Shown in pieces: positions 1-64,000 of a stretch of DNA of 64,000 nucleotides. The stretch is taken from positions 1,536,001-1,600,000 of the forward strand of contig OZ220696.1 of assembly GCA_965116495.1 (NCBI GenBank), in the 5' to 3' direction. Below the pieces are notes generated by a model. The model saw only the letters and a program-made list of their open reading frames with translations, was not told the DNA's origin and did no database searches. Source of the stretch: Gammaproteobacteria bacterium. GTDB taxonomy: Bacteria; Pseudomonadota; Gammaproteobacteria; Eutrophobiales; Eutrophobiaceae. The translations under genes and the position numbers were made by a program. Every line of letters starts with the position of its first letter. Within the stretch, counting starts at the first letter, position 1.

Positions 1-8
1 ACTCTACG

Positions 9-31
9 GGGACGGATTTGAAATCCGTCCC
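9..31. repeat. REP-like palindrome / possible terminator downstream of the MFS gene
   Basis: GGGACGGATTT-G-AAATCCGTCCC, an 11-bp inverted repeat 2 bp past the MFS stop codon. Confidence 0.6.
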
Positions 32-33
32 AT

Positions 34-1185
34 TTAACCGGCAAGCCGGGGCATGGTATCCGCCGGTTTGACAAGGATGAACGCCAGCGCGGCCAGCAGG
101 CACAAGGCACAGGAAAACCAGCCGATGGCTGCGTAAGAGAACCAGGTTGCAATATAACCGCCGCAGGCGGGTCCGATTGCAAAGGTAAGCGATATGGCGC
201 CGGCGGCCAGGGTGGCAGCGCGGCCACTCGGGTCCATGGCCGCGCCGGTGCCGATCATCAGGGGTAACAGGAACATATACGTCACCCAGTAAAGGTTGAC
301 GCCGGTGATATAGCTGGTGCTGTCCGTAGCGCCCCCCAAAATCATATACCCCAGGCCCGCCAGGGCCAGGGCGAGTATTACGGGCCGCCTGCGGCCCCAC
401 CTGTCACCCAGCCACCCGGCAAACAGCGAGCCTATCACACCGCTGACAGCGCCGGTTGCGATGATAAAGCCCGCTTCCTCGACGGAAAAACCCGCCTGCA
501 GACCGAAGCGATAGGAAAAGCTCCAGATGGCGCCGGAACCGATATTGAAAAAGCCAATGCATAACAACAGGCCGGCCAGGGATTGCAGCGGCAAATCCGC
601 TGTCTTGCCCGCCTCCGCTGCCTGCGCTTGCCCCTGCCCCAGCCATCTCATTACGGGAATCAGCATGATGACCAGCACACCCAGGGCAATATACGCGCCT
701 TTATAGCCGGTGGCCGTAACCACCATGGCAAAACAGGGCAGGAGGACGACAATCGCCAGCAAACCGGCGGTAACCCCGTAACCCAGCACCCGGTCAGGGT
801 TCGCGGTTGCCGCAGCGGCCATGGCTGCAGCCGCGTAGGCCAACCCGAGTCCGGCGCCGGCGATGACCCTCAAACCAACCAGCGGGTATAAACCGTCCAC
901 GGCCGCGCTGAGAAACTGCGCCGCCACCGCGAGCAGGCAACCGAATACAGCCAGTTTCCTGTTGGATACTTTTCCGGCCAGCGGAGCAGCGGCCAGGGCC
1001 GCAATAGCCACGGCAAGCAATTCAACCGTTCCCAATACCCCGACTTCCGCTTCGGTAATTGCCAGGCCATCGATCAGGGCGCTGATAATAACCGGTATGG
1101 AATTGGCGCTCAACACGCCCAGGAACATGCCGAAGCTGATGGCGAGCAGGAGTCTTATCGGGATACGCTGATTGGCTGCCGTCAT
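34..1185 (-). CDS. MFS transporter
   Basis: 383 aa, about 12 hydrophobic segments, MFS loop motif GWLGDRWGRR. Confidence 0.9.
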   Translation of the reverse strand: MTAANQRIPIRLLLAISFGMFLGVLSANSIPVIISALIDGLAITEAEVGVLGTVELLAVAIAALAAAPLAGKVSNRKLAVFGCLLAVAAQFLSAAVDGLYPLVGLRVIAGAGLGLAYAAAAMAAAATANPDRVLGYGVTAGLLAIVVLLPCFAMVVTATGYKGAYIALGVLVIMLIPVMRWLGQGQAQAAEAGKTADLPLQSLAGLLLCIGFFNIGSGAIWSFSYRFGLQAGFSVEEAGFIIATGAVSGVIGSLFAGWLGDRWGRRRPVILALALAGLGYMILGGATDSTSYITGVNLYWVTYMFLLPLMIGTGAAMDPSGRAATLAAGAISLTFAIGPACGGYIATWFSYAAIGWFSCALCLLAALAFILVKPADTMPRLAG

Positions 1186-1236
1186 GGTAAGGACCGGACT
1201 AATGATGTTCCTTGCTGATTGCCTTGGAGTTTGGGG

Positions 1237-1278
1237 TGATATTTGGGGTCAGAGCATTTAGTCTGACCCCAAATATCA
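1237..1278. repeat. GGGGTCAGA-type palindromic element
   Basis: 17-bp stem TGATATTTGGGGTCAGA / TCTGACCCCAAATATCA with 8-nt loop; its right arm supplies the TGA of the methyltransferase gene. Confidence 0.85.
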
Positions 1279-2322
1279 ATCAGTGAAAAGCGTTTCGTGG
1301 TGCTCCCTGAGAAACCTGGTGCGGTAATCCTTGACCACATCCTCAGCCCCCAGGACCGCATGCTTTGCAATATCCGGCGAGTACCGGCTTGCCGGGACTT
1401 CCTTACCAATCGCTTCGGCCATGGCCCGGACATGGTGCGGGGCGCCGCCGCAACAGACGCCGATATAGCGCACACCCAGGTCTCTGGCGGCCAGGGCAAA
1501 CTCCGCCATCTCAGAACGGGTCAACACGAACGGGTCCAGTTCTGCCGGGAATCCCGCTTCCCTGCCCTCCTGTTTCAGGTCGATAAAAGTCAGGTGATCC
1601 GTATCAGTCCGGTAGGCAACAGGTAGCGCCGCAACGGGACACTGGACGCTTTCGACGACCTTGGCCAATACCGGCAGCAAGGTGGCCGGTCCCCGTCCGC
1701 AATTCAATCCCACCACGTCGGCGCCTTTATCACTCAAGATCCGGCAGGCATCGTCAAAGGCATAGCCGTCCGCCGTCGTGGGTGTCACGGCCGTAAAGGT
1801 AATCACGGCAGGCAGGTTGTAACTATTGATCACGTCGAGTGCAATGTCTGCTTCCGCAAACCAGTCGAAGGTTTCCGCCACGACGTAATCGACACCCTCA
1901 TCCACCGCCCAGGAGAGTTGCTCCTCGTACATGGCGCGTACCTGCTTGCCGGTCTCCAGCGGGTTGCCGGGATCATAGACCCAGGTATTGCAGATATTCG
2001 CGGCGACCAGCTTGCCCGACTCGCGGGCCACCTCCCCGGCCAACCTGACGGCCTGGCGGTTCAACCTTTCGGCATCGAGTTCACGTCCCACTACTTTCAT
2101 CTTGTCCCGGTGTGCATAGTACGTCAGCGCCAGCACCACGTCCGAACCTGCGCGCACGAATTCCCGGTGCAATTCCTTGACTGCCTCGGGAAAATCGAGC
2201 ACCACCTCAGGTACATATGGGCCTGATTTTACATAGCCCCGCCGTTCCAGTTCGAACACATAGCCTTCGGCGCAGATGAGGATGTCATCTTGCAGTTTTT
2301 CGAGAAGAGTATTTGTATCCAT
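1276..2322 (-). CDS. Betaine-homocysteine S-methyltransferase-like protein (homocysteine S-methyltransferase family)
   Basis: EGYVFELERRGYVKSGPYVPE..HREFVRAGSD resembles BHMT; Zn ligands GLNC and GVCCGG; ATG at 2322 preferred over TTG at 2346. Confidence 0.85.
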   Translation of the reverse strand: MDTNTLLEKLQDDILICAEGYVFELERRGYVKSGPYVPEVVLDFPEAVKELHREFVRAGSDVVLALTYYAHRDKMKVVGRELDAERLNRQAVRLAGEVARESGKLVAANICNTWVYDPGNPLETGKQVRAMYEEQLSWAVDEGVDYVVAETFDWFAEADIALDVINSYNLPAVITFTAVTPTTADGYAFDDACRILSDKGADVVGLNCGRGPATLLPVLAKVVESVQCPVAALPVAYRTDTDHLTFIDLKQEGREAGFPAELDPFVLTRSEMAEFALAARDLGVRYIGVCCGGAPHHVRAMAEAIGKEVPASRYSPDIAKHAVLGAEDVVKDYRTRFLREHHETLFTD

Positions 2323-2372
2323 TGTTTCCAACCTTTTAAAAGTCAAAATTGTAAAATCAATGTAACATTGAT

Positions 2373-2439
2373 GGGGTCAGAGTAAAATCTTAAGGAACAT
2401 TGCCGATGGCAGGATTCGGGGTGATTTTACTCTGACCCC
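2373..2439. repeat. 67-bp GGGGTCAGAGTAAAATC inverted-repeat element, copy 1
   Basis: GGGGTCAGAGTAAAATC-33 bp-GATTTTACTCTGACCCC. Confidence 0.9.
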
Positions 2440-2466
2440 TGAATTTGATTGAGAGCTTATCACGTT

Positions 2467-3546
2467 ATGCAGGAAATCCGGGTCAATACTGATAAGAGCT
2501 ATTCTTCTTCGGCCAGAACCGCATTAAGCGGGGACGACAAGTCACTGGTCAAGACTTTTGAGCATATCCGTTCGGGACAGGATTTACCCGAAATCGTGCG
2601 CGTGGAAGATCACGATAACCTGATTTGCAGCAGACGGATTACGCTTGCGCCGGAGGAAGGATCCGGTTACTGGGAATTCATCCATCTCTCGCCCGATCTC
2701 TACCTCATCGCATCGGACTTCCAGTACCGGGAGACCCGAGTGGAAACCGTCAAGGGAGAAGGATTGCTTGACCTTCATTTCAAGGTCTCCGGCGAACTGT
2801 TGCTGGAACTCGATCCTGAAAATAAATTGAGTGTACGCGGCCCGTCATTACTCATCTGGAACCAACCAACAGATATAACATGCAAGGAATGGATCGTGGG
2901 CGGCGCACATGAATCCTCATTCACTCTCTATTGCAGGCCTGGGTTATTTTTGAACCAGCTCGGAATGGACAGGAACAGGTTGCCGGGGATCATCAATTCG
3001 TTCCTGGATGGGAAAAACAAGACGACTGAATATGAAATTATCAATCTCAACCCGGCAATGGCATTTTCCATCACGAGTTTTCTGCGCTCCGGTTTTACCA
3101 GCAAGTTTCATTTGTTGCACGCCAAGTCGAAAGCCTATCAGCTGTTATGCGATACGCTGCAGTTTCTCTGCACGGCAGACATCGATGATGATAAAAATAT
3201 CAAGTCGCTCTCTTCTTATGAAAATATGCGTCTGCAGGAGGCGCGGGACATAATGTCCACTCAATTCAACCCGCCGCCCACAATCAGGGAACTTGCCAGG
3301 ACGGTCGGGCTGAACGAGACCAAACTCAAACGCGGCTTCAAACAGTTGTTCGGCGCCACGATTCACGATTACGGAAATTATCACCGCATGCAGAAAGCGC
3401 TGGAACTGCTGCAAACTACGGAAATGTCCATTACCGATGTGGGGCAGACAGTCGGCTACGAATACCAGACCAGTTTCACTGCGGCGGTAAAACATTTCTT
3501 CGGGGTGACGCCGAGACAACTAAGAAGCAGGGCGAAAAGGAATTAG
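2467..3546 (+). CDS. AraC family transcriptional regulator (PchR/FptX-like)
   Basis: C-terminal double HTH: PTIRELARTVGLNETKLKRGFKQLFG...SITDVGQTVGYEYQTSFTAAVKHFFGVTP. Confidence 0.9.
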   Translation: MQEIRVNTDKSYSSSARTALSGDDKSLVKTFEHIRSGQDLPEIVRVEDHDNLICSRRITLAPEEGSGYWEFIHLSPDLYLIASDFQYRETRVETVKGEGLLDLHFKVSGELLLELDPENKLSVRGPSLLIWNQPTDITCKEWIVGGAHESSFTLYCRPGLFLNQLGMDRNRLPGIINSFLDGKNKTTEYEIINLNPAMAFSITSFLRSGFTSKFHLLHAKSKAYQLLCDTLQFLCTADIDDDKNIKSLSSYENMRLQEARDIMSTQFNPPPTIRELARTVGLNETKLKRGFKQLFGATIHDYGNYHRMQKALELLQTTEMSITDVGQTVGYEYQTSFTAAVKHFFGVTPRQLRSRAKRN

Positions 3547-3561
3547 TCAGAAATCGCGCCC

Positions 3562-3713
3562 CGTTCGTCATTCCTGCGAATGCAGGAATCCAGTGGGCAA
3601 TAAAACTCCTCATAAGGAGTGTTTTTTCACTGGATTCCCGCTTGCGCGGGAATGACGGACGAGAAGGAATGTTTTTTCACTGGATTCCCGCCTGCGCGGG
3701 AATGACGAACGAG
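3562..3713. repeat. Cluster of three CGTC-tagged REP/dRS3-like units
   Basis: CGTCATTCCTGCGAATGCAGGAATCCAG followed by two inverted copies CTGGATTCCCGC(T/C)TGCGCGGGAATGACG in 50-bp tandem. Confidence 0.9.
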
Positions 3714-3733
3714 ATGGCTAATGACGAAATTCC

Positions 3734-3826
3734 GGGGTCAGAGTAAAATCACCATCAATCCTGCCATCGACCTCGATAATGGCGATTTTACTCTGACCCC
3801 ACCTATCTGGTTTTTAGTCTGACCCC
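3734..3826. repeat. 67-bp GGGGTCAGAGTAAAATC element, copy 2 (3734-3800, inverted relative to copy 1) plus an extra TCTGACCCC half-site at 3818-3826
   Basis: Same 17-bp arms and 33-bp spacer length; spacer core AATCCTGCCATCG is the reverse complement of CGATGGCAGGATT in copy 1. Confidence 0.9.
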
Positions 3827-5236
3827 ATTGATTTTGACAATGAGCTGGTGGGTGATCAAGCCCGCGATGAAGCTGGGGGCTGCTTCGAGGACATGCTGAC
3901 TCAGCCCGAACTGGCGCCAGAATAATGCCGTCAACAAGGCCGCTGCGAGTCCGACGAGCAGCGCAGATACCGAGGTGCGCCAGCGCATCAAGGTTATAAA
4001 AAAGGCCAGACCGACAGTTCCCCCCAATGCTGATGCCGTCATGACAATGACGTCGAATACATTGGTGCTGCCCCTGAGGAGAATAGCGGCTGTACCTACG
4101 GCACAGGAAACGAAAATTGTAACCATGGCCTGGTAGCGCAAGCCGAAGCGCCTGGTCATGCGCTGGTAAAACCCCGGAGATACATCCACGGCAAACGAAC
4201 TTGATACCACCAGTATCTGCCCGTCCAGCGTGGATGCTACCGATGCGAAGATCCCTGCCATGACCGCGCCACTGATTACAGGATGGAGGTAATCCTGAGA
4301 AAACACCGGCAATGCCTGCTCCGGATCTCCAATCTCCGGCAATAACACGTTCATCAGCAAACCGAAAAGGCTCATACTCCACCAGGTCGCCTGCATGAAG
4401 CCCATATAAATCCAGCGGCTTTTTACCGCTTCTTCCGGACTTCTGGCAGCCATGATGCGCACGAGCAGGTTGGGGGTACCCATATTGAAAGTGAAAGCCG
4501 CGCCCGCAAATCCCGAGAAAAACAGCAGCGAGAGCCACCAGGACTGCCCGACCTTGAAAGACAGCAATTCCGGATGCGTCGATTGCAGCGTTTCAAGCAA
4601 CTGCGCAGGACCGCCGCCAAACCAGGTGGCTACTGAGAGCATGCCTATCGTAGTCATAAGCATCACCAGCGCCTGAAAGAACTGTGTAGGTATCGACGAC
4701 TCGAGGCCACCCTTCGCCGAATAGGCCAGTATTACCACCCCGGATATGATTATCGCGGCCGGCGTGGAAACGTCAAAAACGACGCTGACGGCTTTCCCCA
4801 CTGCCAGGTACTGGCCCACTGCATAGCCGCCAACGAGTACGATAATGGCAACGGCCAGGTATTTCCTGATTACGGAATCCCGACGTTCGGTGGCACTCTC
4901 GCTGATAAATTCAGGGACAGTGTTACAGTTATGGTCACGGGAGCGCCGGTTAATACGACCGGGGAATAAATTCCAGAACATCAGGTCGCCAAAAAACCAG
5001 CCCAGGGGCATCATAAGCGCGAGCACGCCCATGGTATACCCGGCGCCGACCGCCCCGATCATGATAAAACCGCTTACTGCCGAAGACGCGGCGCTCAAGG
5101 CAACCATGAACCTGCCGTGCGTGCGGCCGGCCATCAGGTAATCCTCGACGCTGTGTTTCCGTTTGCGCCTGGCGGAGATATTGCCCACCGCCACCATGAG
5201 CATGATAAAGAAGCAGAAACTTAGCGCTATAGCCAT
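3803..5236 (-). CDS. Sodium:solute (proline-type) symporter, SSS family
   Basis: 477 aa polytopic; DYLMAGR..ALSAASSAVSG; ASVASTLDGQILVVSS. Confidence 0.88.
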   Translation of the reverse strand: MAIALSFCFFIMLMVAVGNISARRKRKHSVEDYLMAGRTHGRFMVALSAASSAVSGFIMIGAVGAGYTMGVLALMMPLGWFFGDLMFWNLFPGRINRRSRDHNCNTVPEFISESATERRDSVIRKYLAVAIIVLVGGYAVGQYLAVGKAVSVVFDVSTPAAIIISGVVILAYSAKGGLESSIPTQFFQALVMLMTTIGMLSVATWFGGGPAQLLETLQSTHPELLSFKVGQSWWLSLLFFSGFAGAAFTFNMGTPNLLVRIMAARSPEEAVKSRWIYMGFMQATWWSMSLFGLLMNVLLPEIGDPEQALPVFSQDYLHPVISGAVMAGIFASVASTLDGQILVVSSSFAVDVSPGFYQRMTRRFGLRYQAMVTIFVSCAVGTAAILLRGSTNVFDVIVMTASALGGTVGLAFFITLMRWRTSVSALLVGLAAALLTALFWRQFGLSQHVLEAAPSFIAGLITHQLIVKINGVRLKTR

Positions 5237-5274
5237 TCTGATTTAACTCAATAATGGCGCCAATATTCCATCTC

Positions 5275-5330
5275 CGTCCGTCATTCCTGCGGAGGTTGCC
5301 TGATTCCTGCGTCCACAGAAATGGCGAACG
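5275..5330. repeat. Degenerate CGTC-type REP unit
   Basis: CGTCATTCCTGCGG...GATTCCTGCGTCCACAGAAATGGCG between the hydrolase and symporter genes. Confidence 0.5.
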
Positions 5331-5366
5331 GAGGGGAAGAACGGAAAAGTGTGCTGACCCTGCATA

Positions 5367-7502
5367 CTACGCAAGGTCCCTGGGTATACTGTCCTTCCAT
5401 TCCTTCGAAAAAATGACGCTGTTCTGTTCGTACGCTACAAGGTCGGTGGTTATATGGAAATCCGTCTTGTCTGAGGTCAGGTCAAAATTGGAAATCGTTT
5501 TAATATCCCAGTCTCCTCTTTTGAACTCTATGGAGAAGTAACCACCCCATGCGGAACTGTTCGGATCAGCTCTTTCTATTTCGGAAGTCCAGTCATACCG
5601 TATCCTGAACTCGGTGCCGATAGCGTTTATGCGTAAGCCACCTGTATCACTGACAGTACGAATATGGACCACCCCGTTATCGTCCGGTCCGTTCACTTCA
5701 TGTGAATAATTTCCCGGAACCGTCGGCGTAATGACACTTCGATCATAAAGAGCCGGGTCGGTAAAAGTCAGGTTTTCCAGGTCCGGCGGCCCCACTGGTC
5801 TTTCGGGCAGGAGTAACCGGCTAAGTCCGGTATGAAGTGTTAATTCAACAGCTTCCGGAGAAGGCCAGATCTGCGGCCAGTAGCTTTCCGAAATGGACAC
5901 CCTGATTTTATGACCCTGCTTAAAACGATGAGCGATAACATTCAACGGTACTTCAATTTCATAAACCTGCCCCGGCACCAGCGCTTGCGGCTCTGCATGT
6001 CCATGTCTATGGGTTAAATTCAGGTAACCGGCAGTGACATACCAGGATGAACCATCAGGCTGAATTTCATTCAGGCGCACTGATACCTTTGCAACAGGCT
6101 TGTTGACAGAAAACACAAGTTTGGCCACAGGATGACCGCAGATTTCAATGTCCTGCGTCAGCGCCCCGGAATCAAATGTCAGTGACTTTTCATCATCTTC
6201 AGACTGGTCCCGCGGCAATTCCGTTTCCATGGCAAAGGGAAGCCAGGCGGCATTTTTGAGTCCGACCGTCTGATCCGGTTCCAGGGTTATGACTTGTTCT
6301 TCATCCGGCTCATGCGCCAGACCCGTCCAGTTCAAGAACCAGGTCGTATCCTTTATTCGTTCAGAGGGCCATGTCCGTTCTCCTACCCAACGACCGGGAA
6401 GAGGCTCCGGCCAAACCTGTCCGGGTACCTTTTCCTGTATATATACCTGTAACATGGGTTCTTCCATAATGCCTGTATCAATGCCCTTTAACCAATGATC
6501 CCACCAGCGTACTTCCTCATGGAAGAAGCCAATTGCCGGTCCCGGATCCGCTTCATCAGGCACATTATGGCCGTGTGGTCCGATCAATCCTTTCCTGGGC
6601 GCGTCAAGATTTTCCAGAAGGCGTGGTACTGCATTTGTATAGCCATCGACAAAACCACCAACGGCATAAACTGCGCATTTGATCAGACTGTAGTCCTCAT
6701 TCACCGAACCATGTTGCCAATAACCGTCTCTGCGCTGGTGTTTCATCCAGTTGTGACTTACCGGGCCCACCGCTTCAAGCCGTTTCATCCACTCCTTGCG
6801 CCAACCTGGCCCAAATGTCTCCGGGTCAGGCGGCAGAGACAGGACATTCATAAACAATTGCCCCCATTCCCAGTTCACCCGGCCCAGTGACCCGCCAATA
6901 TAATGCGCATCATCGGTGTAGCGGTCATCAGTACTGCCGTGGGTGACTATCGCCTTGAGTTCCGGTGGATTGAGTGCGGCAATTTGCAGTGAATTAAATC
7001 CTCCCCATGAAATACCGCGCATGCCGACGTTCCCCGTACACCACGGTTGTTGCGCCAGCCATTTCAGCACGTCGAGTCCATCGAGCTGTTCCTGTTTCTC
7101 ATACTCATCCTTCATGATGCCATCGGAATCACCCGTTCCCCGAATATCCACCCTCACTCCTGCGTAGCCGCGTGCTGCGGCGTAGACATGCGCGGGTTCT
7201 GACTTGTTACGATCCATGTCGCGCTTGCGATAGGGAAGATATTCCAGGACCGCCGGCACCGGGGATGCTTCGGCATTGGTCGGCAACCAGATCCTGGCTG
7301 CCAGACGCCTGCCGTCCGGCAGCGGTATCCAGGTGTGCTCGATGTTGCGTATTGCCAGCTTTTCCCTGAGCCTGGCGGCGCGCTTTTTGTCGGACGGTGT
7401 GGATTGGCCACAGGCGCCCAGCACAGTGAGCGAAGCCAGGGCCAGCGCTGATTTCAATAGAACTCGTCTTGATTGATTATGATTAATGTACGAATGCTTC
7501 AT
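5367..7502 (-). CDS. CocE/NonD (S15) hydrolase, Tat-exported lipoprotein
   Basis: SRRVLLK twin-Arg motif plus lipobox LGAC; EYLPYRKRD; nucleophile GISWGG; PepX_C-like C-terminus. Confidence 0.9.
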   Translation of the reverse strand: MKHSYINHNQSRRVLLKSALALASLTVLGACGQSTPSDKKRAARLREKLAIRNIEHTWIPLPDGRRLAARIWLPTNAEASPVPAVLEYLPYRKRDMDRNKSEPAHVYAAARGYAGVRVDIRGTGDSDGIMKDEYEKQEQLDGLDVLKWLAQQPWCTGNVGMRGISWGGFNSLQIAALNPPELKAIVTHGSTDDRYTDDAHYIGGSLGRVNWEWGQLFMNVLSLPPDPETFGPGWRKEWMKRLEAVGPVSHNWMKHQRRDGYWQHGSVNEDYSLIKCAVYAVGGFVDGYTNAVPRLLENLDAPRKGLIGPHGHNVPDEADPGPAIGFFHEEVRWWDHWLKGIDTGIMEEPMLQVYIQEKVPGQVWPEPLPGRWVGERTWPSERIKDTTWFLNWTGLAHEPDEEQVITLEPDQTVGLKNAAWLPFAMETELPRDQSEDDEKSLTFDSGALTQDIEICGHPVAKLVFSVNKPVAKVSVRLNEIQPDGSSWYVTAGYLNLTHRHGHAEPQALVPGQVYEIEVPLNVIAHRFKQGHKIRVSISESYWPQIWPSPEAVELTLHTGLSRLLLPERPVGPPDLENLTFTDPALYDRSVITPTVPGNYSHEVNGPDDNGVVHIRTVSDTGGLRINAIGTEFRIRYDWTSEIERADPNSSAWGGYFSIEFKRGDWDIKTISNFDLTSDKTDFHITTDLVAYEQNSVIFSKEWKDSIPRDLA

Positions 7503-7754
7503 GGTATTCCCGGCTTACATTTCCAGACCTTAGCTGTTGCGGTGCGCCCGGATCAAGAGCCATCACCGCGAGAGGAATATCCTACTCTACAGGATAAAAA
7601 AAACTATCAAAAATTCCATTAAACTAAAAACTAGACCGGTATTGCTAAATCTAAATCCATCGGACTTACATAATTAACGGGTTTGAAATGTTTAACGGTC
7701 ATTTTGCGGGGACCAGTACTCTTTCAACCTGAAATTGAGCGGAGCTATATAATT

Positions 7755-10037
7755 ATGTCCAAATTGAAAAATGGCATGTCCCACATTGCGTTAGCCGGCG
7801 CTTCGCTGGCTTCGATAATTGCCTTTACAGCATTTCCATCACCTGGTTATGCGCAGATTGAAGAGATAGTAGTTACCGCAAACAGACGAGGTGATGCAAT
7901 GCTTCAGGACATTCCTCTGTCGGTTTCTGCTGTGTCTGCCGACGATATTATCAGTTCGGGCGTAGGCAGTATTGTTGATTTTGTCAAGGCCGTTCCGTCG
8001 GTCAATATCATTCAGAATGGACCAGGGCAGACTCAAACTACCATCCGCGGTATTGCCAATGGAAACTACCGGCCCTCTGAAACTGCAGACCGGCCTCTAA
8101 CCGCAATTTATCTGGATGATGTGCCTATTTCCATCCAGGGCGCAACTCCGGATTTAAAAGTTGTTGATCTTGAACGAGTTGAGATTCTGCGTGGTCCCCA
8201 GGGGACTCTGTTCGGTGCAGGCTCAATGGCAGGGACCATACGTTACATAACGAAGAAGCCGGACACTGATGAATTCAGTGGCCAAATTCAGGGAGTCTTG
8301 TCTGAAGTTGCTGCTTCGGATGACGTGGGTTGGAATGTATCCGGGTCAGTAAACGTTCCGATTACCGAAACACTGGCGTTCCTGGGATCCGTGTACCAGG
8401 GCGAAGATGCCGGATTTATCGACAATGTTGGAACCGGTGAGGACAATGCAAACAGTGTCGAAACTACCCAGGTGCGAGGCGCATTGAGATTTACCGGCAT
8501 TGAAGGGTTGACTTTGGATGCGAGTATCATTCATTCCAATGTAGAGGCTGATGGGAACACTAATGCTTATTTTGGCACAGGTACTCATGACAGGATAATT
8601 GAGACAATTACTCCCGAAAGCTATGACGATGATTTTCTTCTGGTAAATATCACGGCGGAGATAGATATTGCCGGGATGACTCTGGTGTCATCCACAGGCT
8701 ATACCGATCGCGAAATGGATCTTCGTCCTACGGGGACCTTTGAGAATCTTATAGGTGGCCTCCTCCCGCTTCGGGAAAACGATTCATTACTTTCCAATCG
8801 AATTGAAACCTTTACACAGGAAATCCGTTTGCTGTCTGCTCAAGAAAACAGGTTTACCTGGCAATTAGGAGCGTTCTATGAAGATACTGAACGTGTTTAT
8901 GACCAGAATAATATCGCTCCCGGAGTAGACGCGGTTACCGAACTTGACTCGATCCTGTTCTTCGGCGCTGACGCAGCTGATACTTTATTCTTTGGACAAC
9001 ATGACATCGACGAACAGCAACTGGCTTTTTTTGTTGACGTCAATTTCAGGTTTAACGATCAATGGAACATATCTGTTGGCACTCGTTATTTTGATTTTGA
9101 GCAGGAATTTGATCTCTTCTTCAGTGGTCTGGCTGGTTCGGAATATATCCCTAGTCCAAATCCACCACCCGTGTTTTTACCGTTAACAACCGCCGGGAAT
9201 CCCAAGGAAGATGGTTTTACCTCCCGGGTTAATCTCTCTTATGCGCCGAATGACGATGTGCTGTTGTTTGCCGAAGTCTCGGAAGGGTTCAGGTACGGCG
9301 CTGTGAACGAGCCTGTGGCAACGACATTCTGTGGTGGATTAAAAGGCCCCGTATCATTCGGATCAGATGAACTCACCAACTATGCCCTGGGCGCCAAAAG
9401 TCAGATGGCCGACCAAAGAGTTACGCTTAATGCAACGGTATTTTTTATTGACTGGACTGATGTACAGTCAGAGTTTGCATTGGATTGTGGCTATTACTAC
9501 CGCGTAAATGAGGGTACCGTGCACAGTGCAGGTGTCGAGCTGGAAACTGCGTTCCAGTTAACTGAAAACTGGATGGTAGGACTGAATTCCAGTTATACAA
9601 ACGCCGAAGCCCAGGATGACGTCTTTTCCCCGGGTGCATTCGGCCCTCCAGGAGTTGTGGCTCTGGATGGGCAAAAAGCACCGTTGTTTCCTGAGTGGAT
9701 TGTATCGTTTCACACAGAATACAGCGTACCTCTCGCCATTGCCGGAGGTGGGAGTTTGACCTTGAGAGGAGATATTCAGTATCGCGATGAATACGGTAAT
9801 ATATTTGCCACGGGGAATTCACTATATAGAGTGACTCCAAGTCAAACACTACTGAACGCTTCCGTGAATTACGTGTCAGATCGTTGGGAGGTTGGCCTGT
9901 TTGGCACCAATTTGACCGATAGCAAGAATGTTGCGATTATCACTGCCAATCCTGGAGGAGCCTTTCCAGGGTATGAAGACAGTCGTTTCCACGGTAGTCC
10001 CAGGACGATTGGTATACGAAGGAAGGTAAACTTCTGA
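7755..10037 (+). CDS. TonB-dependent outer membrane receptor
   Basis: Signal peptide, TonB box IEEIVVTA, plug motif DLERVEILRGPQGTLFGAGSMAG, C-terminal Phe; ATG at 7755 follows GGAG. Confidence 0.95.
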   Translation: MSKLKNGMSHIALAGASLASIIAFTAFPSPGYAQIEEIVVTANRRGDAMLQDIPLSVSAVSADDIISSGVGSIVDFVKAVPSVNIIQNGPGQTQTTIRGIANGNYRPSETADRPLTAIYLDDVPISIQGATPDLKVVDLERVEILRGPQGTLFGAGSMAGTIRYITKKPDTDEFSGQIQGVLSEVAASDDVGWNVSGSVNVPITETLAFLGSVYQGEDAGFIDNVGTGEDNANSVETTQVRGALRFTGIEGLTLDASIIHSNVEADGNTNAYFGTGTHDRIIETITPESYDDDFLLVNITAEIDIAGMTLVSSTGYTDREMDLRPTGTFENLIGGLLPLRENDSLLSNRIETFTQEIRLLSAQENRFTWQLGAFYEDTERVYDQNNIAPGVDAVTELDSILFFGADAADTLFFGQHDIDEQQLAFFVDVNFRFNDQWNISVGTRYFDFEQEFDLFFSGLAGSEYIPSPNPPPVFLPLTTAGNPKEDGFTSRVNLSYAPNDDVLLFAEVSEGFRYGAVNEPVATTFCGGLKGPVSFGSDELTNYALGAKSQMADQRVTLNATVFFIDWTDVQSEFALDCGYYYRVNEGTVHSAGVELETAFQLTENWMVGLNSSYTNAEAQDDVFSPGAFGPPGVVALDGQKAPLFPEWIVSFHTEYSVPLAIAGGGSLTLRGDIQYRDEYGNIFATGNSLYRVTPSQTLLNASVNYVSDRWEVGLFGTNLTDSKNVAIITANPGGAFPGYEDSRFHGSPRTIGIRRKVNF

Positions 10038-10079
10038 CAATATCGTAGCTATTGATAACCGGCACATTCTGCCGCACTT

Positions 10080-10575
10080 TCAGTAATTTACCGTCACTAT
10101 CCCGGCGGGTATTTGCATTCCCCGCACTTCCCAGATAATAACTAACACTTTCTCTCTCTGGCGGCCATTGTTTGAATTGTTTCCATGCGTTGAGCCCATG
10201 GATATATATCTCAGCCTGAGGTCGTTGTAGCGCGTCGTTTTCCTTGCCCTTTATCCAGAAGTCAAACCAGTCTGTATATACGGAGAGATAATCGTATCGC
10301 GCATCGCCAATGGGACGTTCACCATTGATCGTCTGTTCGGATTCCCTGCCCATGCTGCAATGGTCCAGACCTGAAATAATTGTCTTCTGGTCAGCATCGA
10401 CATCGGCTTCACCCGCGCGGGAAACAACATGTTCAAAGGTGGCCATATTGGCATCAAGACCGATACCATGAACCTGGAACACCCATAGCGCAGGCACACC
10501 AAAGGGATCGCCTTCATTATAGAAATTCTCCTCTGCCCAGCGTGGGTCATTGGGGTACCGCTGCTGACTAAAATA
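10080..10575 (-). pseudogene. Internal fragment of a second CocE/NonD hydrolase
   Basis: GERPIGDARYDY..WFDFWIKG..NAWKQFKQWPP..YYLGSAGNANT..DGKL; no N-terminal catalytic Ser region and no real start; boundaries approximate. Confidence 0.75.
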
Positions 10576-10595
10576 AGTGTTATTTTGGAATGGTC

Positions 10596-10623
10596 TTGAC
10601 CAAAATAAAATCTTATTTATAAT
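10596..10623 (+). promoter_or_regulatory. Sigma70 promoter, probably leaderless
   Basis: TTGACC-16 bp-TATAAT, then 6 nt to ATG 10630; no SD sequence. Confidence 0.7.
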
Positions 10624-10629
10624 AGTCGA

Positions 10630-11751
10630 ATGCGATACTTGCTGCCCAAGCTGCAAAAAGACCTGGAAAAGAAAATGGTCATACTGGCCGGCCCGCGCCA
10701 GTGCGGCAAGACGACCCTGGCCAAATCATTGCTGGATAAAGACGGTGAATACCTCAACTGGGACATCGTTAAAGACCGCAGGATTATCCGGGACATTGCC
10801 TGGCCCAAGGATGCCTCCCTGGTGGTGCTGGATGAATTGCATAAGGCCCCCAAGTGGAAAAACCTGCTGAAAGGCGTGGCGGACGAATTCGGCAACAACC
10901 CGCCCGTGCTCGTCACCGGCAGTGCCCGTCTTGACAGCTTCCGCAGAACCGGTGACGCTTTGACCGGCAGGCACTACTTTTATCGGCTGCACCCCATCGA
11001 CGTCGCCGAATCGAAACGCTTCCTGCCCAAGCTTGATCTCGCTGATCGCGTACAGCGATTGCTGCAAACCGGAGGATTTCCCGAGGCCTTTCTCAACCCG
11101 AGTGAAGCTGCCCGGTTGCTCAATGACCGCCTGGAACTGGTCGTCAAGGAAGATAGCCGCGACCTGTCCCGGATCAGTTCCTGGCGCGGCGCTGCCGACC
11201 TGGTGGAACTGCTGCGCGAATGCGTGGGGAAACCGGTCAAGTACGACAGTCTTGCCCGGGATTTGAGGATATCACCACCAACGGTCAGAAGTTGGATTGA
11301 ACTGTTGGAGAAACTTTATATCGTTTTTTTGCTGCCGCCATATTCAAGCCGTCTTTCCCGCAGTATTCGTAAGGAAAAACGGGTGTTCTTTTTCGATTGC
11401 GCCGCGGCTTATGATGAGACACAGGGCGCACAACTGGAAAACCTGGTCGCCTGCTGCCTGTTGAAGCACATCCAGTTCAGAAAAGACACCACCGGGGAAA
11501 ACTGGGATTTATTCTATTTACGGGATAAGGAAAAACGGGAAGTGGATTTCGTCGTCACGCTCAACCGGCGGGTGTATTGGCTTATTGAGGTTAAAAAATC
11601 GGATGACAGCATCAGCAACAGCCTCAGGTATTACACAGACAGGCTGCAGCCGGAAGAATCCATACAACTTGTATTACAACTCGACCGCGCCCGGGAAAAG
11701 TACGGGATTAAGACTTTGCCTCTCGGAAAGTGGTTGGAGAGTGTTGGTTAA
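10630..11751 (+). CDS. AAA+ ATPase with DUF4143 domain
   Basis: Walker A GPRQCGKT, Walker B VVLDE, VTGS, GGFPE, C-terminal REVDF..IEVK. Confidence 0.9.
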   Translation: MRYLLPKLQKDLEKKMVILAGPRQCGKTTLAKSLLDKDGEYLNWDIVKDRRIIRDIAWPKDASLVVLDELHKAPKWKNLLKGVADEFGNNPPVLVTGSARLDSFRRTGDALTGRHYFYRLHPIDVAESKRFLPKLDLADRVQRLLQTGGFPEAFLNPSEAARLLNDRLELVVKEDSRDLSRISSWRGAADLVELLRECVGKPVKYDSLARDLRISPPTVRSWIELLEKLYIVFLLPPYSSRLSRSIRKEKRVFFFDCAAAYDETQGAQLENLVACCLLKHIQFRKDTTGENWDLFYLRDKEKREVDFVVTLNRRVYWLIEVKKSDDSISNSLRYYTDRLQPEESIQLVLQLDRAREKYGIKTLPLGKWLESVG

Positions 11752-11755
11752 TGCC

Positions 11756-12220
11756 TCAACTTCGAACGGCGATACATTCAACTTCCACCTGCGCGCCGAT
11801 AGCGAGTCCGTTGGCGCCGAACGCGCTCCTGGCCGGGTAGCGCTCATCAAACCAGGTTTTGTAGACCTCGTTGAACGTTGCCCATTGGGATATATCCGCC
11901 AGCATGACCAGGCACTTGACGAGGTCGTTCATGGAATAGCCGTGCGCTTCCAGGCTCGTTTTGATGTTCTCCATTGTCTGCCGTGTCTCTCCTTCCAGCC
12001 CCCCGGGCGCGAGATTCATGGTGCCGGGGACAATGCCGACCTGGCCGGACAGGTATAGCGTGTCGCCCACACGCACTGCTTCGGACAGGGGGAGGCCGGC
12101 GGGGAAAACCTTGCCGGAATTGAGATACTCTGCAGAAGCTGCGTCATCAGCCGATAGCGGCGCAGCTATACTGCTTATAATAACCGCACAAATAATCAAT
12201 ATATTGCTTGTTTTACTCAT
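11756..12220 (-). CDS. RidA/YjgF family protein with signal peptide
   Basis: LSEAVRVGDTLYLSGQVG..FNEVY..PARSA..VEVEC. Confidence 0.9.
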   Translation of the reverse strand: MSKTSNILIICAVIISSIAAPLSADDAASAEYLNSGKVFPAGLPLSEAVRVGDTLYLSGQVGIVPGTMNLAPGGLEGETRQTMENIKTSLEAHGYSMNDLVKCLVMLADISQWATFNEVYKTWFDERYPARSAFGANGLAIGAQVEVECIAVRS

Positions 12221-12253
12221 GTTTGTTGCTCACTTGTTTGAATTTGGGTTTTT

Positions 12254-12340
12254 TTACTCTGTGCCGGCATGAATCACATAACTCTCAGCAAAGGCAGCAG
12301 TGCTCAGTAATAGCACAACAACGGTAAGTAAGTGTTTCAT
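12254..12340 (-). pseudogene. N-terminal stub of a secreted protein, probably an amidohydrolase
   Basis: MKHLLTVVVLLLSTAAFA-ESYVIHAGTE*: signal peptide plus VIHAG strand, GGAG RBS, truncated after 28 aa. Confidence 0.55.
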
Positions 12341-12361
12341 TAAATTCGCTCCGTTATTTCC

Positions 12362-12385
12362 GGGGACAGAATTAATTCTGTCCCC
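12362..12385. repeat. GGGGACAGA-type perfect palindrome
   Basis: GGGGACAGAATTAATTCTGTCCCC. Confidence 0.85.
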
Positions 12386-12452
12386 AATGATGTGGGTTAT
12401 ATGCTACCGGGGTGAACTGAGCCCTGATCATGAGGTTTTGCTCCGTTATGTA

Positions 12453-13643
12453 TTAATGATGTATATCACAAACAGGCAATTCCGGCAGCGATTCTCCGGC
12501 CTCACCGTTCGCGGCAAGCATCTTGCGTGCAATCAGTTGCTGGAACTGCAGGGTTGATTGCTCCTGTGCCGGCGCAAACACGCCGCCGCTGAATGCCTCC
12601 GATCCCCTGCCATGCTGGGCCAGTTCACAGATGCCGATGTCCTCGCTGTTGACCTGGGCAAGCAGGTCCATGAGTTTCTGCCGTTCAGACTGCAGGTCCG
12701 GACTTGTGGCGTCTTCACCGATGAGAAACATTTCGATGCGTTCGGCTGTCCGGCCCGGCGACTCCGGTATGAGGATATTGGCAAACATGAAGTCGGACAT
12801 GGTTATCAGGATAAGATTGGTGGGTACATACATGGATTCACCCATACCCTGTTCATCCTCTTTCAAGGCGGGAAAGCTTTTGAACCTACCGGCATAGACA
12901 TCGTCCGGGTTGTTTGCTTTTACACCTTGACCTATATAGTGATCCGCTCCCAGTATCTGGTAGTGCTCGCCCATGGGATTGAACGCATTCATGGAGGGGT
13001 GGACCCACGGCAGGTGATAGCTCTCCACGAAATTCTCCACAATCAGTTTCCAGTTGGCGTTGACGACCGGCCGCTGCCCCAGGTCCGGCACGTGCCCAAG
13101 CAATGACAGGTCAATCCGCCTCCAGCGTTCGGTCAGGGGTTGCAGGTGTTGTTCCAGGCCGGCTGCATCACTAGACAGGTTAACGAATACGAGGCCCGCC
13201 CAGGTCGATGAGCGCACTTCCTTCAACCCCAGCCGGCTTTTATCAATATCATCGCACTCATGGACGTCTACCCCGCCGGCATGGGGTGTCTGTTTCAATT
13301 GCCCGTCGAGTCCGTAGGCCCAGGCATGGTAGGGGCAGACGATGGTGGCACATTTGCGCGCATCGCTGATGAGTTGCGTGCCGCGATGGCTGCACACGTT
13401 GTGAAACACGCGCAACGCGGCATCGCGCCCGCGCACGATAAGCAACGGCTGGCCCAGAATGGTCACCGGGTAGACGTCGCCCGGTTCTTGCGCGTCATCG
13501 GCAAGACCGATACAGAGCCAGGAGTTGCGGAAGAAGTACTCTTTTTCGAATGCCAGCACCTCATTTGAAGTAAAAAACCAGCCGGGCATGCCCTCGCCGT
13601 CAAACAGCGTTTCCCTGAGTCGATCAGTTACTTTGCGGAGCAC
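12453..13643 (-). CDS. Rieske non-heme iron oxygenase alpha subunit (choline monooxygenase / betaine demethylase-like)
   Basis: CSHRG..CPYHAW Rieske ligands; ENFVESYHLPWVH mononuclear Fe site. Confidence 0.9.
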   Translation of the reverse strand: MLRKVTDRLRETLFDGEGMPGWFFTSNEVLAFEKEYFFRNSWLCIGLADDAQEPGDVYPVTILGQPLLIVRGRDAALRVFHNVCSHRGTQLISDARKCATIVCPYHAWAYGLDGQLKQTPHAGGVDVHECDDIDKSRLGLKEVRSSTWAGLVFVNLSSDAAGLEQHLQPLTERWRRIDLSLLGHVPDLGQRPVVNANWKLIVENFVESYHLPWVHPSMNAFNPMGEHYQILGADHYIGQGVKANNPDDVYAGRFKSFPALKEDEQGMGESMYVPTNLILITMSDFMFANILIPESPGRTAERIEMFLIGEDATSPDLQSERQKLMDLLAQVNSEDIGICELAQHGRGSEAFSGGVFAPAQEQSTLQFQQLIARKMLAANGEAGESLPELPVCDIHH

Positions 13644-13647
13644 GGCC

Positions 13648-16068
13648 TCATTTCCTCAGTTTCTCTCCGCCGGGGTCGTAGGCCGGGACATCCAGCACTG
13701 ATGCGCGCCGGCGTTCTCCCAGAATCGATACTTCCAGCTCTTTTTGCTCCATGTGTTCGGCATACAGGTAACCCATGGCCAGGCTTTTCCCTGTCGTGTG
13801 CCCGTACCCGCCTGATGTGGTATAGCCGGCGACCTTGTCAGCGACCCAGAGCGGTTCAAAACCACCGGCTTCGGTTTTTTCGGTGTCTATTTCCAACGTC
13901 ACCAGTTTCTGTGCCGGGTCCGTATCCCGGTCCCGCAGCGCCGCAGTGCGACCGATAAATCCCGGTTTGTCGTAATCGACAAACCCGTCCAGTCCGCAGG
14001 CAACCGGTGTATAGTCGGGGCTGAACTCACGGGACCAGATACCGTAGGATTTTTCCAGGCGCAGGGACAGCAGCGCATAAATGCCGTAGGTGCGAAGTTC
14101 ACAACCCATATCCTGTGCCGCGGATTTTAATTTGCCGTACACGGGCGTCAGGTCTTCCGGCCGCAGGTACAGTTCATAACCCATTTCACCTGTAAGGGAG
14201 ATGCGTCCGACCAGGGCATTACATCCTCCAACCTGCATCTCCTGCATTGCCAGAAAGCCAAATTCCCTGTTATTCACCGATGATTCGGTCACTGCCTGCA
14301 CAATCTCCCGGGCGTTCGGACCGGAGACTGCCAGACCGGCGCGCGTATCCGTCAGGTCCTCGATGCTTACCTTCTCCTTGTTGAGATGGTCATGAAACCA
14401 GCGCAGGTGAAAGCGCTGCAGGTAACCGGAACCGAACAGGCAGAAGCGATCTTCAGCGGGGCGCCAAACGGTCAGGTCGCCCATCAGGCGGCCGTTCTGC
14501 GCCAGCATAGGCGCCAGGCGGATGCGCCCGGGCTCCGGCAGTCCGGATGCGAGAAGACGGTCCAGCCAGGCTTCAGCGCCGGCGCCGGAGACCTCGTACT
14601 TGCCGTAGCCGGAGATATCCAGGATTCCCGCCGAGGCCCGTACGGCGCGGCATTCCTCTCCCACCGTCGGGAAGGCATTGGAACGATGGAAGCCGGGCGT
14701 TTCAACGGGTGCTTCCTGCTCAGGTGCGAAGAACATGGGCAGTTCAAGACCGTCGCTGACTCCGAACACGGCGTTGTCCTGTCGAAACGTATCATGGAGG
14801 GGCGTGGTCCGTGCCGGGCGTCCGGCCGGCCAGAATTCGTTGGGATACGTCATACGCATGCGCCGTTCGTAGAATTCGCCGGCCCTGGCCCGGGTATAGA
14901 CCTTGTCCGCGTAAGCGCCGAAACGGGCAATGTCCATGCCGAACACGTCCCCGTCCGGCTGGCCGTCGATCAGCCACTGGGCCAGCGTGAGGCCGATACC
15001 GCCGCCCTGGGCAAAACCGGCCATGACCCCGCAGGCGACCCAGTAGTTATCAATTCCAGGTACCGGGCCCACCAGGGGATTGCCGTCCGGCGAGAATGTA
15101 AAAGGGCCGTTGACCACCCGCTTGATACCGGCGTCGGCAACCTCGGGAAAGCGGGCGAAACCTTTTTCCAGCGCACCGTACAGCCGCTCAATATTTTCCG
15201 GCAACAAATCATTTTCGCCGAACTCCCACGGGGTCCCGTCCACTGCCCATGGAGTTGCCGGCGTTTCGTACACGCCCAGCAGGACGCCATTTTGCTCCTG
15301 GCGCAGGTATATCTCGCCGTCCAGGTCCACGATGGTGGGTAATTCCCGGGAGCGATCCTGTAAGCCGGGCAAGCCGCCGCTGATCAGGTAGTGATGTTCA
15401 AATGGTAATAACGGCAACTGCACACCTGCCATCTCGCCCACTTCCCGCGCCCACAGGCCCGCGGCGTTGACCACGTGTTCCGCCGTGATGTTGCCCTTGT
15501 CGGTAATGACCTCCCAGCCGCCGTCCCGTAGCGGTTTTAAGGCATCCACCCTGGTATGCCGGTAGACGGCGGCGCCCTGCTGCCTGGCAGCTTTTGCATA
15601 GCCATGGGTAATCCGGTAGGGGTCGATATGACCCTCGTCGGCCATGTAGATGCCGCCTTTCAGTCCTGTCACGTCGACGATGGGGCAGAGTTCGCGTATT
15701 TCCGCAGGACCGATGAGCTCCGATTCTATGCCCATGAACCTGTGCCGCGCGGCCTCGTTTTTCAGAAAGTCCCACCAGGCATCGGTAGCGGCAAGATTGA
15801 TGCCGCCGGTCAGGCGTATGCCGACCGGCTCACCTGTGATCTTTTCGATTTCGTGGTACAGGTCGATGGTGTATTTCTGCAGGCGGGCAACATTCGGATC
15901 ACCGTTGAGGGTATGGAACCCCCCGGCAGCATGCCAGGTGGACCCGGCGGTCAATTCCTTGCGTTCCAGCAGGACCACGTCCTGCCAGCCCAGCCTGGCA
16001 AGGTGGTACAGAATACTGCAGCCGACGACGCCGCCGCCGATCACAACGACCCTGGAATGTGTCTTCAC
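13648..16068 (-). CDS. Dimethylglycine/sarcosine dehydrogenase-like FAD-dependent GcvT-family protein
   Basis: GGGVVG FAD motif, LTAGSTWHAAG flavinylation motif, GPFTFSPDG, GcvT C-terminal domain (SLRLEKSY, TSGGYGH). Confidence 0.92.
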   Translation of the reverse strand: MKTHSRVVVIGGGVVGCSILYHLARLGWQDVVLLERKELTAGSTWHAAGGFHTLNGDPNVARLQKYTIDLYHEIEKITGEPVGIRLTGGINLAATDAWWDFLKNEAARHRFMGIESELIGPAEIRELCPIVDVTGLKGGIYMADEGHIDPYRITHGYAKAARQQGAAVYRHTRVDALKPLRDGGWEVITDKGNITAEHVVNAAGLWAREVGEMAGVQLPLLPFEHHYLISGGLPGLQDRSRELPTIVDLDGEIYLRQEQNGVLLGVYETPATPWAVDGTPWEFGENDLLPENIERLYGALEKGFARFPEVADAGIKRVVNGPFTFSPDGNPLVGPVPGIDNYWVACGVMAGFAQGGGIGLTLAQWLIDGQPDGDVFGMDIARFGAYADKVYTRARAGEFYERRMRMTYPNEFWPAGRPARTTPLHDTFRQDNAVFGVSDGLELPMFFAPEQEAPVETPGFHRSNAFPTVGEECRAVRASAGILDISGYGKYEVSGAGAEAWLDRLLASGLPEPGRIRLAPMLAQNGRLMGDLTVWRPAEDRFCLFGSGYLQRFHLRWFHDHLNKEKVSIEDLTDTRAGLAVSGPNAREIVQAVTESSVNNREFGFLAMQEMQVGGCNALVGRISLTGEMGYELYLRPEDLTPVYGKLKSAAQDMGCELRTYGIYALLSLRLEKSYGIWSREFSPDYTPVACGLDGFVDYDKPGFIGRTAALRDRDTDPAQKLVTLEIDTEKTEAGGFEPLWVADKVAGYTTSGGYGHTTGKSLAMGYLYAEHMEQKELEVSILGERRRASVLDVPAYDPGGEKLRK

Positions 16069-16192
16069 GCCTGTTCTTTCTTCTTATGCTTTCAGCAGGA
16101 TGAGCAGAATATTGCAACGATGCGCCGGAAAAATAGTGAAGCCGTTTTGTTTTTTTGGAGGATAGGTGTTGCGATATTCGCCGTGACAACAA

Positions 16193-17311
16193 CTATACAA
16201 GGTTTTTCAGAAATCCGATGCCAGGAGACACACGTACGCCGGTGTCACTGATATAATCTTTCTTTCCCACCGCGGATAACTGCCAGGCTTGTGCTTCCGG
16301 GAATTTCGCTTTCAGGTATCGGAGGCTGCGGTCTATATCTCTGTCCATCCATTTACATTCAATGAGCATTATGGGCTGACGGCGCTCAGTGACAACAAAG
16401 TCAACCTCACGACCATCGGTATCCCTGAAATAATTCAGATCGTAATCTAGCCCTTCGACGTCCTGCCGGTAGTGTACCCATTTCAGTAAATGGCACGCGA
16501 CAAGGTTCTCAAAACGGGAGGCGTCGTCTCCAATTACTGACCAGTCAAAATGATAATGTTTACGTTCTTTTTTCACTGCCCTGATTTTTGGACTGCCAAT
16601 GGGGGCTAACCGAAAAATGGCGTAAAGCCTTTCCATGATATCCAGCCATGATGATGCGGTTTTATGGCTGATTTGCAAATCTTCACGAATGGCATTGATG
16701 GATAAGGGCGAACCTACCAATTCGGGTAAACGCAACATCAATAGTTCCAGTTGTCCCAGATCCTGCACCCGCTCAAGTGATACGACCTCTTCACTGATCA
16801 GACGTGTACGATGTTCACGAGACCAGCGTCGCGCTTCAGTCTTGCTGCCGCTCAGGAACGGTTCAGGAAAGCCACCCAGAGACGATAATTCCAATAGCTG
16901 CTGACTTGATTCAAGACCCAACTCCGAAACAGTAAATGGATGTAACCGCAACAGATGATATCGTCCCTGCAGGGAATCTCCGCTAAAGCGATAATAATCA
17001 AGACGACCGCTTCCCGTCACCAGTATCTGTTGTCCGGAACAACGCTGGTCATAAAGACCCTTTAAATAATTGCGCCACTGTCGATATTTATGGATTTCGT
17101 CGAAGATCCATAAATTTGATGCGGGTAATTCTCGTTTAAGTATCTGTTCGCGGTGTTCAGCCACATCCCAGTTAAGATAACCTGTGCCTGCCCCCGGTAA
17201 ACCCTGAGATAAGGTGGTTTTACCGACCTGACGGGGACCGGCCACGAATACCATCTTTTTTTCGAGATCCTGTTTTATCTGTCCAGTCAAATAACGTGGG
17301 ATCGTACTCAT
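16193..17311 (-). CDS. AAA+ ATPase with DUF4143 domain
   Basis: GPRQVGKT, FDEIHK, VTGSGRLD, GGFPEPF, REVDF..IECK. Confidence 0.9.
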   Translation of the reverse strand: MSTIPRYLTGQIKQDLEKKMVFVAGPRQVGKTTLSQGLPGAGTGYLNWDVAEHREQILKRELPASNLWIFDEIHKYRQWRNYLKGLYDQRCSGQQILVTGSGRLDYYRFSGDSLQGRYHLLRLHPFTVSELGLESSQQLLELSSLGGFPEPFLSGSKTEARRWSREHRTRLISEEVVSLERVQDLGQLELLMLRLPELVGSPLSINAIREDLQISHKTASSWLDIMERLYAIFRLAPIGSPKIRAVKKERKHYHFDWSVIGDDASRFENLVACHLLKWVHYRQDVEGLDYDLNYFRDTDGREVDFVVTERRQPIMLIECKWMDRDIDRSLRYLKAKFPEAQAWQLSAVGKKDYISDTGVRVSPGIGFLKNLV

Positions 17312-17317
17312 CAGGCA

Positions 17318-17346
17318 ATTTTACTGATATTTTCTCCTATAGTCAA
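17318..17346 (-). promoter_or_regulatory. Sigma70 promoter, probably leaderless
   Basis: Minus strand TTGACT-17 bp-TAAAAT, then 6 nt to ATG 17311. Confidence 0.7.
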
Positions 17347-17439
17347 AAATACTCACGGCTATTTTCTACTAATATCAGGGCAACCGCATACTTTTATATG
17401 TTTTCTTGAAAAACAGCAATCCAACCCGGAAACCCGGCG

Positions 17440-17548
17440 CGTCATTCCTGCGGAAGTTTAACCCTGCGAAGGCAGGGACCAGAATCCAGTAAGTAAACCG
17501 GTCTTTTATCGTTTTTTCGACTGGATTCCCGCTTGCGCGGGAATGACG
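17440..17548. repeat. CGTC-type REP dimer with nested palindrome
   Basis: CGTCATTCCTGCGGA..CCCTGCGAAGGCAGGG..GAATCCAGT ... CTGGATTCCCGCTTGCGCGGGAATGACG. Confidence 0.85.
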
Positions 17549-17658
17549 TTGGGCTGTTTTTCGGTTGTATTTCTGAATATTCAAAAGTATGCGGCTGCCC
17601 TGTATTACCCCCGGCATTCATGGCTGTGGCTGCAGTATCCGGATAGCCTGTCTCCAGT

Positions 17659-20076
17659 ATGTATTATACTGTGTGTCGGACAGTTACCGCCATGAATCCA
17701 GCCAGTCACCCAAAATCAACGCCTTGCAGATACATCAGCAATCTTGTGTCGATATTCGTTAAAACCCTGCTGGTTTTGTTTGCCACCCTGCCCGCTTTGC
17801 TGCATGCGGAAATAATCCCGGGAAATCCGGCTACAGGAGAATTCGAACTCGACCTGGGCCCACAGGGAAAAGAACTTAACCGGGACCTGTACGGATACGG
17901 TAGCCTGCCGGAACAGGGAAATATAGAGGCCGGTGAATGGGGTACCTGGGAACTTGTTTATCATGTCGGACGCCTGGGTGTGGATGACGGCGGACGCATC
18001 TTCCTGCTGTTCAATGCCGTAGCGGACTGGGGTTCGTTTCAATTTGACAATCCCGGGGGCGCCGGGTATGTGTCCGTACGCACGGATGGGAATGCCCGGG
18101 TGTTTGCCCATGGAAACTCGCGCCATGCAGGACCCAGACCCTACTGGGGCGGCATTGTAATAACCGTCCGGGAAGGTAACCTCATCATGGGAGATAAAGT
18201 GTTTATCAGGCTCGGCGATCAAAGCGGCGGCAGTCCCGGCATACGCGCACCTACAATCGTTTCGCACCTTGCCCATGAATTCCGCTTTATGGTGGATCCG
18301 CTGAACGCGGTCAATCCTGTTCGAGTGAACGATTCGCCCAGCACCAGTATCATCGGTGGTGAAACCGTCAGGTTACAGGCCCTGTGGCCGTCTGAAGCCA
18401 CCTCCGGGGGGCGCACATGGCTGCTGGTCAAAGCCAAGGACAGGTGGGGCAACCCGGCGGAATCGTACAACGGAATCATCAGGATCAGCGCGCCGGGATC
18501 CATGAACCTCCCGGCCACTTACGGCTTCACGGAAAATGACAAGGGTTATCATCGATTTGAGGATATCCCCGTTCTGGAAACCGGTGAACACGTCATCGGA
18601 ATCTCAGACATCGGGAATAGCAAGCTGGCCGCGCAAACCAACATAATGACGGTTAAAAATGACGGCGACCTCCGCCCCTATTGCGGTGATCTGCACGGCC
18701 AGCATATTCGCGGTTCGTCCAACCTCAATCAATACGCCTCCTATGCCCGGGGCTTTGCCGGTATCGACTTCATGTCCTGGGCTGTCAATGATTTCCACAT
18801 AACCGGCGCAACCTGGGATGCTATCCAGAAAACCAGCAGGGAGTTCGATCAACCCGGCCGCTTCGTCGTATTTCCCGGTTATGAATGGTCGGGCATTACG
18901 GGGCGGGGCGGGGACCATAACGTCATCTACCTGACGGAAAACCAGCCGCTGTACCGTAGCGCCTACGTGGAAGAAGACCTGCGCGGCTACGATCACACCA
19001 TGGACCGCTACACGGTCGACTCGTTGATCAGGTCGCTTACAGCCGATAATGTATTCCTTATGCCGCACATCGGCGGTCGCCGGGCTAATCTTGATTATTA
19101 TGATCCCGCCATGATGCCGTTCATCGAGATCTATTCAGACCACGGTCAGTTTGAGTGGTTTCTTGAAGAAGCGTTAACACGCGGATTAAAGGTCGGGGTT
19201 ACAGCCAGCAGTGATGATGTATATGGAAAGCTGGGCGACTCAATCCCCGGTGTCAGGTTGTTTGCAGTACACGGCGGCCTGACATGCGTCTATGCAAAGG
19301 CCCTCAGCCGGCACGATCTGTGGCGGGCATTCAAGGCGCGGCGCGTCTACGGCACGACCGGCGAACGCATGCAGTTGCGATTTAAATCCGGCGATCACTG
19401 GCTGGGGGAAGAGATTAACGAGACAGAACCTCCCGTTTTTACCGTGGAAGCAGGCGGCACAGCAGGTATCGAGCGCATAGACATCATGCGCGGTACGGAG
19501 GTCGCTTATACTCACAGACCGAAGGCGGGGACAAACAATGACAGGATTAAGATTATCTGGCGCGGCGCGGCCTCAAGGGAAAGGGCGAGACAGACCATCT
19601 GGCGAGGAAAGATAAGGGTTGACGGGGCTGAAATAAAGAAGATCACACGATACCGGCTCGATTACCCCACCGAATTACTCGTGCAGGAAAGTGGTAATGC
19701 AGTCAGTTTCGATACCTTTACGGCAGGCGACGAGGATGGCGTGATCCTGGACCTGGATTCCACGGCTGCCGGAACGCTGTATTTTGATGCGATGATTAAC
19801 GCACGAAGCCAATTCGGCGCCGGCGGCAAGGAAAAAAATGCCGTCAACCTGGAGATACCACTAGTGGAAACAAGCGAGCGGGACCTGGTCTATGACACCG
19901 GCGGCATTGACCGGGAGATCGTTGTCAGAAAAGTGGCAAGCGATTATCCCGGACGCGTCACGTTTACCTGGACGGATAAGCAACTGCACAGTCAAACAAC
20001 GGCATACTGGGTGCGTGTTTTACAGGAAGACGGGGCAACAGCCTGGTCGAGTCCGATATTCGTTACTCCTGAATGA
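17659..20076 (+). CDS. DUF3604 / PHP-like metal-dependent protein, probably exported
   Basis: GDLHGQH, FPGYEWSG..GGDHNV, PHIGGR, ASSDD, RRVYGTTG, C-terminal AWSSPIF; start may be 17692. Confidence 0.8.
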   Translation: MYYTVCRTVTAMNPASHPKSTPCRYISNLVSIFVKTLLVLFATLPALLHAEIIPGNPATGEFELDLGPQGKELNRDLYGYGSLPEQGNIEAGEWGTWELVYHVGRLGVDDGGRIFLLFNAVADWGSFQFDNPGGAGYVSVRTDGNARVFAHGNSRHAGPRPYWGGIVITVREGNLIMGDKVFIRLGDQSGGSPGIRAPTIVSHLAHEFRFMVDPLNAVNPVRVNDSPSTSIIGGETVRLQALWPSEATSGGRTWLLVKAKDRWGNPAESYNGIIRISAPGSMNLPATYGFTENDKGYHRFEDIPVLETGEHVIGISDIGNSKLAAQTNIMTVKNDGDLRPYCGDLHGQHIRGSSNLNQYASYARGFAGIDFMSWAVNDFHITGATWDAIQKTSREFDQPGRFVVFPGYEWSGITGRGGDHNVIYLTENQPLYRSAYVEEDLRGYDHTMDRYTVDSLIRSLTADNVFLMPHIGGRRANLDYYDPAMMPFIEIYSDHGQFEWFLEEALTRGLKVGVTASSDDVYGKLGDSIPGVRLFAVHGGLTCVYAKALSRHDLWRAFKARRVYGTTGERMQLRFKSGDHWLGEEINETEPPVFTVEAGGTAGIERIDIMRGTEVAYTHRPKAGTNNDRIKIIWRGAASRERARQTIWRGKIRVDGAEIKKITRYRLDYPTELLVQESGNAVSFDTFTAGDEDGVILDLDSTAAGTLYFDAMINARSQFGAGGKEKNAVNLEIPLVETSERDLVYDTGGIDREIVVRKVASDYPGRVTFTWTDKQLHSQTTAYWVRVLQEDGATAWSSPIFVTPE

Positions 20077-20124
20077 TTCGATAGCTGATCTCTCCCCGTA
20101 AAAGAAGATTTTCGTCCAATCCAG

Positions 20125-20505
20125 CTAAAAAAACAGGGCTGGACTTATATTGAATCGTTTACTTAATGCTTCAATATGATTACGCGTCAGCCTGCGTTCA
20201 CCGCTTAATATTCTGGATACCAGTGATTTACTCCCAATCTCCGGCAGGTCGGCTACCCCGGGTTTATGTTGTTCCATAATGACTCTCAGCGTTGTTATAC
20301 CACCGTTGAGTTTTTCAATACGGTCATTGAATGATTTAAACTCGGGAGATGTATCCTCCCAGCGAGCGATAGAAGCAGAAAGCATGTCAATAAGTGGTTT
20401 TTGGTTATCGTAATCCTCCATCAATTCATCCATAAGGGCCAAAGCCTGTGCATAGTCAGCCTCGTTGCTGATAATGAACTTCTGCATCTCATTCCACCCC
20501 GGCAT
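20125..20505 (-). CDS. HigA-type HTH antitoxin (orphan)
   Basis: NEADYAQALALMDEL..DLPEIGSKSLVSRILSGERRLTRNHIEALSKRFNISPALFF; start overlaps the hsdR end and is uncertain. Confidence 0.8.
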   Translation of the reverse strand: MPGWNEMQKFIISNEADYAQALALMDELMEDYDNQKPLIDMLSASIARWEDTSPEFKSFNDRIEKLNGGITTLRVIMEQHKPGVADLPEIGSKSLVSRILSGERRLTRNHIEALSKRFNISPALFF

Positions 20506-23500
20506 TCAATCTATCAAATATTTTTTTCATCATCAGTTCCTTGACAAGTCCTCCAAACGGTTGGTCTTCAATAATCTTTTCAAATATCTCCTGGTTCTGG
20601 TCCATTCTGTCAATCAGCTTGTCGATGAATATTTCTTCAAATGCGTATTTGAAGGTATCCAGTTTATTGACCCTGGCCTGGGTTTGCAGTTTGGCGTCCT
20701 GCATCAATTCTGTTTCTATCTGCTCAAAGAAAAGTCGGTCGGCTTCCTCAAACTCGGTGCCGAAACGGTCATTCAATACATCGATGATTTCTGATAAGGC
20801 CGCTTTCTCTTCTTTGCCGCGCTTGATGCCGGCTTCCGTCAAACCATCCAGTTCGCCTTCTTCGCCGGCTACCAGGTCGATAGAGCCATCATTGATTTTT
20901 TTCAGGCGATAGTATTCCAGGGCCACCTCATCGGTCAGCTTCATGCTTTCCGATAAATCGCGCTTCGGCAGCTTGGTCAGAAGCAATTTGGCATAGGCAT
21001 AGAACTTCTCAAACTCAACTTCACGAAAGGGCATGATCTGGGCCATGAAGGCATACAAATTGGTCCAGGTACGCAAACTCTTTTTGAACGCTTCCTGTTC
21101 CTCTTGCGTTTCGAGATTCTTATAACGATCTACCGCCGGGTCGATATGGCGGTATAACCGGGCCTGTGCGCCCGCGGTCATTCGTGTCGCCGGATTGAAA
21201 TACACCCTGGCCAGCGCGTCGACCTCCGTATCCAGGTAAATTTGCTGCTCGTCAAGTTTGGTCTTCAGGTCATACAGGTGGTTGGGCTCCGGCTCGTCGG
21301 TGACGGTCGTTATTTCGTAATAAGGCTGAAACGAATCCAGGATCGTCTGCCGGTCATTGACGAAATCCAGAATAAAGGTATCCTCTTTCCCCGGCGCGGT
21401 CCGGTTCAGGCGTGACAGGGTTTGTACCGCCCTGACACCGGCCAAGGCCTTGTCCACGTACATGGTATGCAGTAAAGGCTGGTCGAAACCGGTCTGGAAT
21501 TTATCTGCCGCAATCAGGATCTTGTAATCATCTTCGGCAAATTTCTGTGGGAGTTCTTTTTCACTGTAGCCCGTCAACTGTGGTTCCGTCACTCCTTCCG
21601 GAAAGTTGTCATCCTTTACCTTGCCGGAAAAGGCCACCAGAATTTTGATGTGTTGTTCGTAGCCATTTTTGTTGATATAGCGTTCAAGCTCTTCAAAGTA
21701 ACGTTTTGCGTGGAGACGTGAACCAGTTACCAACATGGCCTTGGCTTTTCCGCCAATCTTGCCGGCGACTACCTGCCGGAAATGTTCGACGATGATTTCT
21801 GTCTTCTGCGCCAGGTTATGCGGGTGCAGCGAGACAAAACGCCCCATCGCCTGTACGGCTTTCTTCTTGTTTAGCTTGGGGTCGTCTGCTATTGCCTTGC
21901 ACAGGTTGAAGTAGAGTTGATAGGTGGTGTAATGCTGCAATACATCCAGGATAAAGCCCTCTTCAATGGCCTGCCGCATTGAGTACAGGTGAAACGGTTG
22001 CGGCTTTCCCTGGGCATCTTTATAACCGAATACCGCCAGCGTTTTGTATTTTGGCGTCGCAGTAAAGGCAAAAAAGGACAAGTTGGATTGCGGCCCGCGA
22101 CTGGCGGCAGATTGTTCAATATAGTCAGTGACCATATCCTGTGAATCTATCCCTTCGTCTTCTTCCTCCTCGGCGGGTCCCGGATACGGTTCCTGCGCTT
22201 TCGATGAACCGTCGTCAGTCTCTTCCAACGCATTGGTATTACCCAACACCTGCTTCATCTTTTTGCTGGCTTCACCACCTTGTGAGCTATGGGCCTCGTC
22301 AATGATCACCGCATAGTTGCGGTCCGGAAGACTGCCCACCTTCTCGACGATAAACGAGAATTTCTGCAGCGTCGTAATGATGATATTTGCCCCACCGCCA
22401 ATGGCATCGGCCAGTTGCTGTGAGTCTTTATCGATGCGCTGTACCACACCTGATTTATGTTCAAACTGGTAGATGGTGTTTTGCAGTTGGGAATCCAGCA
22501 CCCGCCGGTCTGTCACCACAATCACGCTGTCAAAAATCCGTTGATCATCGGCATTGTGCAGACCGGATAAGCGGTAGGACAGCCAGGCGATGGAATTGCT
22601 TTTGCCGGAACCGGCTGAATGCTGGACCAGGTAATTCCGGCCCGCGCCATGCTCCTGCGCATGGCGGGTGATTTTCCGTACGGCATCCAACTGGTGGTAA
22701 CGCGGGAAAATCAGTGTTTCCTTTTTGCGGGTGCGTCCTTCAAACTCAAACTCTTCCGTCTGCAAGTGGATAAAGCGCCCGATGATCTCCAGCCAGCTTT
22801 CTTTGCTGAGAATGTCGCGCCACAGGTAATCGCTGCGATAGCCTGCCGGGTTGGGCGCATTGCCGGCGCCGTGGTGGTGGCCTTTGTTGAACGGCAACCA
22901 ATTGGTTTTGCCGCCATCAACGCGTGTGGTCATGTAAACGGCTTCATCATCCACCGCAAAGTGCACCAGGGCGCGTTTTCTGAAAGCAATCAACAACTCT
23001 TTATTATCGCGGGTGGCGCCGTACTGTTTTTTTGCATCTGCGGTACTTTGCCCGGTAAAGCGATTCTTCAATTCCAACGTCGCTACCGGCAGACCGTTCA
23101 GCGACAACACCAAATCCACCGAATTCCTGTTTTTCCCGCTGTAATAGACCTGCCGAATCACCTTGAGCCGATTCTGTTCATACAGCGCAAGCGTATCCGG
23201 GTTCAAGCCCGATTCCGGCTTGAAAAAAGCCATTTTAAAACGCACACCGTAATCGACAAAGCCATTGCGGATCACATCCAGCGCCCCGCGCAAGTCCATC
23301 TCCTTATATAGCCGTCCAACGATACGGTCGGATACATCCTCCCCATGAATCGCCGCAAGCCTGTCCCACTGTCTGGCCTGGGTCGTCTGCAAGAACTGTA
23401 ATACCTCCGCCTTGAACATGCCCAGTTCCGGGCTGTAGGCGCCGGCTTCGCCTTCGTGGTAACCCCCTGAAGCTACCAGGCTTTCAATGATGGCGGTTTC

Positions 23501-23527
23501 AAAGGTATTTTCGGACGTGACCTCCAT
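20489..23527 (-). CDS. hsdR: Type I restriction enzyme R subunit
   Basis: DLVLSLNGLPVATLELK nuclease motif; HSAGSGKS; DEAH; FTATP; QTLSRLNR. Confidence 0.95.
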   Translation of the reverse strand: MEVTSENTFETAIIESLVASGGYHEGEAGAYSPELGMFKAEVLQFLQTTQARQWDRLAAIHGEDVSDRIVGRLYKEMDLRGALDVIRNGFVDYGVRFKMAFFKPESGLNPDTLALYEQNRLKVIRQVYYSGKNRNSVDLVLSLNGLPVATLELKNRFTGQSTADAKKQYGATRDNKELLIAFRKRALVHFAVDDEAVYMTTRVDGGKTNWLPFNKGHHHGAGNAPNPAGYRSDYLWRDILSKESWLEIIGRFIHLQTEEFEFEGRTRKKETLIFPRYHQLDAVRKITRHAQEHGAGRNYLVQHSAGSGKSNSIAWLSYRLSGLHNADDQRIFDSVIVVTDRRVLDSQLQNTIYQFEHKSGVVQRIDKDSQQLADAIGGGANIIITTLQKFSFIVEKVGSLPDRNYAVIIDEAHSSQGGEASKKMKQVLGNTNALEETDDGSSKAQEPYPGPAEEEEDEGIDSQDMVTDYIEQSAASRGPQSNLSFFAFTATPKYKTLAVFGYKDAQGKPQPFHLYSMRQAIEEGFILDVLQHYTTYQLYFNLCKAIADDPKLNKKKAVQAMGRFVSLHPHNLAQKTEIIVEHFRQVVAGKIGGKAKAMLVTGSRLHAKRYFEELERYINKNGYEQHIKILVAFSGKVKDDNFPEGVTEPQLTGYSEKELPQKFAEDDYKILIAADKFQTGFDQPLLHTMYVDKALAGVRAVQTLSRLNRTAPGKEDTFILDFVNDRQTILDSFQPYYEITTVTDEPEPNHLYDLKTKLDEQQIYLDTEVDALARVYFNPATRMTAGAQARLYRHIDPAVDRYKNLETQEEQEAFKKSLRTWTNLYAFMAQIMPFREVEFEKFYAYAKLLLTKLPKRDLSESMKLTDEVALEYYRLKKINDGSIDLVAGEEGELDGLTEAGIKRGKEEKAALSEIIDVLNDRFGTEFEEADRLFFEQIETELMQDAKLQTQARVNKLDTFKYAFEEIFIDKLIDRMDQNQEIFEKIIEDQPFGGLVKELMMKKIFDRLNAGVE

Positions 23528-25209
23528 CAATCCACGCGCCAGGTTCTTACCGCCTGGTCAGCAAGCCAGGATTGATAATGGTTCAGGTTTGCCAGGTCCC
23601 AATGATCATATTCGGCCACTTTCCTGGCCAGCCTGAAAGGAGTCTTCAGGTAATGCACTTTCTTGGCGTCAAAGTCAGCCTGTCCGAGATCATCCTGTTC
23701 CAGCAACACCATATTGCCCAACCGGTCTGCAATGTCATTCGCCCCCTCGCCAAAATCCTGGTGCCACGCCTGCTCCGGATTGTAAGGACAAACGTGCTCA
23801 AGCGTCGTATCGAGGTATCTCACGTTACGACCTGCGTTATTTTCTATCTCGGCCAGCAAAAAGCGGATTTTTTTGGATGAGCGGCGGCTTGGCATTTTGT
23901 AGTACTCAAAGATATTTTTGAATGCCTCATCAGCCGGGTAGAGCGCCTGGTAATCGGGGCTGTTCTTGATATGGCTGGCGCGCTGAAATTCCCCTTCGGC
24001 TATCTTTATGGCTATGTTGTTATAACGTTTTTCCTGTTCGCTGGGGGAAAAACTGCAAATCACGTTGTAGCGGATAGATAAGACGTAAAGATATTTCAGC
24101 GTTTTAATAAACTCATCCGGCGAGAAATCCCGAAGAAATGCCGCCATTAATATCGTATAGGGTTGTCGGATACCAAACAGCTTCAAGCCATCCAGGAAAT
24201 GAACGGCCTCCCGGTATTTGCCGTCTTCCTGTTGCCACCACTCATCATAAGGGTTGGATAAAGACGCATAGACCGGAACCGCCTCCGTTAATGCTCTTAA
24301 ATAGCCATGCGCATTTTCGGGTGTTCTGTAAAGCTGCCTGACGGATTTAAACAACTCCTTCTTGCTTACCAGGGGACGATGGGAATTATGCTGGTAGCGG
24401 ACAAAATCAGTGAAGTCATTTTCGCCCAGTTGCGTCAGGATAGCTGACCATGTTTCATCAAGCTCATCCAGCATTTCGTCGGGCACGTCATCATTTTGGG
24501 TGACTACCGAAAAAATATAGTTTTTCAACAAATCAGGCGTGGAAAGCTGCACTCCCCTGGCATTTAATGTTTCAAATACCTTGTAAGCATTCAGGCTGTC
24601 TTGCACCACAATTTTTGTAAAAATCAACCTGGATGAAAAGCTGTTGATAAACTCACCGATTTCCTCGCCAGTGTTACCTGTGTTTTTGTCGCAGAAAAAA
24701 TTGAATGCCCATCTCAGCAGGTTGTTGGTTGCGGTAATGCCCCGGACCTGGGGCGGACGCAGGTTGGAACAGATATCTTTGTAGAAACGCCCATTATTGC
24801 GGTTCAGCGTCAGCCTGCTGCTCACTCTTAATGAGACGATGTCTTTCGACCCGATATAGCGCCCGGTAATTTCCTGCAAACGTTCCAGGTTGTTTTCGGC
24901 ATCTTCATTGTTATCGATTAAGCGCTGAATATGTTGCATCGTGGCCAAGACCAACAAAGACAGTGTAACCAGGCGTTGTTGTCCGTCTATCACCTCAAAA
25001 TCCTGCTGGCTTTTACGTTGCAACACGATATAGCCCATATAGTGGAAGCCTTCCTGGTCCAGACCTTCGATATCCGCCCACAGGTCTTCCCACTGTTCCT
25101 GTTCCCACGAGTAATCCCGCTGGAAACGCGGCACAGTATATTTAACCCCGTTACTCAGCAGCTCGGAAAAGGTCTGGTTGGCAGGTTCCATTAGCATAAA
25201 TTCGCTCAT
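23527..25209 (-). CDS. DUF262 + DUF1524 protein (GmrSD-like)
   Basis: VPRFQRDYSW, IDGQQRL, FETLNARG, TLEHVCP..LGNMVLL. Confidence 0.88.
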   Translation of the reverse strand: MSEFMLMEPANQTFSELLSNGVKYTVPRFQRDYSWEQEQWEDLWADIEGLDQEGFHYMGYIVLQRKSQQDFEVIDGQQRLVTLSLLVLATMQHIQRLIDNNEDAENNLERLQEITGRYIGSKDIVSLRVSSRLTLNRNNGRFYKDICSNLRPPQVRGITATNNLLRWAFNFFCDKNTGNTGEEIGEFINSFSSRLIFTKIVVQDSLNAYKVFETLNARGVQLSTPDLLKNYIFSVVTQNDDVPDEMLDELDETWSAILTQLGENDFTDFVRYQHNSHRPLVSKKELFKSVRQLYRTPENAHGYLRALTEAVPVYASLSNPYDEWWQQEDGKYREAVHFLDGLKLFGIRQPYTILMAAFLRDFSPDEFIKTLKYLYVLSIRYNVICSFSPSEQEKRYNNIAIKIAEGEFQRASHIKNSPDYQALYPADEAFKNIFEYYKMPSRRSSKKIRFLLAEIENNAGRNVRYLDTTLEHVCPYNPEQAWHQDFGEGANDIADRLGNMVLLEQDDLGQADFDAKKVHYLKTPFRLARKVAEYDHWDLANLNHYQSWLADQAVRTWRVD

Positions 25210-26507
25210 GCGGTTGCCTCCTGGGTTGGTAATTCCGGTACTTTAATCTTGCCTGTGACTACCTCGGAAATCAACGCGGTTCGGTATTCTTTCTGGAGTT
25301 CGATGATGCGTTGGGTTTTGGTGATTTTGGTGTCTATGCGGGCGGTTTCGGTTTTAATATATTGAACAATGGCAGTTTGCTCTTTTGGCGATGGAATAAT
25401 AACTTCTAAACTGCCAATGGCATCTTGTGAGATAGTGCTCATTGTTGTTGTAATTGATAAAGAAATCAGTTTATGTCTCAACAAATCAGAATTTAGGTAA
25501 TAGTTTAAATATTGATGGGCTATGTCTTCAGGAGTGACCTTTATAAGATGACATTCAAAAACAATCGATTCATTTCTCCCTTCAAGGCATGCTGTCTTTG
25601 CTATACCCTCTCGTTTCAACGATGATCTGACAAAAAAAATGTCTCCGGCAATTACCTCGTATTTAGTTACCTCACTTGCAGTACACGCAACTCTTTCCAG
25701 TGAGCTTTCATCAATTAAAAAGTTATGTGTATAAACATCACCAACATTGATCAGTTTAATTCCACTACCAAAATCTGTGGATTTCTTAAAAATACCGTTT
25801 TGTAAACCGTGTTTAGTTACATACTTCAGATTCTTAAGCTTCCACCCCACCGGAATTTCGCCTAACCACTCAACCCCGCTATCTTTGAGTTCTGCGTTGG
25901 GGTCGAGGCCTTTGGTGACGGCGTGGTTGATAATGGCGGTCTTTTCTTCCTCGTACAGTTCCAGTAAACGCTCTTTTTGGGCGATCAGCGCATCAACCTC
26001 TGCTGTCTTGCGGTCAAGAAAGTTGGCGATGGTGGTTTGTTCCTCCAGCAAAGGCCACGGAATGAATAGATTGCAAATAGCTTCAACCGAAAGCCCCGGC
26101 TGTGCCGCAGCAACAGAATATTGATTCAGATTCATAATGCGTAATACTTCACCCAGCCAAACAAGTTTGTAATTCGATAGTGGTTCAACTACAACAGCAT
26201 GATCAGTAGCCCAAAACTTATTGGCTGGATAATTAATATTTCCGCAAAGAGCACCTTGGCGGCCTATTAGAATGAAGTCACCTTCATGGGTAAATTCATG
26301 GTAATAACCACGAAGTCCATTTCCGCCATATACTGGATATGCGCCATCTTCTTTAATTTGATTAGATGTTAAATTATCGCCGGATTTTAGATTTGCAACA
26401 TACTTCAACTTCTTAATTTCCCAGTCCATCGGAATCTCCCCAATCCAGCCAATCCCACTATCCTTCATTAACGGATAATGTCTAATGGAAAATTCTGAAT
26501 TTTGCAT
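25206..26507 (-). CDS. hsdS: Type I restriction enzyme specificity subunit
   Basis: KDSG(I/V)(G/E)W(I/L)GEIP repeated; two AT-rich TRDs; EQTTIANFLD; EYRTALISEVVTGK. Confidence 0.95.
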   Translation of the reverse strand: MQNSEFSIRHYPLMKDSGIGWIGEIPMDWEIKKLKYVANLKSGDNLTSNQIKEDGAYPVYGGNGLRGYYHEFTHEGDFILIGRQGALCGNINYPANKFWATDHAVVVEPLSNYKLVWLGEVLRIMNLNQYSVAAAQPGLSVEAICNLFIPWPLLEEQTTIANFLDRKTAEVDALIAQKERLLELYEEEKTAIINHAVTKGLDPNAELKDSGVEWLGEIPVGWKLKNLKYVTKHGLQNGIFKKSTDFGSGIKLINVGDVYTHNFLIDESSLERVACTASEVTKYEVIAGDIFFVRSSLKREGIAKTACLEGRNESIVFECHLIKVTPEDIAHQYLNYYLNSDLLRHKLISLSITTTMSTISQDAIGSLEVIIPSPKEQTAIVQYIKTETARIDTKITKTQRIIELQKEYRTALISEVVTGKIKVPELPTQEATA

Positions 26508-26776
26508 TATTGGACTCTCAGTTTACTGCGCACCCGAAAGCCAACCGCCAGAATCATCTCCAGCGAATAGTGGATAACCTGATATTTCTTTCCGTCAGCG
26601 GCAGTTGTAAAGTAATTCTTTACAACTGAATGTTCATCTAACTCCCTTTCATTCAGTATGTTAGCGACATGTTGCCCCTGGCTCATCCAGACCATGCCAT
26701 CCCGCGCATGGAGCTCGACACTGGCCTTGCCGTCTGCGGTGTTATAAATAATGATATTTTGCTGTTCCTGGTTCAT
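26507..26776 (-). pseudogene. Truncated RhuM-family protein
   Basis: IIIYNTADG..VWMSQ..TTAADGKKYQVIHYSLEMILAVGFRVRS, then stops at 89 aa; apparent internal deletion after MSQ. Confidence 0.75.
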
Positions 26777-28608
26777 TCCAGCACCTTCTTTTCCAGTTCC
26801 AGGCTGCTTTCTTCCAAGGCCAGGATATCGGCCTTGATCTCGGCCAGAGAGCGCAGAGGTTTGAACTCGTAAAAGTATTTGGTGAAGTTAATCTCATAGC
26901 CCGTTTTAGTCTTGCTCTCGTCAATCCAAGCATCGGGAAGATGTGGTTTGACCTCGTGCTGGAAATATTCATCGATGCTTTGCGGGATCAATTTACCGCC
27001 AGCATCTTCAGGGTCTTTTCGCAAAAACGGAATGTTCTCGTAGTCCCTCAGGCTGGTATCCGCTTTGGGTGAGCCGTCACGCCCGGTGACAATGGCGCCG
27101 TTTTCATCTTTTTGTGGTCGCTCAACCACCACGCGCCAGTAGCCAAAAAATTCATTCGGCAGGATCTTCACGAAATCGTTTTCTGCAAAATCGCCATAGA
27201 GTCTGGTGATAAAGCCGATCCCTTTAGCTTCGCCGTTTTCTGCTACCTGCTTGCGTTTGTTGCCCAGTGAACGCGGCATTCTCTCCCAGAAGCGGTTGAA
27301 ACTGCGTTCGCCGGATTGCATCAGTTCTTCATCCTTGTTGCCGGTGGCGTTGATCAGTTGTAACTTGCCTTTGCGCTCGGCGCTTTTGTGGTTGTTCAGT
27401 ATCCAGACGTAGGTGGAAATGCCGGTATTGTAGAACAGTTGATCCGGCAGGGCGATAATCGCTTCCAGCCAGTCGTTTTCGATAATCCACTGACGGATGT
27501 TGCTCTCGCCGCTGCCGGCCTGGCCGGTAAACAGGGGAGAACCGTTAAAGACAATCCCGATACGACTGCCGCCAGGTTCTTCCGGTTTCCGTGGCGGGGG
27601 TTTCGTTTTGCTGATCATGTGCTGCAAGAACAGTAACGAACCGTCATTAATGCGCGGCAACCCTGCGCCGAAACGTCCGGCATGGCCTTGGTTGTCGTGT
27701 TCGTCGGCAATGATTTTTTTTGCTTTTTTCCAGTCCACGCCAAAGGGTGGATTGGACAGCATGTAATCAAACCGTTCATCCCGCAGACCATCTATCGTAA
27801 ATGTATTGCCGAACTTGATATTGGCGGGGTTTTGCCCCTTGATCAGCATGTCGGATTTGCAGATGGCGTAGGACTCCGGGTTGATCTCCTGGCCGAACAC
27901 CTCCAGCCTGGCGTCAGGGTTGAACTCCTTGAGGCGCTGTTCGCCGATGGAGAGCATGCCGCCGGTGCCGCAGGCAGGATCGTAGAGTGTTTTGACGATA
28001 CCGGCCTGGGTCAGTGATTGGCTGTCCGCGTTGAACAGCACGTTCACCATCAGTTTGATCACCTCTCTGGGGGTGAAATGCTCCCCGGCCGTCTCGTTGG
28101 ATTGTTCCGCAAAGCGCCGGATCAAGTCTTCAAACACATAGCCCATTTGCATGGAATCCATCCCGGCCAGATCAATCCCGGCAAACCTCTTTACCACCTG
28201 AAACAGGATATCCGCCTTGGGATCATCCATGCGTTCAATCTGGTCATCAAAGTTGAAATACTCAATAATCTCCCGGGCCGAAGCCGAATAGCCATTGATA
28301 TGGTTGCGCAGGTTGGCCGCCACGTGGTTGGGGTCAGCCACGATTTTTGCAAAATCAAACGGGCTGCGGTTATGGAAATTGACCCCGGCAATTTTGTTCA
28401 AGGTGAGGTCTTTGGCGCTGTCGGAGAATTTTTCCACCCGGGGCAAATAATCAAGGACTTTTTGTTTGGTGGGCGCCAGCACGCAATCCAGACGGCGTAA
28501 CACCGTCATCGGCAGGATAACCTTGCCATAATCAGACTGCTTGTAATCACCGCGCAACAGGTCAGCCACATCCCAGATAAGGTTGGCTTTATCCTTGAAA
28601 TCTGTCAT
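26773..28608 (-). CDS. hsdM: Type I restriction-modification N6-adenine methyltransferase
   Basis: GEHFTPREV, YDPACGTGGML, NPPF. Confidence 0.95.
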   Translation of the reverse strand: MTDFKDKANLIWDVADLLRGDYKQSDYGKVILPMTVLRRLDCVLAPTKQKVLDYLPRVEKFSDSAKDLTLNKIAGVNFHNRSPFDFAKIVADPNHVAANLRNHINGYSASAREIIEYFNFDDQIERMDDPKADILFQVVKRFAGIDLAGMDSMQMGYVFEDLIRRFAEQSNETAGEHFTPREVIKLMVNVLFNADSQSLTQAGIVKTLYDPACGTGGMLSIGEQRLKEFNPDARLEVFGQEINPESYAICKSDMLIKGQNPANIKFGNTFTIDGLRDERFDYMLSNPPFGVDWKKAKKIIADEHDNQGHAGRFGAGLPRINDGSLLFLQHMISKTKPPPRKPEEPGGSRIGIVFNGSPLFTGQAGSGESNIRQWIIENDWLEAIIALPDQLFYNTGISTYVWILNNHKSAERKGKLQLINATGNKDEELMQSGERSFNRFWERMPRSLGNKRKQVAENGEAKGIGFITRLYGDFAENDFVKILPNEFFGYWRVVVERPQKDENGAIVTGRDGSPKADTSLRDYENIPFLRKDPEDAGGKLIPQSIDEYFQHEVKPHLPDAWIDESKTKTGYEINFTKYFYEFKPLRSLAEIKADILALEESSLELEKKVLE

Positions 28609-28817
28609 TTACGCTCCGGTTTGAAATTGTTTTGCGCGTGGGACCCTTCATGATTATACATCTCCCGCCAATGTTCAATCCTGGCGCAACAGCCCGTGAG
28701 ATGACTCTGTCAAACCCTACGAGGGGATGGTCCCGTTGTTATGGATGAGTCCTTACCAATAAGGGTGAGTATTTGATTTCCAGTTTCTGGTCAATTTTCT
28801 GGTAATGGATATGCGGT

Positions 28818-29147
28818 TCAGTACGCAAATAATTCCTGGAGGCGCCTGCACGACTCCTTCCGGGTGGTCTCATCAATAACACCCAGTTTTTTTACTAACC
28901 GTGATTTATCAACCGCCCTGATTTGATCAAGGAGGATCATCCCTTCCTTCCCTTGAAATTCACACCTTACGCGACAGGGCAAATGAAAACTCTTTGTTGT
29001 CATCGGAGCTACCAGCACAGTAGATAAGGCTGCCATTTCATCGGGTGAAATCACGATACATGGCCTTGTTTTGCTGATTTCCCTGCCCTTGGTCGGATTA
29101 AGCTTGACGAGCCAGACTTCGAAGCGGGCAACTTCCGGGATTACCAT
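28818..29147 (-). CDS. PemK/MazF family toxin
   Basis: VKLNPTKGREISKTRPCIVISPD..LDQIRAVDKSRL. Confidence 0.92.
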   Translation of the reverse strand: MVIPEVARFEVWLVKLNPTKGREISKTRPCIVISPDEMAALSTVLVAPMTTKSFHLPCRVRCEFQGKEGMILLDQIRAVDKSRLVKKLGVIDETTRKESCRRLQELFAY

Positions 29148-29413
29148 TCCAATTCTTCATCGGATGTTAATGTTGCATCCAGCCATTCATTATCTATTGC
29201 CTCAACACCGTGTACAGCTATTGCCGCCTCAATGGATTCTTTCCAGCCTTCCCTTGCCCTCTTGTTTGGAGTAACCAGGAGGCCATTGCTGACTACCTGT
29301 AATTTAAGCTCTCTTCCTTCCAACTGAGCCTGTTCTACGAGTGGTTTCGGAATTCTGATGCCCTGCGAATTACCAATTTTGACCAAGTGAGCCATGATCG
29401 TGACCTTGTACAT
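29141..29413 (-). CDS. AbrB/MazE family antitoxin
   Basis: LVKIGNSQGIRIPK; overlaps the toxin start; alternative ATG at 29395. Confidence 0.9.
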   Translation of the reverse strand: MYKVTIMAHLVKIGNSQGIRIPKPLVEQAQLEGRELKLQVVSNGLLVTPNKRAREGWKESIEAAIAVHGVEAIDNEWLDATLTSDEELEW

Positions 29414-29429
29414 TAAACGATTTTAAGTA

Positions 29430-29458
29430 AGCATAATGTAATTACATCCGGCGTTCAA
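29430..29458 (-). promoter_or_regulatory. mazEF promoter with palindromic operator
   Basis: TTGAAC-17 bp-TATGCT with palindrome ATGTAATTACAT (29436-29447) in the spacer. Confidence 0.65.
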
Positions 29459-29466
29459 GAGTTAGC

Positions 29467-29549
29467 AGAAAAGGGGACAGATTTATTTTTCAGTATAATG
29501 GAGTGCAGCTCTGGAATGGCCTGGAAAAAATAAATCTGTCCCCTTTTCT
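29467..29549. repeat. GGGGACAGA-type inverted-repeat element
   Basis: AGAAAAGGGGACAGATTTATTTTT ... AAAAATAAATCTGTCCCCTTTTCT, immediately after the copper oxidase stop. Confidence 0.88.
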
Positions 29550-29550
29550 T

Positions 29551-31572
29551 TTAATACCGATACTCAAACCCTGCCCCGGTCTTGAAGTCTGAATCATAGC
29601 CGGCGGTGATGGCCATTTTCTTGTTGATTTCATAAGACAGTATCACCCGGTACTCATCTTCGGTATTCCAGTTCCAGTCAAATCGAAGCCGGTTCGTCAA
29701 CTGCAGGGCGCTTTCCAGCTCCAGGCGAACATGGCCGGTGCTGTCGAAGCGCAACTCTGAATCGATCAACAGCGGCAACGTGTAATTGATACCTGCTATC
29801 GCCAGGTCGTCGGTCTCGCCTTCGTCCCGTTCAAAGTTGGCGCCCGCAAACAGTAATAAGAAGCGTGTTATCTGTCGTTGGTAGCTGACCTCAACATCGT
29901 ATTCAGCGTCGTAATCGTAGTCATACTCCACCTCAACACCATTGCGCCGGTTGTACGCCCATAACCGCCCGGCCATCATGTGGGATTGAAACGACGTATC
30001 CGCAAAGCGATACCAGGGATTACCGTTTTCAACGTGATACCGGTAGAACCTCGAGTTGCGATAATCATCCCCTGCGGCAGGCACATAACTCACCACCCGC
30101 GCCATGCCGCTCTTCATGTGATACAGGTTGTGGCAATGGAAAAACCAGTCCTTTTCCTCATCGGCGGCGAACTCAATAATGACCGTATCCAGCGGCGGCA
30201 CGTTCACCGTGTGTTTTAACGGCGCGTAATCATGCTCACCATTCAGTACCCGGAAGAAATGGCCATGCAAATGGATGGGATGGTGCATCATCGTCTCGTT
30301 GATTAACCTGAAACGGACGACTTCACCCTTTTTAATCCTGATCTTGTCAACTTCGGTCAGGGTTTTATCATCAAACGACCAGGTATATCTTTCCATAGTA
30401 CCGGTCAGGCGCAGGGGTATTTCCCTGGTTTTCCGTTCCGCATCGAACGACGTCGGGGTTTTCGCCCTCAAACCGGCATATTCACTGGTGCCGTGCATGG
30501 AACCATGCCGGTCAGCGTGAACTACCCTGCCGCGCCTGCGACTATGGCTTGCGTGCCCCACCAGGTAAAGATTGGGTTTTGGCGCGGGGATAACGGAAAC
30601 CGGTTCACCCGAACCCAGGTACCAGGACGCATACCCCGAGCCGTCTTCCGCCGTTGCCCGCACCTCATAGCGTCTGCCGGCGCGGATATCTACGACCACG
30701 TCATAGGTTTCAGCGGTTGCCAGCCGCAACCTCTCCACCGCCCTCTCCACGACGGGCACGCCGTCCGCCTCTATCATGGTCATGTCGCCGCCGCTGAACT
30801 CGACGTGGAAATAACTGGATGCCGAAGCATTGATGATCCTGAGCCTGAGCCTCTCGCCCGGTTTGATTTCAGTATTATGCAGGCTTTGTTTTCCATTGAT
30901 CAGGAACGCGTCGTAACCTACATCGGACAGGTCCATGGGACCCATACGTATCAAGGCGCCGTTGATCCTGTTTTTCAGCGCCTGCCTGCCGTTTCGAAAA
31001 ACACCCTGCCAGGACTGGACGGTATTTTTTTTCAGCGCATAATAATCGTCTTCACGCTTGAGGTTCCTCAGCACCGTTCCCGGGTGTTCATCGGTCCAGT
31101 CCGACAGGACCAGGACCAGTTCCTTATCGTAATAATATGTCTCTGCCGGGTCGCGGAACACCAGCGCGCCGTAAAGCCCCCGTTGCTCCTGCAATCCGGT
31201 GTGGGCGTGATACCAGTAGGTGCCGGAATGGGTAACGGGATACTCAAAGGTCAACGATCCTCCGGCTGCTATGGGCGGTGTCGTCAGGTATGGTACGCCA
31301 TCCTGGTCGTTCGGCAGGAGAACGCCATGCCAGTGAATGGAGGTCTCCACGTCCATCCGGTTGTTAAAGGTAACTCTTAGCGTGTCATTCAGGTTTGCCT
31401 GTATGGTCGGGCCGGGAATGTTGCCGTCGATCACCATGGCAGGCACCCGTTTGCCGGTAATATTGACATCCAGGTAGTCAATATCAAACTCATAACTGAC
31501 CATCTCAGCCATACTCCAGCCCGGTACGGACAGGATGTGCCACAGCAGTGCTGATAACAAAAACTTGTGCAT
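29551..31572 (-). CDS. Multicopper oxidase (CopA-like) fused to a C-terminal beta-rich CopB-like domain
   Basis: IHWHG, WYHAH, HPIHLHGH, HCHNLYHM; signal peptide; C-terminal alternating strands ending in GFEYRY. Confidence 0.9.
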   Translation of the reverse strand: MHKFLLSALLWHILSVPGWSMAEMVSYEFDIDYLDVNITGKRVPAMVIDGNIPGPTIQANLNDTLRVTFNNRMDVETSIHWHGVLLPNDQDGVPYLTTPPIAAGGSLTFEYPVTHSGTYWYHAHTGLQEQRGLYGALVFRDPAETYYYDKELVLVLSDWTDEHPGTVLRNLKREDDYYALKKNTVQSWQGVFRNGRQALKNRINGALIRMGPMDLSDVGYDAFLINGKQSLHNTEIKPGERLRLRIINASASSYFHVEFSGGDMTMIEADGVPVVERAVERLRLATAETYDVVVDIRAGRRYEVRATAEDGSGYASWYLGSGEPVSVIPAPKPNLYLVGHASHSRRRGRVVHADRHGSMHGTSEYAGLRAKTPTSFDAERKTREIPLRLTGTMERYTWSFDDKTLTEVDKIRIKKGEVVRFRLINETMMHHPIHLHGHFFRVLNGEHDYAPLKHTVNVPPLDTVIIEFAADEEKDWFFHCHNLYHMKSGMARVVSYVPAAGDDYRNSRFYRYHVENGNPWYRFADTSFQSHMMAGRLWAYNRRNGVEVEYDYDYDAEYDVEVSYQRQITRFLLLFAGANFERDEGETDDLAIAGINYTLPLLIDSELRFDSTGHVRLELESALQLTNRLRFDWNWNTEDEYRVILSYEINKKMAITAGYDSDFKTGAGFEYRY

Positions 31573-31690
31573 AAATAATGTCCCCGTATAGGTAACAGGT
31601 TGACCTCTTGCGCAAAAGCCATACAGGATTGAACCGGCGTTTCTCCCGCAAGGGATACGCGTTCGGAACTTCTCTATTCAGACAGACGGA

Positions 31691-32044
31691 CTACGGGTGA
31701 AGTTTTGGGGGATGGAAAATAGCGTCCGGACGGGAATATAGATAGGCGGTAACGGAGTAGGCAATAAGCGTGCTATTGATATTCGGCCCGCTGCCACCAA
31801 GTTGGAACATGGCAGAAAAGCCCGTGCCGATACAGCAATGCCGGGCATCGCAGGATTCAGTTGAATTGGTTTCGCCGGCCTGTGCCTGGTGGCAATCGTC
31901 CGTGACTTCAGCGATGTCTTCCCGGCTTTCCAACCGGGAGTTGTCCCGGGATGTCTGGGAACAAAATTCAAACACGCCTGCAGGGACCTGGAAGACGAGT
32001 GAGGATAGCATGATAAACAGCATCAGTCGGCTGCATTTACTCAT
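31691..32044 (-). CDS. Small Cys/His-rich protein upstream of the copper oxidase (putative metal-binding)
   Basis: Hydrophobic N-terminus, DDCH..SCDARHCC, C-terminal FHPPK. Confidence 0.55.
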   Translation of the reverse strand: MSKCSRLMLFIMLSSLVFQVPAGVFEFCSQTSRDNSRLESREDIAEVTDDCHQAQAGETNSTESCDARHCCIGTGFSAMFQLGGSGPNINSTLIAYSVTAYLYSRPDAIFHPPKLHP

Positions 32045-32073
32045 GCGGGAAAGTATAGTGCAAAATGGTTTCC

Positions 32074-33246
32074 CTATCCTTTTAAAATTCGCTCGCCTAA
32101 CCGTTTCGCCCACCATTGGTTAAACTCCCAGACGCAACGTTCGTAGGGGACGGACAACCTGCCCTGCTCATAAAACGGGCTGCGAATACCTGCCTGGCAA
32201 CGTGCAAAAGCGGGCATGTCGTCACTCTCGTGAACGGTCCGCACCCATTGAACACGGTCCCGGATCGCCTGTTCTAGCGCCGGGTCTTCAACCGTGCTGC
32301 GCGACACCAGGTCATTCAACCAGAGATCGTGACTCTCTGCTGATGTCGGCATTAAGCGGTAATATGCAACCATGTCGGCGCCAATCCCCAGCAGCAGGTT
32401 AGGCCAGACGAACACCACCATGGGTTCCAGCCGGTCGGCTTCGCTGAGAGTTTCAATAAACGGCAGGTCCATGCCACCGTCAATATTGGTTGCCGACGGG
32501 GCCTGTGCCTGACCAAAGCTGAGGACCGAATAGCTGCCCGTGCTTGCTATGGGGTAAGAGTTGGCGGCCGGATAGGTGGGCTGAAACGTTTTTACATGGG
32601 CGCCGAGATGATGGTAGGCCTCAACAAATGATTCCGCATTGATTTTCCAGTTCTGGCGTTGATCATAATAAAAGGCGTCATGTGCCGGAACCAGGTCGGC
32701 CATTCGCCAATTTGCCAATAGCTTTTGTAAATCCGTCAACTGGGCATGCAGCGGTTCTGCATCGCCGCTGATATTGACGAATATAAACCCTTCCCAGATC
32801 TCGGTGCGCATTTGCCTCAGGCGGCAGTTCCTCCGATCAAAGTTTTTGACCTTATCCATCAACGGCGCCGCTTTCAGCCGGCCGTCGAGTTCATAGGTCC
32901 AGGCATGGAACGGGCATATGAACAGTCTTGCATTACCACTGCCTTCGGCAACCAGGGTGCCCTTGTGCTGGCAGACCCGGGACATGAGGTGAATGTCATC
33001 ATTTTGATCGCGTGTCAGCACCAGGGGGTAGTCGAATACATCCATACACAGATAATCACCGGGATTCGGGACCTGGCTGACGTGGGCCACGTTGACCCAG
33101 TGTGTCAGGAATAATTGTTCCGCTTCCTGTTCGAAAATATGCTCTGACACGTAGGCGGCCCGGGGCAGGTTACAGGCCTCATCCAGGGGCAGTCTGACTT
33201 TGGCAAGTTGCTCCGGTGTCACGAACTGGTTATGCGTCAGGGTCAT
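32074..33246 (-). CDS. Rieske non-heme iron oxygenase alpha subunit
   Basis: CQHKG..CPFHAW; ESFVEAYHHLGAH. Confidence 0.9.
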   Translation of the reverse strand: MTLTHNQFVTPEQLAKVRLPLDEACNLPRAAYVSEHIFEQEAEQLFLTHWVNVAHVSQVPNPGDYLCMDVFDYPLVLTRDQNDDIHLMSRVCQHKGTLVAEGSGNARLFICPFHAWTYELDGRLKAAPLMDKVKNFDRRNCRLRQMRTEIWEGFIFVNISGDAEPLHAQLTDLQKLLANWRMADLVPAHDAFYYDQRQNWKINAESFVEAYHHLGAHVKTFQPTYPAANSYPIASTGSYSVLSFGQAQAPSATNIDGGMDLPFIETLSEADRLEPMVVFVWPNLLLGIGADMVAYYRLMPTSAESHDLWLNDLVSRSTVEDPALEQAIRDRVQWVRTVHESDDMPAFARCQAGIRSPFYEQGRLSVPYERCVWEFNQWWAKRLGERILKG

Positions 33247-33258
33247 GTAGTGTTCCTC
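33226..33258. repeat. 33-bp direct repeat, copy 1 (covers the Rieske RBS and start)
   Basis: CTGGTTATGCGTCAGGGTCATGTAGTGTTCCTC. Confidence 0.95.
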
Positions 33259-33336
33259 TCTAATCTACCCCATCAATAAACCTTTTGACTGTACGTTAAG
33301 TTGTTTAGAAATGAAAGAGGTTACACTTACTTCAGA

Positions 33337-33361
33337 CATGACTGATTAGTCATGATATAAT
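33337..33361 (+). promoter_or_regulatory. Operator palindrome plus extended -10 of the cassette promoter
   Basis: CATGACT-GATT-AGTCATG directly followed by TGaTATAAT. Confidence 0.65.
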
Positions 33362-33392
33362 AGCCATTTGAACAGCTGCTCAGATTGCGTAA

Positions 33393-33830
33393 ATGGATAT
33401 TCCAGCATTACAGGAGAATGGCGAGTTGCCTCCGGGTGAACATCCAGCCACTGTAGATGATGTCGAAACGGTATTCGGTTCCACTACAGGTCGTAGAAGA
33501 TTATTGATGCGGGGATTACGCGCTGCAATTGCTAATTTTGAGTTGTCCAGTGTAAAGACGCTTTGGCTCAATGGCAGTTTTACTACGGACAAGAATGAAC
33601 CGAACGATATAGATGGTTGTTGGGAATACACGCCGAATGTTGATATTAAAAGACTTGACCCTGTTTTTTTAGGGTCAAGAAAAGCAATGAAAGAAAAATA
33701 TGGACTGGATTTCTTTATATCAAACATTGCCGAAGCGGAAAGCGGCCTTCCGTTTCCTGAGTTTTTCCAGGTTAATCGAGAAGGTGAACCGAAGGGCATT
33801 ATTGTTATCAGGTTAGGAGATTCAGAATGA
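33393..33830 (+). CDS. DUF6932-like Pol-beta-fold nucleotidyltransferase, putative toxin
   Basis: NGELPPGEH; LNGSFTTDKNEPNDID (GS..DxD); C-terminal PKGII. Confidence 0.75.
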   Translation: MDIPALQENGELPPGEHPATVDDVETVFGSTTGRRRLLMRGLRAAIANFELSSVKTLWLNGSFTTDKNEPNDIDGCWEYTPNVDIKRLDPVFLGSRKAMKEKYGLDFFISNIAEAESGLPFPEFFQVNREGEPKGIIVIRLGDSE

Positions 33831-34237
33831 TTACCAGCGATAAACAGTATGAGGCTGCAAAAAAACAACTGGCCATGCTTATAGAATCCCTTTCTTCTCC
33901 TGTAAAGAAAGGCGTTCCCAATGAGATAGAACAGGCAGGTCGAGCGCAGACGCAGGAATTAATTGATGAAATTCAAGAATCTGTTAACGAGTATCATGCG
34001 CTCAGAAACAGCAGACCTTCAGACGTGGAAATTCATTCAGTGGAAGATTTGATGGTTGCGCCAATTCGCTACCGAATAGCAGCCCACATGAGTATTGATG
34101 AATTTGGCCGCAAAGTGGGTATCAGCCCAAGACAGATTGCGCGCTATGAGAACGAAGGCTATCAAAACATTAATTCCAGCACCTTCCGGAAAATATTAAA
34201 GGGCTTGAATATTCTTCTTCATGGGAAAGTAGCGTAA
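33827..34237 (+). CDS. XRE-family HTH protein, putative antitoxin
   Basis: MITSDKQYE N-terminus; MSIDEFGRKVGISPRQIARYE HTH; ATGA overlap with the upstream gene. Confidence 0.8.
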   Translation: MITSDKQYEAAKKQLAMLIESLSSPVKKGVPNEIEQAGRAQTQELIDEIQESVNEYHALRNSRPSDVEIHSVEDLMVAPIRYRIAAHMSIDEFGRKVGISPRQIARYENEGYQNINSSTFRKILKGLNILLHGKVA

Positions 34238-34249
34238 CTGGCGTCCATT

Positions 34250-34282
34250 CTGGTTATGCGTCAGGGTCATGTACTGTTCCTC
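34250..34282. repeat. 33-bp direct repeat, copy 2 (covers the MFS stop and an abortive Rieske start)
   Basis: CTGGTTATGCGTCAGGGTCATGTACTGTTCCTC, 32/33 identical to copy 1. Confidence 0.95.
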
Positions 34283-35412
34283 GCGGCAGCTTTCCACATG
34301 ATTATCAATCCGATGGGTAATGAGAGCAAACCTGTCCAGAGTACCGGACCGTAACCCGCATCACCCAGTGCGTACGTTACCAGCGCCGGCCCTGAGGCCA
34401 GTGATGACGGGAACACCACTGCAAGTCCTACCAGTAAGCGGCCGTTTGAATCAATATCGGCGATGATCGCTGACAGGTACGGCAGGCAGAAGTACCAGGC
34501 CGCGTTAAACAGGCATGCTGCGATGATATAGTGATTAACGGATTGCATGCCCCACAGGAAACTGATACCGGTTGCCGAACAAATCATGCTGGCGACAACG
34601 GGGAGGCGGCGACCCCACCTGTCCCCAAGCCAGGTGGCCAGGGCCGCGCCGAAGATTGCCAGCACTATGGAGGCCGACAGGATACTTCCCACGCTGCCGG
34701 GTTCAATGCCCGCAGCCATACCGATACGCTCGAAATAAGCCCATACTGCCGCCTGCCCGCCATAATAAATGAATATGCCAAGCAGACCTGTGAGGCCGAG
34801 GAACAGTCTGTTATGTTTGTCCGGCGTGGCGCCGGCATCTCTGCCATGTTCCGGGAAGCTTTTAGCCAGGGGTAATACGAGTAGCGCAAGAACGGTTACG
34901 GTAAGAAAAGGCGCGGCAAGACCATATGCTGATATCTGAGCGGGCAATAAATACAGTCCGGCAGCGCCGACTATTAACTGCGTCACCGCCCAGAAGCCGT
35001 AGTTACGGTCAAAATTCGTGGTCAGACCGATGGAAACTATGGTGACATTCATTAACAGACCGGCGCCGAGTCCCGCCAGGAACCTGAATCCAGCCAGTTC
35101 AGCATAACCGTGCAGGTACGTCGAGGTGATATTGCCCAACACGGCGATGAACACCCCGGCAAGCAGGATATGACGCCAGTTAACACGGGTGATGATGGCG
35201 AACACAAGCGCCGAACTGAGCGCATAGCCCGTCATTTCAAGGGAAAATAGATAACCGGCCTGCGTCTCCGTCATCCCTTCGATGTCAACATATGCGCCGA
35301 TAATGATTGGCCCGAACAATAATACCGCAATGCCTACCGCTGAGGTATAGGCATAGGCGAATATCGATAGCGGCCTGTCGGGATAGAATGAAGAAACTGA
35401 TTTGTCTGGCAT
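34267..35412 (-). CDS. MFS transporter
   Basis: About 12 TM segments, WLGDRWGRR; same subfamily as 34..1185; ATG at 35412 preferred. Confidence 0.88.
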   Translation of the reverse strand: MPDKSVSSFYPDRPLSIFAYAYTSAVGIAVLLFGPIIIGAYVDIEGMTETQAGYLFSLEMTGYALSSALVFAIITRVNWRHILLAGVFIAVLGNITSTYLHGYAELAGFRFLAGLGAGLLMNVTIVSIGLTTNFDRNYGFWAVTQLIVGAAGLYLLPAQISAYGLAAPFLTVTVLALLVLPLAKSFPEHGRDAGATPDKHNRLFLGLTGLLGIFIYYGGQAAVWAYFERIGMAAGIEPGSVGSILSASIVLAIFGAALATWLGDRWGRRLPVVASMICSATGISFLWGMQSVNHYIIAACLFNAAWYFCLPYLSAIIADIDSNGRLLVGLAVVFPSSLASGPALVTYALGDAGYGPVLWTGLLSLPIGLIIMWKAAARNST

Positions 35413-35431
35413 TGGACTTAAGGTTCCCACT

Positions 35432-36235
35432 CTAACCTGAGCAATAACTGATAACGTCCCATTCGTGTCCGCTGTTATCTGCAATTACGACTGCATCATC
35501 ATCCGAGTCCAGTAACCATCCGAGGGCCAGGGTTTGACCTTCTCTCCAGGGCAGGCTCGACAGCACGATTTCGTATTCATCACTGTGTTCGCATTTCGCG
35601 TAGGAGAATTCCGTGTCAAGATAAGTGTAAACACTGTCACGGTCAGCAATATTTTCAGCAACTATTTCCTGCAACGGCCGTTCCTGGCCAATCACTACTG
35701 AACGATCAACGGCCAGCACGGCATGCGCGCCTGCAACATAGAGGTTCGTTGTTGTTTCGCTGTCCCGGCACAGCAGGTGTATGGCGAATTCCCGGGAGTT
35801 GTCCAGTAATCGCCAGTCTTCCACATAGGCGCCGCTGGGTGCATATTCCATCATACTGACACCCTCCTCTTTCCATTCAAACCAGCCATCTTCCGGAAAG
35901 TTGATGACAGGCTGTAGCATGAAACCGGATTCCCCACTCTCCCATGTTGCTGTCGGATAGGGCGTCGCGGTTTTATCCACAACAGTTATACCGCAGGCAC
36001 AATCCTGTTCAGCCAATGCAATCAATTCATCATCACTGCATTCGGATATTTGCCGGCGTTCGGAAAAGTCAGGCCGTTCGGCACTGATACGCATATCGGC
36101 CAGACCGGAGGGAGTCTGTAGCCAGATGACACGGGTGCCGGTATCCTCGGTACCGTCTTCAAACCGGATATAACGCCTGCGCCAGCAACCGAGCATGTGA
36201 TCAGGAACGGTCTGATTACCGATAAGCAAGGGCAT
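35432..36235 (-). CDS. Hypothetical protein, HRI1-like beta-barrel
   Basis: GCWRRRYI..DTGTRVIWLQT..ADMRI..YVEDWR; family call tentative. Confidence 0.6.
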   Translation of the reverse strand: MPLLIGNQTVPDHMLGCWRRRYIRFEDGTEDTGTRVIWLQTPSGLADMRISAERPDFSERRQISECSDDELIALAEQDCACGITVVDKTATPYPTATWESGESGFMLQPVINFPEDGWFEWKEEGVSMMEYAPSGAYVEDWRLLDNSREFAIHLLCRDSETTTNLYVAGAHAVLAVDRSVVIGQERPLQEIVAENIADRDSVYTYLDTEFSYAKCEHSDEYEIVLSSLPWREGQTLALGWLLDSDDDAVVIADNSGHEWDVISYCSG

Positions 36236-36262
36236 AAACGGCAACGACGAGAATTGATTCGC

Positions 36263-36733
36263 CTATCCTTTACTGATTATAAATTTTGCCAGAGTGACGG
36301 CATCTTCCGGATCCATCCGCCCCACAGGGGAACTGCTGTAAGTGGACGCAAGCACCTTGCCAGAACCGGTGATAAAAAATTCGCTGGGCTGGATAAATTC
36401 CCTTTGCTCCTCCCACCAGGCGCCCAGTTGAGCGCCCATCTCACGGGTCATGCCCCAGGCGACGGGAAACCCCAGTTCAGCCGCGACTTCGGCTGTTTTC
36501 TCCTCTGAATCCACACAACCCGCTACAATACTGACGCCGAGTTCCGCCAGGACCTTACGTTGTTTTTCGAAGCCGGCTAACTGCCGGCGACAGAACGGTC
36601 ACCAATGACCGCGATAAAAGAGGATGAATGCATAAGGGGTATCGATATCGGCGGGAAGACGCAGCTTGCCTCCCCCGGCAATGGCCAACTCGATATCGGG
36701 AAACTGCCCGCCTTTGTCAATTTTATCGCTCAT
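36263..36733 (-). CDS. Selenocysteine-containing peroxiredoxin-like (AhpC/TSA) protein, 156 aa, UxxC motif
   Basis: MSDKIDKGGQFPDIEL..FILFYRGHW-TGA(36601-36599)-PFCRRQLAGF, continuing in frame into ORF 36263..36514. Confidence 0.88.
36572..36588 (-). promoter_or_regulatory. Putative bacterial SECIS hairpin
   Basis: GCCGGC-AGUUA-GCCGGC starting 11 nt after the UGA, with G in the loop. Confidence 0.6.
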
Positions 36734-36771
36734 GTCTTGTTCCCGGTTATTGTTGATGCAGCTTTTTGTTT

Positions 36772-38565
36772 TCACAATTTTTTGCGCGCTTCCCGGATTT
36801 CCTCGAGATCCAAATCACTCGACCCCCAGAAATCCAGAAAGCGGCGGTACCAGTCCCGGGCCCGGTCCTGGTCGCCCTGCTGTTCATGCAGTTGTCCCAG
36901 TTGATAGTGGGCCTTTACATAATGAACGGGAATGTCCAGCCTGGGGTCGGTAAGGCCGACCAGTCTTTCCAGTTCTGCGATAGCACCCTCCAGGTCTCCT
37001 GCCTGCCACTTTGCCCGGGCCATGCTCTCACGGTATAGAGGATGGTCGTATATCTTCAAGGTAGCCTGGAAGTTTATGGCCGCATCTTCCGGCCGTTTGC
37101 GTTGCAGGAGAATTTCGCCGTTCAGGTGATAGAAGCGGCGAATATGGGAGCGGAATTCGGGGTCGCTCACAGAATCGCCGATCACCCGCAGACGCTGGGC
37201 GGCATCGAGCAGCCGCCCTTTCTTGACCAGGGCAAGGCCGACCAGGTGCTCGATATCAAGATTTATATCACTCGGGTCCCGCGCCAGTTCCAGCGCCTGC
37301 TGATAGTTCTCGATCGCTTCATCGACCCGGCCGGTCTCCGCCTGGAAATAAGCGATGTAGAACAGCTTGAGCCCTTCACCCGCGGGATCGTTACGCAGAC
37401 CCCGAAGACGTTTGGCTTCCAGCTTATGTTCCGCGGCCTCGGCAAACCTGCCCTGGTATGCAGAAATCAGCGCCAGTTCGTCGTGAATTTTCTCCCGCGT
37501 CTCATTGCCGGTTGTTTCAGCAAGCAACGCTTCAAGGCTTCCCCTGGCCGCATCAATCCTGTCCTCGAGCGTGTCGATCCTGGCCAGTTCCAGGACTATC
37601 ATGGGGTCGCCGGGTAGTGCCTGCAGTTTCTCCTGCAACAGTTGCCGGGCCGTGTCGAAGTCTCCGCTCCGGCGCGCTGAGACAGCATCGGCCAGATCGC
37701 CTTCGGGCTCAGGTAGACCGCCGTAAGGCAGGTCGCCCGGGAGTTCCGGCGTCCATCCCTCCCGCCGCGCCGTGACAAAGGTGGAAAGCAGCGTTGCCCG
37801 GCTGTCCAGGTATTCCTTACCCGCTTCAACAGTCGCGCCGCGTGGGTCGCCCAGGACGCCTATCGGCGAGATGCTATGGGTGCCGTCGCGGTTGAGCTTA
37901 TCACCCATCGCCAGGGAATCGCCCATAAAACCCTGTTCGGCGCTCTCCAGGTCAACCAGTTCCGGTTGGCAGGCCAGCATAAACGCCGTTTCCGACAGGC
38001 CGGCGTGAGTGCCTGCCGTTGCCGGGTCGATGCCCAGGCGCTCCGAAATAACGGCTGCCGACCCAAGGTAGGCATCGGCATCGGAATAGGAAAAAATATT
38101 CACATGCGGATAGAGTACGCGCAATTCTTCCTCCAGCTCCCCGGCCATGGGAAAGTTGGTGCCGTGGGTCGGGATAATGGCGATGTGGCGGAACCCATGC
38201 CAGGCGAGGCTGTGGACGTATTCGTAGACCAGGGATTTGAGTATCTGTTTCCGAACGGTGATCGTCCCGGGGAAGCGCATATGATGGGGAGCAATACCGA
38301 CCCGGATGTTGGGCGTTATAAGGGCCTGCCCTACCCGTTCCGCAACCTCGCGCGCCAGGCAGTCGCCGGAGGCCGAGTCGGCCGCCAGGGCCATTTGCGG
38401 TCCGTGCTGTTCAGTCGACCCGATTGTAATAATTGCGGTATCAATTCCTTGCTCGAGGGCTGCCTCGATTTCCCTCCACGTCTTCTTTTCCAGTTCGTAT
38501 TGGGCCGGCGCCGGCGGCGCCAGAAACAACGTAAAAACCACTGCCGCGGTTATTTTATGGATCAT
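36772..38565 (-). CDS. Exported creatininase-family protein fused to TPR repeats
   Basis: Signal peptide; GSTEQHGP..D, HHMRFPGT, HGTN, HAGLSET; TPR helices in the C-terminal half. Confidence 0.85.
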   Translation of the reverse strand: MIHKITAAVVFTLFLAPPAPAQYELEKKTWREIEAALEQGIDTAIITIGSTEQHGPQMALAADSASGDCLAREVAERVGQALITPNIRVGIAPHHMRFPGTITVRKQILKSLVYEYVHSLAWHGFRHIAIIPTHGTNFPMAGELEEELRVLYPHVNIFSYSDADAYLGSAAVISERLGIDPATAGTHAGLSETAFMLACQPELVDLESAEQGFMGDSLAMGDKLNRDGTHSISPIGVLGDPRGATVEAGKEYLDSRATLLSTFVTARREGWTPELPGDLPYGGLPEPEGDLADAVSARRSGDFDTARQLLQEKLQALPGDPMIVLELARIDTLEDRIDAARGSLEALLAETTGNETREKIHDELALISAYQGRFAEAAEHKLEAKRLRGLRNDPAGEGLKLFYIAYFQAETGRVDEAIENYQQALELARDPSDINLDIEHLVGLALVKKGRLLDAAQRLRVIGDSVSDPEFRSHIRRFYHLNGEILLQRKRPEDAAINFQATLKIYDHPLYRESMARAKWQAGDLEGAIAELERLVGLTDPRLDIPVHYVKAHYQLGQLHEQQGDQDRARDWYRRFLDFWGSSDLDLEEIREARKKL

Positions 38566-38644
38566 TGCAGCCTCTCATCGGCAGCATTCAGCAGCCGGGA
38601 ATTGGGGGATGGGATAACTGTATTTTGCACGCGCAGGGGATCTC

Positions 38645-39370
38645 TCAGGGAAGGACCTGGAAACGCCGGCCGTCTTCCAGAGTCAGGCCCCGGCCATCAA
38701 ACGTCGCGTTCATGCCGGTCTGGTTGGTGTTGAATGCTGAAGACTGATTTGCCGATGTCCAGTAAGTGGTGTTGAGCCTGACGGCGCCATTTTCTGATTC
38801 ATAACGGCCATAACCGGCTTCAACGCCGTTTTCATCACCGTTGACAAGAATAAGATAGCCGTCAACAAGCGCCAGCGCGCCGTTTTCCAGCTTGTACACT
38901 TCACCTTCACCCGGACCGGCCAGCTCGAAGACTTGTACCGTTCCGCTACGCATGAAGGTCAACTTCAGTTTATCATCCACGCGGCTGGCATCGACCTCAT
39001 GCTCCGTGAGCCCCCGGTAATTGAGTGGAGGGGATTTTGACGGCGCTGTGCTGATGGTTTGTTCAGCCGCCAGGTGGATGAAATCGTCACCCGCCGAGTA
39101 AGGACCTGCATGGGCCATCGAACCCTGGTCCCGGGCCGACTCACTTTTGTACTGGGCGTATTGTACAAAAATGCCCTTTTTGAACAGGAAAATCCCATTC
39201 AACGGCAAGTCTTCACCGCTTGGGGTAACCAGGCCGGTATACAACCAGAGTCCCTCAACCTGTTGTTCAAGGGAAACCGGCTGTTCCGTTTCATTGGCGG
39301 CAGGATTAGCGCAGTAAAGGATAACCAGGAGGTAGAAGATAAAAGGTTTTGCTGACAGATGTTTTCTCAT
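38645..39370 (-). CDS. Hypothetical exported protein
   Basis: 241 aa, N-terminal signal-like segment, beta-rich. Confidence 0.7.
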   Translation of the reverse strand: MRKHLSAKPFIFYLLVILYCANPAANETEQPVSLEQQVEGLWLYTGLVTPSGEDLPLNGIFLFKKGIFVQYAQYKSESARDQGSMAHAGPYSAGDDFIHLAAEQTISTAPSKSPPLNYRGLTEHEVDASRVDDKLKLTFMRSGTVQVFELAGPGEGEVYKLENGALALVDGYLILVNGDENGVEAGYGRYESENGAVRLNTTYWTSANQSSAFNTNQTGMNATFDGRGLTLEDGRRFQVLP

Positions 39371-39392
39371 GATTCGCTTAAAGTGGTCCAGT

Positions 39393-39443
39393 TGTTACCT
39401 GTGTCTCCAGTGTAAAGTGTAACCCATGTGTCTGGTACGGACT
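39393..39443. mobile_element. Possible IS481-like transposon end remnant
   Basis: Two related units TGTTACCTGTGTCTCC and TGTAACCCATGTGTCT ending in GGTACGGAC, resembling IS481-family ends from memory; no transposase nearby. Confidence 0.4.
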
Positions 39444-39643
39444 CCTTTTTTGTTTGGCGGAGAACTGAGCATTGTATCCGTAGACGTTTTCGGGTTCAAT
39501 GTCTCATCAGGGTGTCCTCAACATAGGCGCGGAAAGGTAGATTTGGAACTGAGACGATTGAAACGATCTCTATGAATCACACACATAATGGGAAAATCCC
39601 GTCCTGTACGCAGGGAGGAACTGCGCTTAAACCCGGTGGACTA

Positions 39644-42600
39644 TCAGAACAGGAAGTCGGTTGCGTCCAGGTTGGCCATGTCGAACCCGACCAGCAGGAT
39701 CGTGCCGCCGCCGTGGCTTGACAGGTCTATAGTTATTCCACCGGGAACGGATGCTCCACCAGGATAGTAGGACAGGTCCAGAGCCTCAAACCCAGGCAGG
39801 TTGAAGGCGCTGAGGTCTATTTTGTCCTTGTTATCGATGAAGGAATGGATGCCGTCGTCTCCATGGCCTGCGTCGAAGACAAAGACATCGGGGTTTCCTG
39901 CACCGTCTGCCTCACTCGACCACGAGGGCGCCCCTCCGTATAACTCATCATCTCCGGCGCCACCGTTCAAGCGGTCTGCGCCGGCGCCGCCCATCAGAAA
40001 ATCATCGCCGGCGCCCCCATTGAGCTCATCGTCACCATCGTGACCCAGCATGCGGTCGTCACCTTCATCCCCATGGAGGTAGTCGTTTCCACCATCTCCC
40101 AGGAGCAAATCACCACCGTCATTGCCGTAAATCTCATCATCGCCGGCGCCCCCCGCTAGAGTATTAGCGTTTCCATCTCCATACAAAACATCCGCAAATT
40201 CAGAACCGGATACTCCCTCAATACCGGTGAGAACATCACCCTCGGCATAACCGTCTTTGGCGATACCTTCCAGCAGGTTCACCATTACACCTGTATCCGA
40301 ATTCCAATAATCGGTTGTATCAATGCCATCGCCTCCATCCAGTTTATCAGCGCCAGCGCCACCGGCCAGCCAGTCATCACCACCATTGCCCCGGATATCA
40401 TCATTCCCGCCCAAGCCTTGAAAACCATTATTCTTGTGATTACCAATCAGTACATCGCCGTAATCAGTGCCATCAACAATTTCAACATTCCTGATAATAT
40501 CCCCCTCTGCGTGACCACCCTTGCCGGTGCCTTCCAGGAGGTTGACCGTCACGGCTGCGTCTGATTCCCAATAGCCTACCCAGTCGCCGGCGCCGGCGCC
40601 GCCCTGTAACCGGTTGGCGCCTGCATCACCTCTCAAATTATCATCGAAGCCAGACCCGGTTACGTTCTCAATACTGGTAAGGACATCACCCTCCGCAGCA
40701 CCCCCTCCAGTATTTCCATACTTCAGATCGACAAACACGCCTGCATCAGAGTCCTCATAAAGCGCCGAGTCAACACCACTGCCACCGTCCAGCCGGTCTG
40801 CGCCGGCGCCGCCCTGCAATACATCATCACCACCATTGCCGTACAACTCATCCGCACCATCCAGCCCATACAACACATTGCCAACCCCATCACCCCGTAA
40901 TACGTCGTCGTAACCCGATCCCGCCAGGTTTTCAATCGCAGTAAGCACGTCTCCCTCGGCATCCCCACCCCCCACCGTACCCGTTGCAAGGTTTATTCTT
41001 ACCCCTGCACTCGAGCCCAAGTAAGAGGCCCAATCAATACCCCTGCCCCCATCCAGCCGGTCAGCGCCCGCATTGCCGTATAACCAGTCATCACCGTCGC
41101 CGCCGTGTAACGCATCATCACCGTCATCCCCATGCAAGCTGTCAGCACCCGCACCACCGAACAGTTTATCCCGGTCCGCGCCCCCGTGCAGTTCATCATC
41201 GCCCCCATCACCATACAGGACATCCACACCGGCCTCACCAAAGAGTTGGTCATGGCCAGCGCCCCCCTGCAACTCATCATTGCCCTCATTGCCGCGCAGC
41301 TCGTCAGCGCCCGTGTTACCAAGAAGATAGTCCGCACCCGCACCACCGTGTAACACATCATCACCCCCGGCGCCCTCCAGACGATTTGCGCCGGCATCAC
41401 CCGTCAGGCTGTCCCGGTAGGCAGAGCCTGTTACGTTCTCCATACCCGTAAACGTATCTCCCTCGGCATAACCGCCTGCCGCCGTGCCCGCGGCCAGGTC
41501 CACCCGTACTCCTGCCACGGATAAGCGGTAGGACAAAGTGTCCGCGCCTGCTCCTCCATCCAGGCGGTCGGCGCCGGCGCCCCCTGCCAGTACGTCATCA
41601 CCACCGTTGCCACGCAGTTCATCAGCGCCCCCGTTACCGGCCAGCTCATTGGCGCTGTCATCACCTGTCAGCACATCCGGGAGGGCAGACCCAGCGATAT
41701 TCTCAATCCCGCTGATGACGTCACCCTCAGCATGACCACCGGCGACCGTATTGTTGTAGAGGTCAACCGTCACGCCCGTGTCCGAACGTAGGTAGACCAC
41801 CCAGTCCACCCCGCCCCCACCATCCAGCCGATCAGCGCCCGGCCCGCCTTCCAATGCATCGTTGTCGGCGCCACCCCGAAGCTCGTCATTACCCCCGACC
41901 CCGTGTAATTCATTGGGACCGTTGTCACCCGTCAACACGTCCCGATAATCAGACCCCGCGATATTCTCTATACTCGTCAGCGTATCGCCCTGGGCATGAC
42001 CACCGGCAACCGTGCTGTCAGCAAGGTTTACTGTTACACCCGCATCCGATGTCAAATAAACCGCCCAATCCAGACCGATTCCCCCATCCAACCTATCCGC
42101 GCCTGCGCCGCCTGCCAATCTATCATCTCCCCCGCTGCCCCGAAGTTCATCGTCACCCCCAAGGCCGTACAACTCATTGGCGCCCGCGTCACCCATCAAA
42201 ACATCCCGGTACTCAGAGCCCATCACATGCTCAATACCGGTGAATACATCACCTTGTGCATAGCCGCCCGTTAATGTCCCCTCCCCAAGGTTGACCGTGA
42301 CCCCCGTAGCCGACAACTCGTAGGACAACCCGTCCAGGCCGGCGCCCCCGTCCAATTGATCGACGCCACTGCTGCCCAACAGCCAGTCATCGCCATCCCC
42401 TCCCGCCAGAATATCCTCACCACCCGCACCCCAAAGCCGATCATCCCCTCCCCCGCCGTCCAACCTGTTGGTATTGCCATCACCCCACAACACGTCAGCA
42501 AAGCCCGACCCGCTCAGGTTTTCTATATTCTCAATCATGTCACCCTGCGCATCACCGCCCGCCGCCGTGCCTGCCGCCAGGTCTACCGTTACTCCCTCAT

Positions 42601-45055
42601 TCGAGCCTTGATAAGAGGCCCAGTCCAACCCCGCACCGCCATCCAACCTGTCGGCGCCGGCGCCGCCTTCCAGTCGGTTGGCAGCATCATCGCCCACCAG
42701 CACGTCATCGTGAGCAGAACCAAGGATGTTCTCAATCTCGGTCAATATGTCTCCCTCGGCATGACCGCCCTGCACAATGCCTTCTGCAAGATTGATTGTC
42801 ACCGCCGCATCCGAATCACGATACGCCGCCCAGTCCATCCCCGCATCCCCGTCCAGACGGTCCGCGCCGGCGCCCCCTTCCAGAATGTCATCACCGCCAC
42901 TGCCCCAAATCTGGTCATTGCCATCACGCCCGTTCAGGTCGTTGGCAATCGCATTGCCGACAATCACATCATCTCCCGACCCGGCCACAAGATTCTCGAT
43001 CCAGGTATCCCGTGCGATGCTCATATTGCCAATCAGGCCGTATACATCGGAGATACCTTCCGGACGCAGGTAGATGCGCTGCTCTTGGGTGTCTGTGCGT
43101 AAATCCAGTGTGTCGCTACCGCCGTTGTCGTAAATCGTGAAGGTGGTTGGGATCGTAAGGCTTTGGGGTGAAAACTCCGGGTTCTCGGGTGTGCCCACGC
43201 TTTCAAAATAGTGAATGATGCCATCTTGATTCCCAACAATGAGATCAGGATGACTATCAGCGTTCAGGTCGGCAAATTCAAGCCCTATCCAATAGCCCGC
43301 AACAGTCGCATGAAAAGGATTCTCGAAGCCTGCGCGCTGGACGAAAACCGGTTCGGTCGTTGTGCCGGTATTCTCATGATAGAGAATGTCACCATTGCTG
43401 CTTCCCACAACGAGGTCAAAATCACGGTCATTGTCAGTATCAATAAATGCAGGTGTGTTATGAAACCCTCCGCTGATATTATTGAGAGGACTGGATGCAC
43501 CGCTACGTAATACAAAATCAGGGTTGGTCGCCGTGCCGGTGTTCTCATAGTAAGGAATATCGCCCCCCTCAGTGCCAACCGCGAGGTCAAGATCACCATC
43601 GCCGTCCAGGTCGGCCAATGTAAGCGTAGACCATGCACTGATCGTAATGCCATTAAACGGATTGGCTGTGTCAGTGCGTTGTGTAAAATGGGGGACGGCC
43701 ACAGTACCGGTATTCTCGAAGTAAGCGATAGCGCCGTAGTCATATCCAATGATGAGGTCATGGTCACCATCGCCGTCAAGGTCAGTGAAGGTCGGGGCGC
43801 TGTAAGACAGCACCGAAATGCCCTCCAAAGGGTTGTTTACGCCGGTGCGTTCGGTAAAATCAGGGTTGGCAGGCGTGCCGATGTTCTCATAGTAATACAG
43901 CAAGCCGGTGTCATTACCAACCACCAAATCCGGGTCACCGTCACCGTCAAGGTCGGTCAATGCCGGTTTAACCGTCGGTGTGCCGGAGTCACTCGGTGCT
44001 TGTATATCAGAAAAGGGATTGGCCTCCCCGGTCCATAATCTGAAGTATTCACCCAGGTAACCGTCCACATTTGATTGATAACCGTAAATGGTATCGCCTG
44101 TGTTGATCGTGTCAGGCGCGCCATAGAGATCCTGGATGGCGATGATGTCTGCAATCATCGGGGTCACGAACTTGGCAAAGCTGGCATTGATATATGTATT
44201 CTCTCCTTGGGAAAAATAAGACATCACCGTGGCCTGATAGGAATCTTTGAGGAATACGTTGTCGCGGCCGTATACACTGAGAAGATCGTATGGACCGGCA
44301 TGACCCAGACCCAAGGCGTGACCGATCTCGTGAATATAGGTCACGAAAGCGTTGCTGACCACACCTGTGCCATATGCAAACAACCAACCTGATGGCACGT
44401 TGACCAGGGACACAATATCCCCGTTAATGAACCGGCTGATGCCGAGAGAGCTTTCCCCTTCATCATCAAAGATGATACGGGCAGTATCATCTTCGACGAA
44501 CCTGAAAGTAATACCGGTCACGTTAGTCCAAGACTCAAGCGCCCAGCGCACGACTTGCTGTCCCTCTTCGGTGAGGGCGGTAATATTGACACTCAGCATG
44601 CCGCCAGGCTCCAGATCATGAGCAAACCTTGATCCCTTTTGCCATTCTTCCTGGAAACCATCCGTCAGAAACTCGGCAATCTCGTCATAACTGCCCTCCG
44701 GGATCGTGTTCTCGGCCAGCGCAAGCTCGTAGCTACCCGTGAAAGTATCATCGTAACTGCCTATGCACAGATAATAAGTCCCGCTGACGTCGGGGCTGAA
44801 AATGAGCCTTGCGCCGGCAGGAATCAAGACGCCGGAGGCCACCTGGTTGCCGGAGGCATCAAACAGCCCCAATACAGCCCAATCAACACCGCCGAGAGTA
44901 ACATCGTATATCGTCTCCGCGCTCAGTTCGACTTTGATCCAGTCTTTGTCACCCACCGAATCGAGCGTTCCCTGGAACATGTCTCCAAGAGATAGGGTAT
45001 ATTGCGTTTGCGCATTCGCGCCGGCATCACCCTTGTCTTCTTTGATAACAGCCAT
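39644..45055 (-). CDS. Giant secreted protein A: PPC-like domain + M10 metalloprotease + FG-GAP repeats + RTX repeats
   Basis: HEIGHALGLGH, Met-turn TVMSY, DLDGDGDxDL repeats, many GGxGxDxL nonapeptides, C-terminal DFLF. Confidence 0.92.
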   Translation of the reverse strand: MAVIKEDKGDAGANAQTQYTLSLGDMFQGTLDSVGDKDWIKVELSAETIYDVTLGGVDWAVLGLFDASGNQVASGVLIPAGARLIFSPDVSGTYYLCIGSYDDTFTGSYELALAENTIPEGSYDEIAEFLTDGFQEEWQKGSRFAHDLEPGGMLSVNITALTEEGQQVVRWALESWTNVTGITFRFVEDDTARIIFDDEGESSLGISRFINGDIVSLVNVPSGWLFAYGTGVVSNAFVTYIHEIGHALGLGHAGPYDLLSVYGRDNVFLKDSYQATVMSYFSQGENTYINASFAKFVTPMIADIIAIQDLYGAPDTINTGDTIYGYQSNVDGYLGEYFRLWTGEANPFSDIQAPSDSGTPTVKPALTDLDGDGDPDLVVGNDTGLLYYYENIGTPANPDFTERTGVNNPLEGISVLSYSAPTFTDLDGDGDHDLIIGYDYGAIAYFENTGTVAVPHFTQRTDTANPFNGITISAWSTLTLADLDGDGDLDLAVGTEGGDIPYYENTGTATNPDFVLRSGASSPLNNISGGFHNTPAFIDTDNDRDFDLVVGSSNGDILYHENTGTTTEPVFVQRAGFENPFHATVAGYWIGLEFADLNADSHPDLIVGNQDGIIHYFESVGTPENPEFSPQSLTIPTTFTIYDNGGSDTLDLRTDTQEQRIYLRPEGISDVYGLIGNMSIARDTWIENLVAGSGDDVIVGNAIANDLNGRDGNDQIWGSGGDDILEGGAGADRLDGDAGMDWAAYRDSDAAVTINLAEGIVQGGHAEGDILTEIENILGSAHDDVLVGDDAANRLEGGAGADRLDGGAGLDWASYQGSNEGVTVDLAAGTAAGGDAQGDMIENIENLSGSGFADVLWGDGNTNRLDGGGGDDRLWGAGGEDILAGGDGDDWLLGSSGVDQLDGGAGLDGLSYELSATGVTVNLGEGTLTGGYAQGDVFTGIEHVMGSEYRDVLMGDAGANELYGLGGDDELRGSGGDDRLAGGAGADRLDGGIGLDWAVYLTSDAGVTVNLADSTVAGGHAQGDTLTSIENIAGSDYRDVLTGDNGPNELHGVGGNDELRGGADNDALEGGPGADRLDGGGGVDWVVYLRSDTGVTVDLYNNTVAGGHAEGDVISGIENIAGSALPDVLTGDDSANELAGNGGADELRGNGGDDVLAGGAGADRLDGGAGADTLSYRLSVAGVRVDLAAGTAAGGYAEGDTFTGMENVTGSAYRDSLTGDAGANRLEGAGGDDVLHGGAGADYLLGNTGADELRGNEGNDELQGGAGHDQLFGEAGVDVLYGDGGDDELHGGADRDKLFGGAGADSLHGDDGDDALHGGDGDDWLYGNAGADRLDGGRGIDWASYLGSSAGVRINLATGTVGGGDAEGDVLTAIENLAGSGYDDVLRGDGVGNVLYGLDGADELYGNGGDDVLQGGAGADRLDGGSGVDSALYEDSDAGVFVDLKYGNTGGGAAEGDVLTSIENVTGSGFDDNLRGDAGANRLQGGAGAGDWVGYWESDAAVTVNLLEGTGKGGHAEGDIIRNVEIVDGTDYGDVLIGNHKNNGFQGLGGNDDIRGNGGDDWLAGGAGADKLDGGDGIDTTDYWNSDTGVMVNLLEGIAKDGYAEGDVLTGIEGVSGSEFADVLYGDGNANTLAGGAGDDEIYGNDGGDLLLGDGGNDYLHGDEGDDRMLGHDGDDELNGGAGDDFLMGGAGADRLNGGAGDDELYGGAPSWSSEADGAGNPDVFVFDAGHGDDGIHSFIDNKDKIDLSAFNLPGFEALDLSYYPGGASVPGGITIDLSSHGGGTILLVGFDMANLDATDFLF

Positions 45056-45130
45056 TTGCTCACCCCCTGTCTGAACCGAAAAGCGTCATTTTCATCCTGC
45101 TATTCATGTCTGTCGGCTGCTTGCGTTATT

Positions 45131-46396
45131 TTACGATCTGGATGGGCTTGCCACCTGTTCCGGGGCGCCTTCGGAGTTCTGGGCTGTCTGCTGCGAGGTA
45201 AGCGCGGCCGCGCGCTTGCTGGCCGCCAGCTCTGTCTGCACGTATGTCATCAGGCTGGGGATGCCAGGCTCACACAGATCATCGCCTGCCGGTTGCCAGA
45301 TATAGCCCAGGTTTGCGAGTTGGTCCAACTGCGCATCAGCCGTTTGTGCCGTTACGCCGGTTAGGGCAACCAGGTGATCTGACAGGTCCATGTAGCCGGC
45401 TGTTTCCTGTCCCACAAATGTACCGGCTACGGCGCCGGCGGCCTGCAGCAAGCCCTGTTTGCGCAGCTCGCGGAAACGATCTCCGTAGTAAGCGGTCCTG
45501 CTGGCCTCAAACCTTGGCCTGGCCGCATCGACAATACTTGCCTGCACACGGAAACGCATGGTGTCCACCATGGCATGGCACAGCGCTTCCCCCCAGAGTT
45601 GGATGAAGTAGGGGTAACGCTGGCTTTCCTGCACTACGCGGTCCAGGACATCCTTGTCAAAGGTGATATCTGCCTCAGCCAGCGGAGAGACCAGCGCCTC
45701 AACAGTAGCTTCCAGACTCAGGCGGCCAATGCCGATTTTTTCTGCCCGGTTCCAGAAGGTGGCGCTCATCTGATTCAAGTGATCTCTCAAATTTGGCGTC
45801 CCGGCGATGGCCAACAGAAAGGGAGCGCCCTGTTTGCGCACTTGCTGGCTGGCGTTCAACAGCGTATGACCCACCTCCGCGGCTAGCGTATGCGCCTCGT
45901 CCAGCGCTACTACCAACGGGCGTTTGCGGCAGCGGGCGACCAGCATTTGAACAAGATGGCGACGTTTGATGTTGTCCATCTGGTCAGGCGTCATACTGTC
46001 CCAGCGGGCGCCGATGGCCTGCAGGTCGATGCTGAGCCCGGAGGGAGTAATGGATGTCAGGAACTTCCCGATTACACTATCGTCATAGAGCAGGTGGCTT
46101 GCCAGATCGGTAACATTTCCAATCTCCGCGGGTGTCAGGTCCAGCGTGTCGGTGTCCTGATCTTCGCACTGTCGGCGGAAGGTTTCGAGCAGCACGGTTT
46201 TGCCGTTACCGCGCGGCCCATAGATCACTGCGTCGGCAGGCACCTGACGGTTACTCAGCAGGCGTTGCAGAAAGCCTTGCAACACACGCAAATCACCGTC
46301 CCTGCCAGCAAGCACAGGAGGCAGAGCACCGCTACCCGGCACAAACAGGCTCAGCAGGTTCTTTGTGAAGTCAGGGTCGATATAGCTCGTTGTCAC
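45131..46396 (-). CDS. AAA+ ATPase (AAA_16/ORC-like)
   Basis: FVPGSGALPPVLAGRD, GPRGNGKT, VALDEAH, YPYFIQLWG; GTG start 46396 inferred, 7 nt after TGcTATACT. Confidence 0.82.
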   Translation of the reverse strand: MTTSYIDPDFTKNLLSLFVPGSGALPPVLAGRDGDLRVLQGFLQRLLSNRQVPADAVIYGPRGNGKTVLLETFRRQCEDQDTDTLDLTPAEIGNVTDLASHLLYDDSVIGKFLTSITPSGLSIDLQAIGARWDSMTPDQMDNIKRRHLVQMLVARCRKRPLVVALDEAHTLAAEVGHTLLNASQQVRKQGAPFLLAIAGTPNLRDHLNQMSATFWNRAEKIGIGRLSLEATVEALVSPLAEADITFDKDVLDRVVQESQRYPYFIQLWGEALCHAMVDTMRFRVQASIVDAARPRFEASRTAYYGDRFRELRKQGLLQAAGAVAGTFVGQETAGYMDLSDHLVALTGVTAQTADAQLDQLANLGYIWQPAGDDLCEPGIPSLMTYVQTELAASKRAAALTSQQTAQNSEGAPEQVASPSRS

Positions 46397-46497
46397 AATG
46401 ACGAGTATAGCACGGTAAGACAACGACTTGCCCTCATACAGGGGCCGGCAGAAAAGCAAGTTGCTACGGAATTAAACTCCCTGATGCCTGCAAATTA

Positions 46498-49400
46498 TCA
46501 GAACAGGAAGTCACTCGCATCCAGGTTGGTGATGTCGAAATCGACCAGCAGGATCGTGCCACCGTCGTGGGCTGACATGTCTATTATGAGCCCAGATATG
46601 GACACATTTGGACGGGATGTGGCGGAGGACAGGTTGATATCATCAAATCCAGACAGGTTGAAGGCGCTGAGGTCGATTTTATCTTCATCGTTGACAAAGT
46701 AGATGGTATCGTCTCCATGGCCGACATCGAAGATAAACACGTCAACGCTTCCATCACTCTCATTAGACCACTCAATATGTCCGGCCAAGTAATCGTTTCC
46801 GACACCACCGTCTAAGAGGTCGGCACCAGCGCGGCCTATCAAGACGTCATGGCCTCTCCCCCCGTGAATATTATCATCGCCGTCGTATCCGAAGATGGAA
46901 TCATTACCCTCATCACCGTAAATGATGTCATCGCCGCCATATCCGAGGATGGCATCATTACCCTCACCACCGTAAAGGGTGTCATTGCCATCTCCCCCGT
47001 GGATTTGATCATCCCCCTCACCCCCATAGATGCTATCATTGCCGATAAGACCGTGCAGAAAGTCATCACCGCCATTGCCGTGCATCTCATCGTCACCAGC
47101 AAAGCCTAGCAGGGAATTATCGCTGTTGTCACCTGTCAATACATCTCCTTGATTGGAACCTCTTATGCTCTCAATATTGACAATCACATCACCTTCGGCG
47201 TGACCACCCTTGCTTGTACCCTCTTCGAGATTTATGGTCACTCCGGTATCCGAAGCCAGATATGATGCCGTATCGGAACCCCCACCACCGTCCAGCATAT
47301 CCGCGCCGGCTCCTCCAACCAGCCAATCATCTCCACCATTTCCGTGAAGCTCATCGTCTCCAGCATAACCGTAAAACGTGTTATTTTTGTGATCACCAGT
47401 CAATACATCTTTGTAATCAGTACCACTAACGTCCTCAACACCTGTAATAACATCCCCTTCTGCACTACCTCCCTTGCCGGTACCGTCCAAGAGGTTGACT
47501 GTGACACCCACATCTGACGGCAAATAGTCTATCCAGTCTATCCCTTCACCTCCGTCCAACCGATCAGCGCCGCCGCCACCATGAAGTCTGTCGTCGCCAG
47601 CGCCCCCTACAAGGTGATTAGCGCCGTCATCACCTCTTATTGCATCTGCATAATCAGTGCCAATCACATTCTCAATACTTCTGATCACGTCACCTTGCGC
47701 ATGACCGCCTTCAACCGTATTCTCTACCAGATTGACGATGATGCCTTGGTCCGAATCCTCATACGACAGCGTATCAATACCCTCTCCGCCGTCCAACTGA
47801 TCGGCCCCAGCGCCACCCTGTAATACGTCATCACCAGCATTGCCGTACAACTCATCCGCGCCGTCCAACCCATATAACATATTGCCAACCCCATCACCCC
47901 GTAACACGTCGTCGTAACCGGAACCCATCAGGTTTTCAATCGCAGTGAGCACGTCTCCCTCGGCATCCCCGCCCCCCACCGTACCCATCGCAAGGTTTAT
48001 TCTCACCCCTGCGCCCGAGCCCAAATAAGAGACCCAGTCAAGGCCCCTGCCCCCATCCAGCCGGTCGGCACCCGCATTGCCGTATAACCAGTCATCGCCG
48101 GCACCGCCCTCCAACTCGTCATCACCGTCATCCCCATACAAGCTGTCAGCACCCGCACCACCGAACAGTTGGTCTTTATCTACTCCCCCGTGCAGTTCAT
48201 CATTGCCCCCATCACCATGCAGGACATCCGCGCCCGCGCCACCGTGTAATGCATCATCACCCCCGGCGCCCTCCAGACGATTTGCACCGGCATCACCCGT
48301 CAGGCTATCCCGGTAACCAGAGCCTGTTACGTTCTCCATACCTGTAAACGTATCCCCCTCGGCATAACCGCCTGCCGCCGTGCCCGCGGCCAGGTCCACC
48401 CGTACTCCTGCCACGGATAAGCGGTAGGACAAAGTGTCCGCGCCTGCTCCTCCATCCAGGCGGTCGGCGCCGGCGCCCCCTGCCAGTACGTCATCACCAC
48501 CGTTGCCACGCAGTTCATCAGCGCCCCCGTTACCGGCCAGCTCATTGGCGCTGTCATCACCTGTCAGCACATCCGGGAGGGCAGACCCAGCGATATTCTC
48601 AATCCCGCTGATGACGTCACCCTCAGCATGACCACCGGCGACCGTATTGTTGTAGAGGTCAACCGTCACGCCCGTGTCCGAACGTAGGTAGACCACCCAG
48701 TCCGGCCCGCCCCCACCATCCAGCCGATCAGCGCCCGGCCCGCCTTCCAATGCATCGTTGTCGGCGCCACCCCGAAGCTCGTCGTTGCCTCCTGCGCCGT
48801 ACAGTTCATTGGCTCCACTGTCGCCAGTCAATATATCCTCATAACCAGACCCTGCGATATTCTCTATCCCGGTAAACGTGTCACCTTGTGCATGACCGCC
48901 AACCGCCGTGTTGTCAGCCAGATTCACTGTTACACCCGCATCCGATGTCAAATAAACCGCCCAATCCAGACCGGCACCCCCATCCAATCGGTCTCCACCG
49001 GTGCCGCCCTCCAGCACATCGTCGCCTTCATTGCCCCGAAGTTCATCGTCACCCCCAAGGCCGTACAACTCATTGGCACCAGCATCACCCGTCAATACAT
49101 CCCGGTACTCAGAGCCCATCACATGCTCAATACCGGTGAATACATCACCTTGCGCATCACCGCCCGCTGATGTCCGCTCCCCAAGATTGACCGTGACCCC
49201 TGCAGCCGACAACTCGTAGGACAACCCGTCCAGGCCGGCGCCCCCATCCAACTGATCGATGCCACTGCTGCCTAACAACCAGTCATTGCCATCTCCTCCC
49301 ACCAGAACATCCTCACCACCCGCGCCCCAAAGCCGATCATCCCCTCCTTTGCCTTCCAACCTGTTGGCATTGCCATCACCCCGCAACACGTCAGCAAAGC

Positions 49401-51954
49401 CCGACCCGCTCAGGTTTTCTATATTCTCAATCACGTCACCTTGCGCATCACCGCCCTCTGCCGTGCCTGCCGCAAGGTCTACCGTTACTCCCTCATTCGA
49501 ACCTTGATAAGAGGCCCAGTCCAACCCCGCACCGCCATCCAGCCTGTCGCCGCCGCTGCCTCCCTCCAGCCGATTGTCCTCATCGTCACCCACCAGCACA
49601 TCATCGTGGGCAGAACCAATGATGTTCTCAATCTCAGTCAATACGTCTCCCTCGGCATGACCGCCCTCTGCCGCGCGTTCCGCCAGGTTAATTGTTACCC
49701 CTGCATCCGAATCACGATACGCCGCCCAGTCCATCCCCGCATCCCCGTTCAGACGGTCCGCGCCGGCGCCACCTTGCAGGATGTCATCACCGCCACTGCC
49801 CCAAATCCGGTCATTGCCTGCACGCCCGTTCAGGTCGTTGGCAATCGCATTGCCGGCAATCAGGTCATCTCCGGAACCGGCAATAACGTTCTCTATCCAG
49901 GTATCCCGTGCAATAATCACGTTCCCAATCAGGCCGTATACATCGGAGATACCTTCCGGACGCAGGTAGATGCGCTGGTCGTTCGTATCCGTGCGCACGT
50001 CCAGAGTATCGGTGCCGCCGTTGTCGTAAATCGTGAAGGTGGTTGGTCTAGCGAGGCTTTGGGGTGAAAATTTGGGGTTCTCCACTGTGCCGGTATTTTT
50101 ATAATAAGCAATGACGCCATCCTGATTGCCAACAATGAAGTCAAGATTGCCATCACCATTCAGATCACCAAATTCAATCCCAAGAAAAAAACCTGCATTG
50201 ATTCCTTGGAAAGGATTATCAAAATCTCTGCGCTGGGTGAAATCCGGCTCGGTTGTTGTGCCGGTGTTCTCGAAATAGAGGACGCCACCACCTCTATTCC
50301 CGACGATGAGGTCAAAATCGTCGTCATTATCAACATCGACAAATACGGGCGAGTTATAAGAGCCTTCATTGATGTTGTTAAGAGGACTGGACGTACCGGT
50401 CCGTAATGCAAATTCAGGATTGGTCTTCGTGCCGGTGTTCTCATAGTAAGGAACGTCACCGTCATTGGTGCCGACAGCAAGGTCACTATCGCCGTCGCCA
50501 TCCAGATCTGCAAATGCGAGTGTGCTCCATGATCCCATTGTGATATTGCTAAACGGATTGGCCGCGTCGGAGCGTTGTATAAAGTGGCCAGAGGTCGCAG
50601 CGCCGGTATTCTCGAAATAAGCGATAGCATCATTGCCATCACCAACGATGATGTCCAGGTCACCATCGCCGTCAAGGTCGGTGAAGGTCGGGGCGCTGTA
50701 AGACTGCACCGAAATGCCCTCCAAAGGGTTGTTTACGCCGGTGCGTTCCGTAAAATCAGGGTTGGCAGGCGTACCGATGTTTTCAAAGTAATACAGCAGG
50801 CCAGTGTTATTACCGCCCACAAGGTCCAGGTCACCATCACCGTCAAGGTCGGCCAATGCCAGCTTAAGAGCTTGATGATCAACGTTACTTGGCACTTCTA
50901 CACTGAAGAAGGGATTTTCCTCCCCGGTCCATAATCTGAAGTATTCACCCAGGTAACCGTCCACGTTAGATTGGTAGCCGTAAATGGTATCGCCTGTGTT
51001 GATTGTGTCAGGCACACCGTAAAGATCCTGGATGGCGATGATGTCCACTATCATTGGAGTGACAGATTCAGCAGAGCTTGCTCTCAAGTAGGTGTTATCA
51101 CCTTGGTTTACATACGACATTATCGACAGCTGATCAGAGTCATTCACGAAGATGTTGTGATAGCCGTAATAAAATGGACTGCCGTTGTAGGGACCGGGAT
51201 GACCGAGGCCGAGAGCATGACCAGTTTCATGAAAATAGACATAGAAGGTGTAACTATCAATCGTTGTTCCATGCTCAATGAGATGGAATTCCGGAACACT
51301 CACCATCGAAGATTCGATAAGCCCATCACCGTGTACAACTCCCGCGTGTGCCCAATCTAAATCATCAGTAAATGTAATATGGGCAGTATCATCATCGACA
51401 AACTCGAAAGTAATGCTGGTGACGCTGTCCCAAGCCTCAATTGCCCATCGGGCTAGTCGTTGACCCTCTTCAGTCAGGGCGGTGATATTAACGGTCAAAC
51501 TACCGCCAGGTTCAACGTCAAAAGCGATCCTTGAGCCCCAGTAGCCATCGGTCAGATACCCGGCAATCTCGTCATAACTACCCACAGGGATGGTGTTTTC
51601 AGTGAGAGCAAGCTCATAGACACCCGTGACAGCATCATCGTAACTGCCTACCCCGAGATAATACGTCCCACTGACACTCGGACTGAAGATCAGCTTTGTG
51701 CCGGAGGGAGTGTAGCCACCAGAGACTATCCAGTTCCCGGAAGCATCAAACAGCGCCAATTCGGCCGAATCGACATCCTCAACGGTAAAGCCGAGAGTAA
51801 AATCGTATATCGTCTCCGCGCTCAGTTCGACCTTGATCCAGTCTTTGTCACCCCCTGAATCGAGCGTTCCCTGAAATATGTCTCCCAGCGAAATCGTGTA
51901 AGAGGTTCCAGCAGCCGCACCGGCATCGCCTCTGTCTTCTTTAATCACGGCCAT
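46498..51954 (-). CDS. Giant secreted protein B, paralog of A (M10 + FG-GAP + RTX)
   Basis: HETGHALGLGH, SIMSY, FG-GAP and RTX repeats, C-terminal DFLF. Confidence 0.92.
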   Translation of the reverse strand: MAVIKEDRGDAGAAAGTSYTISLGDIFQGTLDSGGDKDWIKVELSAETIYDFTLGFTVEDVDSAELALFDASGNWIVSGGYTPSGTKLIFSPSVSGTYYLGVGSYDDAVTGVYELALTENTIPVGSYDEIAGYLTDGYWGSRIAFDVEPGGSLTVNITALTEEGQRLARWAIEAWDSVTSITFEFVDDDTAHITFTDDLDWAHAGVVHGDGLIESSMVSVPEFHLIEHGTTIDSYTFYVYFHETGHALGLGHPGPYNGSPFYYGYHNIFVNDSDQLSIMSYVNQGDNTYLRASSAESVTPMIVDIIAIQDLYGVPDTINTGDTIYGYQSNVDGYLGEYFRLWTGEENPFFSVEVPSNVDHQALKLALADLDGDGDLDLVGGNNTGLLYYFENIGTPANPDFTERTGVNNPLEGISVQSYSAPTFTDLDGDGDLDIIVGDGNDAIAYFENTGAATSGHFIQRSDAANPFSNITMGSWSTLAFADLDGDGDSDLAVGTNDGDVPYYENTGTKTNPEFALRTGTSSPLNNINEGSYNSPVFVDVDNDDDFDLIVGNRGGGVLYFENTGTTTEPDFTQRRDFDNPFQGINAGFFLGIEFGDLNGDGNLDFIVGNQDGVIAYYKNTGTVENPKFSPQSLARPTTFTIYDNGGTDTLDVRTDTNDQRIYLRPEGISDVYGLIGNVIIARDTWIENVIAGSGDDLIAGNAIANDLNGRAGNDRIWGSGGDDILQGGAGADRLNGDAGMDWAAYRDSDAGVTINLAERAAEGGHAEGDVLTEIENIIGSAHDDVLVGDDEDNRLEGGSGGDRLDGGAGLDWASYQGSNEGVTVDLAAGTAEGGDAQGDVIENIENLSGSGFADVLRGDGNANRLEGKGGDDRLWGAGGEDVLVGGDGNDWLLGSSGIDQLDGGAGLDGLSYELSAAGVTVNLGERTSAGGDAQGDVFTGIEHVMGSEYRDVLTGDAGANELYGLGGDDELRGNEGDDVLEGGTGGDRLDGGAGLDWAVYLTSDAGVTVNLADNTAVGGHAQGDTFTGIENIAGSGYEDILTGDSGANELYGAGGNDELRGGADNDALEGGPGADRLDGGGGPDWVVYLRSDTGVTVDLYNNTVAGGHAEGDVISGIENIAGSALPDVLTGDDSANELAGNGGADELRGNGGDDVLAGGAGADRLDGGAGADTLSYRLSVAGVRVDLAAGTAAGGYAEGDTFTGMENVTGSGYRDSLTGDAGANRLEGAGGDDALHGGAGADVLHGDGGNDELHGGVDKDQLFGGAGADSLYGDDGDDELEGGAGDDWLYGNAGADRLDGGRGLDWVSYLGSGAGVRINLAMGTVGGGDAEGDVLTAIENLMGSGYDDVLRGDGVGNMLYGLDGADELYGNAGDDVLQGGAGADQLDGGEGIDTLSYEDSDQGIIVNLVENTVEGGHAQGDVIRSIENVIGTDYADAIRGDDGANHLVGGAGDDRLHGGGGADRLDGGEGIDWIDYLPSDVGVTVNLLDGTGKGGSAEGDVITGVEDVSGTDYKDVLTGDHKNNTFYGYAGDDELHGNGGDDWLVGGAGADMLDGGGGSDTASYLASDTGVTINLEEGTSKGGHAEGDVIVNIESIRGSNQGDVLTGDNSDNSLLGFAGDDEMHGNGGDDFLHGLIGNDSIYGGEGDDQIHGGDGNDTLYGGEGNDAILGYGGDDIIYGDEGNDSIFGYDGDDNIHGGRGHDVLIGRAGADLLDGGVGNDYLAGHIEWSNESDGSVDVFIFDVGHGDDTIYFVNDEDKIDLSAFNLSGFDDINLSSATSRPNVSISGLIIDMSAHDGGTILLVDFDITNLDASDFLF

Positions 51955-51999
51955 TTATCAGCCCGTCCCCTCTGCCTGAATTCAAACAACAGCGCTTTT

Positions 52000-52138
52000 T
52001 ATTAGACCATATACGATGAAACTTTGGAATGTAGTCTTCCAGGAATTCACGCTTGTAGCCGACAGGCTCCCGTTCATAAATCGGACGGCGTACATAGTCC
52101 CGGAAGGCGAGGCTAGAATCGAAGTCGATATCAATGAG
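52000..52138 (-). pseudogene. Short gene remnant, possibly from a Fic-family protein
   Basis: Start-less frame reads LAFRDYVRRPIYEREPVGYKREFLEDYIP; resemblance recalled, not verified. Confidence 0.35.
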
Positions 52139-52159
52139 CTATAGGCAGCCCAGGGTCTT

Positions 52160-54078
52160 TCAGAAGATAAAGTCGTTCTCATTAATCAGCGCGGCGTCTA
52201 CTCCTGTCAGGGTGACTTGACTGTCCGTGTCTGTCACCTGAACCACCGCATCGCCATCGCTGTTGTTTGACACGGTCAGGTCGGCATACTGCAAGTCCAG
52301 GGCAGTGAAGTCCATCAGGTCGGTCCCATCTTCAAAATCCGTTATCCGGTCCTGACCAAAGCCCGGGCCCGTGAACGCGAACTCTTGCTCCGACGCAGGC
52401 TCGCTCTCGAGCGCATCCCCCGCCTCCCGATTGATGAACACAAAATCGTCCTCTCCCACCTGCCCGGCATCAACGCCTGCCAGAACGATGGCGTCCTTTG
52501 TGCCATCCACGCTTATCACGGCGCTACCGCCGGCGTTGTTCGCGACCGACAAGTCACTCCACTGCAGGCCGTGCAGCTTCAGCAGATCGGTTCCATCCTC
52601 GAAATCGCCGATGCGGTCCCGGCCAAAGCCCGGTTGCTCATAGACGAAAAAATCCGCACCCTCACCACCGTAGAGAATATCCTTGCCCTCGCCCCCTTGC
52701 AGACGGTCCCGGCCATCGCCGCCATACAACTCATCGTTGCCGTTCTCACCCCAGAGCTTGTCCCGGCCCTTGCCGCCATACAAGGTGTCATGGCCCTTGC
52801 CGCCATACAGCCGGTCATTCCCCACACCGCCGTACAAGGTGTCTGAGTGTTTATCACCCCAGAGACGGTCATTGCCGGCGTTGCCATGCAGAATGTCATT
52901 ACCCAGGTTGCCCGATATCCGGTCATTGTTACCCAGACCTTCAATGCGGTCGTCCCCGGCCAGACCGTTGATGACATCGGCGCCGGTCGTGCCGCTCAGC
53001 CGGTTCGCTTCCGAGGTGCCATTGATAACCGTTCTGGCCGGTGCGGGCGCCTTCGGGTCGTCGAACACGAAACGGTCGGCGCCGGCCCCACCGGTCATCA
53101 CGTCGTTGCCCGCCCCCGCGATCAGGACGTTATCGGCCTCATTGCCCGTCAAACTATCATTGCCACTGCCCGACGTGGCATTCTCGATCACCACACCGTT
53201 GGCGATGACATAGCCACCAGGGATTTTCCATGCCCAGGAAACGTAGCCCCCGCCGCCGGGTTCATACTCAAGCGTGGCCGCGCGCAAGTCGATCACGGCA
53301 TTGGCGGCGCCTGTGTACTCAATCGTGTCAATCCCGCCGGTATCCCAGATAGCGTGATAGCCGTTTGCCGCCGCGCGGGTGGCGGCCATTGTGTAAACGT
53401 CATCGCCCGCCGCGTGGGTGGTGTTGGCGCCATACATGTTTTGCAGGGCGGCAATGTCCAGTGCACCAAACGTGGCAATGGCAGAGCCATCGCCTGGATT
53501 GTCTGGGCGGCCGTTCCAGCTACCGTTATAGGTGCTGTTGTACGATGTCACGGTGAATATCGTCTGGTCCAGCCCGTAACCGGCTTTTATGACCTTGGTG
53601 GAGTTGCCCGTATCATGCGGGTGGCCCAAGCCCAGACCATGCCCTATTTCATGGATGACGGTGAGGTAGAACCTCCCTCCCTGGTCGAATTGGCCGCCGG
53701 GTTTATCACTCCAGTCGCGGTCTCTGGTGTTTGCCATGCCTTCCTTGCCATCGCCGTTAATGGGGAAACGAAACTGACCCGATTGCAGGCCGCGGCCAAT
53801 GTGTTCACCACCCAGAATTATGCTGTTCTCTTTGCTGCCATCGAAAACCCCGAATTTGAGGTCGGCAGAATCCCAATCCGTGGTGAGCTGGAAATCAACG
53901 TTGATAAAGGTTTCCAGATTTTCGAAGACCAGATTTGGGTTTTCTCATAGTCGGTCATATTACGGGCGTGGTACCACTGCATCGCAAGGTCACCTTCCTT
54001 GAATAAATACACCAGGACCGGACCCGATATATTCAGCTTGTGTTTTCCCTCAATGGCGTCAACAGGTTTATCGCTCAT
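52160..54078 (-). pseudogene. Serralysin-like M10 protease D with RTX repeats, frameshifted near 53930
   Basis: ATG 54078 (GGAG RBS) MSDKPVDAIEG..YEKTQIW switches frame to VFENLETFINVDF..EGMANTRD; HEIGHGLGLGH; Met-turn reads TVTSY; ends DFIF. Confidence 0.8.
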
Positions 54079-54442
54079 AATCATCTCCAGCCGTGGTGCT
54101 ACAGGCGGCTTCAGGACAGGGCGGGCGGTTCTAGCATAAATATCACTCCAGTCCACCCGGTTTGCGTCTTCGTGCCGCGTATGCGGCGGGGGGATAACAT
54201 CATGGCTGATCGCCGAAAGACGGTTCCGGTCAAAGCGCACAGGCGCAGGCGACCGCAGTAACCGATACAGCCCCGTACTCAGTGCGGGGCTTTTGAACTT
54301 TGCCCTCATCCTTCGGCACTATCGTATATAATTCCCCAATAAAACATGAAATTATGCGGCAGCCGGAACCGATACCAGCACCAGTATGGCTCCGGGCTAT
54401 GACTTTTAGTGAATGGGACGAGCGTGTGGGGATTAACGAGAT

Positions 54443-57400
54443 ATGGCTACTATCAGAGAGAACAACGGTGATGCATCGCCAAATTCCGGAACTCAATACG
54501 AGCTGTCTGTCGGAGATGTATTTGAGGGAAAGCTGAACCCCGTCAGCGACAAGGACTGGCTTCGCGTCGAACTGGCCGCCGGGACGATTTACGACGTTAT
54601 TCTGAATGGCGTCTATTCGGCCCAACTCACCATCCTCGATGCACAGGGTAATGAGATGGCCTACGGCGTCAGTAACTTCGATTACACGAAAATCAAGATA
54701 TTCACCCCGGATGCCAGCGGCACATATTACATCGGCATAGCCAGCAGCAATGCCGAGCACACGGCTAACTACCAGTTATCGTTTGACGAGAATCCGATCA
54801 CAACCGTCAGCCATGATGTGATTGCCGAGTATATGTCAAGTCGCTGGCCCAATGAGCAGGCTTTTGACGTGGTGTCCGGTGGTGTACTGACCGCCGATAT
54901 CACTGCCCTGAACGAAGCAGGACAACAACTGGCCCGCTGGGCGCTGGACGCGTGGAGTAACGTTTCCGGCATCACGTTTAAATTGGTTGCTGACGATGAT
55001 GCCCACATTACCTTTGACGACAACCAGGACAACGAAGCGTCTGCAACCGCCAATCGCAGCACCAGTGAAGGTTTCATCGTGTCTGCGCGGATCAACGTGC
55101 CGGCGAGCTGGATCCCCGACGACGGGGCCAGGATGGACAGCCATGTTTTCTATGCTTATTTGCATGAGATCGGCCATGCCCTCGGCCTTGACCACCCGGG
55201 CCCTTACAACGCGAATTACCTGGCTTTAATCGACAAGATATTCCTGAATGACACGTACCAGACAACGGTGATGTCATATTTTCGCCAGGACCATGACCAG
55301 TTCGTAGACGCCAGTTTTGCCTATCCCGTGACACCGATGGTCGCGGATATTATCGCGATACAGGGCCTGTATGGCGTACCCGATGACCTTAATCCGGGTG
55401 ATACGATTTACGGCTATGGCGCCGATGTCGAAGGCTACCTGGGCGAACTGTTCGAGCTTTGGACCGGCGAGGGGGATTCATCTTTCGAAAACCCCGTCAC
55501 TCTGACGCTGTACGACAGCGGTGGTATCGATACCCTGGATCTGCGCACCGACAGCGCCGACCAACAGGTTGACCTGAGACCCGAGAGGTTCTCGGACGTG
55601 TACGGTCTGGTCGGTAACCTGATCATCGCGCAGGACACGTTGATAGAAAACTTCATCAGTGGATCCGGGGATGACGTAGTGACCGGTAACGATGCCGCGA
55701 ACTACCTGCAGGGACGGGACGGTAACGACGATCTGAGCGGCGGCCGCGGCGACGATGTGCTGGAAGGCGGCGCCGGCGCGGACCGGCTGGATGGGGGCCC
55801 CGGTACGGACTGGGCGTCCTACCACGGGTCGAATACTGCTGTGACAATCGATCTTGGGCAGAAAACGCTGACCGGAGGCCATGCTGAGGGCGACGTGCTG
55901 GTCAATATCGAGAACATCATCGGCTCTGGTTATGCCGATGTCCTGACCGGGAATGACGGCGCCAACAGCCTGGAAGGGGGTGCGGGCGCGGACCGGTTGG
56001 AAGGGGCGCCGGTGAGGATACCGCCTCGTACGCGCAGTCGGCTGCCGGGGTGACCGTGCGCCTGCACTCGGGTGAGGTACGGGGCGGTGACGCCGTAGGC
56101 GATACCTTCGCGGCGATGGTGACGGTCGAGTATATTGACGGTGACGGTGACACCCGGCAGGAAACCGTTCCCGACATTGAGCATCTCCTGGGCTCGAAGC
56201 ACGCCGATACCCTGGCCGGCGACAGCCGAGCCAACCGGCTGGCAGGGGGCGACGGGGATGACAGGTTGTACGGCGGTCCCGGAGGCGGTGATGATGTGCT
56301 GCTGGGCGGACCCGGCGCCGATGCCCTGTTTGGCGGTATCGGTGACGATGTAATGGAAGGGGGGGCGGATGCGGACACGCTCAGAGGCGGGCCCGGCGCC
56401 GATACGGCTTCGTATGCGCAGTCGGCTGCCGGTGTTGAAGTCCGTCTGTATGACGGTACGGTCAAGGGAGGTGATGCCGAGGGGGATGTGCTGGATGGGA
56501 TTGAGAACCTGACCGGGTCTGCTTATGCGGACACCCTGGAAGGTGATAGTAGCGCCAACCGCCTGGACGGCGGACCCGGGATAGACTGGGTATCCTACCG
56601 GGGCTCGGATGCGGCGGTGACGGTGAAGCTCAGGGACGGCACCGGGGCAGGCGGTCATGCCGAGGGTGATGCCATTGTCAACGTTGAGAATGTAGCAGGC
56701 TCTGATTACAACGACGTGCTGGGAGGCGACAGTGGAGCCAACCATCTCGCAGGTGGGGACGGCAATGACGGGCTCTGGGGCAGCAGTGGCGATGACGTCC
56801 TGGAGGGGGGCGCGGGGACAGACCGGATGTTCGGCGGTATCGGTGTGGACTGGGTGATTTATACAGGCTCGGATGCAGGGGTGACGGTGAACCTTGAGGA
56901 CGGCACCGGGGCAGGCGGACACGCCGAAGGCGACACCATTGCCGAGGTTGAGAATGTAAACGGATCCGGCTTCAACGACGTGCTGCAAGGCAATGAAGGT
57001 ATCAACCGGCTGAACGGTGGTGACGGCGACGATGAGCTGGAGGGCGGCGAGGGTGACGACATCCTGGAAGGTGGCGCAGGCGCCGACCGATTGGATGGCG
57101 GTAACGGGATTGATACGGCAATTTATCAAGCTTCAGATGCGGCAGTGACGGTGAATCTCGGCACCGACACGGCGGCCGGAGGCCATGCACAAGGCGATGT
57201 GTTTACCAGCATCGAGAGAATCATCGGTTCAATATATGGCGATAACCTGGTTGGGGGGAGCGGCATTGATCGGCTTGATGGTGCTGAGGGTGACGATGTA
57301 CTGCAAGGCGGCGACGGCGGCGACCGGCTGGACGGCGGTGCTGGTTCGGACACGGTAAGCTATCGGAATTCAACTGCAGCGGTAACAGTGAACTTCGGCA

Positions 57401-58584
57401 ATGACACATTTGCCGGCGGCCATGCCGAGGGTGATACGGTCGTCAACGTCGAAAATCTGGAGGGATCGAACTACGATGATGTGCTGACCGGCGACAGCAA
57501 CGCAAACCGGCTGTACGGCGGTGAGGGCAACGACATCCTGGAGGGTGGTGCGGGTATCGACCGGCTGGATGGCGGACCGGGGGTGGACACGGTGTCATAT
57601 GAAAACTCCAGTGATGGGATATTGGTTAACCTGCTGTTCAACAAGGGTTCGCTAAATGCCTACAACGACAGGAGCGAAGAAATTGTCAATATCGAAAACG
57701 TGATTGGGTCTGAATACTGGGATTCCATCAGGGGAGACAGCGGTGAGAATGATTTGTACGGTCGTGCCGGCAACGACGATCTTAATGGTGGAGCAGGTAA
57801 CGACAGACTGTTTGGTGAGGATGGTGAAGATCAGCTATGGGGGTTGACCGGCGCCGACCGGCTGGATGGTGGAGATGGTGTAGATATTGCGGTTTACTGG
57901 GTTTCCGACACTGCAGTAACCATAAGCCTCGAAGATGGGACGGGACAAGGTGGCCATGCCGAGGGCGATGTGCTGGTCGCCGTGGAAAATCTCTGGGGGT
58001 CCGACCACGATGATACGCTGTCCGGCGATAGCGGCGCCAACCGTTTGTACGGCGGCAAGGGCAACGATGATCTGCGTGGCAACGGCGGCAACGACATACT
58101 GGAAGGTGATGTTGGCGCAGACCGGCTGGACGGCGGACCGGGTATGGACATGGTCTCTTACAGTTTGTCAAATGAAGGCGTAACGGTAAAGCTGGGGGAA
58201 GACGTCATAGAAGGGGGTCATGCCGAGGGCGACACATTCGTCAGCATAGAGGGTATAGAGGGGTCCGGCTATGATGACATACTGGCAGGCGATAACGGCG
58301 CCAACAGACTGGCGGGTGGATACGGTGATAATGTATTGGAAGGTGGCGACGGGCCGGATCAATTCATCTTCGATTGGGTCAACGGCGACGACACCATCCT
58401 GGATTTCGCCGATAATGAAGACCTCATAGACCTCAGCGCAACCGACCTATCCGGTTTTGATGCGCTTATCCTGTCATCCGACTCCAACGGCGTGACGATA
58501 CACATGACGACGTCAGGCGGCGGGTCGATATTTCTGGAGGGCTTCGACATCGCCAACCTCGACGCATCGGACTTTATCTTCTGA
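54443..58584 (+). pseudogene. M10-RTX paralog C without the FG-GAP insert, split by a 1-nt frameshift at 56003-56006
   Basis: HEIGHALGLDH, TVMSY; adding one G to GAAGGGGCGCC restores EGGAGEDTASYAQSAAGVTV and joins the two ORFs (~1380 aa); ends DFIF. Confidence 0.85.
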
Positions 58585-58662
58585 CCTGCAACCATTCTCA
58601 AATCAATAACAGAGGTAACTTGCCTGCAAACAGAGTAAAACATTCTGACCCAGGTAGATTAC

Positions 58663-58767
58663 ATGACCGCACGTATCATTTATGATGATATTGCCGACTA
58701 CCTGACCGACGGCTACTGGGAGTGGCGAGGGGAGGCACGGCGCGCTGACCCCCCCCCGGTAACCTGA
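58663..58767 (+). pseudogene. Remnant of a further M10-RTX paralog
   Basis: IYDDIADYLTDGYWEWRG matches SYDEIAGYLTDGYWG (B) and SYDEIAEFLTDGFQEEW (A). Confidence 0.7.
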
Positions 58768-58896
58768 TCCACCTGCAACTTAGAAAATTCCCTATAATCA
58801 ACAGTCGATCAATCTTATGGAACAATAATTAACGTGATAACTGTTTTATTATATAATTGTTTTTATATTTATAATCAATAAGCTATGAATAATATC

Positions 58897-58987
58897 TGGC
58901 GGAGAGAGAGGGATTCGAACCCTCGATACGCTATTAACGTATACACACTTTCCAGGCGTGCGCCTTAAGCCACTCGGCCATCTCTCC
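58897..58987 (-). tRNA. tRNA-Ser(GGA)
   Basis: GGAGAGATGGCCGAGTGG..CTGGAAA anticodon loop, long variable arm, GGTTCGAATCC, 3' GCCA. Confidence 0.97.
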
Positions 58988-59070
58988 TGATGAGGGGCTA
59001 TATATGTATGATACGACATAAACGCAGGAAAAAGGTACAAATCCGGAGTTTCCCTGACAATATCGCAGCA

Positions 59071-60402
59071 TCATCCCAACTCCTTGAAATAACGCCGCAT
59101 CTCTTCCACAACCCTCGGGGCGAGCAGTGTTGTCGCAGTGAGTGTCGGAATAACCATCAATGCAAAAGCCGTATCGATAATATTTACCGCGGTAGCCTGG
59201 TTCCAGTTCGCCGCAACAGGTATCAGCAACAAATAAATATATACATACTGGCTCCCAACCCGCTTGCCGAACAGGTAGCGCGCACATTTCACACTGTAAT
59301 AGGAATAACTGATCATGGTGGAAACGGCGAACAGGGAAAACGTGATGAGCAGAACAACACTGCCCAGGTAAGGCATGGTCTGTTCAAAGGCATCGGCCGT
59401 CATCGCAACGCCATTGCCCGACGGTGTGACACCGGCGCTGAGTATCACCAATGCGGTGAGGGTACAGACAATTATCGTATCGATAAACGGACCTGTCATA
59501 GCGACCATTCCTTCGCGGATCGGCTCCCTGGTCTGCGCGGCGCCATGGGCCAGGGCTTCGGTTCCGATGCCTGCCTCGTTGGAGAAAACAGCGCGCTTGA
59601 CCCCGGTCACCAGTACCTCCTTGAATGTGAGCCCTATTGCTCCGCCCAGTATTGCCTGCCCGCCAAATGCCGCCCGGAAAATATCCGCAAACAAATCCGG
59701 GATAATCTCGTAATGGGAGATAATCACCAGCATGCCCGAGATGAAATAAAGAATGAACATTGCCGGCACCAGACGGGATGTAGCCCTGCCCACCCGCCTG
59801 ATGCCGCCCAGGATCACCGCTCCCACAAAAACTGTCGCGACAAGGCCGGTAACCGTTCTATCGACTTCCCATCCAGCCTGTAACAGACCGGCCAGTTGAT
59901 TGGCCTGGAACAAGGGTAAACAGCCCGCCATGCCGCAAATCGCGAACATGAAGGCCAGGGGCCTGAATTTTGGGCCCAGTCCCATTTCAATAAAATACAT
60001 GGGGCCGCCCTGGGCAATGCCGTCTTCATCCCGCTGACGGTACATACAGGCAAGCGTACAGGTGAAGAACTTTGTACACATACCCAGCAAACCTGCCACC
60101 CACATCCAGAAAATGGCGCCCGGCCCACCCATACTAATGGCAATGGCTACTCCCGCAATATTCCCCATACCGATAGTGCCGGATAATGCCGATGACAACG
60201 CCTGAAAATGCGGGATTTCTCCGGGATCATCGGGGTTGCTGAACCTGCCCCGCAACAGGTCGAAGGTATGGCGCAAGCGCAGGAACGGCAGTAACCGGCA
60301 CAGAAAAGCGAAATACACAGCCGTGGCGGCAATCAGGCAGACCAGTGGCAGTCCCCACATAAAATCCACCGCCTGTTGCCAGAAATGATCGAAACTACTC
60401 AA
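59071..60402 (-). CDS. Alanine/glycine:cation symporter (AGCS family)
   Basis: ALSGTIGMGNIAGVA..GGPGAIFWMW; GGPMYFI; FSNEAGIGT. Confidence 0.93.
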   Translation of the reverse strand: MSSFDHFWQQAVDFMWGLPLVCLIAATAVYFAFLCRLLPFLRLRHTFDLLRGRFSNPDDPGEIPHFQALSSALSGTIGMGNIAGVAIAISMGGPGAIFWMWVAGLLGMCTKFFTCTLACMYRQRDEDGIAQGGPMYFIEMGLGPKFRPLAFMFAICGMAGCLPLFQANQLAGLLQAGWEVDRTVTGLVATVFVGAVILGGIRRVGRATSRLVPAMFILYFISGMLVIISHYEIIPDLFADIFRAAFGGQAILGGAIGLTFKEVLVTGVKRAVFSNEAGIGTEALAHGAAQTREPIREGMVAMTGPFIDTIIVCTLTALVILSAGVTPSGNGVAMTADAFEQTMPYLGSVVLLITFSLFAVSTMISYSYYSVKCARYLFGKRVGSQYVYIYLLLIPVAANWNQATAVNIIDTAFALMVIPTLTATTLLAPRVVEEMRRYFKELG

Positions 60403-60489
60403 GCCTTGGGTACCTGGAGATTAAATCCATAGCTTAAATCATACTGTACAGAAGAAAAACCTCAGACAGGATTAAGCGGTCAGCCCCAG

Positions 60490-60720
60490 GCAGCCGGAGG
60501 CGCCATGCGCCCATTGCCATCGTTGAACGGATGCACTTCTGCTATCAGAAAATGCATAAACAATGCACGCTTAATACCGGCCTTCACGCGCCGGTATAAA
60601 TCAAAACCCTGCAACAGTGTACCCTCAACCTGCTCCGGCAGGACAAAATACCTCGTTCCGGCCTGGTTGGGTACGTTTTTAAATTGACCCGGCCGTTTGT
60701 CAGGACGTTCTCTTCAGGGA
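60490..60720 (-). pseudogene. Fic-domain fragment
   Basis: ERPDKRPGQFKNVPNQAG..MHFLIAEVHPFNDGNGRMA carries the Fic motif; no start, and similarity ends right after the motif; boundaries approximate. Confidence 0.8.
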
Positions 60721-60751
60721 TGAGAGCGATTGATTTATTACTAAGGGTAGA

Positions 60752-60777
60752 TGGATTCCCACTTGCGCGGAAATAAC
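60752..60777. repeat. Degenerate CGTC-type REP unit
   Basis: TGGATTCCCACTTGCGCGGAAATAAC. Confidence 0.55.
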
Positions 60778-60799
60778 TGGATGTATAGGCTTGGCGCCG

Positions 60800-61291
60800 A
60801 TGAACTTTTTAATCTGGTTACAGGACAGTGCGCTGGGGACCTGGGTGGCGGGGTCTATCTGGGGTTATCCGATAGTACTGTCGTGTCATGCCGTGGGTAT
60901 GGCCGTCGTGGCCGGGACGGTGGTGATGCTCAATCTCCGGGTCCTCGGGTTTGCCCGCAATGTGCACGTCACATTATTCGATAAATTGTCCGTTATCACC
61001 TGGGCGGGCCTTGCCTTGAATGTTTTGACCGGGCTGGCGCTGTTCTCGGGGGATCCCGTCAAGTTTTTCTATCACCCTGTTTTCCGGATAAAGATTTCAC
61101 TTATTGCTGTTGGGATCCTGACTTTATGGTTCGTGCTTCATGCGATACGGGACTCTGCCCGGATACCGGCAGGTGCAAATGAAATGCCGGCCAGGGTGAA
61201 AGTGGCGGCCGGGTTTTCCCTGTTATTCTGGTCTTGTGCGATTATCGCGGGACGGCTCATTGCCTATGTCGAACACATAAACGGGGGCTAG
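60800..61291 (+). CDS. DUF6644-like membrane protein
   Basis: YPIVLSCHAVGMAVVAG..NLRVLG..FRIKI..GRLIAY; 4 TM segments. Confidence 0.75.
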   Translation: MNFLIWLQDSALGTWVAGSIWGYPIVLSCHAVGMAVVAGTVVMLNLRVLGFARNVHVTLFDKLSVITWAGLALNVLTGLALFSGDPVKFFYHPVFRIKISLIAVGILTLWFVLHAIRDSARIPAGANEMPARVKVAAGFSLLFWSCAIIAGRLIAYVEHINGG

Positions 61292-62908
61292 CAGTCTGTC
61301 GGACTTGGGCGCTGCGATTATCTTTGCGGACCACTTTTCAGGTCTTTTTGTCGCGGCAAGGCGCACGTGCATGTTGCCTGAACCTATACATGTACATTAT
61401 GGGGATGTACAGACCTCACCAGGCGCCTGTCCTGACCGGGTAAACACCCACTGCCCCCTGCATCAGGCCAGCTGCATGTTATGCAGGCGTTTACAGTTGT
61501 AGGCCAGGGCCAGTAACTGCCACTCACCGGTCACCTTCTCATGGCCGCGCAGGAGAAACTGCCGGAACCCCAGGGCCTGCTTCATGATACCGAACACCGG
61601 CTCCACGGTCTGCTGCCGCAACCGGTAGCTGGCCCGGTTGTCCGCCTGTGATAACTTCTCTTGCATCGCCACCAGCCAGGGCGCTTTCGCCGGCTTGGGC
61701 TTGGCCGCCTGCGCCGGGTCCGGCAACGGGCGGAAGTCATGCCGCCGGCGCCGGTCCTCCGTCCCCACCGCCACCAGCACGTCTATCTCCCGACCGGTCA
61801 GCGCAGCCACTTCTGTCTCCGTCGCATAGCCGTTGTCCGCCAACACCTGGGCAGGGGTCCCCAACGCCGCCGGCACCGAGTCAATGTCAGCGACCAATTC
61901 GTTGCGGTCGCTGGCGCATTGGCTGACCCGCGTCCCCAGCACCAACTGGCTGCCGTCCGCATCCACCACCGCCTGCGCATTGTACGCCTGCCGGTACTCA
62001 CTGCGTTTGTTCTTGCGCATCAGGGAACTGTCCGCATCCGTCAGGTTCACCTGGGTGTCCTCCGCCGGGGTGTCTTCCGGCGGCTTGATAGGGTGCCCCT
62101 TGGCCCGGCCCCGACGCTTCTCACGCGCCGCCACCTTGCGCTCGTACTCGGCCTGGTCCGCCTGCGCTTGCGCCTTGGCCTGGCGCTCCAGACGTGCGCA
62201 GGCCGCATCCAGTTGCGTCGCCAGCGCCTCCCGCCGCGCCAACGCCTTCGGCAACTGCTGCGGGTCCGCCGCGTCCTGGCTGTCCGCACGCTCCGCTTCG
62301 GCCAGCAAATCCTTGACCTCACCCCGCAACTGCTCGCGTAATTCCACCGCCCGGTCATAGCGGATACTGCGCCGCTTGCTCGCAGCCGCCTTCACCTTCG
62401 TCCCGTCCACACTCACCCGGCCCACCGTCAACAACTTCAATTCCTTCGCCAGCAATAACACCTCCACAAAACCCGCCTGTACCGCCTCAAGGTTCTCCCG
62501 CCGGAACTTGCAAATCGTGTCATGGTCCGGGTGCGTGTTCGCCGTCACGTAACGCACCCCGATATCCCGGTACGTCGCTCGCTCAATCCGGCGCGAGGAA
62601 AAAATACCGTTCGCATAACAATAAATCAGCAACGCCAGCATGATACGCGGGTGATACTGTGCCGACCCCGTGCCCCGGGTGTTCACCACAAACTGACTCA
62701 AAGGCACCCGTTCCACCGCTGCCACGACAAAATGCGCCAGGTCATCCTCGGGTAGCCACTCGCGTAAATCCGGTGGTAACAGGTAGGGTTGGTTACGGTC
62801 ACTTTGCACAAAGTTTTCCATCGAAGCAGCCTCTATCGAACAGCGTGTGGTATCATCAAATCGTGTCGTCTATTATACCTCTATCCCAGCCCTAAGTCCG
62901 ACAGACTG
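61292..62908 (-). mobile_element. IS1182-family insertion sequence
   Basis: 15-bp terminal inverted repeats CAGTCTGTCGGACTT; CTAG on both sides (61288-61291, 62909-62912); GC-rich. Confidence 0.92.
61463..62821 (-). CDS. IS1182-family transposase
   Basis: LLPPDLREWLPEDDLA, SSRRIER, PDHDTICKFR, VDGTK, ADNGY, VEPVFG..RG..KV. Confidence 0.95.
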   Translation of the reverse strand: MENFVQSDRNQPYLLPPDLREWLPEDDLAHFVVAAVERVPLSQFVVNTRGTGSAQYHPRIMLALLIYCYANGIFSSRRIERATYRDIGVRYVTANTHPDHDTICKFRRENLEAVQAGFVEVLLLAKELKLLTVGRVSVDGTKVKAAASKRRSIRYDRAVELREQLRGEVKDLLAEAERADSQDAADPQQLPKALARREALATQLDAACARLERQAKAQAQADQAEYERKVAAREKRRGRAKGHPIKPPEDTPAEDTQVNLTDADSSLMRKNKRSEYRQAYNAQAVVDADGSQLVLGTRVSQCASDRNELVADIDSVPAALGTPAQVLADNGYATETEVAALTGREIDVLVAVGTEDRRRRHDFRPLPDPAQAAKPKPAKAPWLVAMQEKLSQADNRASYRLRQQTVEPVFGIMKQALGFRQFLLRGHEKVTGEWQLLALAYNCKRLHNMQLA

Positions 62909-62916
62909 CTAGACGG

Positions 62917-63393
62917 ATGACTGATATCCTGTTCCGGATTGAAACCTCTGTGCTGGGCCAGTTGATGCGGGACAGCACCTGGCTTTTCCCCGCGGCTGAA
63001 ATTCTGCATTTCATGGGACTTTCCCTGCTCATCGGGTCGCTGCTGGTGGTGGATTGCAGGCTGCTGGGTTTCGCCCGCGGCTTCCCGACTGCCGCCGTAT
63101 ACCGTTTTTTGCCCCTGGCCCTGGCTGGTTTCAGTATTAACCTGGTTACCGGGGTCATGTTCTTTTTCAGCGATCCGTTTCGTTATTACCCTAATTTCGC
63201 CTTCCGGATGAAAATGTGTTTTATCATCCTGGCGGGACTGAACGCGTTATATTTTGCCCTGAACGCACACAGAACGGCCAATCAACCCGGTGTGGGAGAT
63301 GCAGGGGCAGCGATTAAAACAGTTGCCGGTTTGTCTTTTTTATTCTGGATAGGGGTCATCATATGCGGACGGATGATTCCTTACGTGGAATGA
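62917..63393 (+). CDS. DUF6644-like membrane protein, second copy
   Basis: FPAAEILHFMGLSLLIG..DCRLLG..FRMKM..GRMIPY. Confidence 0.78.
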   Translation: MTDILFRIETSVLGQLMRDSTWLFPAAEILHFMGLSLLIGSLLVVDCRLLGFARGFPTAAVYRFLPLALAGFSINLVTGVMFFFSDPFRYYPNFAFRMKMCFIILAGLNALYFALNAHRTANQPGVGDAGAAIKTVAGLSFLFWIGVIICGRMIPYVE

Positions 63394-63436
63394 ACCAGAC
63401 ACAGCCGGAACAACTTCAGCAATTCGTAATGCCGCC

Positions 63437-63871
63437 TCATGGACCGGCCATGCACCCCGGTTTTACCGCAACCCAGATCAGGTCGATCGGTTGATCTCCG
63501 GAATTCTGTGACTCGTGCTCCGCTTCCAGTCCAAGCCCCTCACTGCTCCAGCCAATCTCGCCATCAGGCGATACCGAAGTCTCAATTTTATCTCCAAAAC
63601 GAACCGTCCACTCACCACCCTTGACATGTATATAAAGCTGATTCGGCGGATGTCCGTGGACACCTTCCCATTGCCCGGGCGGAATGATAAATCTCTGCAC
63701 TACAACAGTGTCGTTATCAAGTAACGTCTCACCGGGGATATTGGGGTAGAACTGGTGGCAAGGGCTTGCCGGCCCACCTGCCCCGTGCGCTGCCAGCGCG
63801 ACAAGACTTAGCAGAAACAGCGACACAATTTTCTTGCCGTAACCAAGTTGTTGCAGGTTAACTCCGGGCAT
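63437..63871 (-). CDS. Exported cupin-fold protein
   Basis: Signal-like segment; PPGQWEGVHGHP..HESQN; ATG 63871 after GGAGGA. Confidence 0.7.
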   Translation of the reverse strand: MPGVNLQQLGYGKKIVSLFLLSLVALAAHGAGGPASPCHQFYPNIPGETLLDNDTVVVQRFIIPPGQWEGVHGHPPNQLYIHVKGGEWTVRFGDKIETSVSPDGEIGWSSEGLGLEAEHESQNSGDQPIDLIWVAVKPGCMAGP

Positions 63872-63917
63872 AATGTATCCTCCGATTGTTGTTTTCTGGA
63901 TATTTGAAATTGTTGCT

Positions 63918-64000
63918 TCAGTCAAACTGCAACTCGGCCAGCCGGGCATAGATCCCTTCCTTGGCCGTCAGGCTGTCATGGGTACCGCTATCCACTATCC
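63918..64000 (-). CDS. 3' end of an ABC transporter ATP-binding/permease protein (partial)
   Basis: IVDSGTHDSLTAKEGIYARLAELQFD*. Confidence 0.8.
   Translation of the reverse strand, partial: IVDSGTHDSLTAKEGIYARLAELQFD

Follow-up and report, generated by a model that had tools for sequence, protein, structure and literature searches.

GGGGWCAGA palindromes in a gammaproteobacterial chromosome are miniature hairpins of the TIRYT/TIRtron family

The GGGGWCAGA palindromes found throughout a gammaproteobacterial genome are miniature terminal-inverted-repeat (TIR) hairpins of the TIRYT/TIRtron family, a known kind of repeat (Di Nocera 2013). The palindromes came to attention in a 64,000-nucleotide stretch of DNA, here called the window; the genome that carries it is designated G000, and other G-numbers denote related genomes (congeners). 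A first-pass annotation of the window proposed that the hairpins and their partial copies are sites at which a Y1 enzyme, acting in trans, inserts, deletes or exchanges individual genes, so that an integron-like mosaic is assembled without an integrase. As a genome-wide account this model is largely refuted. Deletions and one passenger-gene insertion do lie at the TIR ends beside an intact transposase gene outside the window and, judged from the sequences, were likely made by that enzyme.

The repeat family and its transposase genes

In the window, GGGGWCAGA occurs 12 times against 1.25 expected, a count reached by none of 100 shuffles. The whole of G000 holds 328 copies, compared with about 43-63 expected under Markov orders 3-5, and 161 inverted pairs of the motif (no more than 150 bp apart) are scattered along the entire chromosome, so that the scan for GGGGWCAG palindromes suggested by the first-pass annotation reveals genome-wide enrichment. 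All motif strings that it cited are in place, and its five full hairpins (starting at 1237, 2373, 3734, 12362 and 29467) fold with long stems; it had overlooked two further elements, a short hairpin (8-32) and a single arm (58745-58752). The sequence GGGGTCAGAGTAAAA is present in 20 of 23 genomes, with 0-541 copies per genome.

The arms are not palindromic singly, and the hairpin arises from pairing between two arms. Mirrored flanks of at least 5 nt accompany 26 of 40 and 12 of 14 subtype-A pairs, compared with 3% and 8% after partner shuffling; the mirrored flanks are copy-specific. The consensus of the flanks is AAT in subtype A and GATATTT in subtype B. The orthologous sites of 115 subtype-B hairpins of G032 are empty in 72 cases, half-filled in 19 and shared in 24. 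The alignments of empty and filled sites that were inspected display no uniform short target-site duplication of the kind found in classical MITEs. A long target duplication, hinted at by a few cases, was rejected as a general signature of hairpin insertion (0-5% of pairs versus ∼1% of controls). One long-duplication case among the hairpin sites lies between paralogous genes.

TIRYTs/TIRtrons consist of a Y1/HUH gene between inverted repeats containing GGGGWSAS, and the TIR repeats are also dispersed as singles, dimers and clusters (Di Nocera, De Gregorio and Rocco 2013, PMC3733652). Both features recur here. The dispersed repeats, window hairpins included, share the TIR core and occur as singles, dimers and clusters, and G000 harbors a TIRtron, an intact Y1 gene within inverted GGGGTCAGGTCGC arms that contain GGGGWSAS (G000:C1:403444-404465, 1.13 Mb from the window). 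The link between such repeats and Y1/HUH transposases, stated in the first-pass annotation, holds here. An intact Y1_Tnp gene between motif palindromes, which it had also envisaged, exists in G000, but the arms of this gene (subtype A) differ from the window subtypes. The 1.03-kb unit is also present in G001, G010 and G016 at 93-97% identity. Placement of the A-type TIRtron in unrelated flanks in the four genomes was considered and rejected, as all four lie at or beside one gene cluster. In contrast to the description in PMC3733652, the genus contains at least five arm subtypes, several of which each flank their own Y1 gene somewhere in the genus, and the B- and C-type enzymes have a whole hairpin on each side.

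The G000 enzyme matches PF01797 above the cut-off, with H-Y-H and Y-I-V-L-N-P conserved in the alignment. Most TIRYTs have been equated with TnpA-Y1 subclass 2.1 (Quentin et al. 2018, PMC6006769), and the G000 enzyme likewise has the class-2 Y---NP, the HuH motif and a C-terminal HTH-like extension. Its HTH, however, matches HTH_7 and HTH_28 below the Pfam cut-offs (E 0.003-0.006), and the shorter B- and C-type enzymes of congeners give no Pfam HTH match.

Of the window's subtypes, B flanks Y1 genes in G015, G016, G018 and G008, and C does so in G016 and G008; the genomes examined contain no Y1 gene with flanks of the 29467 subtype specifically. A search of G000 for an enzyme gene cognate to the window arms detected the A-type gene, a deletion derivative of it and some IS200 pieces, but nothing else. 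The B-type enzyme also has no match in G032, G003, G034 and G002, congeners in which B copies number in the hundreds, so the link between subtype and enzyme is drawn from flanking alone.

The hairpins also resemble REPIN/RAYT and REP/TnpA-REP systems, in which non-autonomous hairpin doublets, tandem clusters and long palindromic singlets lie downstream of genes, and in which single-stranded DNA is nicked by the enzyme on the 5' or 3' side of the repeat, with strand transfer (PMC3337134, PMC8266576). The doublets, clusters, singlets and gene-downstream position are shared, and nicking is likely here too. Unlike the repeats described in those papers, the present ones have no GTAG tag 5' of the palindrome and their arms are not self-palindromic; NF047646 scores 67-72 against a cut-off of 80.

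Gene loss and gain around the TIRtron

The MFS-VOC site that holds the TIRtron in G000 is empty in all five congeners compared. In G016, the loss of VOC and the truncation of a P450 gene end 6-8 nt outside the TIRs, and in G001 the MFS truncation likewise ends 6-8 nt outside the TIR. Overall, four genomes provide at least five independent junctions around the enzyme gene, all within 8 nt of the TIR outer ends. In G000 itself, TIRs bound a 2.3-kb composite that carries an orphan gene and has a target duplication of 34 bp; the orphan protein has no usable Atlas match and no Pfam family above the cut-off. The idea of gene gain and loss at the repeats is thus borne out exactly at the TIR ends of one locus outside the window, but not as a general system. 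A joint skipping the composite was absent from the assembled contigs of four runs (at most two samples, one study), which drop rare variants and are uninformative on excision. The joints listed in these read-derived contigs are other hairpin copies.

The palindromes are probably REP/MITE-like inverted ends of TIRYT-type Y1 genes, gained and lost as miniature elements in spacers between genes of conserved order, with gene deletion or capture only occasional and mainly next to an intact transposase gene. The enzyme would make nicks in single-stranded DNA, 0-8 nt beyond the GGGG end, after which strand transfer and repair synthesis would follow; template switching could then generate the mirrored flanks and tandem arms, and the local deletions at the TIRtron would be products of the enzyme.

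A wholly passive origin, in which replication slippage or recombination at strong hairpins generates the TIRtron junctions and the transposase only copies hairpins, is improbable. Microhomology is present at the join of the VOC deletion in G014 and at an amidohydrolase join in the window (∼3 nt), long target duplications are also possible through circle integration by short homology, and a G008 copy of the window's DUF6932 cassette lies beside tRNA-Leu, within a tRNA-Leu repeat, and carries ∼24 bp of duplicated sequence. Against it, the junctions around the enzyme gene fall within 8 nt of the TIR outer ends, whereas hairpins of the same strength, present elsewhere in their hundreds, are under-represented at breaks.

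Gene order across hairpins and partial arms

Relatives share the window's gene order across all six full hairpins, five of them clearly. At the left end, G032 aligns continuously across a short subtype-C hairpin, GGGGAC(A/G)G (8-32). Just past the native stop of a homocysteine methyltransferase gene lies a short subtype-B hairpin (1245-1270), which together with its mirrored 8-nt flanks spans 1237-1278. The MFS-methyltransferase order is kept in seven of seven loci, of which three have the same element, one has a different nearby insertion and three are empty. This copy had been credited with supplying a stop codon; the TGA at 1276-1278 is native, as the element-free G001 site has identical last codons and stop. 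Two related 67-bp subtype-B hairpins follow in inverted orientation to one another. The first (2373-2439) separates methyltransferase and AraC genes that have the same order and an empty site in G007. The second (3734-3800) lies in the AraC-symporter spacer and is missing from all four relatives that have both genes in this order (G005, G007, G004 and G009). An older arm remnant of the GGGGTCAGACT subtype (3818-3834, minus strand) is within the last codons of the symporter, as previously annotated, but does not mark a breakpoint, since arm-like sequence is also found in G005 and G007 and the order is kept in four of four relatives.

The degenerate arm at 12252-12265 (minus strand) is the true end of the amidohydrolase deletion, which leaves a 5' stub of 26 native codons (12254-12340, minus strand) of a gene that is complete in G001 (L233, 426 aa). 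Its arm-like letters, however, are inherited RidA leader, present in both RidA loci of G001. The amidohydrolase start lies beside the Rieske gene in G008 without the short subtype-C hairpin found in the window at 12362-12385. From sequence comparison, the best candidate junction among the full hairpins is the GGGGACAGATTTATTTTT hairpin at 29467-29549, which takes up the spacer from the mazEF promoter to the stop of the multicopper oxidase gene. The mazEF-oxidase adjacency recurs in G015 with a shortened arm; four other mazEF loci and 11 oxidase loci have other DNA at the equivalent position.

A 42% G+C cassette encoding DUF6932 and HTH_3 (33259-34249, plus strand) is inserted between two copies of a 33-bp direct repeat (33226-33258 and 34250-34282, plus strand; 32/33 identical) that is single-copy in seven of seven congener genomes examined. 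The cassette had been called a toxin cassette; the insertion is genuine, but Pfam assigns the two domains and the toxin label is that of the first-pass annotation. The degenerate arm at 33264-33277 lies 6 nt inside a true edge of the insertion, but its proposed match to 2367 needs a one-base deletion. Near the right end, a degenerate mini-hairpin (58631-58651) directly precedes, as reported, a remnant of ∼30 codons of the N-terminus of an M10/RTX-repeat protein (58652-58744), which is closed by a solo arm (58745-58752, minus strand). This arm belongs to a set of five copies that share ∼45 bp of conserved outer flank and each continue, immediately after the core, into a different partner. A tRNA-Ser(GGA) gene (58897-58987, minus strand) forms the right end of a variable island with different content in G032.

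Genome-wide tests of gene order and breakpoints compared G000 with a single relative, the congener G032, over 2.4 Mb (69% of the G032 chromosome) at ∼83% identity, using genes from a simple in-house caller; the oldest arms may have decayed past detection at this distance. Junctions with arms are less often non-conserved than those without (57/184 versus 465/996, 31% versus 47%; in a second comparison 80/287 versus 381/845, 28% versus 45%), with stratified odds ratios of 0.68 and 0.51. Gene-scale alignment ends are not enriched near arms (35/764 at a distance of 20 nt or less, nulls ∼7-9%), and truncation ends at arms are at null level (7/109, 4/108 and 0/34; 11/251 in total); six of the seven G032 matches are B elements abutting another repeat family rather than truncations. 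Of the genes that have an arm on each side, 4 of 74 are without a G000 homologue, compared with 496 of 1626, and segments flanked by direct repeats carry arms no more often than chance (3/63 and 2/25, null means 2.0 and 1.25). None of these five tests for integron-like enrichment is positive; breakpoint enrichment, which the first-pass annotation had itself named as a test, is absent, and synteny runs on across the hairpins. Small collinear gaps coincide with arms in 157 of 906 cases. Solo arms are broken more often than paired arms in G032 (15/25 versus 65/262, p 0.0006), with no excess in G000 (19/54 versus 38/130).

Some observations do favor single-gene capture: arms coincide with four window junctions (12252, 29467, 33264 and 58631/58745, the last on both sides of the RTX remnant), the TIRtron locus has one genuine TIR-bounded passenger composite, arms occur at several module ends of small-gene/toxin-antitoxin islands, and B arms bound a small-gene segment of 508 bp whose G000 and G032 copies are 98% identical. 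Set against the conserved order across full hairpins, the depletion of arms at breakpoints, the lack of enrichment at repeat-flanked segments, the missing cognate enzyme in G000 and the chance level of one-mismatch arm cores (7-10% of random positions in spacers have one within 15 nt), these leave the capture model quite unlikely.

Integrons are mosaics of small accessory genes, some of them repeat-bounded. The window shares this appearance, but it has no one-site-per-gene array, gene order is conserved across most repeats, and a Pfam scan of its 43 proteins detected no tyrosine recombinase. An abundance of TIR hairpins beside a gene mosaic does not imply integron-like capture, and the sites rarely capture genes. 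The window mosaic is probably a tRNA-Ser-anchored island reshuffled by gene exchange between congeners and by microhomology deletions, with its hairpins mostly later arrivals whose cognate enzyme gene has since gone from G000.

That the hairpins are host-selected terminators or mRNA stabilizers, with their gene-end position reflecting that function only, is highly implausible: strong stems and a location within 30 nt past a stop codon (41-57% versus 13-15% of control positions) fit such a role, but only 0-14% of pairs have a run of at least four T next to the stem (G032 subtype C, 33%), Y1 genes are flanked by identical arms, and most orthologous sites are empty in other species, indicating that the hairpins are dispensable. 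They are not plain terminators, as the U-tract is mostly absent, and a secondary REP-like effect on mRNA may exist.

Implications for the TIRYT family

A broader but less likely reading is that TIRYTs do more than copy hairpins and are local engines of gene gain and loss, in which two TIR-ended units mobilize a passenger gene with an unusually long target duplication of ∼33-34 bp and single ends drive adjacent deletions. The DUF6932-HTH cassette, the amidohydrolase stub, the RTX remnant and the small-gene toxin-antitoxin islands of the genus might then be relics from the time of a matching enzyme. The 33-bp duplication at the cassette resembles the 34-bp one at the TIRtron composite.

A subclass-2.1 TnpA-REP near prochlorosin genes has been proposed to diversify its neighbors, with the authors stating no strong evidence for or against causation (10.1101/2020.03.09.984088); here, in contrast to what that report describes, one locus has junctions mapped to the base at TIR ends. 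The text of PMC3733652 mentions neither empty sites nor mirrored flanks, and no passenger genes or adjacent deletions. The full-text literature covered, which includes few subscription papers, yields no relevant report that links these enzymes to passenger genes, to deletions beside them or to target duplications, although PMC3733652 and PMC6006769 may contain pertinent data in their figures and supplements. Within that literature, the name TIRYT occurs only in Di Nocera 2013 (PMC3733652) and a 2018 phylogenomic study, and the text of neither reports an activity test.

With several pairs of enzyme and arm, dozens of sites that are empty or filled and one locus where junctions are mapped to the base, the genus provides substrates and predicted nick positions for a first TIRYT activity assay. 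It also serves as a negative control, in which TIR hairpins abound near a mosaic while cassette capture is not implied. Should the passenger-gene composite prove to be the work of the enzyme, gene transfer would have a vehicle in a widespread 'domesticated' Y1 family.

Repeat family and its enzyme genes

The source genome is a single contig of 4.34 Mb, in which the window spans C1:1536001-1600000, and was compared with 22 congeners, the nearest of which stands at 88% over the rpoB region; the closest named records of one window protein are from uncultured Gammaproteobacteria. The first-pass annotation read GGGGWCAGA palindromes as integron-like capture sites used by a trans-acting Y1 enzyme, and the strings it cited are all present where it placed them. 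GGGGWCAGA occurs 12 times in the window (1.25 expected) and 328 times across the genome (43-63 expected), with 161 inverted pairs no more than 150 bp apart distributed along the chromosome. The repeats are therefore a genome-wide family and not a feature of an island.

Each arm is a terminal inverted repeat (TIR) with a GGGGWSAS core, two inverted arms form a hairpin, and the bases 3' of the core set the subtype: A, GGGGTCAGGTCGC; B, GGGGTCAGAG; and C, short GGGGAC(A/G)G hairpins with longer variants such as that at 29467. Further, rarer subtypes are also seen. The window contains B and C arms plus older remnants, and the exact B arm is found in 20 of 23 genomes at 0-541 copies per genome.

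The one intact Y1 gene of the source genome (C1:403444-404465) lies between inverted A arms and encodes a PF01797 protein with HuH and Y---NP motifs and a weak C-terminal HTH; other Y1 material consists of one deletion derivative and IS200 pieces. This layout matches the TIRtron, a TIRYT (Y1/HUH transposase) gene between inverted TIRs with the GGGGWSAS motif, in the sections consulted of Di Nocera et al. 2013 (PMC3733652), an arrangement equated with subclass 2.1 in those of Quentin et al. 2018 (PMC6006769). Among congeners, Y1 genes lie between B hairpins in four genomes (G015, G016, G018, and G008) and between C hairpins in two (G016 and G008); a search of the source genome with these proteins matched the A-type gene alone. 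The repeats of the window and the genus are a new set of members within a known family.

Gain and loss of hairpins in conserved spacers

Comparison with one congener, G032, covered 2.4 Mb (69%) of that genome, with genes from our own caller. The hairpin is often missing from one of two orthologous conserved spacers: of 115 G032 B sites, 72 are empty, 19 half, and 24 shared in the source genome, and 25 of 49 source-genome C sites are empty in G032. Mirrored flanks of at least 5 nt are copy-specific in A pairs (26/40 and 12/14, compared with 3% and 8% with shuffled partners) and in 163 G032 B pairs (62% compared with 41%), while 41 source-genome B pairs give no such signal (10% compared with 6%). 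Partial arms in tandem are common, and several B copies begin directly after the final base of another repeat family. About half of the hairpin pairs lie within 30 nt 3' of a stop codon, compared with 13-15% of controls; U-tracts are infrequent. By analogy with the cleavage and strand transfer of TnpA-REP and the excision of REPINs, as described in the consulted parts of PMC8266576 and PMC3337134, a nick 0-8 nt outside GGGG would be followed by strand transfer and then by repair with template switching. Left of the TIRtron in G001 (locus L029), short stretches (20-60 bp) copied again from neighbouring MFS and TonB-receptor sequence form a patchwork between hairpins, which suggests repeated template switching.

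Within the window, MFS-methyltransferase order is kept in all seven loci compared, with the element at 1245 common to three, absent from three, and represented in one by a separate insertion a few bases off; the stop codon at 1276-1278, attributed earlier to the 1237 copy, is native. Methyltransferase-AraC order is kept in G007 around an empty site, and AraC-symporter order is kept in G005, G007, G004, and G009. The arm at 3818 does lie in the last codons of the symporter, but as an older remnant absorbed there and not as a breakpoint. In G008, the amidohydrolase start adjoins the Rieske gene without the 12362 hairpin. The hairpin at 29467 occupies the whole mazEF-oxidase spacer and is a candidate junction site on sequence comparison: this adjacency is also present in G015 with a shortened arm, and different sequence follows in four other mazEF loci and in 11 oxidase loci. 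Both homology limits, however, also match a promoter edge and a stop codon. CGTC-type REP-like hairpins at 3566-3710 are a separate family with many copies in the source genome and congeners, and positions 20489-28608 hold a type I restriction-modification cluster that also includes a RhuM fragment and an embedded GmrSD-like nuclease.

At other proposed breakpoints, the amidohydrolase stub is indeed a deletion end at arm-like sequence, joined by short microhomology, but the same arm-like RidA leader also occurs in two G001 loci. The insertion of the DUF6932-HTH cassette is genuine: the cassette is accompanied by a 33-bp duplication (32/33) and is missing from all seven genomes examined at this site. 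Its arm is degenerate and lies 6 nt inside the edge; in G008 the cassette sits at tRNA-Leu with arm-like sequence upstream. Arms flank both sides of the RTX-type remnant. The variable region ends at tRNA-Ser, where G032 has other genes and its own hairpins in collinear flanks. Congeners that match the source genome at only 81-85% over rpoB carry some window segments at 93-97% identity, suggesting recent interspecies exchange.

In a solo-arm family at 58745-58795, all five copies keep ~45 bp of outer flank and each has a different partner immediately 3' of the core; the family may represent one end of an element not yet recognised. Large RTX-repeat proteins cluster at 39644-58584, including two ~1800-aa paralogues with repeats spaced at 264 bp and an M10 protease-like gene, the repeat region of which runs on in the next frame at 56050. 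A 210-bp non-coding segment (60500-60710; no Rfam match at gathering threshold) recurs in many congeners, at varied locations and with 75-88% identity, and a DDE transposase insertion sequence (61280-62913) has five more near-identical copies in the source genome.

Genome-wide test of gene capture

Among anchored cases, 57 of 184 arm-bearing junctions in the source genome and 80 of 287 in G032 are not conserved, compared with 465/996 and 381/845 repeat-free spacers of at least 40 bp; unanchored cases (121 and 17 arm junctions, 1117 and 270 controls) were left out. With orientation and net length as strata, the odds ratios become 0.68 (p 0.03) and 0.51 (p 2e-5); a local-neighbour control agrees in direction (54 observed and 70.6 expected; 80 and 115.5). 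Gene-scale alignment ends fall within 20 nt of an arm in either genome in 35 of 764 cases, with summed nulls of ~9% for random spacer positions and ~7% for gene ends; the figure for small collinear gaps is 157/906. Truncation ends at arms (7/109, 4/108, and 0/34) are at null level, direct-repeat-flanked segments as a class show no enrichment for arms, and a source-genome homologue is lacking for 4 of 74 genes with arms on both sides compared with 496 of 1626. Counting against our reading, the broken fraction in G032 is higher for solo arms than for paired ones (15/25 and 65/262), which is not so in the source genome. On this test against one distant relative, the hairpins do not organise the window mosaic in integron fashion, as arm junctions are less often rearranged and truncation ends stay at null level. 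The repeats are miniature elements with TIRYT ends that mostly sit in conserved spacers.

Islands at G000:C1:4228000-4262000 (source genome) and G032:C1:2181000-2188300 consist of small genes and toxin-antitoxin-like pairs. Duplicated and permuted versions recur across the congeners at 90-98% identity, and solo arms mark the ends of some modules. The islands contain many copies of a 365-bp unit whose ~100-aa gene matches no Pfam family. A 268-bp family with CTAG ends (C1:1867709-1867977 and ~12 other places) is present in G032 at 88-96%, with one copy within a B hairpin flank.

Gene gain and loss at the TIRtron

The claim of gene gain and loss at the repeats, which fails for the window mosaic, holds at the TIRtron. 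In five congeners the site is empty and the MFS gene runs directly into the VOC gene. The source genome has a 2.3-kb unit between them, comprising a deleted TIRtron, a 284-aa orphan gene, and the intact TIRtron; this composite (C1:402094-404505; loci L002 and L004) is inserted in the MFS 3' end, with TIR ends as well as a 34-bp duplication (33/34) at its borders. The orphan gene, acidic and of 45% G+C, has no match at E 1e-45 in the 22 congeners and is covered arm to arm by one contig in each of four sequencing runs. Contig depth over the TIRtron body (L004:1395-2414) is ~2x that of flanking contigs in the four runs; two bases differ and a second flank is present, which weakly hints at another copy in the sample.

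At the same locus, G016 lacks VOC from a point 6 nt outside the right TIR onward, and a P450 gene there breaks off 7 nt outside a derived hairpin. The G001 MFS gene is truncated 8 nt outside the left TIR, VOC is lost at an arm-like site in G014, and the TIRtron of G010 is located in the MFS 3' end. Elsewhere in the genome, a 508-bp segment (L242:619-1126) with a 109-aa coiled-coil gene and 67-bp-type B arms at its ends, 98% identical between the source genome and G032, is a candidate passenger unit. G034 carries a fusion of a TIRtron 5' remnant with a toxin-antitoxin-like pair; the source genome has that pair after a solo A arm. These examples, at the TIRtron locus and beyond, were chosen after the fact, and literature searches found no account of such TIR-anchored deletions or passenger insertion near the enzyme gene. 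Judged from the compared sequences, TIR ends serve as anchor points for deletions and a single passenger insertion close to the intact enzyme gene.

Follow-up and report, generated by a model that had tools for sequence, protein, structure and literature searches.

It has long been asked by what route toxin–antitoxin and defence islets that lack genes for mobility come to lie in chromosomes, and a two-gene cassette between an MFS transporter gene and a Rieske oxygenase gene of a gammaproteobacterium (contig OZ220696.1) bears on this question. We analysed this locus in a window of 64,000 nt (the whole stretch of DNA under study, positions 1,536,001 to 1,600,000 of the contig).

The cassette lies between two copies of its target

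The features of the junction are as follows.

32074..33246, minus strand: intact host gene for the 390-aa alpha subunit of a Rieske ring-hydroxylating oxygenase, of the length seen in relatives
33226..33258: direct repeat copy 1, from which the Rieske gene takes its ribosome-binding site and its first 7 codons
33250: private C>G change in repeat copy 1; C in 10 of 10 empty sites
33259..34249: insert of 991 bp, 42% GC, missing at the junction in 10 of 10 junction-bearing congeners
34250..34282: direct repeat copy 2, in which the MFS gene ends (final codons and stop)
34267..35484, minus strand: host gene for an MFS transporter, 405 aa, intact

The two repeat copies are identical at 32 of 33 positions with a spacing of 1024 nt, and about 3e-9 such pairs are expected by chance in the window. 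With up to 9 mismatches allowed, a search of the complete genome (4.34 Mb) located the repeat sequence at just these two sites. On the minus strand it spans the C-terminal codons of the MFS gene and the first seven codons of the Rieske gene. GC makes up 42.1% of the insert, compared to 54.7% and 54.2% for the two host genes alongside. The first-pass annotation, made from the letters of the window, had described an AT-richer 991-bp insert between 32/33 direct repeats at these positions, and we found both exactly as described. An assembly artefact was ruled out, since zero-difference Logan contigs cross both repeats in runs X1 and X3, which are possibly the source sample.

We searched 40 other genomes for the empty site and found that 10 of 22 congeners hold the MFS/Rieske junction, all ten with a single repeat copy and no insert. 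In seven of the eight empty sites that were translated, the MFS stop and the Rieske start overlap as ATGA, so the single-copy, coupled junction that the annotation had envisaged does exist. The G at 33250 was seen in 0 of 10 empty sites, indicating that it arose after the duplication and that both repeat copies come from the resident allele. Because the repeat covers the stop/start overlap, two genes are rebuilt: the MFS gene still has its stop in copy 2, the Rieske gene its GAGGA and ATG in copy 1, and both open reading frames are intact, in agreement with the earlier claim that no gene is broken. These results show that a foreign two-gene cassette of 991 bp was inserted at the MFS/Rieske junction, with the 33-bp target copied on both sides.

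Profile searches of the insert detected no transposase or integrase family, and its ends carry no terminal inverted repeat; the annotation had stated the absence of both. It had also placed a degenerate 'GGGGTCAGA' site 5 bp inside the left edge. The sequence there is GGGGTAGA, one base short, and it is not kept in the close copies of the cassette; about 1% of random 40-nt segments contain a one-edit match to the motif, and three close copies, compared at their left ends, gave no significant alignment with the left-edge motif (shuffle p 0.20, 0.95 and 0.37). The missing terminal inverted repeat, the unconserved left ends and a motif that is not significantly enriched at junctions speak against an IS, MITE or RAYT/REP element.

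The same scar carries unrelated cargo elsewhere in the genome

Comparison of the genome with itself yielded 91 unique, isolated two-copy repeats, and counts were made for the 57 with a spacing of at least 300 nt. In this one scanned genome, 18 direct and 0 inverted pairs were found at 0.3–6 kb, versus 18 direct and 19 inverted pairs beyond 500 kb. A stop codon is no more than 20 nt away from 11 of the 18 direct pairs at short spacing (3.1 expected, 0 of 2000 simulations), and the mean GC of the inserts is 0.495 versus 0.547 (0 of 2000 simulations). The repeats are 30 to 135 nt long without a common sequence, and between them lie toxin–antitoxin pairs, AAA_14/DUF4143 ATPases or metabolic genes. 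Integrase families gave 0 matches in 214 ORFs from 23 loci, a subset of the 270 called. One of the 18 pairs is probably an intragenic repeat.

Empty-site tests covered five of the 18 pairs, the MFS/Rieske cassette included, with four clean results and one inexact. Clean empty sites were obtained for an insert at the guaB 3' end (repeat 39/39; single copy in G001 and G019), one at the end of a metallo-beta-lactamase-fold gene (58/59; overlapping matches in G015, G002, G020, G018, G014 and G008, with G015 read out) and one at a porin terminator (30/30; G015, G014 and G019). The inexact junction is that of L045, with a single copy in G018. The cargo of the three other inserts with clean empty sites (GcvT, AAA_14/DUF4143 and VapBC) is unrelated to the cassette. 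Two candidates from a looser list were discarded: L039 has no empty site and the same insert occurs in three congeners, and L047 has no empty site and its repeat is a multi-copy element.

The long duplication is thus a habit of the host and not of the cassette. The idea that the repeats are a property of the cassette's own gene pair was rejected on 27 homologous loci, about half of them with short flanks. In L075, a 40/41 repeat forms part of a long hairpin and begins at the contig edge, the near-identical loci L072 and L074 share a weak 23/27 repeat, and the remaining loci have no flanking repeat above background. The annotation had suggested testing homologous cassettes for long flanking duplications; the distant homologues are mostly without them.

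The insertion belongs to a described class

Insertions of this kind were described for restriction-modification genes 25 years ago. The class of insertion with long target duplication is said to go back to Nobusato et al. 2000 (Gene 259:99), and, among the papers listed for long target duplication, most concern restriction-modification systems. As the class is set out in the available part of PMC2853133, the cassette shares with it an insert of less than 20 kb, a duplication of more than 30 bp that is unique in the genome, overlaps a gene end and is single-copy in relatives, a low GC content and the lack of a mobility gene. In the same part of that paper the inserts hold R and M genes, whereas ours holds a nucleotidyltransferase (NTase) gene and a helix–turn–helix (HTH) gene, and profile searches detected no restriction-modification family in it. 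Two further differences from the cases in that part (PMC2853133) are that the repeat covers a stop/start overlap and rebuilds two genes, and that daughter copies of the cassette retain scraps of the old target. The annotation had proposed an unusual non-disruptive mechanism; the anatomy of the insertion is instead that of a known class (PMC2853133, available part), and it is not specific to the cassette, occurring with unrelated cargo across the genome. It is well supported that the locus represents this known, mechanistically unexplained class, with a cargo other than restriction-modification genes and with informative daughter copies.

The cassette encodes a predicted nucleotidyltransferase and an Xre-type HTH protein

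The insert contains the following features.

33333..33361, plus strand: predicted extended sigma-70 promoter CAGACA-17-TG-TATAAT, from the consensus match only
33337..33354: palindrome CATGACT-N4-AGTCATG, putative operator, between −35 and −10
33393..33830, plus strand: DUF6932 protein, 145 aa, predicted Pol-beta-superfamily NTase (GS..DxD), putative toxin (PF22014, E 7e-35)
33827..34237, plus strand: 136-aa protein with an N-terminal helical region and a C-terminal Xre HTH, putative autorepressor and antitoxin (PF01381, E 1e-9)

Both ORFs are on the plus strand and overlap via ATGA, and this layout together with the promoter palindrome is the arrangement of type II/IV toxin–antitoxin systems. 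The promoter scan gave 2 sites versus 1.8 in shuffles and is not significant by itself. The palindrome is perfect and is the sole exact copy in the genome. A similar palindrome lies upstream of 19 of 26 homologous metagenome loci (0.075 expected from shuffles), and an Xre HTH gene lies downstream of DUF6932 in 20 of the 26, some of these loci being near-duplicates. Both cassette genes are under purifying selection, with dN/dS of 0.09–0.16 (0.16 for DUF6932). The results indicate that DUF6932 and the Xre HTH protein form a widespread, conserved gene pair. The search of a phage collection gave no match, the plasmid search returned 28 distant matches, all below 60% identity, and the Atlas search returned DUF6932 clusters only. 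NCBIfam has no family for DUF6932 and the literature search found no paper naming it. Of the earlier description, it was borne out that the pair is uncharacterised and resembles a toxin–antitoxin system.

The DUF6932 protein fits the motif hG[GS]x9-13Dh[DE]h, which is the consensus of Pol-beta nucleotidyltransferases. Residues G61, S62, D72 and D74 are invariant in the 80 aligned homologues out of 120 listed. In its structure model (pLDDT 92.8), the top fold matches were minimal nucleotidyltransferases (MNT) and other Pol-beta-fold enzymes, all weak (Z 5.3 and 5.1; best rmsd 4.5 over 93 aligned residues); Foldseek gave none at E<=0.001 (E 0.068), and a PDB sequence search gave nothing at E<0.7.

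The pair resembles several two-gene systems without matching any of them throughout. It has the autoregulated two-gene layout of MNT-HEPN, AbiE/MenAT and PD-lambda-2, and differs from all three in its NTase-first order combined with an Xre HTH. With MNT the cassette NTase shares the Pol-beta-superfamily fold in a weak match, whereas a HEPN partner is missing; there is likewise no match to DUF1814/AbiEii or AbiEi. The first cassette gene matches both Pfam DUF6932 and the PADLOC PDC-M63 profile (PDC-M63A, E 1e-15), whereas its partner has no PDC-M63B match at E<=1. That partner has no peptidase domain and is akin to the Xre portion of PD-lambda-2B: it shares 28% identity with Xre-IrrE proteins matching PD-lambda-2B, at their N-terminus, and more distant DUF6932 genes of congeners are paired with 424-aa Xre-peptidase proteins that match the same profile.

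A role of the pair as toxin and antitoxin is plausible from its sequence. We lean slightly towards the DUF6932 protein being an NTase toxin, with the HTH protein repressing the shared promoter at the palindrome and neutralising the toxin, which would make the cassette addictive. The copy of genome G008 has lost the NTase catalytic motif by an in-frame deletion and has an undamaged HTH. This would fit a toxic NTase, and the reverse case of a broken HTH with a whole NTase was found in 0 of six remnants. In MNT-HEPN systems, the solved ones with the best fold match, on the other side, the NTase (MNT) is the antitoxin. The available part of PMC9519451 gives the Xre-peptidase as the toxic component of PD-lambda-2, and the available part of 10.1101/2024.12.20.629700 reports no defence phenotype for a PDC-M63AB deletion in one E. 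coli strain; taken together, these three points weaken the assignment of the toxin to the NTase.

Daughter copies carry scraps of the old target

Close copies or remnants of the cassette were detected in G008, G004, G005 and G016, twice in G018, on contig L053 and in run X6. Four close copies reach the right end, and three of them run on into the old MFS/Rieske target, with scraps of 24 nt in G008, 19 nt in run X6 and 78 nt in G018 (L021), the last being the whole repeat plus 45 nt of the MFS gene. At its right end the other G018 copy (L018) is ambiguous. As for the scrap in G008, it agrees with the allele of the present genome and not with that of G008 itself. By means of such scraps, the cassette could be followed across at least four sites. 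What is new here is that daughter copies carry scraps of the old target, one of them with a fresh duplication; the insertion class itself was already known.

The fresh duplication is that of G008, in which the cassette lies at the 3' end of tRNA-Leu(GAG) between 42-nt repeats. Part of this repeat stems from the previous cassette at that place, namely bases of its start, which is also present in G014 and G015. At the joint between scrap and target, the only one at which microhomology could be scored, the two share the 4 nt TACA. Att-type tRNA fragments of the same genus are preceded by a conserved arm, which the distal repeat copy does not have.

The annotation had held that recombination between the repeats would excise the cassette cleanly. 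The joined, insert-free form occurs in four runs, and in X1 and X3 the contig that bears it differs at 27 places in 295 nt, which identifies this form as a co-occurring relative and not as an excision product. A same-strain joined form was absent from the contigs of the four runs, which drop rare variants, and the daughter copies are ragged-ended, so clean excision was not borne out. As a hint on the setting of the genome, two sponge-metagenome runs hold 0.20–0.26 of the words.

Host repair is the favoured origin of the duplication

The 19–78-nt scraps and the fresh 42-nt duplication of G008, with its microhomology and without an att arm, would favour the imprecise capture of linear DNA by host repair over clean excision of a circle or the action of an integrase. 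We give an even chance to the proposal that host DNA repair, acting on incoming linear DNA, made the 33-bp duplication, and that no recombinase of the cassette's own was involved. The scars would be read most simply as ragged linear fragments that were captured, each site gaining its own new duplication.

Other readings compete with this one. A Campbell-type cycle, in which a 1024-bp circle is excised between the repeats and re-enters at matching junctions via the carried 33-bp homology or elsewhere by illegitimate joining, appears unlikely. Such excision and re-entry is reportedly Kobayashi's 'virus-like cycle'. It would account for the Rieske-start scrap in three of the four close copies with a visible right end, and for repeats that are almost identical while the daughter copies differ by 7–15%; moreover, the G018 scrap is more diverged beyond 34269 (14/58) than before it (9/96; Fisher p 0.019), as if it had recombined with another allele. 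However, the G018 copy includes 45 nt of the MFS gene beyond the repeat, more than a precise circle could contain, the left ends of the daughters hold no remainder of the repeat, and the four runs gave no same-strain joined form in contigs that drop rare variants. The cycle also leaves the first insertion and the de novo 42-nt duplication of G008 unexplained. A distinctly unlikely variant would start from a staggered cut by a nuclease or a double-strand break at the target, with fill-in after joining producing the long duplication, a course of events that has been suggested for restriction-modification insertions. Double-strand breakage is the common cause proposed by Furuta, Abe and Kobayashi in 2010 (PMC2853133, available part), a gene for a type I methyltransferase is located at a distance of 4.6 kb, and variable repeat lengths fit resection; against this, the insert encodes no nuclease and Ku was not found in the genome. 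This variant differs from repair capture mainly in the origin of the break, on which the two are inseparable by sequence alone.

Two further readings invoke a recombinase supplied from elsewhere. That an integrase acts in trans on a minimal att-bearing element (cis-mobilisable element or islet), with the repeats as attL and attR, is very unlikely. Integrase-driven islands and cis-mobilisable elements share with the cassette the direct repeats that restore a target gene and the tandem accretion seen at tRNA-Leu in G008 and G016. In favour of an integrase, 9 matches to tyrosine recombinases were counted in the genome, tRNA-Leu(GAG) of the genus bears att-like scars that include a conserved arm, and guaB and tRNA ends have been struck repeatedly. 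The cassette, in contrast, has no integrase and no fixed att core or arm: it lies at unrelated targets between unrelated repeats of 33 and 42 nt, which is not expected of an integrase, the G008 copy lacks the arm, the repeats of 30 to 135 nt across the genome share no sequence, and the target is an accessory operon held by 10 of 22 congeners. The least probable reading, with hardly any weight, is that a Y1/HUH (RAYT-like) transposase moves single-stranded cassettes via GGGGTCAG-type ends. The genome contains 3 Y1_Tnp matches, one of them intact, and 153 copies of TCTGACCCC; the one-edit motif lies close to the left edge, and the X6 copy continues into GGGTC|GGACC. Yet the motif is near only 2 of the 18 repeat pairs (0.44 expected, p 0.07), a wider motif is at 4 pairs (2.2 expected, p 0.15), and the close copies do not conserve it. 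Long duplications are not a known product of HUH transposition.

If host repair made the duplication, DNA would arrive from co-occurring congeners, probably by natural transformation, and a broken or stalled chromosome end would switch onto it at a few bases of microhomology. About 1 kb would be copied from the incoming DNA, and the copying end would rejoin the chromosome 30–100 nt behind its exit point, by which that stretch would be duplicated; selection would retain the events that leave gene ends whole. This mechanism is read from scars. Recent DNA exchange does occur, as three other species of the genus share a 4.8-kb stretch at 99% identity. ComEC, DprA and ComM are intact in the genome; they are also present in most control genomes and thus do not show competence. 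A literature search on HFIR with duplication and microhomology returned nothing relevant. Most cases of the class are in naturally competent species according to the available part of Furuta et al. (PMC2853133), where the 'release and re-invasion' step, on which the scraps in the daughter copies bear, is said to lack experimental evidence.

More tentatively, the genus may have a recombinase-free route of gene capture linked to transformation, in which host repair copies arbitrary fragments of 1–4 kb into gene ends, duplicating 30–100 bp, and the cassette retains at every hop a scrap of the site it came from. If so, itineraries of cassettes could be read from the scraps, which would also be comparative evidence for judging the proposed step of release and re-invasion in this class. 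The genus offers many scars, and congeners from shared samples have filled as well as empty alleles, so that linear-capture, circle and integrase models can be compared.

The insertion may affect the host operon

Two further features bear on the operon.

33654..33679, minus strand: predicted terminator-like hairpin on the operon strand, inside the DUF6932 gene (z −4.4, calculated for a segment chosen around the hairpin)
34196..34270, minus strand: abortive 24-codon ORF from the orphan ATG of copy 2

The annotation had called the insertion non-disruptive, which holds for the reading frames, both of them whole, and does not hold for the operon as a unit: translational coupling is lost and a terminator-like hairpin stands on the operon strand. 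It had also noted an abortive ORF starting in copy 2; this exists, with a length of 24 codons and not 7. The promoter-like site of the cassette is antisense to the MFS/Rieske operon. From these sequence features, a polar effect of the insert on the Rieske gene is possible. A recombination breakpoint at the cassette, with Rieske and MFS genes from different lineages, was hinted at by dS values and discarded, since trees and informative sites gave no support. Relaxed selection on the Rieske gene was considered and set aside: its dN/dS against relatives is 0.11–0.16, in an informal comparison only slightly above theirs.

Insertions and exchanged segments elsewhere in the genus

In the congeners, the partner of the distant DUF6932 genes was found to be either a PD-lambda-2B-like Xre-peptidase protein or a 333-aa protein without a known family. 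These pairs lie at the following positions of the loci:
L027, 1453-3205
L029, 1453-3202
L031, 1477-2954

The 3' end of guaB (loci L033, L122, L123, L129, and L130) was a site of recurrent and independent insertions, which carried different cargo and were flanked by duplications of 24-39 nt. At another locus of the source genome, L039 (G000:C1:1231800-1238600), we found a 4.8-kb segment containing an alcohol dehydrogenase, P450, and short-chain dehydrogenase region. It shared 99% identity with G010, G022, and G005, which are separate species within the genus; such identity across different species indicates that the segment moved very recently between them.

A family of att-like scars was found at tRNA-Leu(GAG), in which a conserved AT-rich arm with the terminus GTTACATnAnAGT runs directly into the tRNA-Leu T-loop 3' end (loci L016, L020, L169, L180, and L182-L205; G000:C1:993333 in the source genome). 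The scars are tandemly arrayed at the tRNA and are present at non-tRNA sites as well in many congeners, and small TA cassettes frequently adjoin them. They are probably minimal cassettes mobilized by an integrase.

Neighboring genes in the window

Three further features were annotated, the last from sequence reading:
26773-29413, minus strand: HsdM (type I methyltransferase) adjoining a MazEF pair, within a patch of lower GC
36772-38565, minus strand: creatinine amidohydrolase domain and TPR repeats in one 597-aa fusion
39644-45055, minus strand: 1803-aa protein in which an HExxH stretch resembling that of metalloproteases accompanies numerous glycine-rich repeats

Transposase and repeated elements

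The source genome carries an intact Y1/RAYT-like transposase gene with GGGGTCAG-type ends on both sides (L084, G000:C1:402140-405463), and 153 copies of TCTGACCCC were counted across it. A CRISPR-like array with a 36-nt repeat and a period of 66 nt is located at G000:C1:3370-4000. In another genome, G020, loci L138 and L139 contain long tandem arrays of ~3-kb units, labeled Rhs-like from their repeats, and a ~130-nt element ending in GGGGTCGGACC precedes each unit.

Follow-up and report, generated by a model that had tools for sequence, protein, structure and literature searches.

The locus described here raises two questions: what giant proteases encoded side by side do for the bacterium that probably secretes them, and how the parts of these proteins came to be combined. 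It lies in a gammaproteobacterium of the family Eutrophobiaceae, whose genome is a single closed 4.34-Mb contig (GenBank assembly GCA_965116495.1, contig OZ220696.1). The window, as used below, is the whole stretch of 64,000 nucleotides that was analysed (contig positions 1,536,001–1,600,000), and coordinates refer to it unless stated otherwise.

The array is situated between a 241-aa gene (38645–39370) and the tRNA-Ser(GGA) gene (58897–58987, minus strand), and fills a variable stretch on the 3′ side of the latter; its order is A, AAA ATPase, B, D, C and stub. Gene A (39644–45055, minus strand) encodes 1803 aa and gene B (46498–51954, minus strand) 1818 aa; both reading frames are open, and the architecture of B is as in A (HETGHALGLGHP, SIMSY, DFLF). 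They are separated by an AAA ATPase gene (45131–46459, minus strand, 442 aa), overlooked in the preliminary description, which lies upstream of a related protease in the congeners G008 and G012 too. Gene D (52160–54078, minus strand) is a serralysin-like gene of a distant lineage, frameshifted near 53930 into 49 + 589 codons. Gene C (54443–58584, plus strand) comprises PPC, M10B and RTX parts without a propeller and is frameshifted near 56000 into 518 + 859 codons. The stub (58663–58767, plus strand) is the start of an M10 gene, 34 codons long, cut where a dispersed ~48-nt element resembling the end of an insertion sequence is found (58746–58793, plus strand). The two intact paralogs of about 1800 aa, the two frameshifted genes and the 34-codon remnant of the preliminary description are thus borne out, as are the DF(L/I)F endings: DFLF in A and B, DFIF in C and D. 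A scan for promoters and terminators gave results at chance level.

The proteins A and B consist of a PPC domain, an M10B protease, an inserted five-repeat FG-GAP propeller, a long RTX region and the C-terminal DFLF, in this order; the PPC domain and the FG-GAP insert had escaped earlier notice. Residues 1–118 of A (44702–45055, minus strand) form a PPC-type β-sandwich resembling the collagen-binding domain of ColG/ColH (Foldseek TM(target) 0.75–0.80, rmsd 2.5–2.9), with a profile match to 3jqw that is weak in sequence (E 0.0098). By predicted fold and this weak match, the domain may be likened to a collagen-binding one. Of the 25 members that were aligned, 23 give a match to the Pfam PPC family; A itself does not. 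Residues 119–312 (44120–44701, minus strand) constitute the serralysin-type catalytic domain, in which residues ~195–241 are the most variable. A conserved junction (44021–44119, minus strand) follows, 94% alike in A and B and including identical tracts of 26 and 46 nt. The propeller (residues 346–632; 43160–44020, minus strand) has five 57-aa repeats and is predicted to be closed and five-bladed. The RTX region is built of ~88-aa units over about 1100 residues, ending in DFLF; its repeats score 312–327 bits with PF00353.

The zinc motif HExxHxxGxxH is found in A, B, C and D (HEIGHALGLGH in A). It is followed immediately by Pro in B, C and D and by Ala in A, and about 30 residues downstream by a Met-turn with Tyr in A (TVMSY), B (SIMSY) and C (TVMSY). 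For serralysins, the Pro is expected and the Met-turn pattern is S-[TVLI]-MSY, as described in PMC6891781. A structure model of A residues 1–745, built from a 32-row alignment, has a pLDDT of 86. Its residues 118–745 match the alkaline protease of P. aeruginosa (1kap) with Z 32.9 and rmsd 2.2 Å over 309 residues, the insert being skipped, and solved serralysins in general with Z 32–33 across about 310 residues. As modelled, A has the two-domain serralysin fold, comprising a catalytic domain and a calcium β-roll. The cut-off of NCBIfam NF035945 (500 bits) is missed by A (330), B (360), the C piece (212) and the D piece (170), in A and B because the insert splits the match. The gene products would work like serralysins and share most features of the family; to judge from their sequences, A and B are serralysin-type zinc proteases with intact catalytic motifs and predicted proteolytic activity.

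In the model, residues 344–633 make up a separate domain within the intermediate (calcium-binding) domain of the serralysin part, and its best matches are five-bladed GH43/GH159 propellers (Z 16–17). Foldseek points to likeness with fungal GlcNAc lectins and CRTAC1, and the sequence matches integrin alpha-L weakly (E 0.002). Five repeats are counted in 149 of 152 inserts; integrin-alpha and PVL-lectin propellers have seven. The propeller reading rests on the alignment-based model, the single-sequence fold being unusable (pLDDT 40); an Atlas search with the propeller returned generic FG-GAP clusters only. If the model is right, a serralysin loop can accept a domain of 290 residues. Among open-licence papers without their supplements, no description was found of the inserted propeller, of a five-bladed FG-GAP propeller or of the module shuffling set out below.

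The genome contains 20 RTX loci with two or more strict RTX motifs, of which 8 have an M10 domain; this is the genome-wide count of paralogs called for in the preliminary description. RTX proteins generally leave the cell by type I export (PMC3034196, PMC6891781), and by this general rule A and B, with their RTX nonapeptides before an uncleaved C-terminal signal, are likely to be exported through a PrtDEF-type system; type I secretion had been proposed in the preliminary description. The PrtD, HlyD and TolC-like genes form an operon 2 Mb from the array (genome positions 3669905–3674909). PrtD (675 bits, cut-off 510) and HlyD (372, cut-off 209) are each the genome's only one over the cut-off, and the adjoining TolC-like gene is below it (156, cut-off 225). 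A C-terminus of Asp and three hydrophobic residues, which we take to be the PrtD-type signal, occurs in 10 of the 1984 genome ORFs of at least 300 aa, and 7 of these 10 are RTX ORFs. As stated previously, the array itself contains neither a type I secretion gene nor an inhibitor gene. Searches for the inhibitor Inh gave 0 in this genome (G000) and in G022 with a positive control genome, so the linkage to exporter and Inh that is usual, not universal, among serralysin genes is absent here. LapG was also absent from the genome (0/1, control positive), and no LssB-class transporter exceeded the cut-off, the exporter being of the PrtD class; the term adhesin, in its LapA sense, accordingly finds no support. 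RNA evidence amounts to one 261-nt contig of depth 2.9 from one RNA run. Four large PPC-RTX genes without a protease, one of them frameshifted, adjoin the sole PrtDEF operon (G000:C1:3637111–3674909; L203–L206, L191). Elsewhere, a ~90-codon gene (L208, G000:C1:4008749–4009018) joins a PPC start directly to a DFLF C-terminal signal and probably descends from a giant RTX gene by internal deletion.

The break in C falls in a short G run. Intact orthologs are found in G022 (1384 aa) and G020 (1383 aa), and in runs X6, X7 and X8, from three other studies, the length differs at the break and fits an unbroken frame by indel count alone, stop codons not being considered; it follows that C died recently. 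Gene D has neither PPC domain nor propeller and is 78% alike to the genome's own paralog at genome positions 900398–904723 (L194); their lineage is 44–47% alike to proteins of Phaeobacter, Seohaeicola and Amylibacter. Thr replaces Met in the Met-turn of both (TVTSY in D, TVTSN in the paralog), several close homologs keeping Met. This methionine is reported to be important for the active site (PMC3427221), and with its TVTSN the paralog may be inactive. L194 (G000:C1:900398–904744, 1441 aa) further contains Calx-beta domains, a linker rich in Pro and Glu, and an unannotated repeat that occurs twice.

In the stub, codons 1–28 match the start of an M10 domain and the remainder is the dispersed 48-nt repeat. 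Its closest relative, locus L127 of G018 (G018:C2:3283900–3293000), is itself split by ~2.7 kb of other DNA within the protease domain. The 48-nt element occurs 6 times in this genome and is matched in 12 of the 23 genomes of the genus, mostly where unrelated genes meet. Across the genus (loci L210–L236) it marks junctions of defence, toxin-antitoxin and ATPase cargo, and in several cases another short repeat, beginning TGACCTGCCCC or TGACATGCCCC, comes after it. At L214 two inverted ends of the element stand head to head, presumably as in insertion-sequence relics; G000 yielded no IS3-type transposase motifs, and no transposase for the element was found in this genome. Four more broken relatives of the array genes are present elsewhere in the genome.

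The history of the array was approached with a quick tree of 94 protease domains (SH-aLRT support). B is placed with genes of G022/G008 (support 93), C with genes of G022/G020 (100) and D, on a long branch, beside the 900-kb paralog (100); no supported position emerges for A. Eight G010 copies form one clade (94), from which it follows that true tandem birth occurs in the genus; at G010:C1:2049000–2080000 (L091, L092) five intact M10-RTX genes of 1302–2096 aa, without a propeller, stand in tandem, all of them from one species-specific clade. Birth-and-death evolution, as proposed in the preliminary description, therefore stands at the level of the genus, with its 0–16 copies, species-specific clades and four additional broken relatives, and fails for the array as one paralog series, because B, C and D are each more closely related to genes elsewhere. 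Among the 16 congeners examined, 7 have the 241-aa flanking gene 1.3–18 kb downstream of this tRNA, and among 20 congener stretches at the tRNA site an M10 gene is present in 0 and an RTX gene in 1. The tRNA-Ser site is a variable cargo site, and the array consists of older lineages gathered there. A general link between RTX genes and tRNA genes is weak, most loci lying tens of kb from a tRNA. An argument for horizontal transfer based on the identical proteases of G020 and G002 was considered and rejected, the neighbouring DNA of these genomes being 96.5–98.7% alike as well.

The surroundings of the array are of several kinds. A low-GC defence block (20489–29413) has type I restriction-modification genes enclosing a GmrSD gene and a RhuM fragment, and a MazEF-type pair. 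Repeated Rieske oxygenase, MFS, glycine-cleavage-T/FAD oxidoreductase and homocysteine methyltransferase genes occupy 34–36244, their order shuffled among congeners; together with a creatininase–TPR fusion (36772–38565) they suggest the use of methylated amines. An intact DDE transposase gene (61463–62821) separates two DUF6644 genes, which are direct neighbours in G002.

The protease domain has matches in 20 of 22 congeners, 1–16 each; G013 and G017 have none, so the family is dispensable. Other genera of the family gave weak M10 matches in 6 of 103 genomes, which differs from a single-copy architecture widespread in free-living relatives, the pattern named earlier as contrary evidence. The inserted propeller is present in 11 or more of the 19 congeners from which stretches were fetched (80 in all, a subset of the matches). 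It occurs in 0 of 82 M10 ORFs in 79 JGI loci, 7 of these ORFs carrying a propeller elsewhere, and a class-wide search, scoring at most 3 candidates per genome, matched 3 of 400 other genomes, in the propeller part only. Within these searches the propeller insertion is found in this genus only. In the fragmented G017 assembly the protease-plus-propeller query has 54 matches, but the protease by itself and PrtD have none: it holds many FG-GAP proteins without a protease. Direct evidence on habitat is one run of a related strain, labelled sponge metagenome, in which a 10.7-kb contig holds the whole of C at 84–95%; the animal-associated life proposed at the outset is thus likely, with a sponge as host. 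No flagellin was found.

A and B have exchanged sequence. Their proteases are 59% identical, with dS 1.9 and dN/dS 0.15, and in the RTX region a 427-nt tract has one difference and dS 0. The tract lies at 41460–41887 in A (minus strand; 78 + 348 nt identical to B) and at 48358–48785 in B (minus strand; ends approximate). The longest run of silent identity is 140 codons, as against at most 48 in 10,000 shuffles, which, together with the double contig depth there, establishes gene conversion between A and B. Accelerated divergence of the protease finds no support: what separates A from B is old divergence, held under purifying selection and redistributed by recombination and gene conversion. The statement in the preliminary description that the RTX regions stay similar as the proteases diverge holds overall (RTX 80%, protease 59%, propeller 68%) and breaks down over A residues 1441–1720, where the RTX region is 50–68% alike.

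A pairwise comparison of modules covered 6555 pairs from the 115 of 216 rows with full architecture. The protease is below 75% in 11 of the 28 pairs with a propeller of at least 90%, and the propeller is below 75% in 4 of the 29 pairs with a protease of at least 90%. P0032 and P0033 are 92–95% alike on both flanks of a protease that is 56% alike. P0035 combines the protease (97%) and C-terminus (99%) of B with the propeller of P0052 (94%), its propeller being 69% alike to that of B; P0032 carries the propeller of A (93–94%) with a different protease (57%). Five mosaic triplets were found, and all four PPC × propeller combinations occur among P0270/P0032, P0033, P0035 and P0052. Most mosaic partners are metagenome proteins, known from protein sequence alone.

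Trees agree with this picture. They were made from the 60 rows closest to A or B among 110 non-duplicate ones. Of the 30 protease splits with support, 22 are at odds with the propeller tree, whereas the odd/even-column controls gave 3 of 28 and 0 of 20; the AU test had 2000 replicates, flagged by the program as too few. Protease halves conflict with each other in 8 of 43 splits and with propeller thirds in 20/41 to 34/43. Propeller thirds also conflict mutually (14/37 to 17/41), so swaps are not limited to module borders. Breakpoints cluster near A residues 278–354 and 627–660, with others near 50–140 and within the first blades. Pooled over 25 disjoint pairs, dN/dS reaches 0.36 in the protease as a whole and 0.57 in the part of it that varies most, which precedes the zinc helix; both are below 1, and the raised value is suggestive of selection for diversity, short of proof. 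A, B and their relatives, as read from their sequences, have mosaic module histories brought about by recombination.

It is exceedingly improbable that the paralogs, the breaks or the mosaics arose through faults in sequencing or assembly. In favour of this, X1 and X2 may be the source sample, and short contigs break at the tracts shared by A and B, so that the protease of A cannot be linked from them to its own propeller. However, X1 and X2 contigs bridge the breaks in both C and D with 0 differences, which rules out long-read error at the frameshifts; the genome is one contig; and contig depth is about double at the shared tract, which speaks against misassembly. The reads agree with the assembly, so the misassembly raised as a possibility at the outset is not found; A–B hybrid joints in reads, with sides of 20–21 letters, were left out of the evidence. 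Of the mosaics, P0035 is on a 3.7-Mb contig, and full-length members number 3 in the cluster of P0032 and 5 in that of P0033.

The reading to which we give somewhat better than even chances is that A and B are proteases which are exported, tethered to their substrate and directed at matrix or surface proteins of the host, with cutting and binding parts reassorted by recombination. The C-terminal signal would be read by PrtD and the RTX region folded by calcium outside the cell; the PPC domain and propeller may tether the enzyme to a collagen- or glycan-rich substrate, and sponge matrix or surface proteins are the likely targets. Homologous recombination would be seeded by the conserved junction DNA, new combinations would be retained since binding and cutting change, and copies would be lost by frameshift and by truncation at the repeated element. 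Feeding offers a plainer account, which we regard as rather improbable: general proteases, secreted and active, whose recombination, duplication and loss are neutral by-products of repeated DNA in a sheltered symbiont, the variants being equivalent. Pooled dN/dS below 1 everywhere, conversion in the RTX region too, many broken copies and a copy number of 0–16, breakpoints inside modules and the peptide- and amine-using genes near the array are all consistent with it. Neutral turnover does not readily explain why variation peaks in the segment aligned to the edge-strand region of PrtC (dN/dS 0.57 vs 0.24–0.34), why pN exceeds pS in several close pairs, why the protease domain tends to move whole (the 8/43 conflicts above) or why very different alleles are kept in one scaffold, as in P0032 and P0033.

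An unlikely reading makes A and B surface-anchored protease-adhesins, the RTX stalk holding the protein on the cell and the propeller binding host cells in the manner of integrins. The length of the RTX region, the integrin, lectin and CRTAC1 likenesses of the propeller and the same PPC start in several RTX genes without a protease agree with it, but the binding domains are N-terminal, no anchor is among the features examined, and LapG and an LssB-class exporter are lacking. More doubtful still are defensive proteases, which would cut host immune or phagocytosis proteins or the peptides of competitors and vary to track their targets. The array does sit among defence cargo, the cleft is variable, and serralysins are reported to break down host proteins and so escape phagocytosis (bioRxiv 10.64898/2026.08.06.743379); however, the pooled dN/dS is below 1, and the collagen-binding-like domain suggests matrix as the target.

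If A and B are substrate-tethered proteases, recombination among copies would let the bacterium retune what is digested, which bears on the means by which uncultured bacteria of sponges gain entry to the host matrix, feed on it and recognise it. A more far-reaching proposal, possible though with the balance of probability against it, is that the genus has a polymorphic protease system: an exchangeable propeller in a serralysin scaffold, with alleles of protease, propeller and PPC domain reassorted via the junction DNA, and strain-specific pairs tuned to the sponge host and helping to set host specificity. If the variants are equivalent, this is an ordinary expanded family of secreted proteases. 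B and P0035, like P0032 and P0033, are natural pairs differing in one module, which makes the roles of protease and propeller directly testable.

Among known systems, the LapA-type retention mechanism, with LapG, served for comparison. LapA-type RTX adhesins are likewise giant type I substrates with repeats; A and B differ in having a catalytic domain, with no LapG and no LssB-class transporter over the cut-off in the genome. Clostridial ColG and ColH also join a metalloprotease to substrate-binding modules, and their collagen-binding domain matches the PPC fold; P. aeruginosa Mep72 is described as a metzincin with carbohydrate-binding domains (PMC4334185). Unlike A and B, these belong to other protease families or secretion routes, and their binding domains are C-terminal. 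Among alphaproteobacterial M10/RTX proteins (Roseibium; Rhodobacteraceae), that of Roseibium aggregatum L014 has a protease 49% alike to A and FG-GAP repeats in the same chain, but in this group the propeller follows the β-roll and is not inserted.

The closest likeness is to the M10B serralysins (AprA of P. aeruginosa, serralysin of Serratia, PrtC of Erwinia/Dickeya), which share the fold (Z 32–33), HExxHxxGxxH, the Met-turn with Tyr of A, B and C, the intermediate domain, the RTX roll and an exporter of the PrtD class. E. chrysanthemi is reported to have several serralysin paralogs per genome, as here, and the typical size is given as ~480 aa, A and B being about four times longer (PMC3034196). 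The extra PPC domain, the propeller in the intermediate domain, the mosaic paralogs, the absence of an Inh gene, an exporter 2 Mb away and NF035945 scores of 330–360 against 500 set the present proteins apart. Vibrio MARTX toxins are described as having a conserved RTX scaffold and variable central modules, with variants made by recombination (PMC6315884). Pfam and NCBIfam gave no MARTX repeats, cysteine protease or effector families for A and B, where other domains account for each region. The parts swapped among the relatives of A and B, unlike those of MARTX, are alleles of one and the same set of domains. RTX proteases in several copies, and RTX proteins that recombine, are already known in principle.
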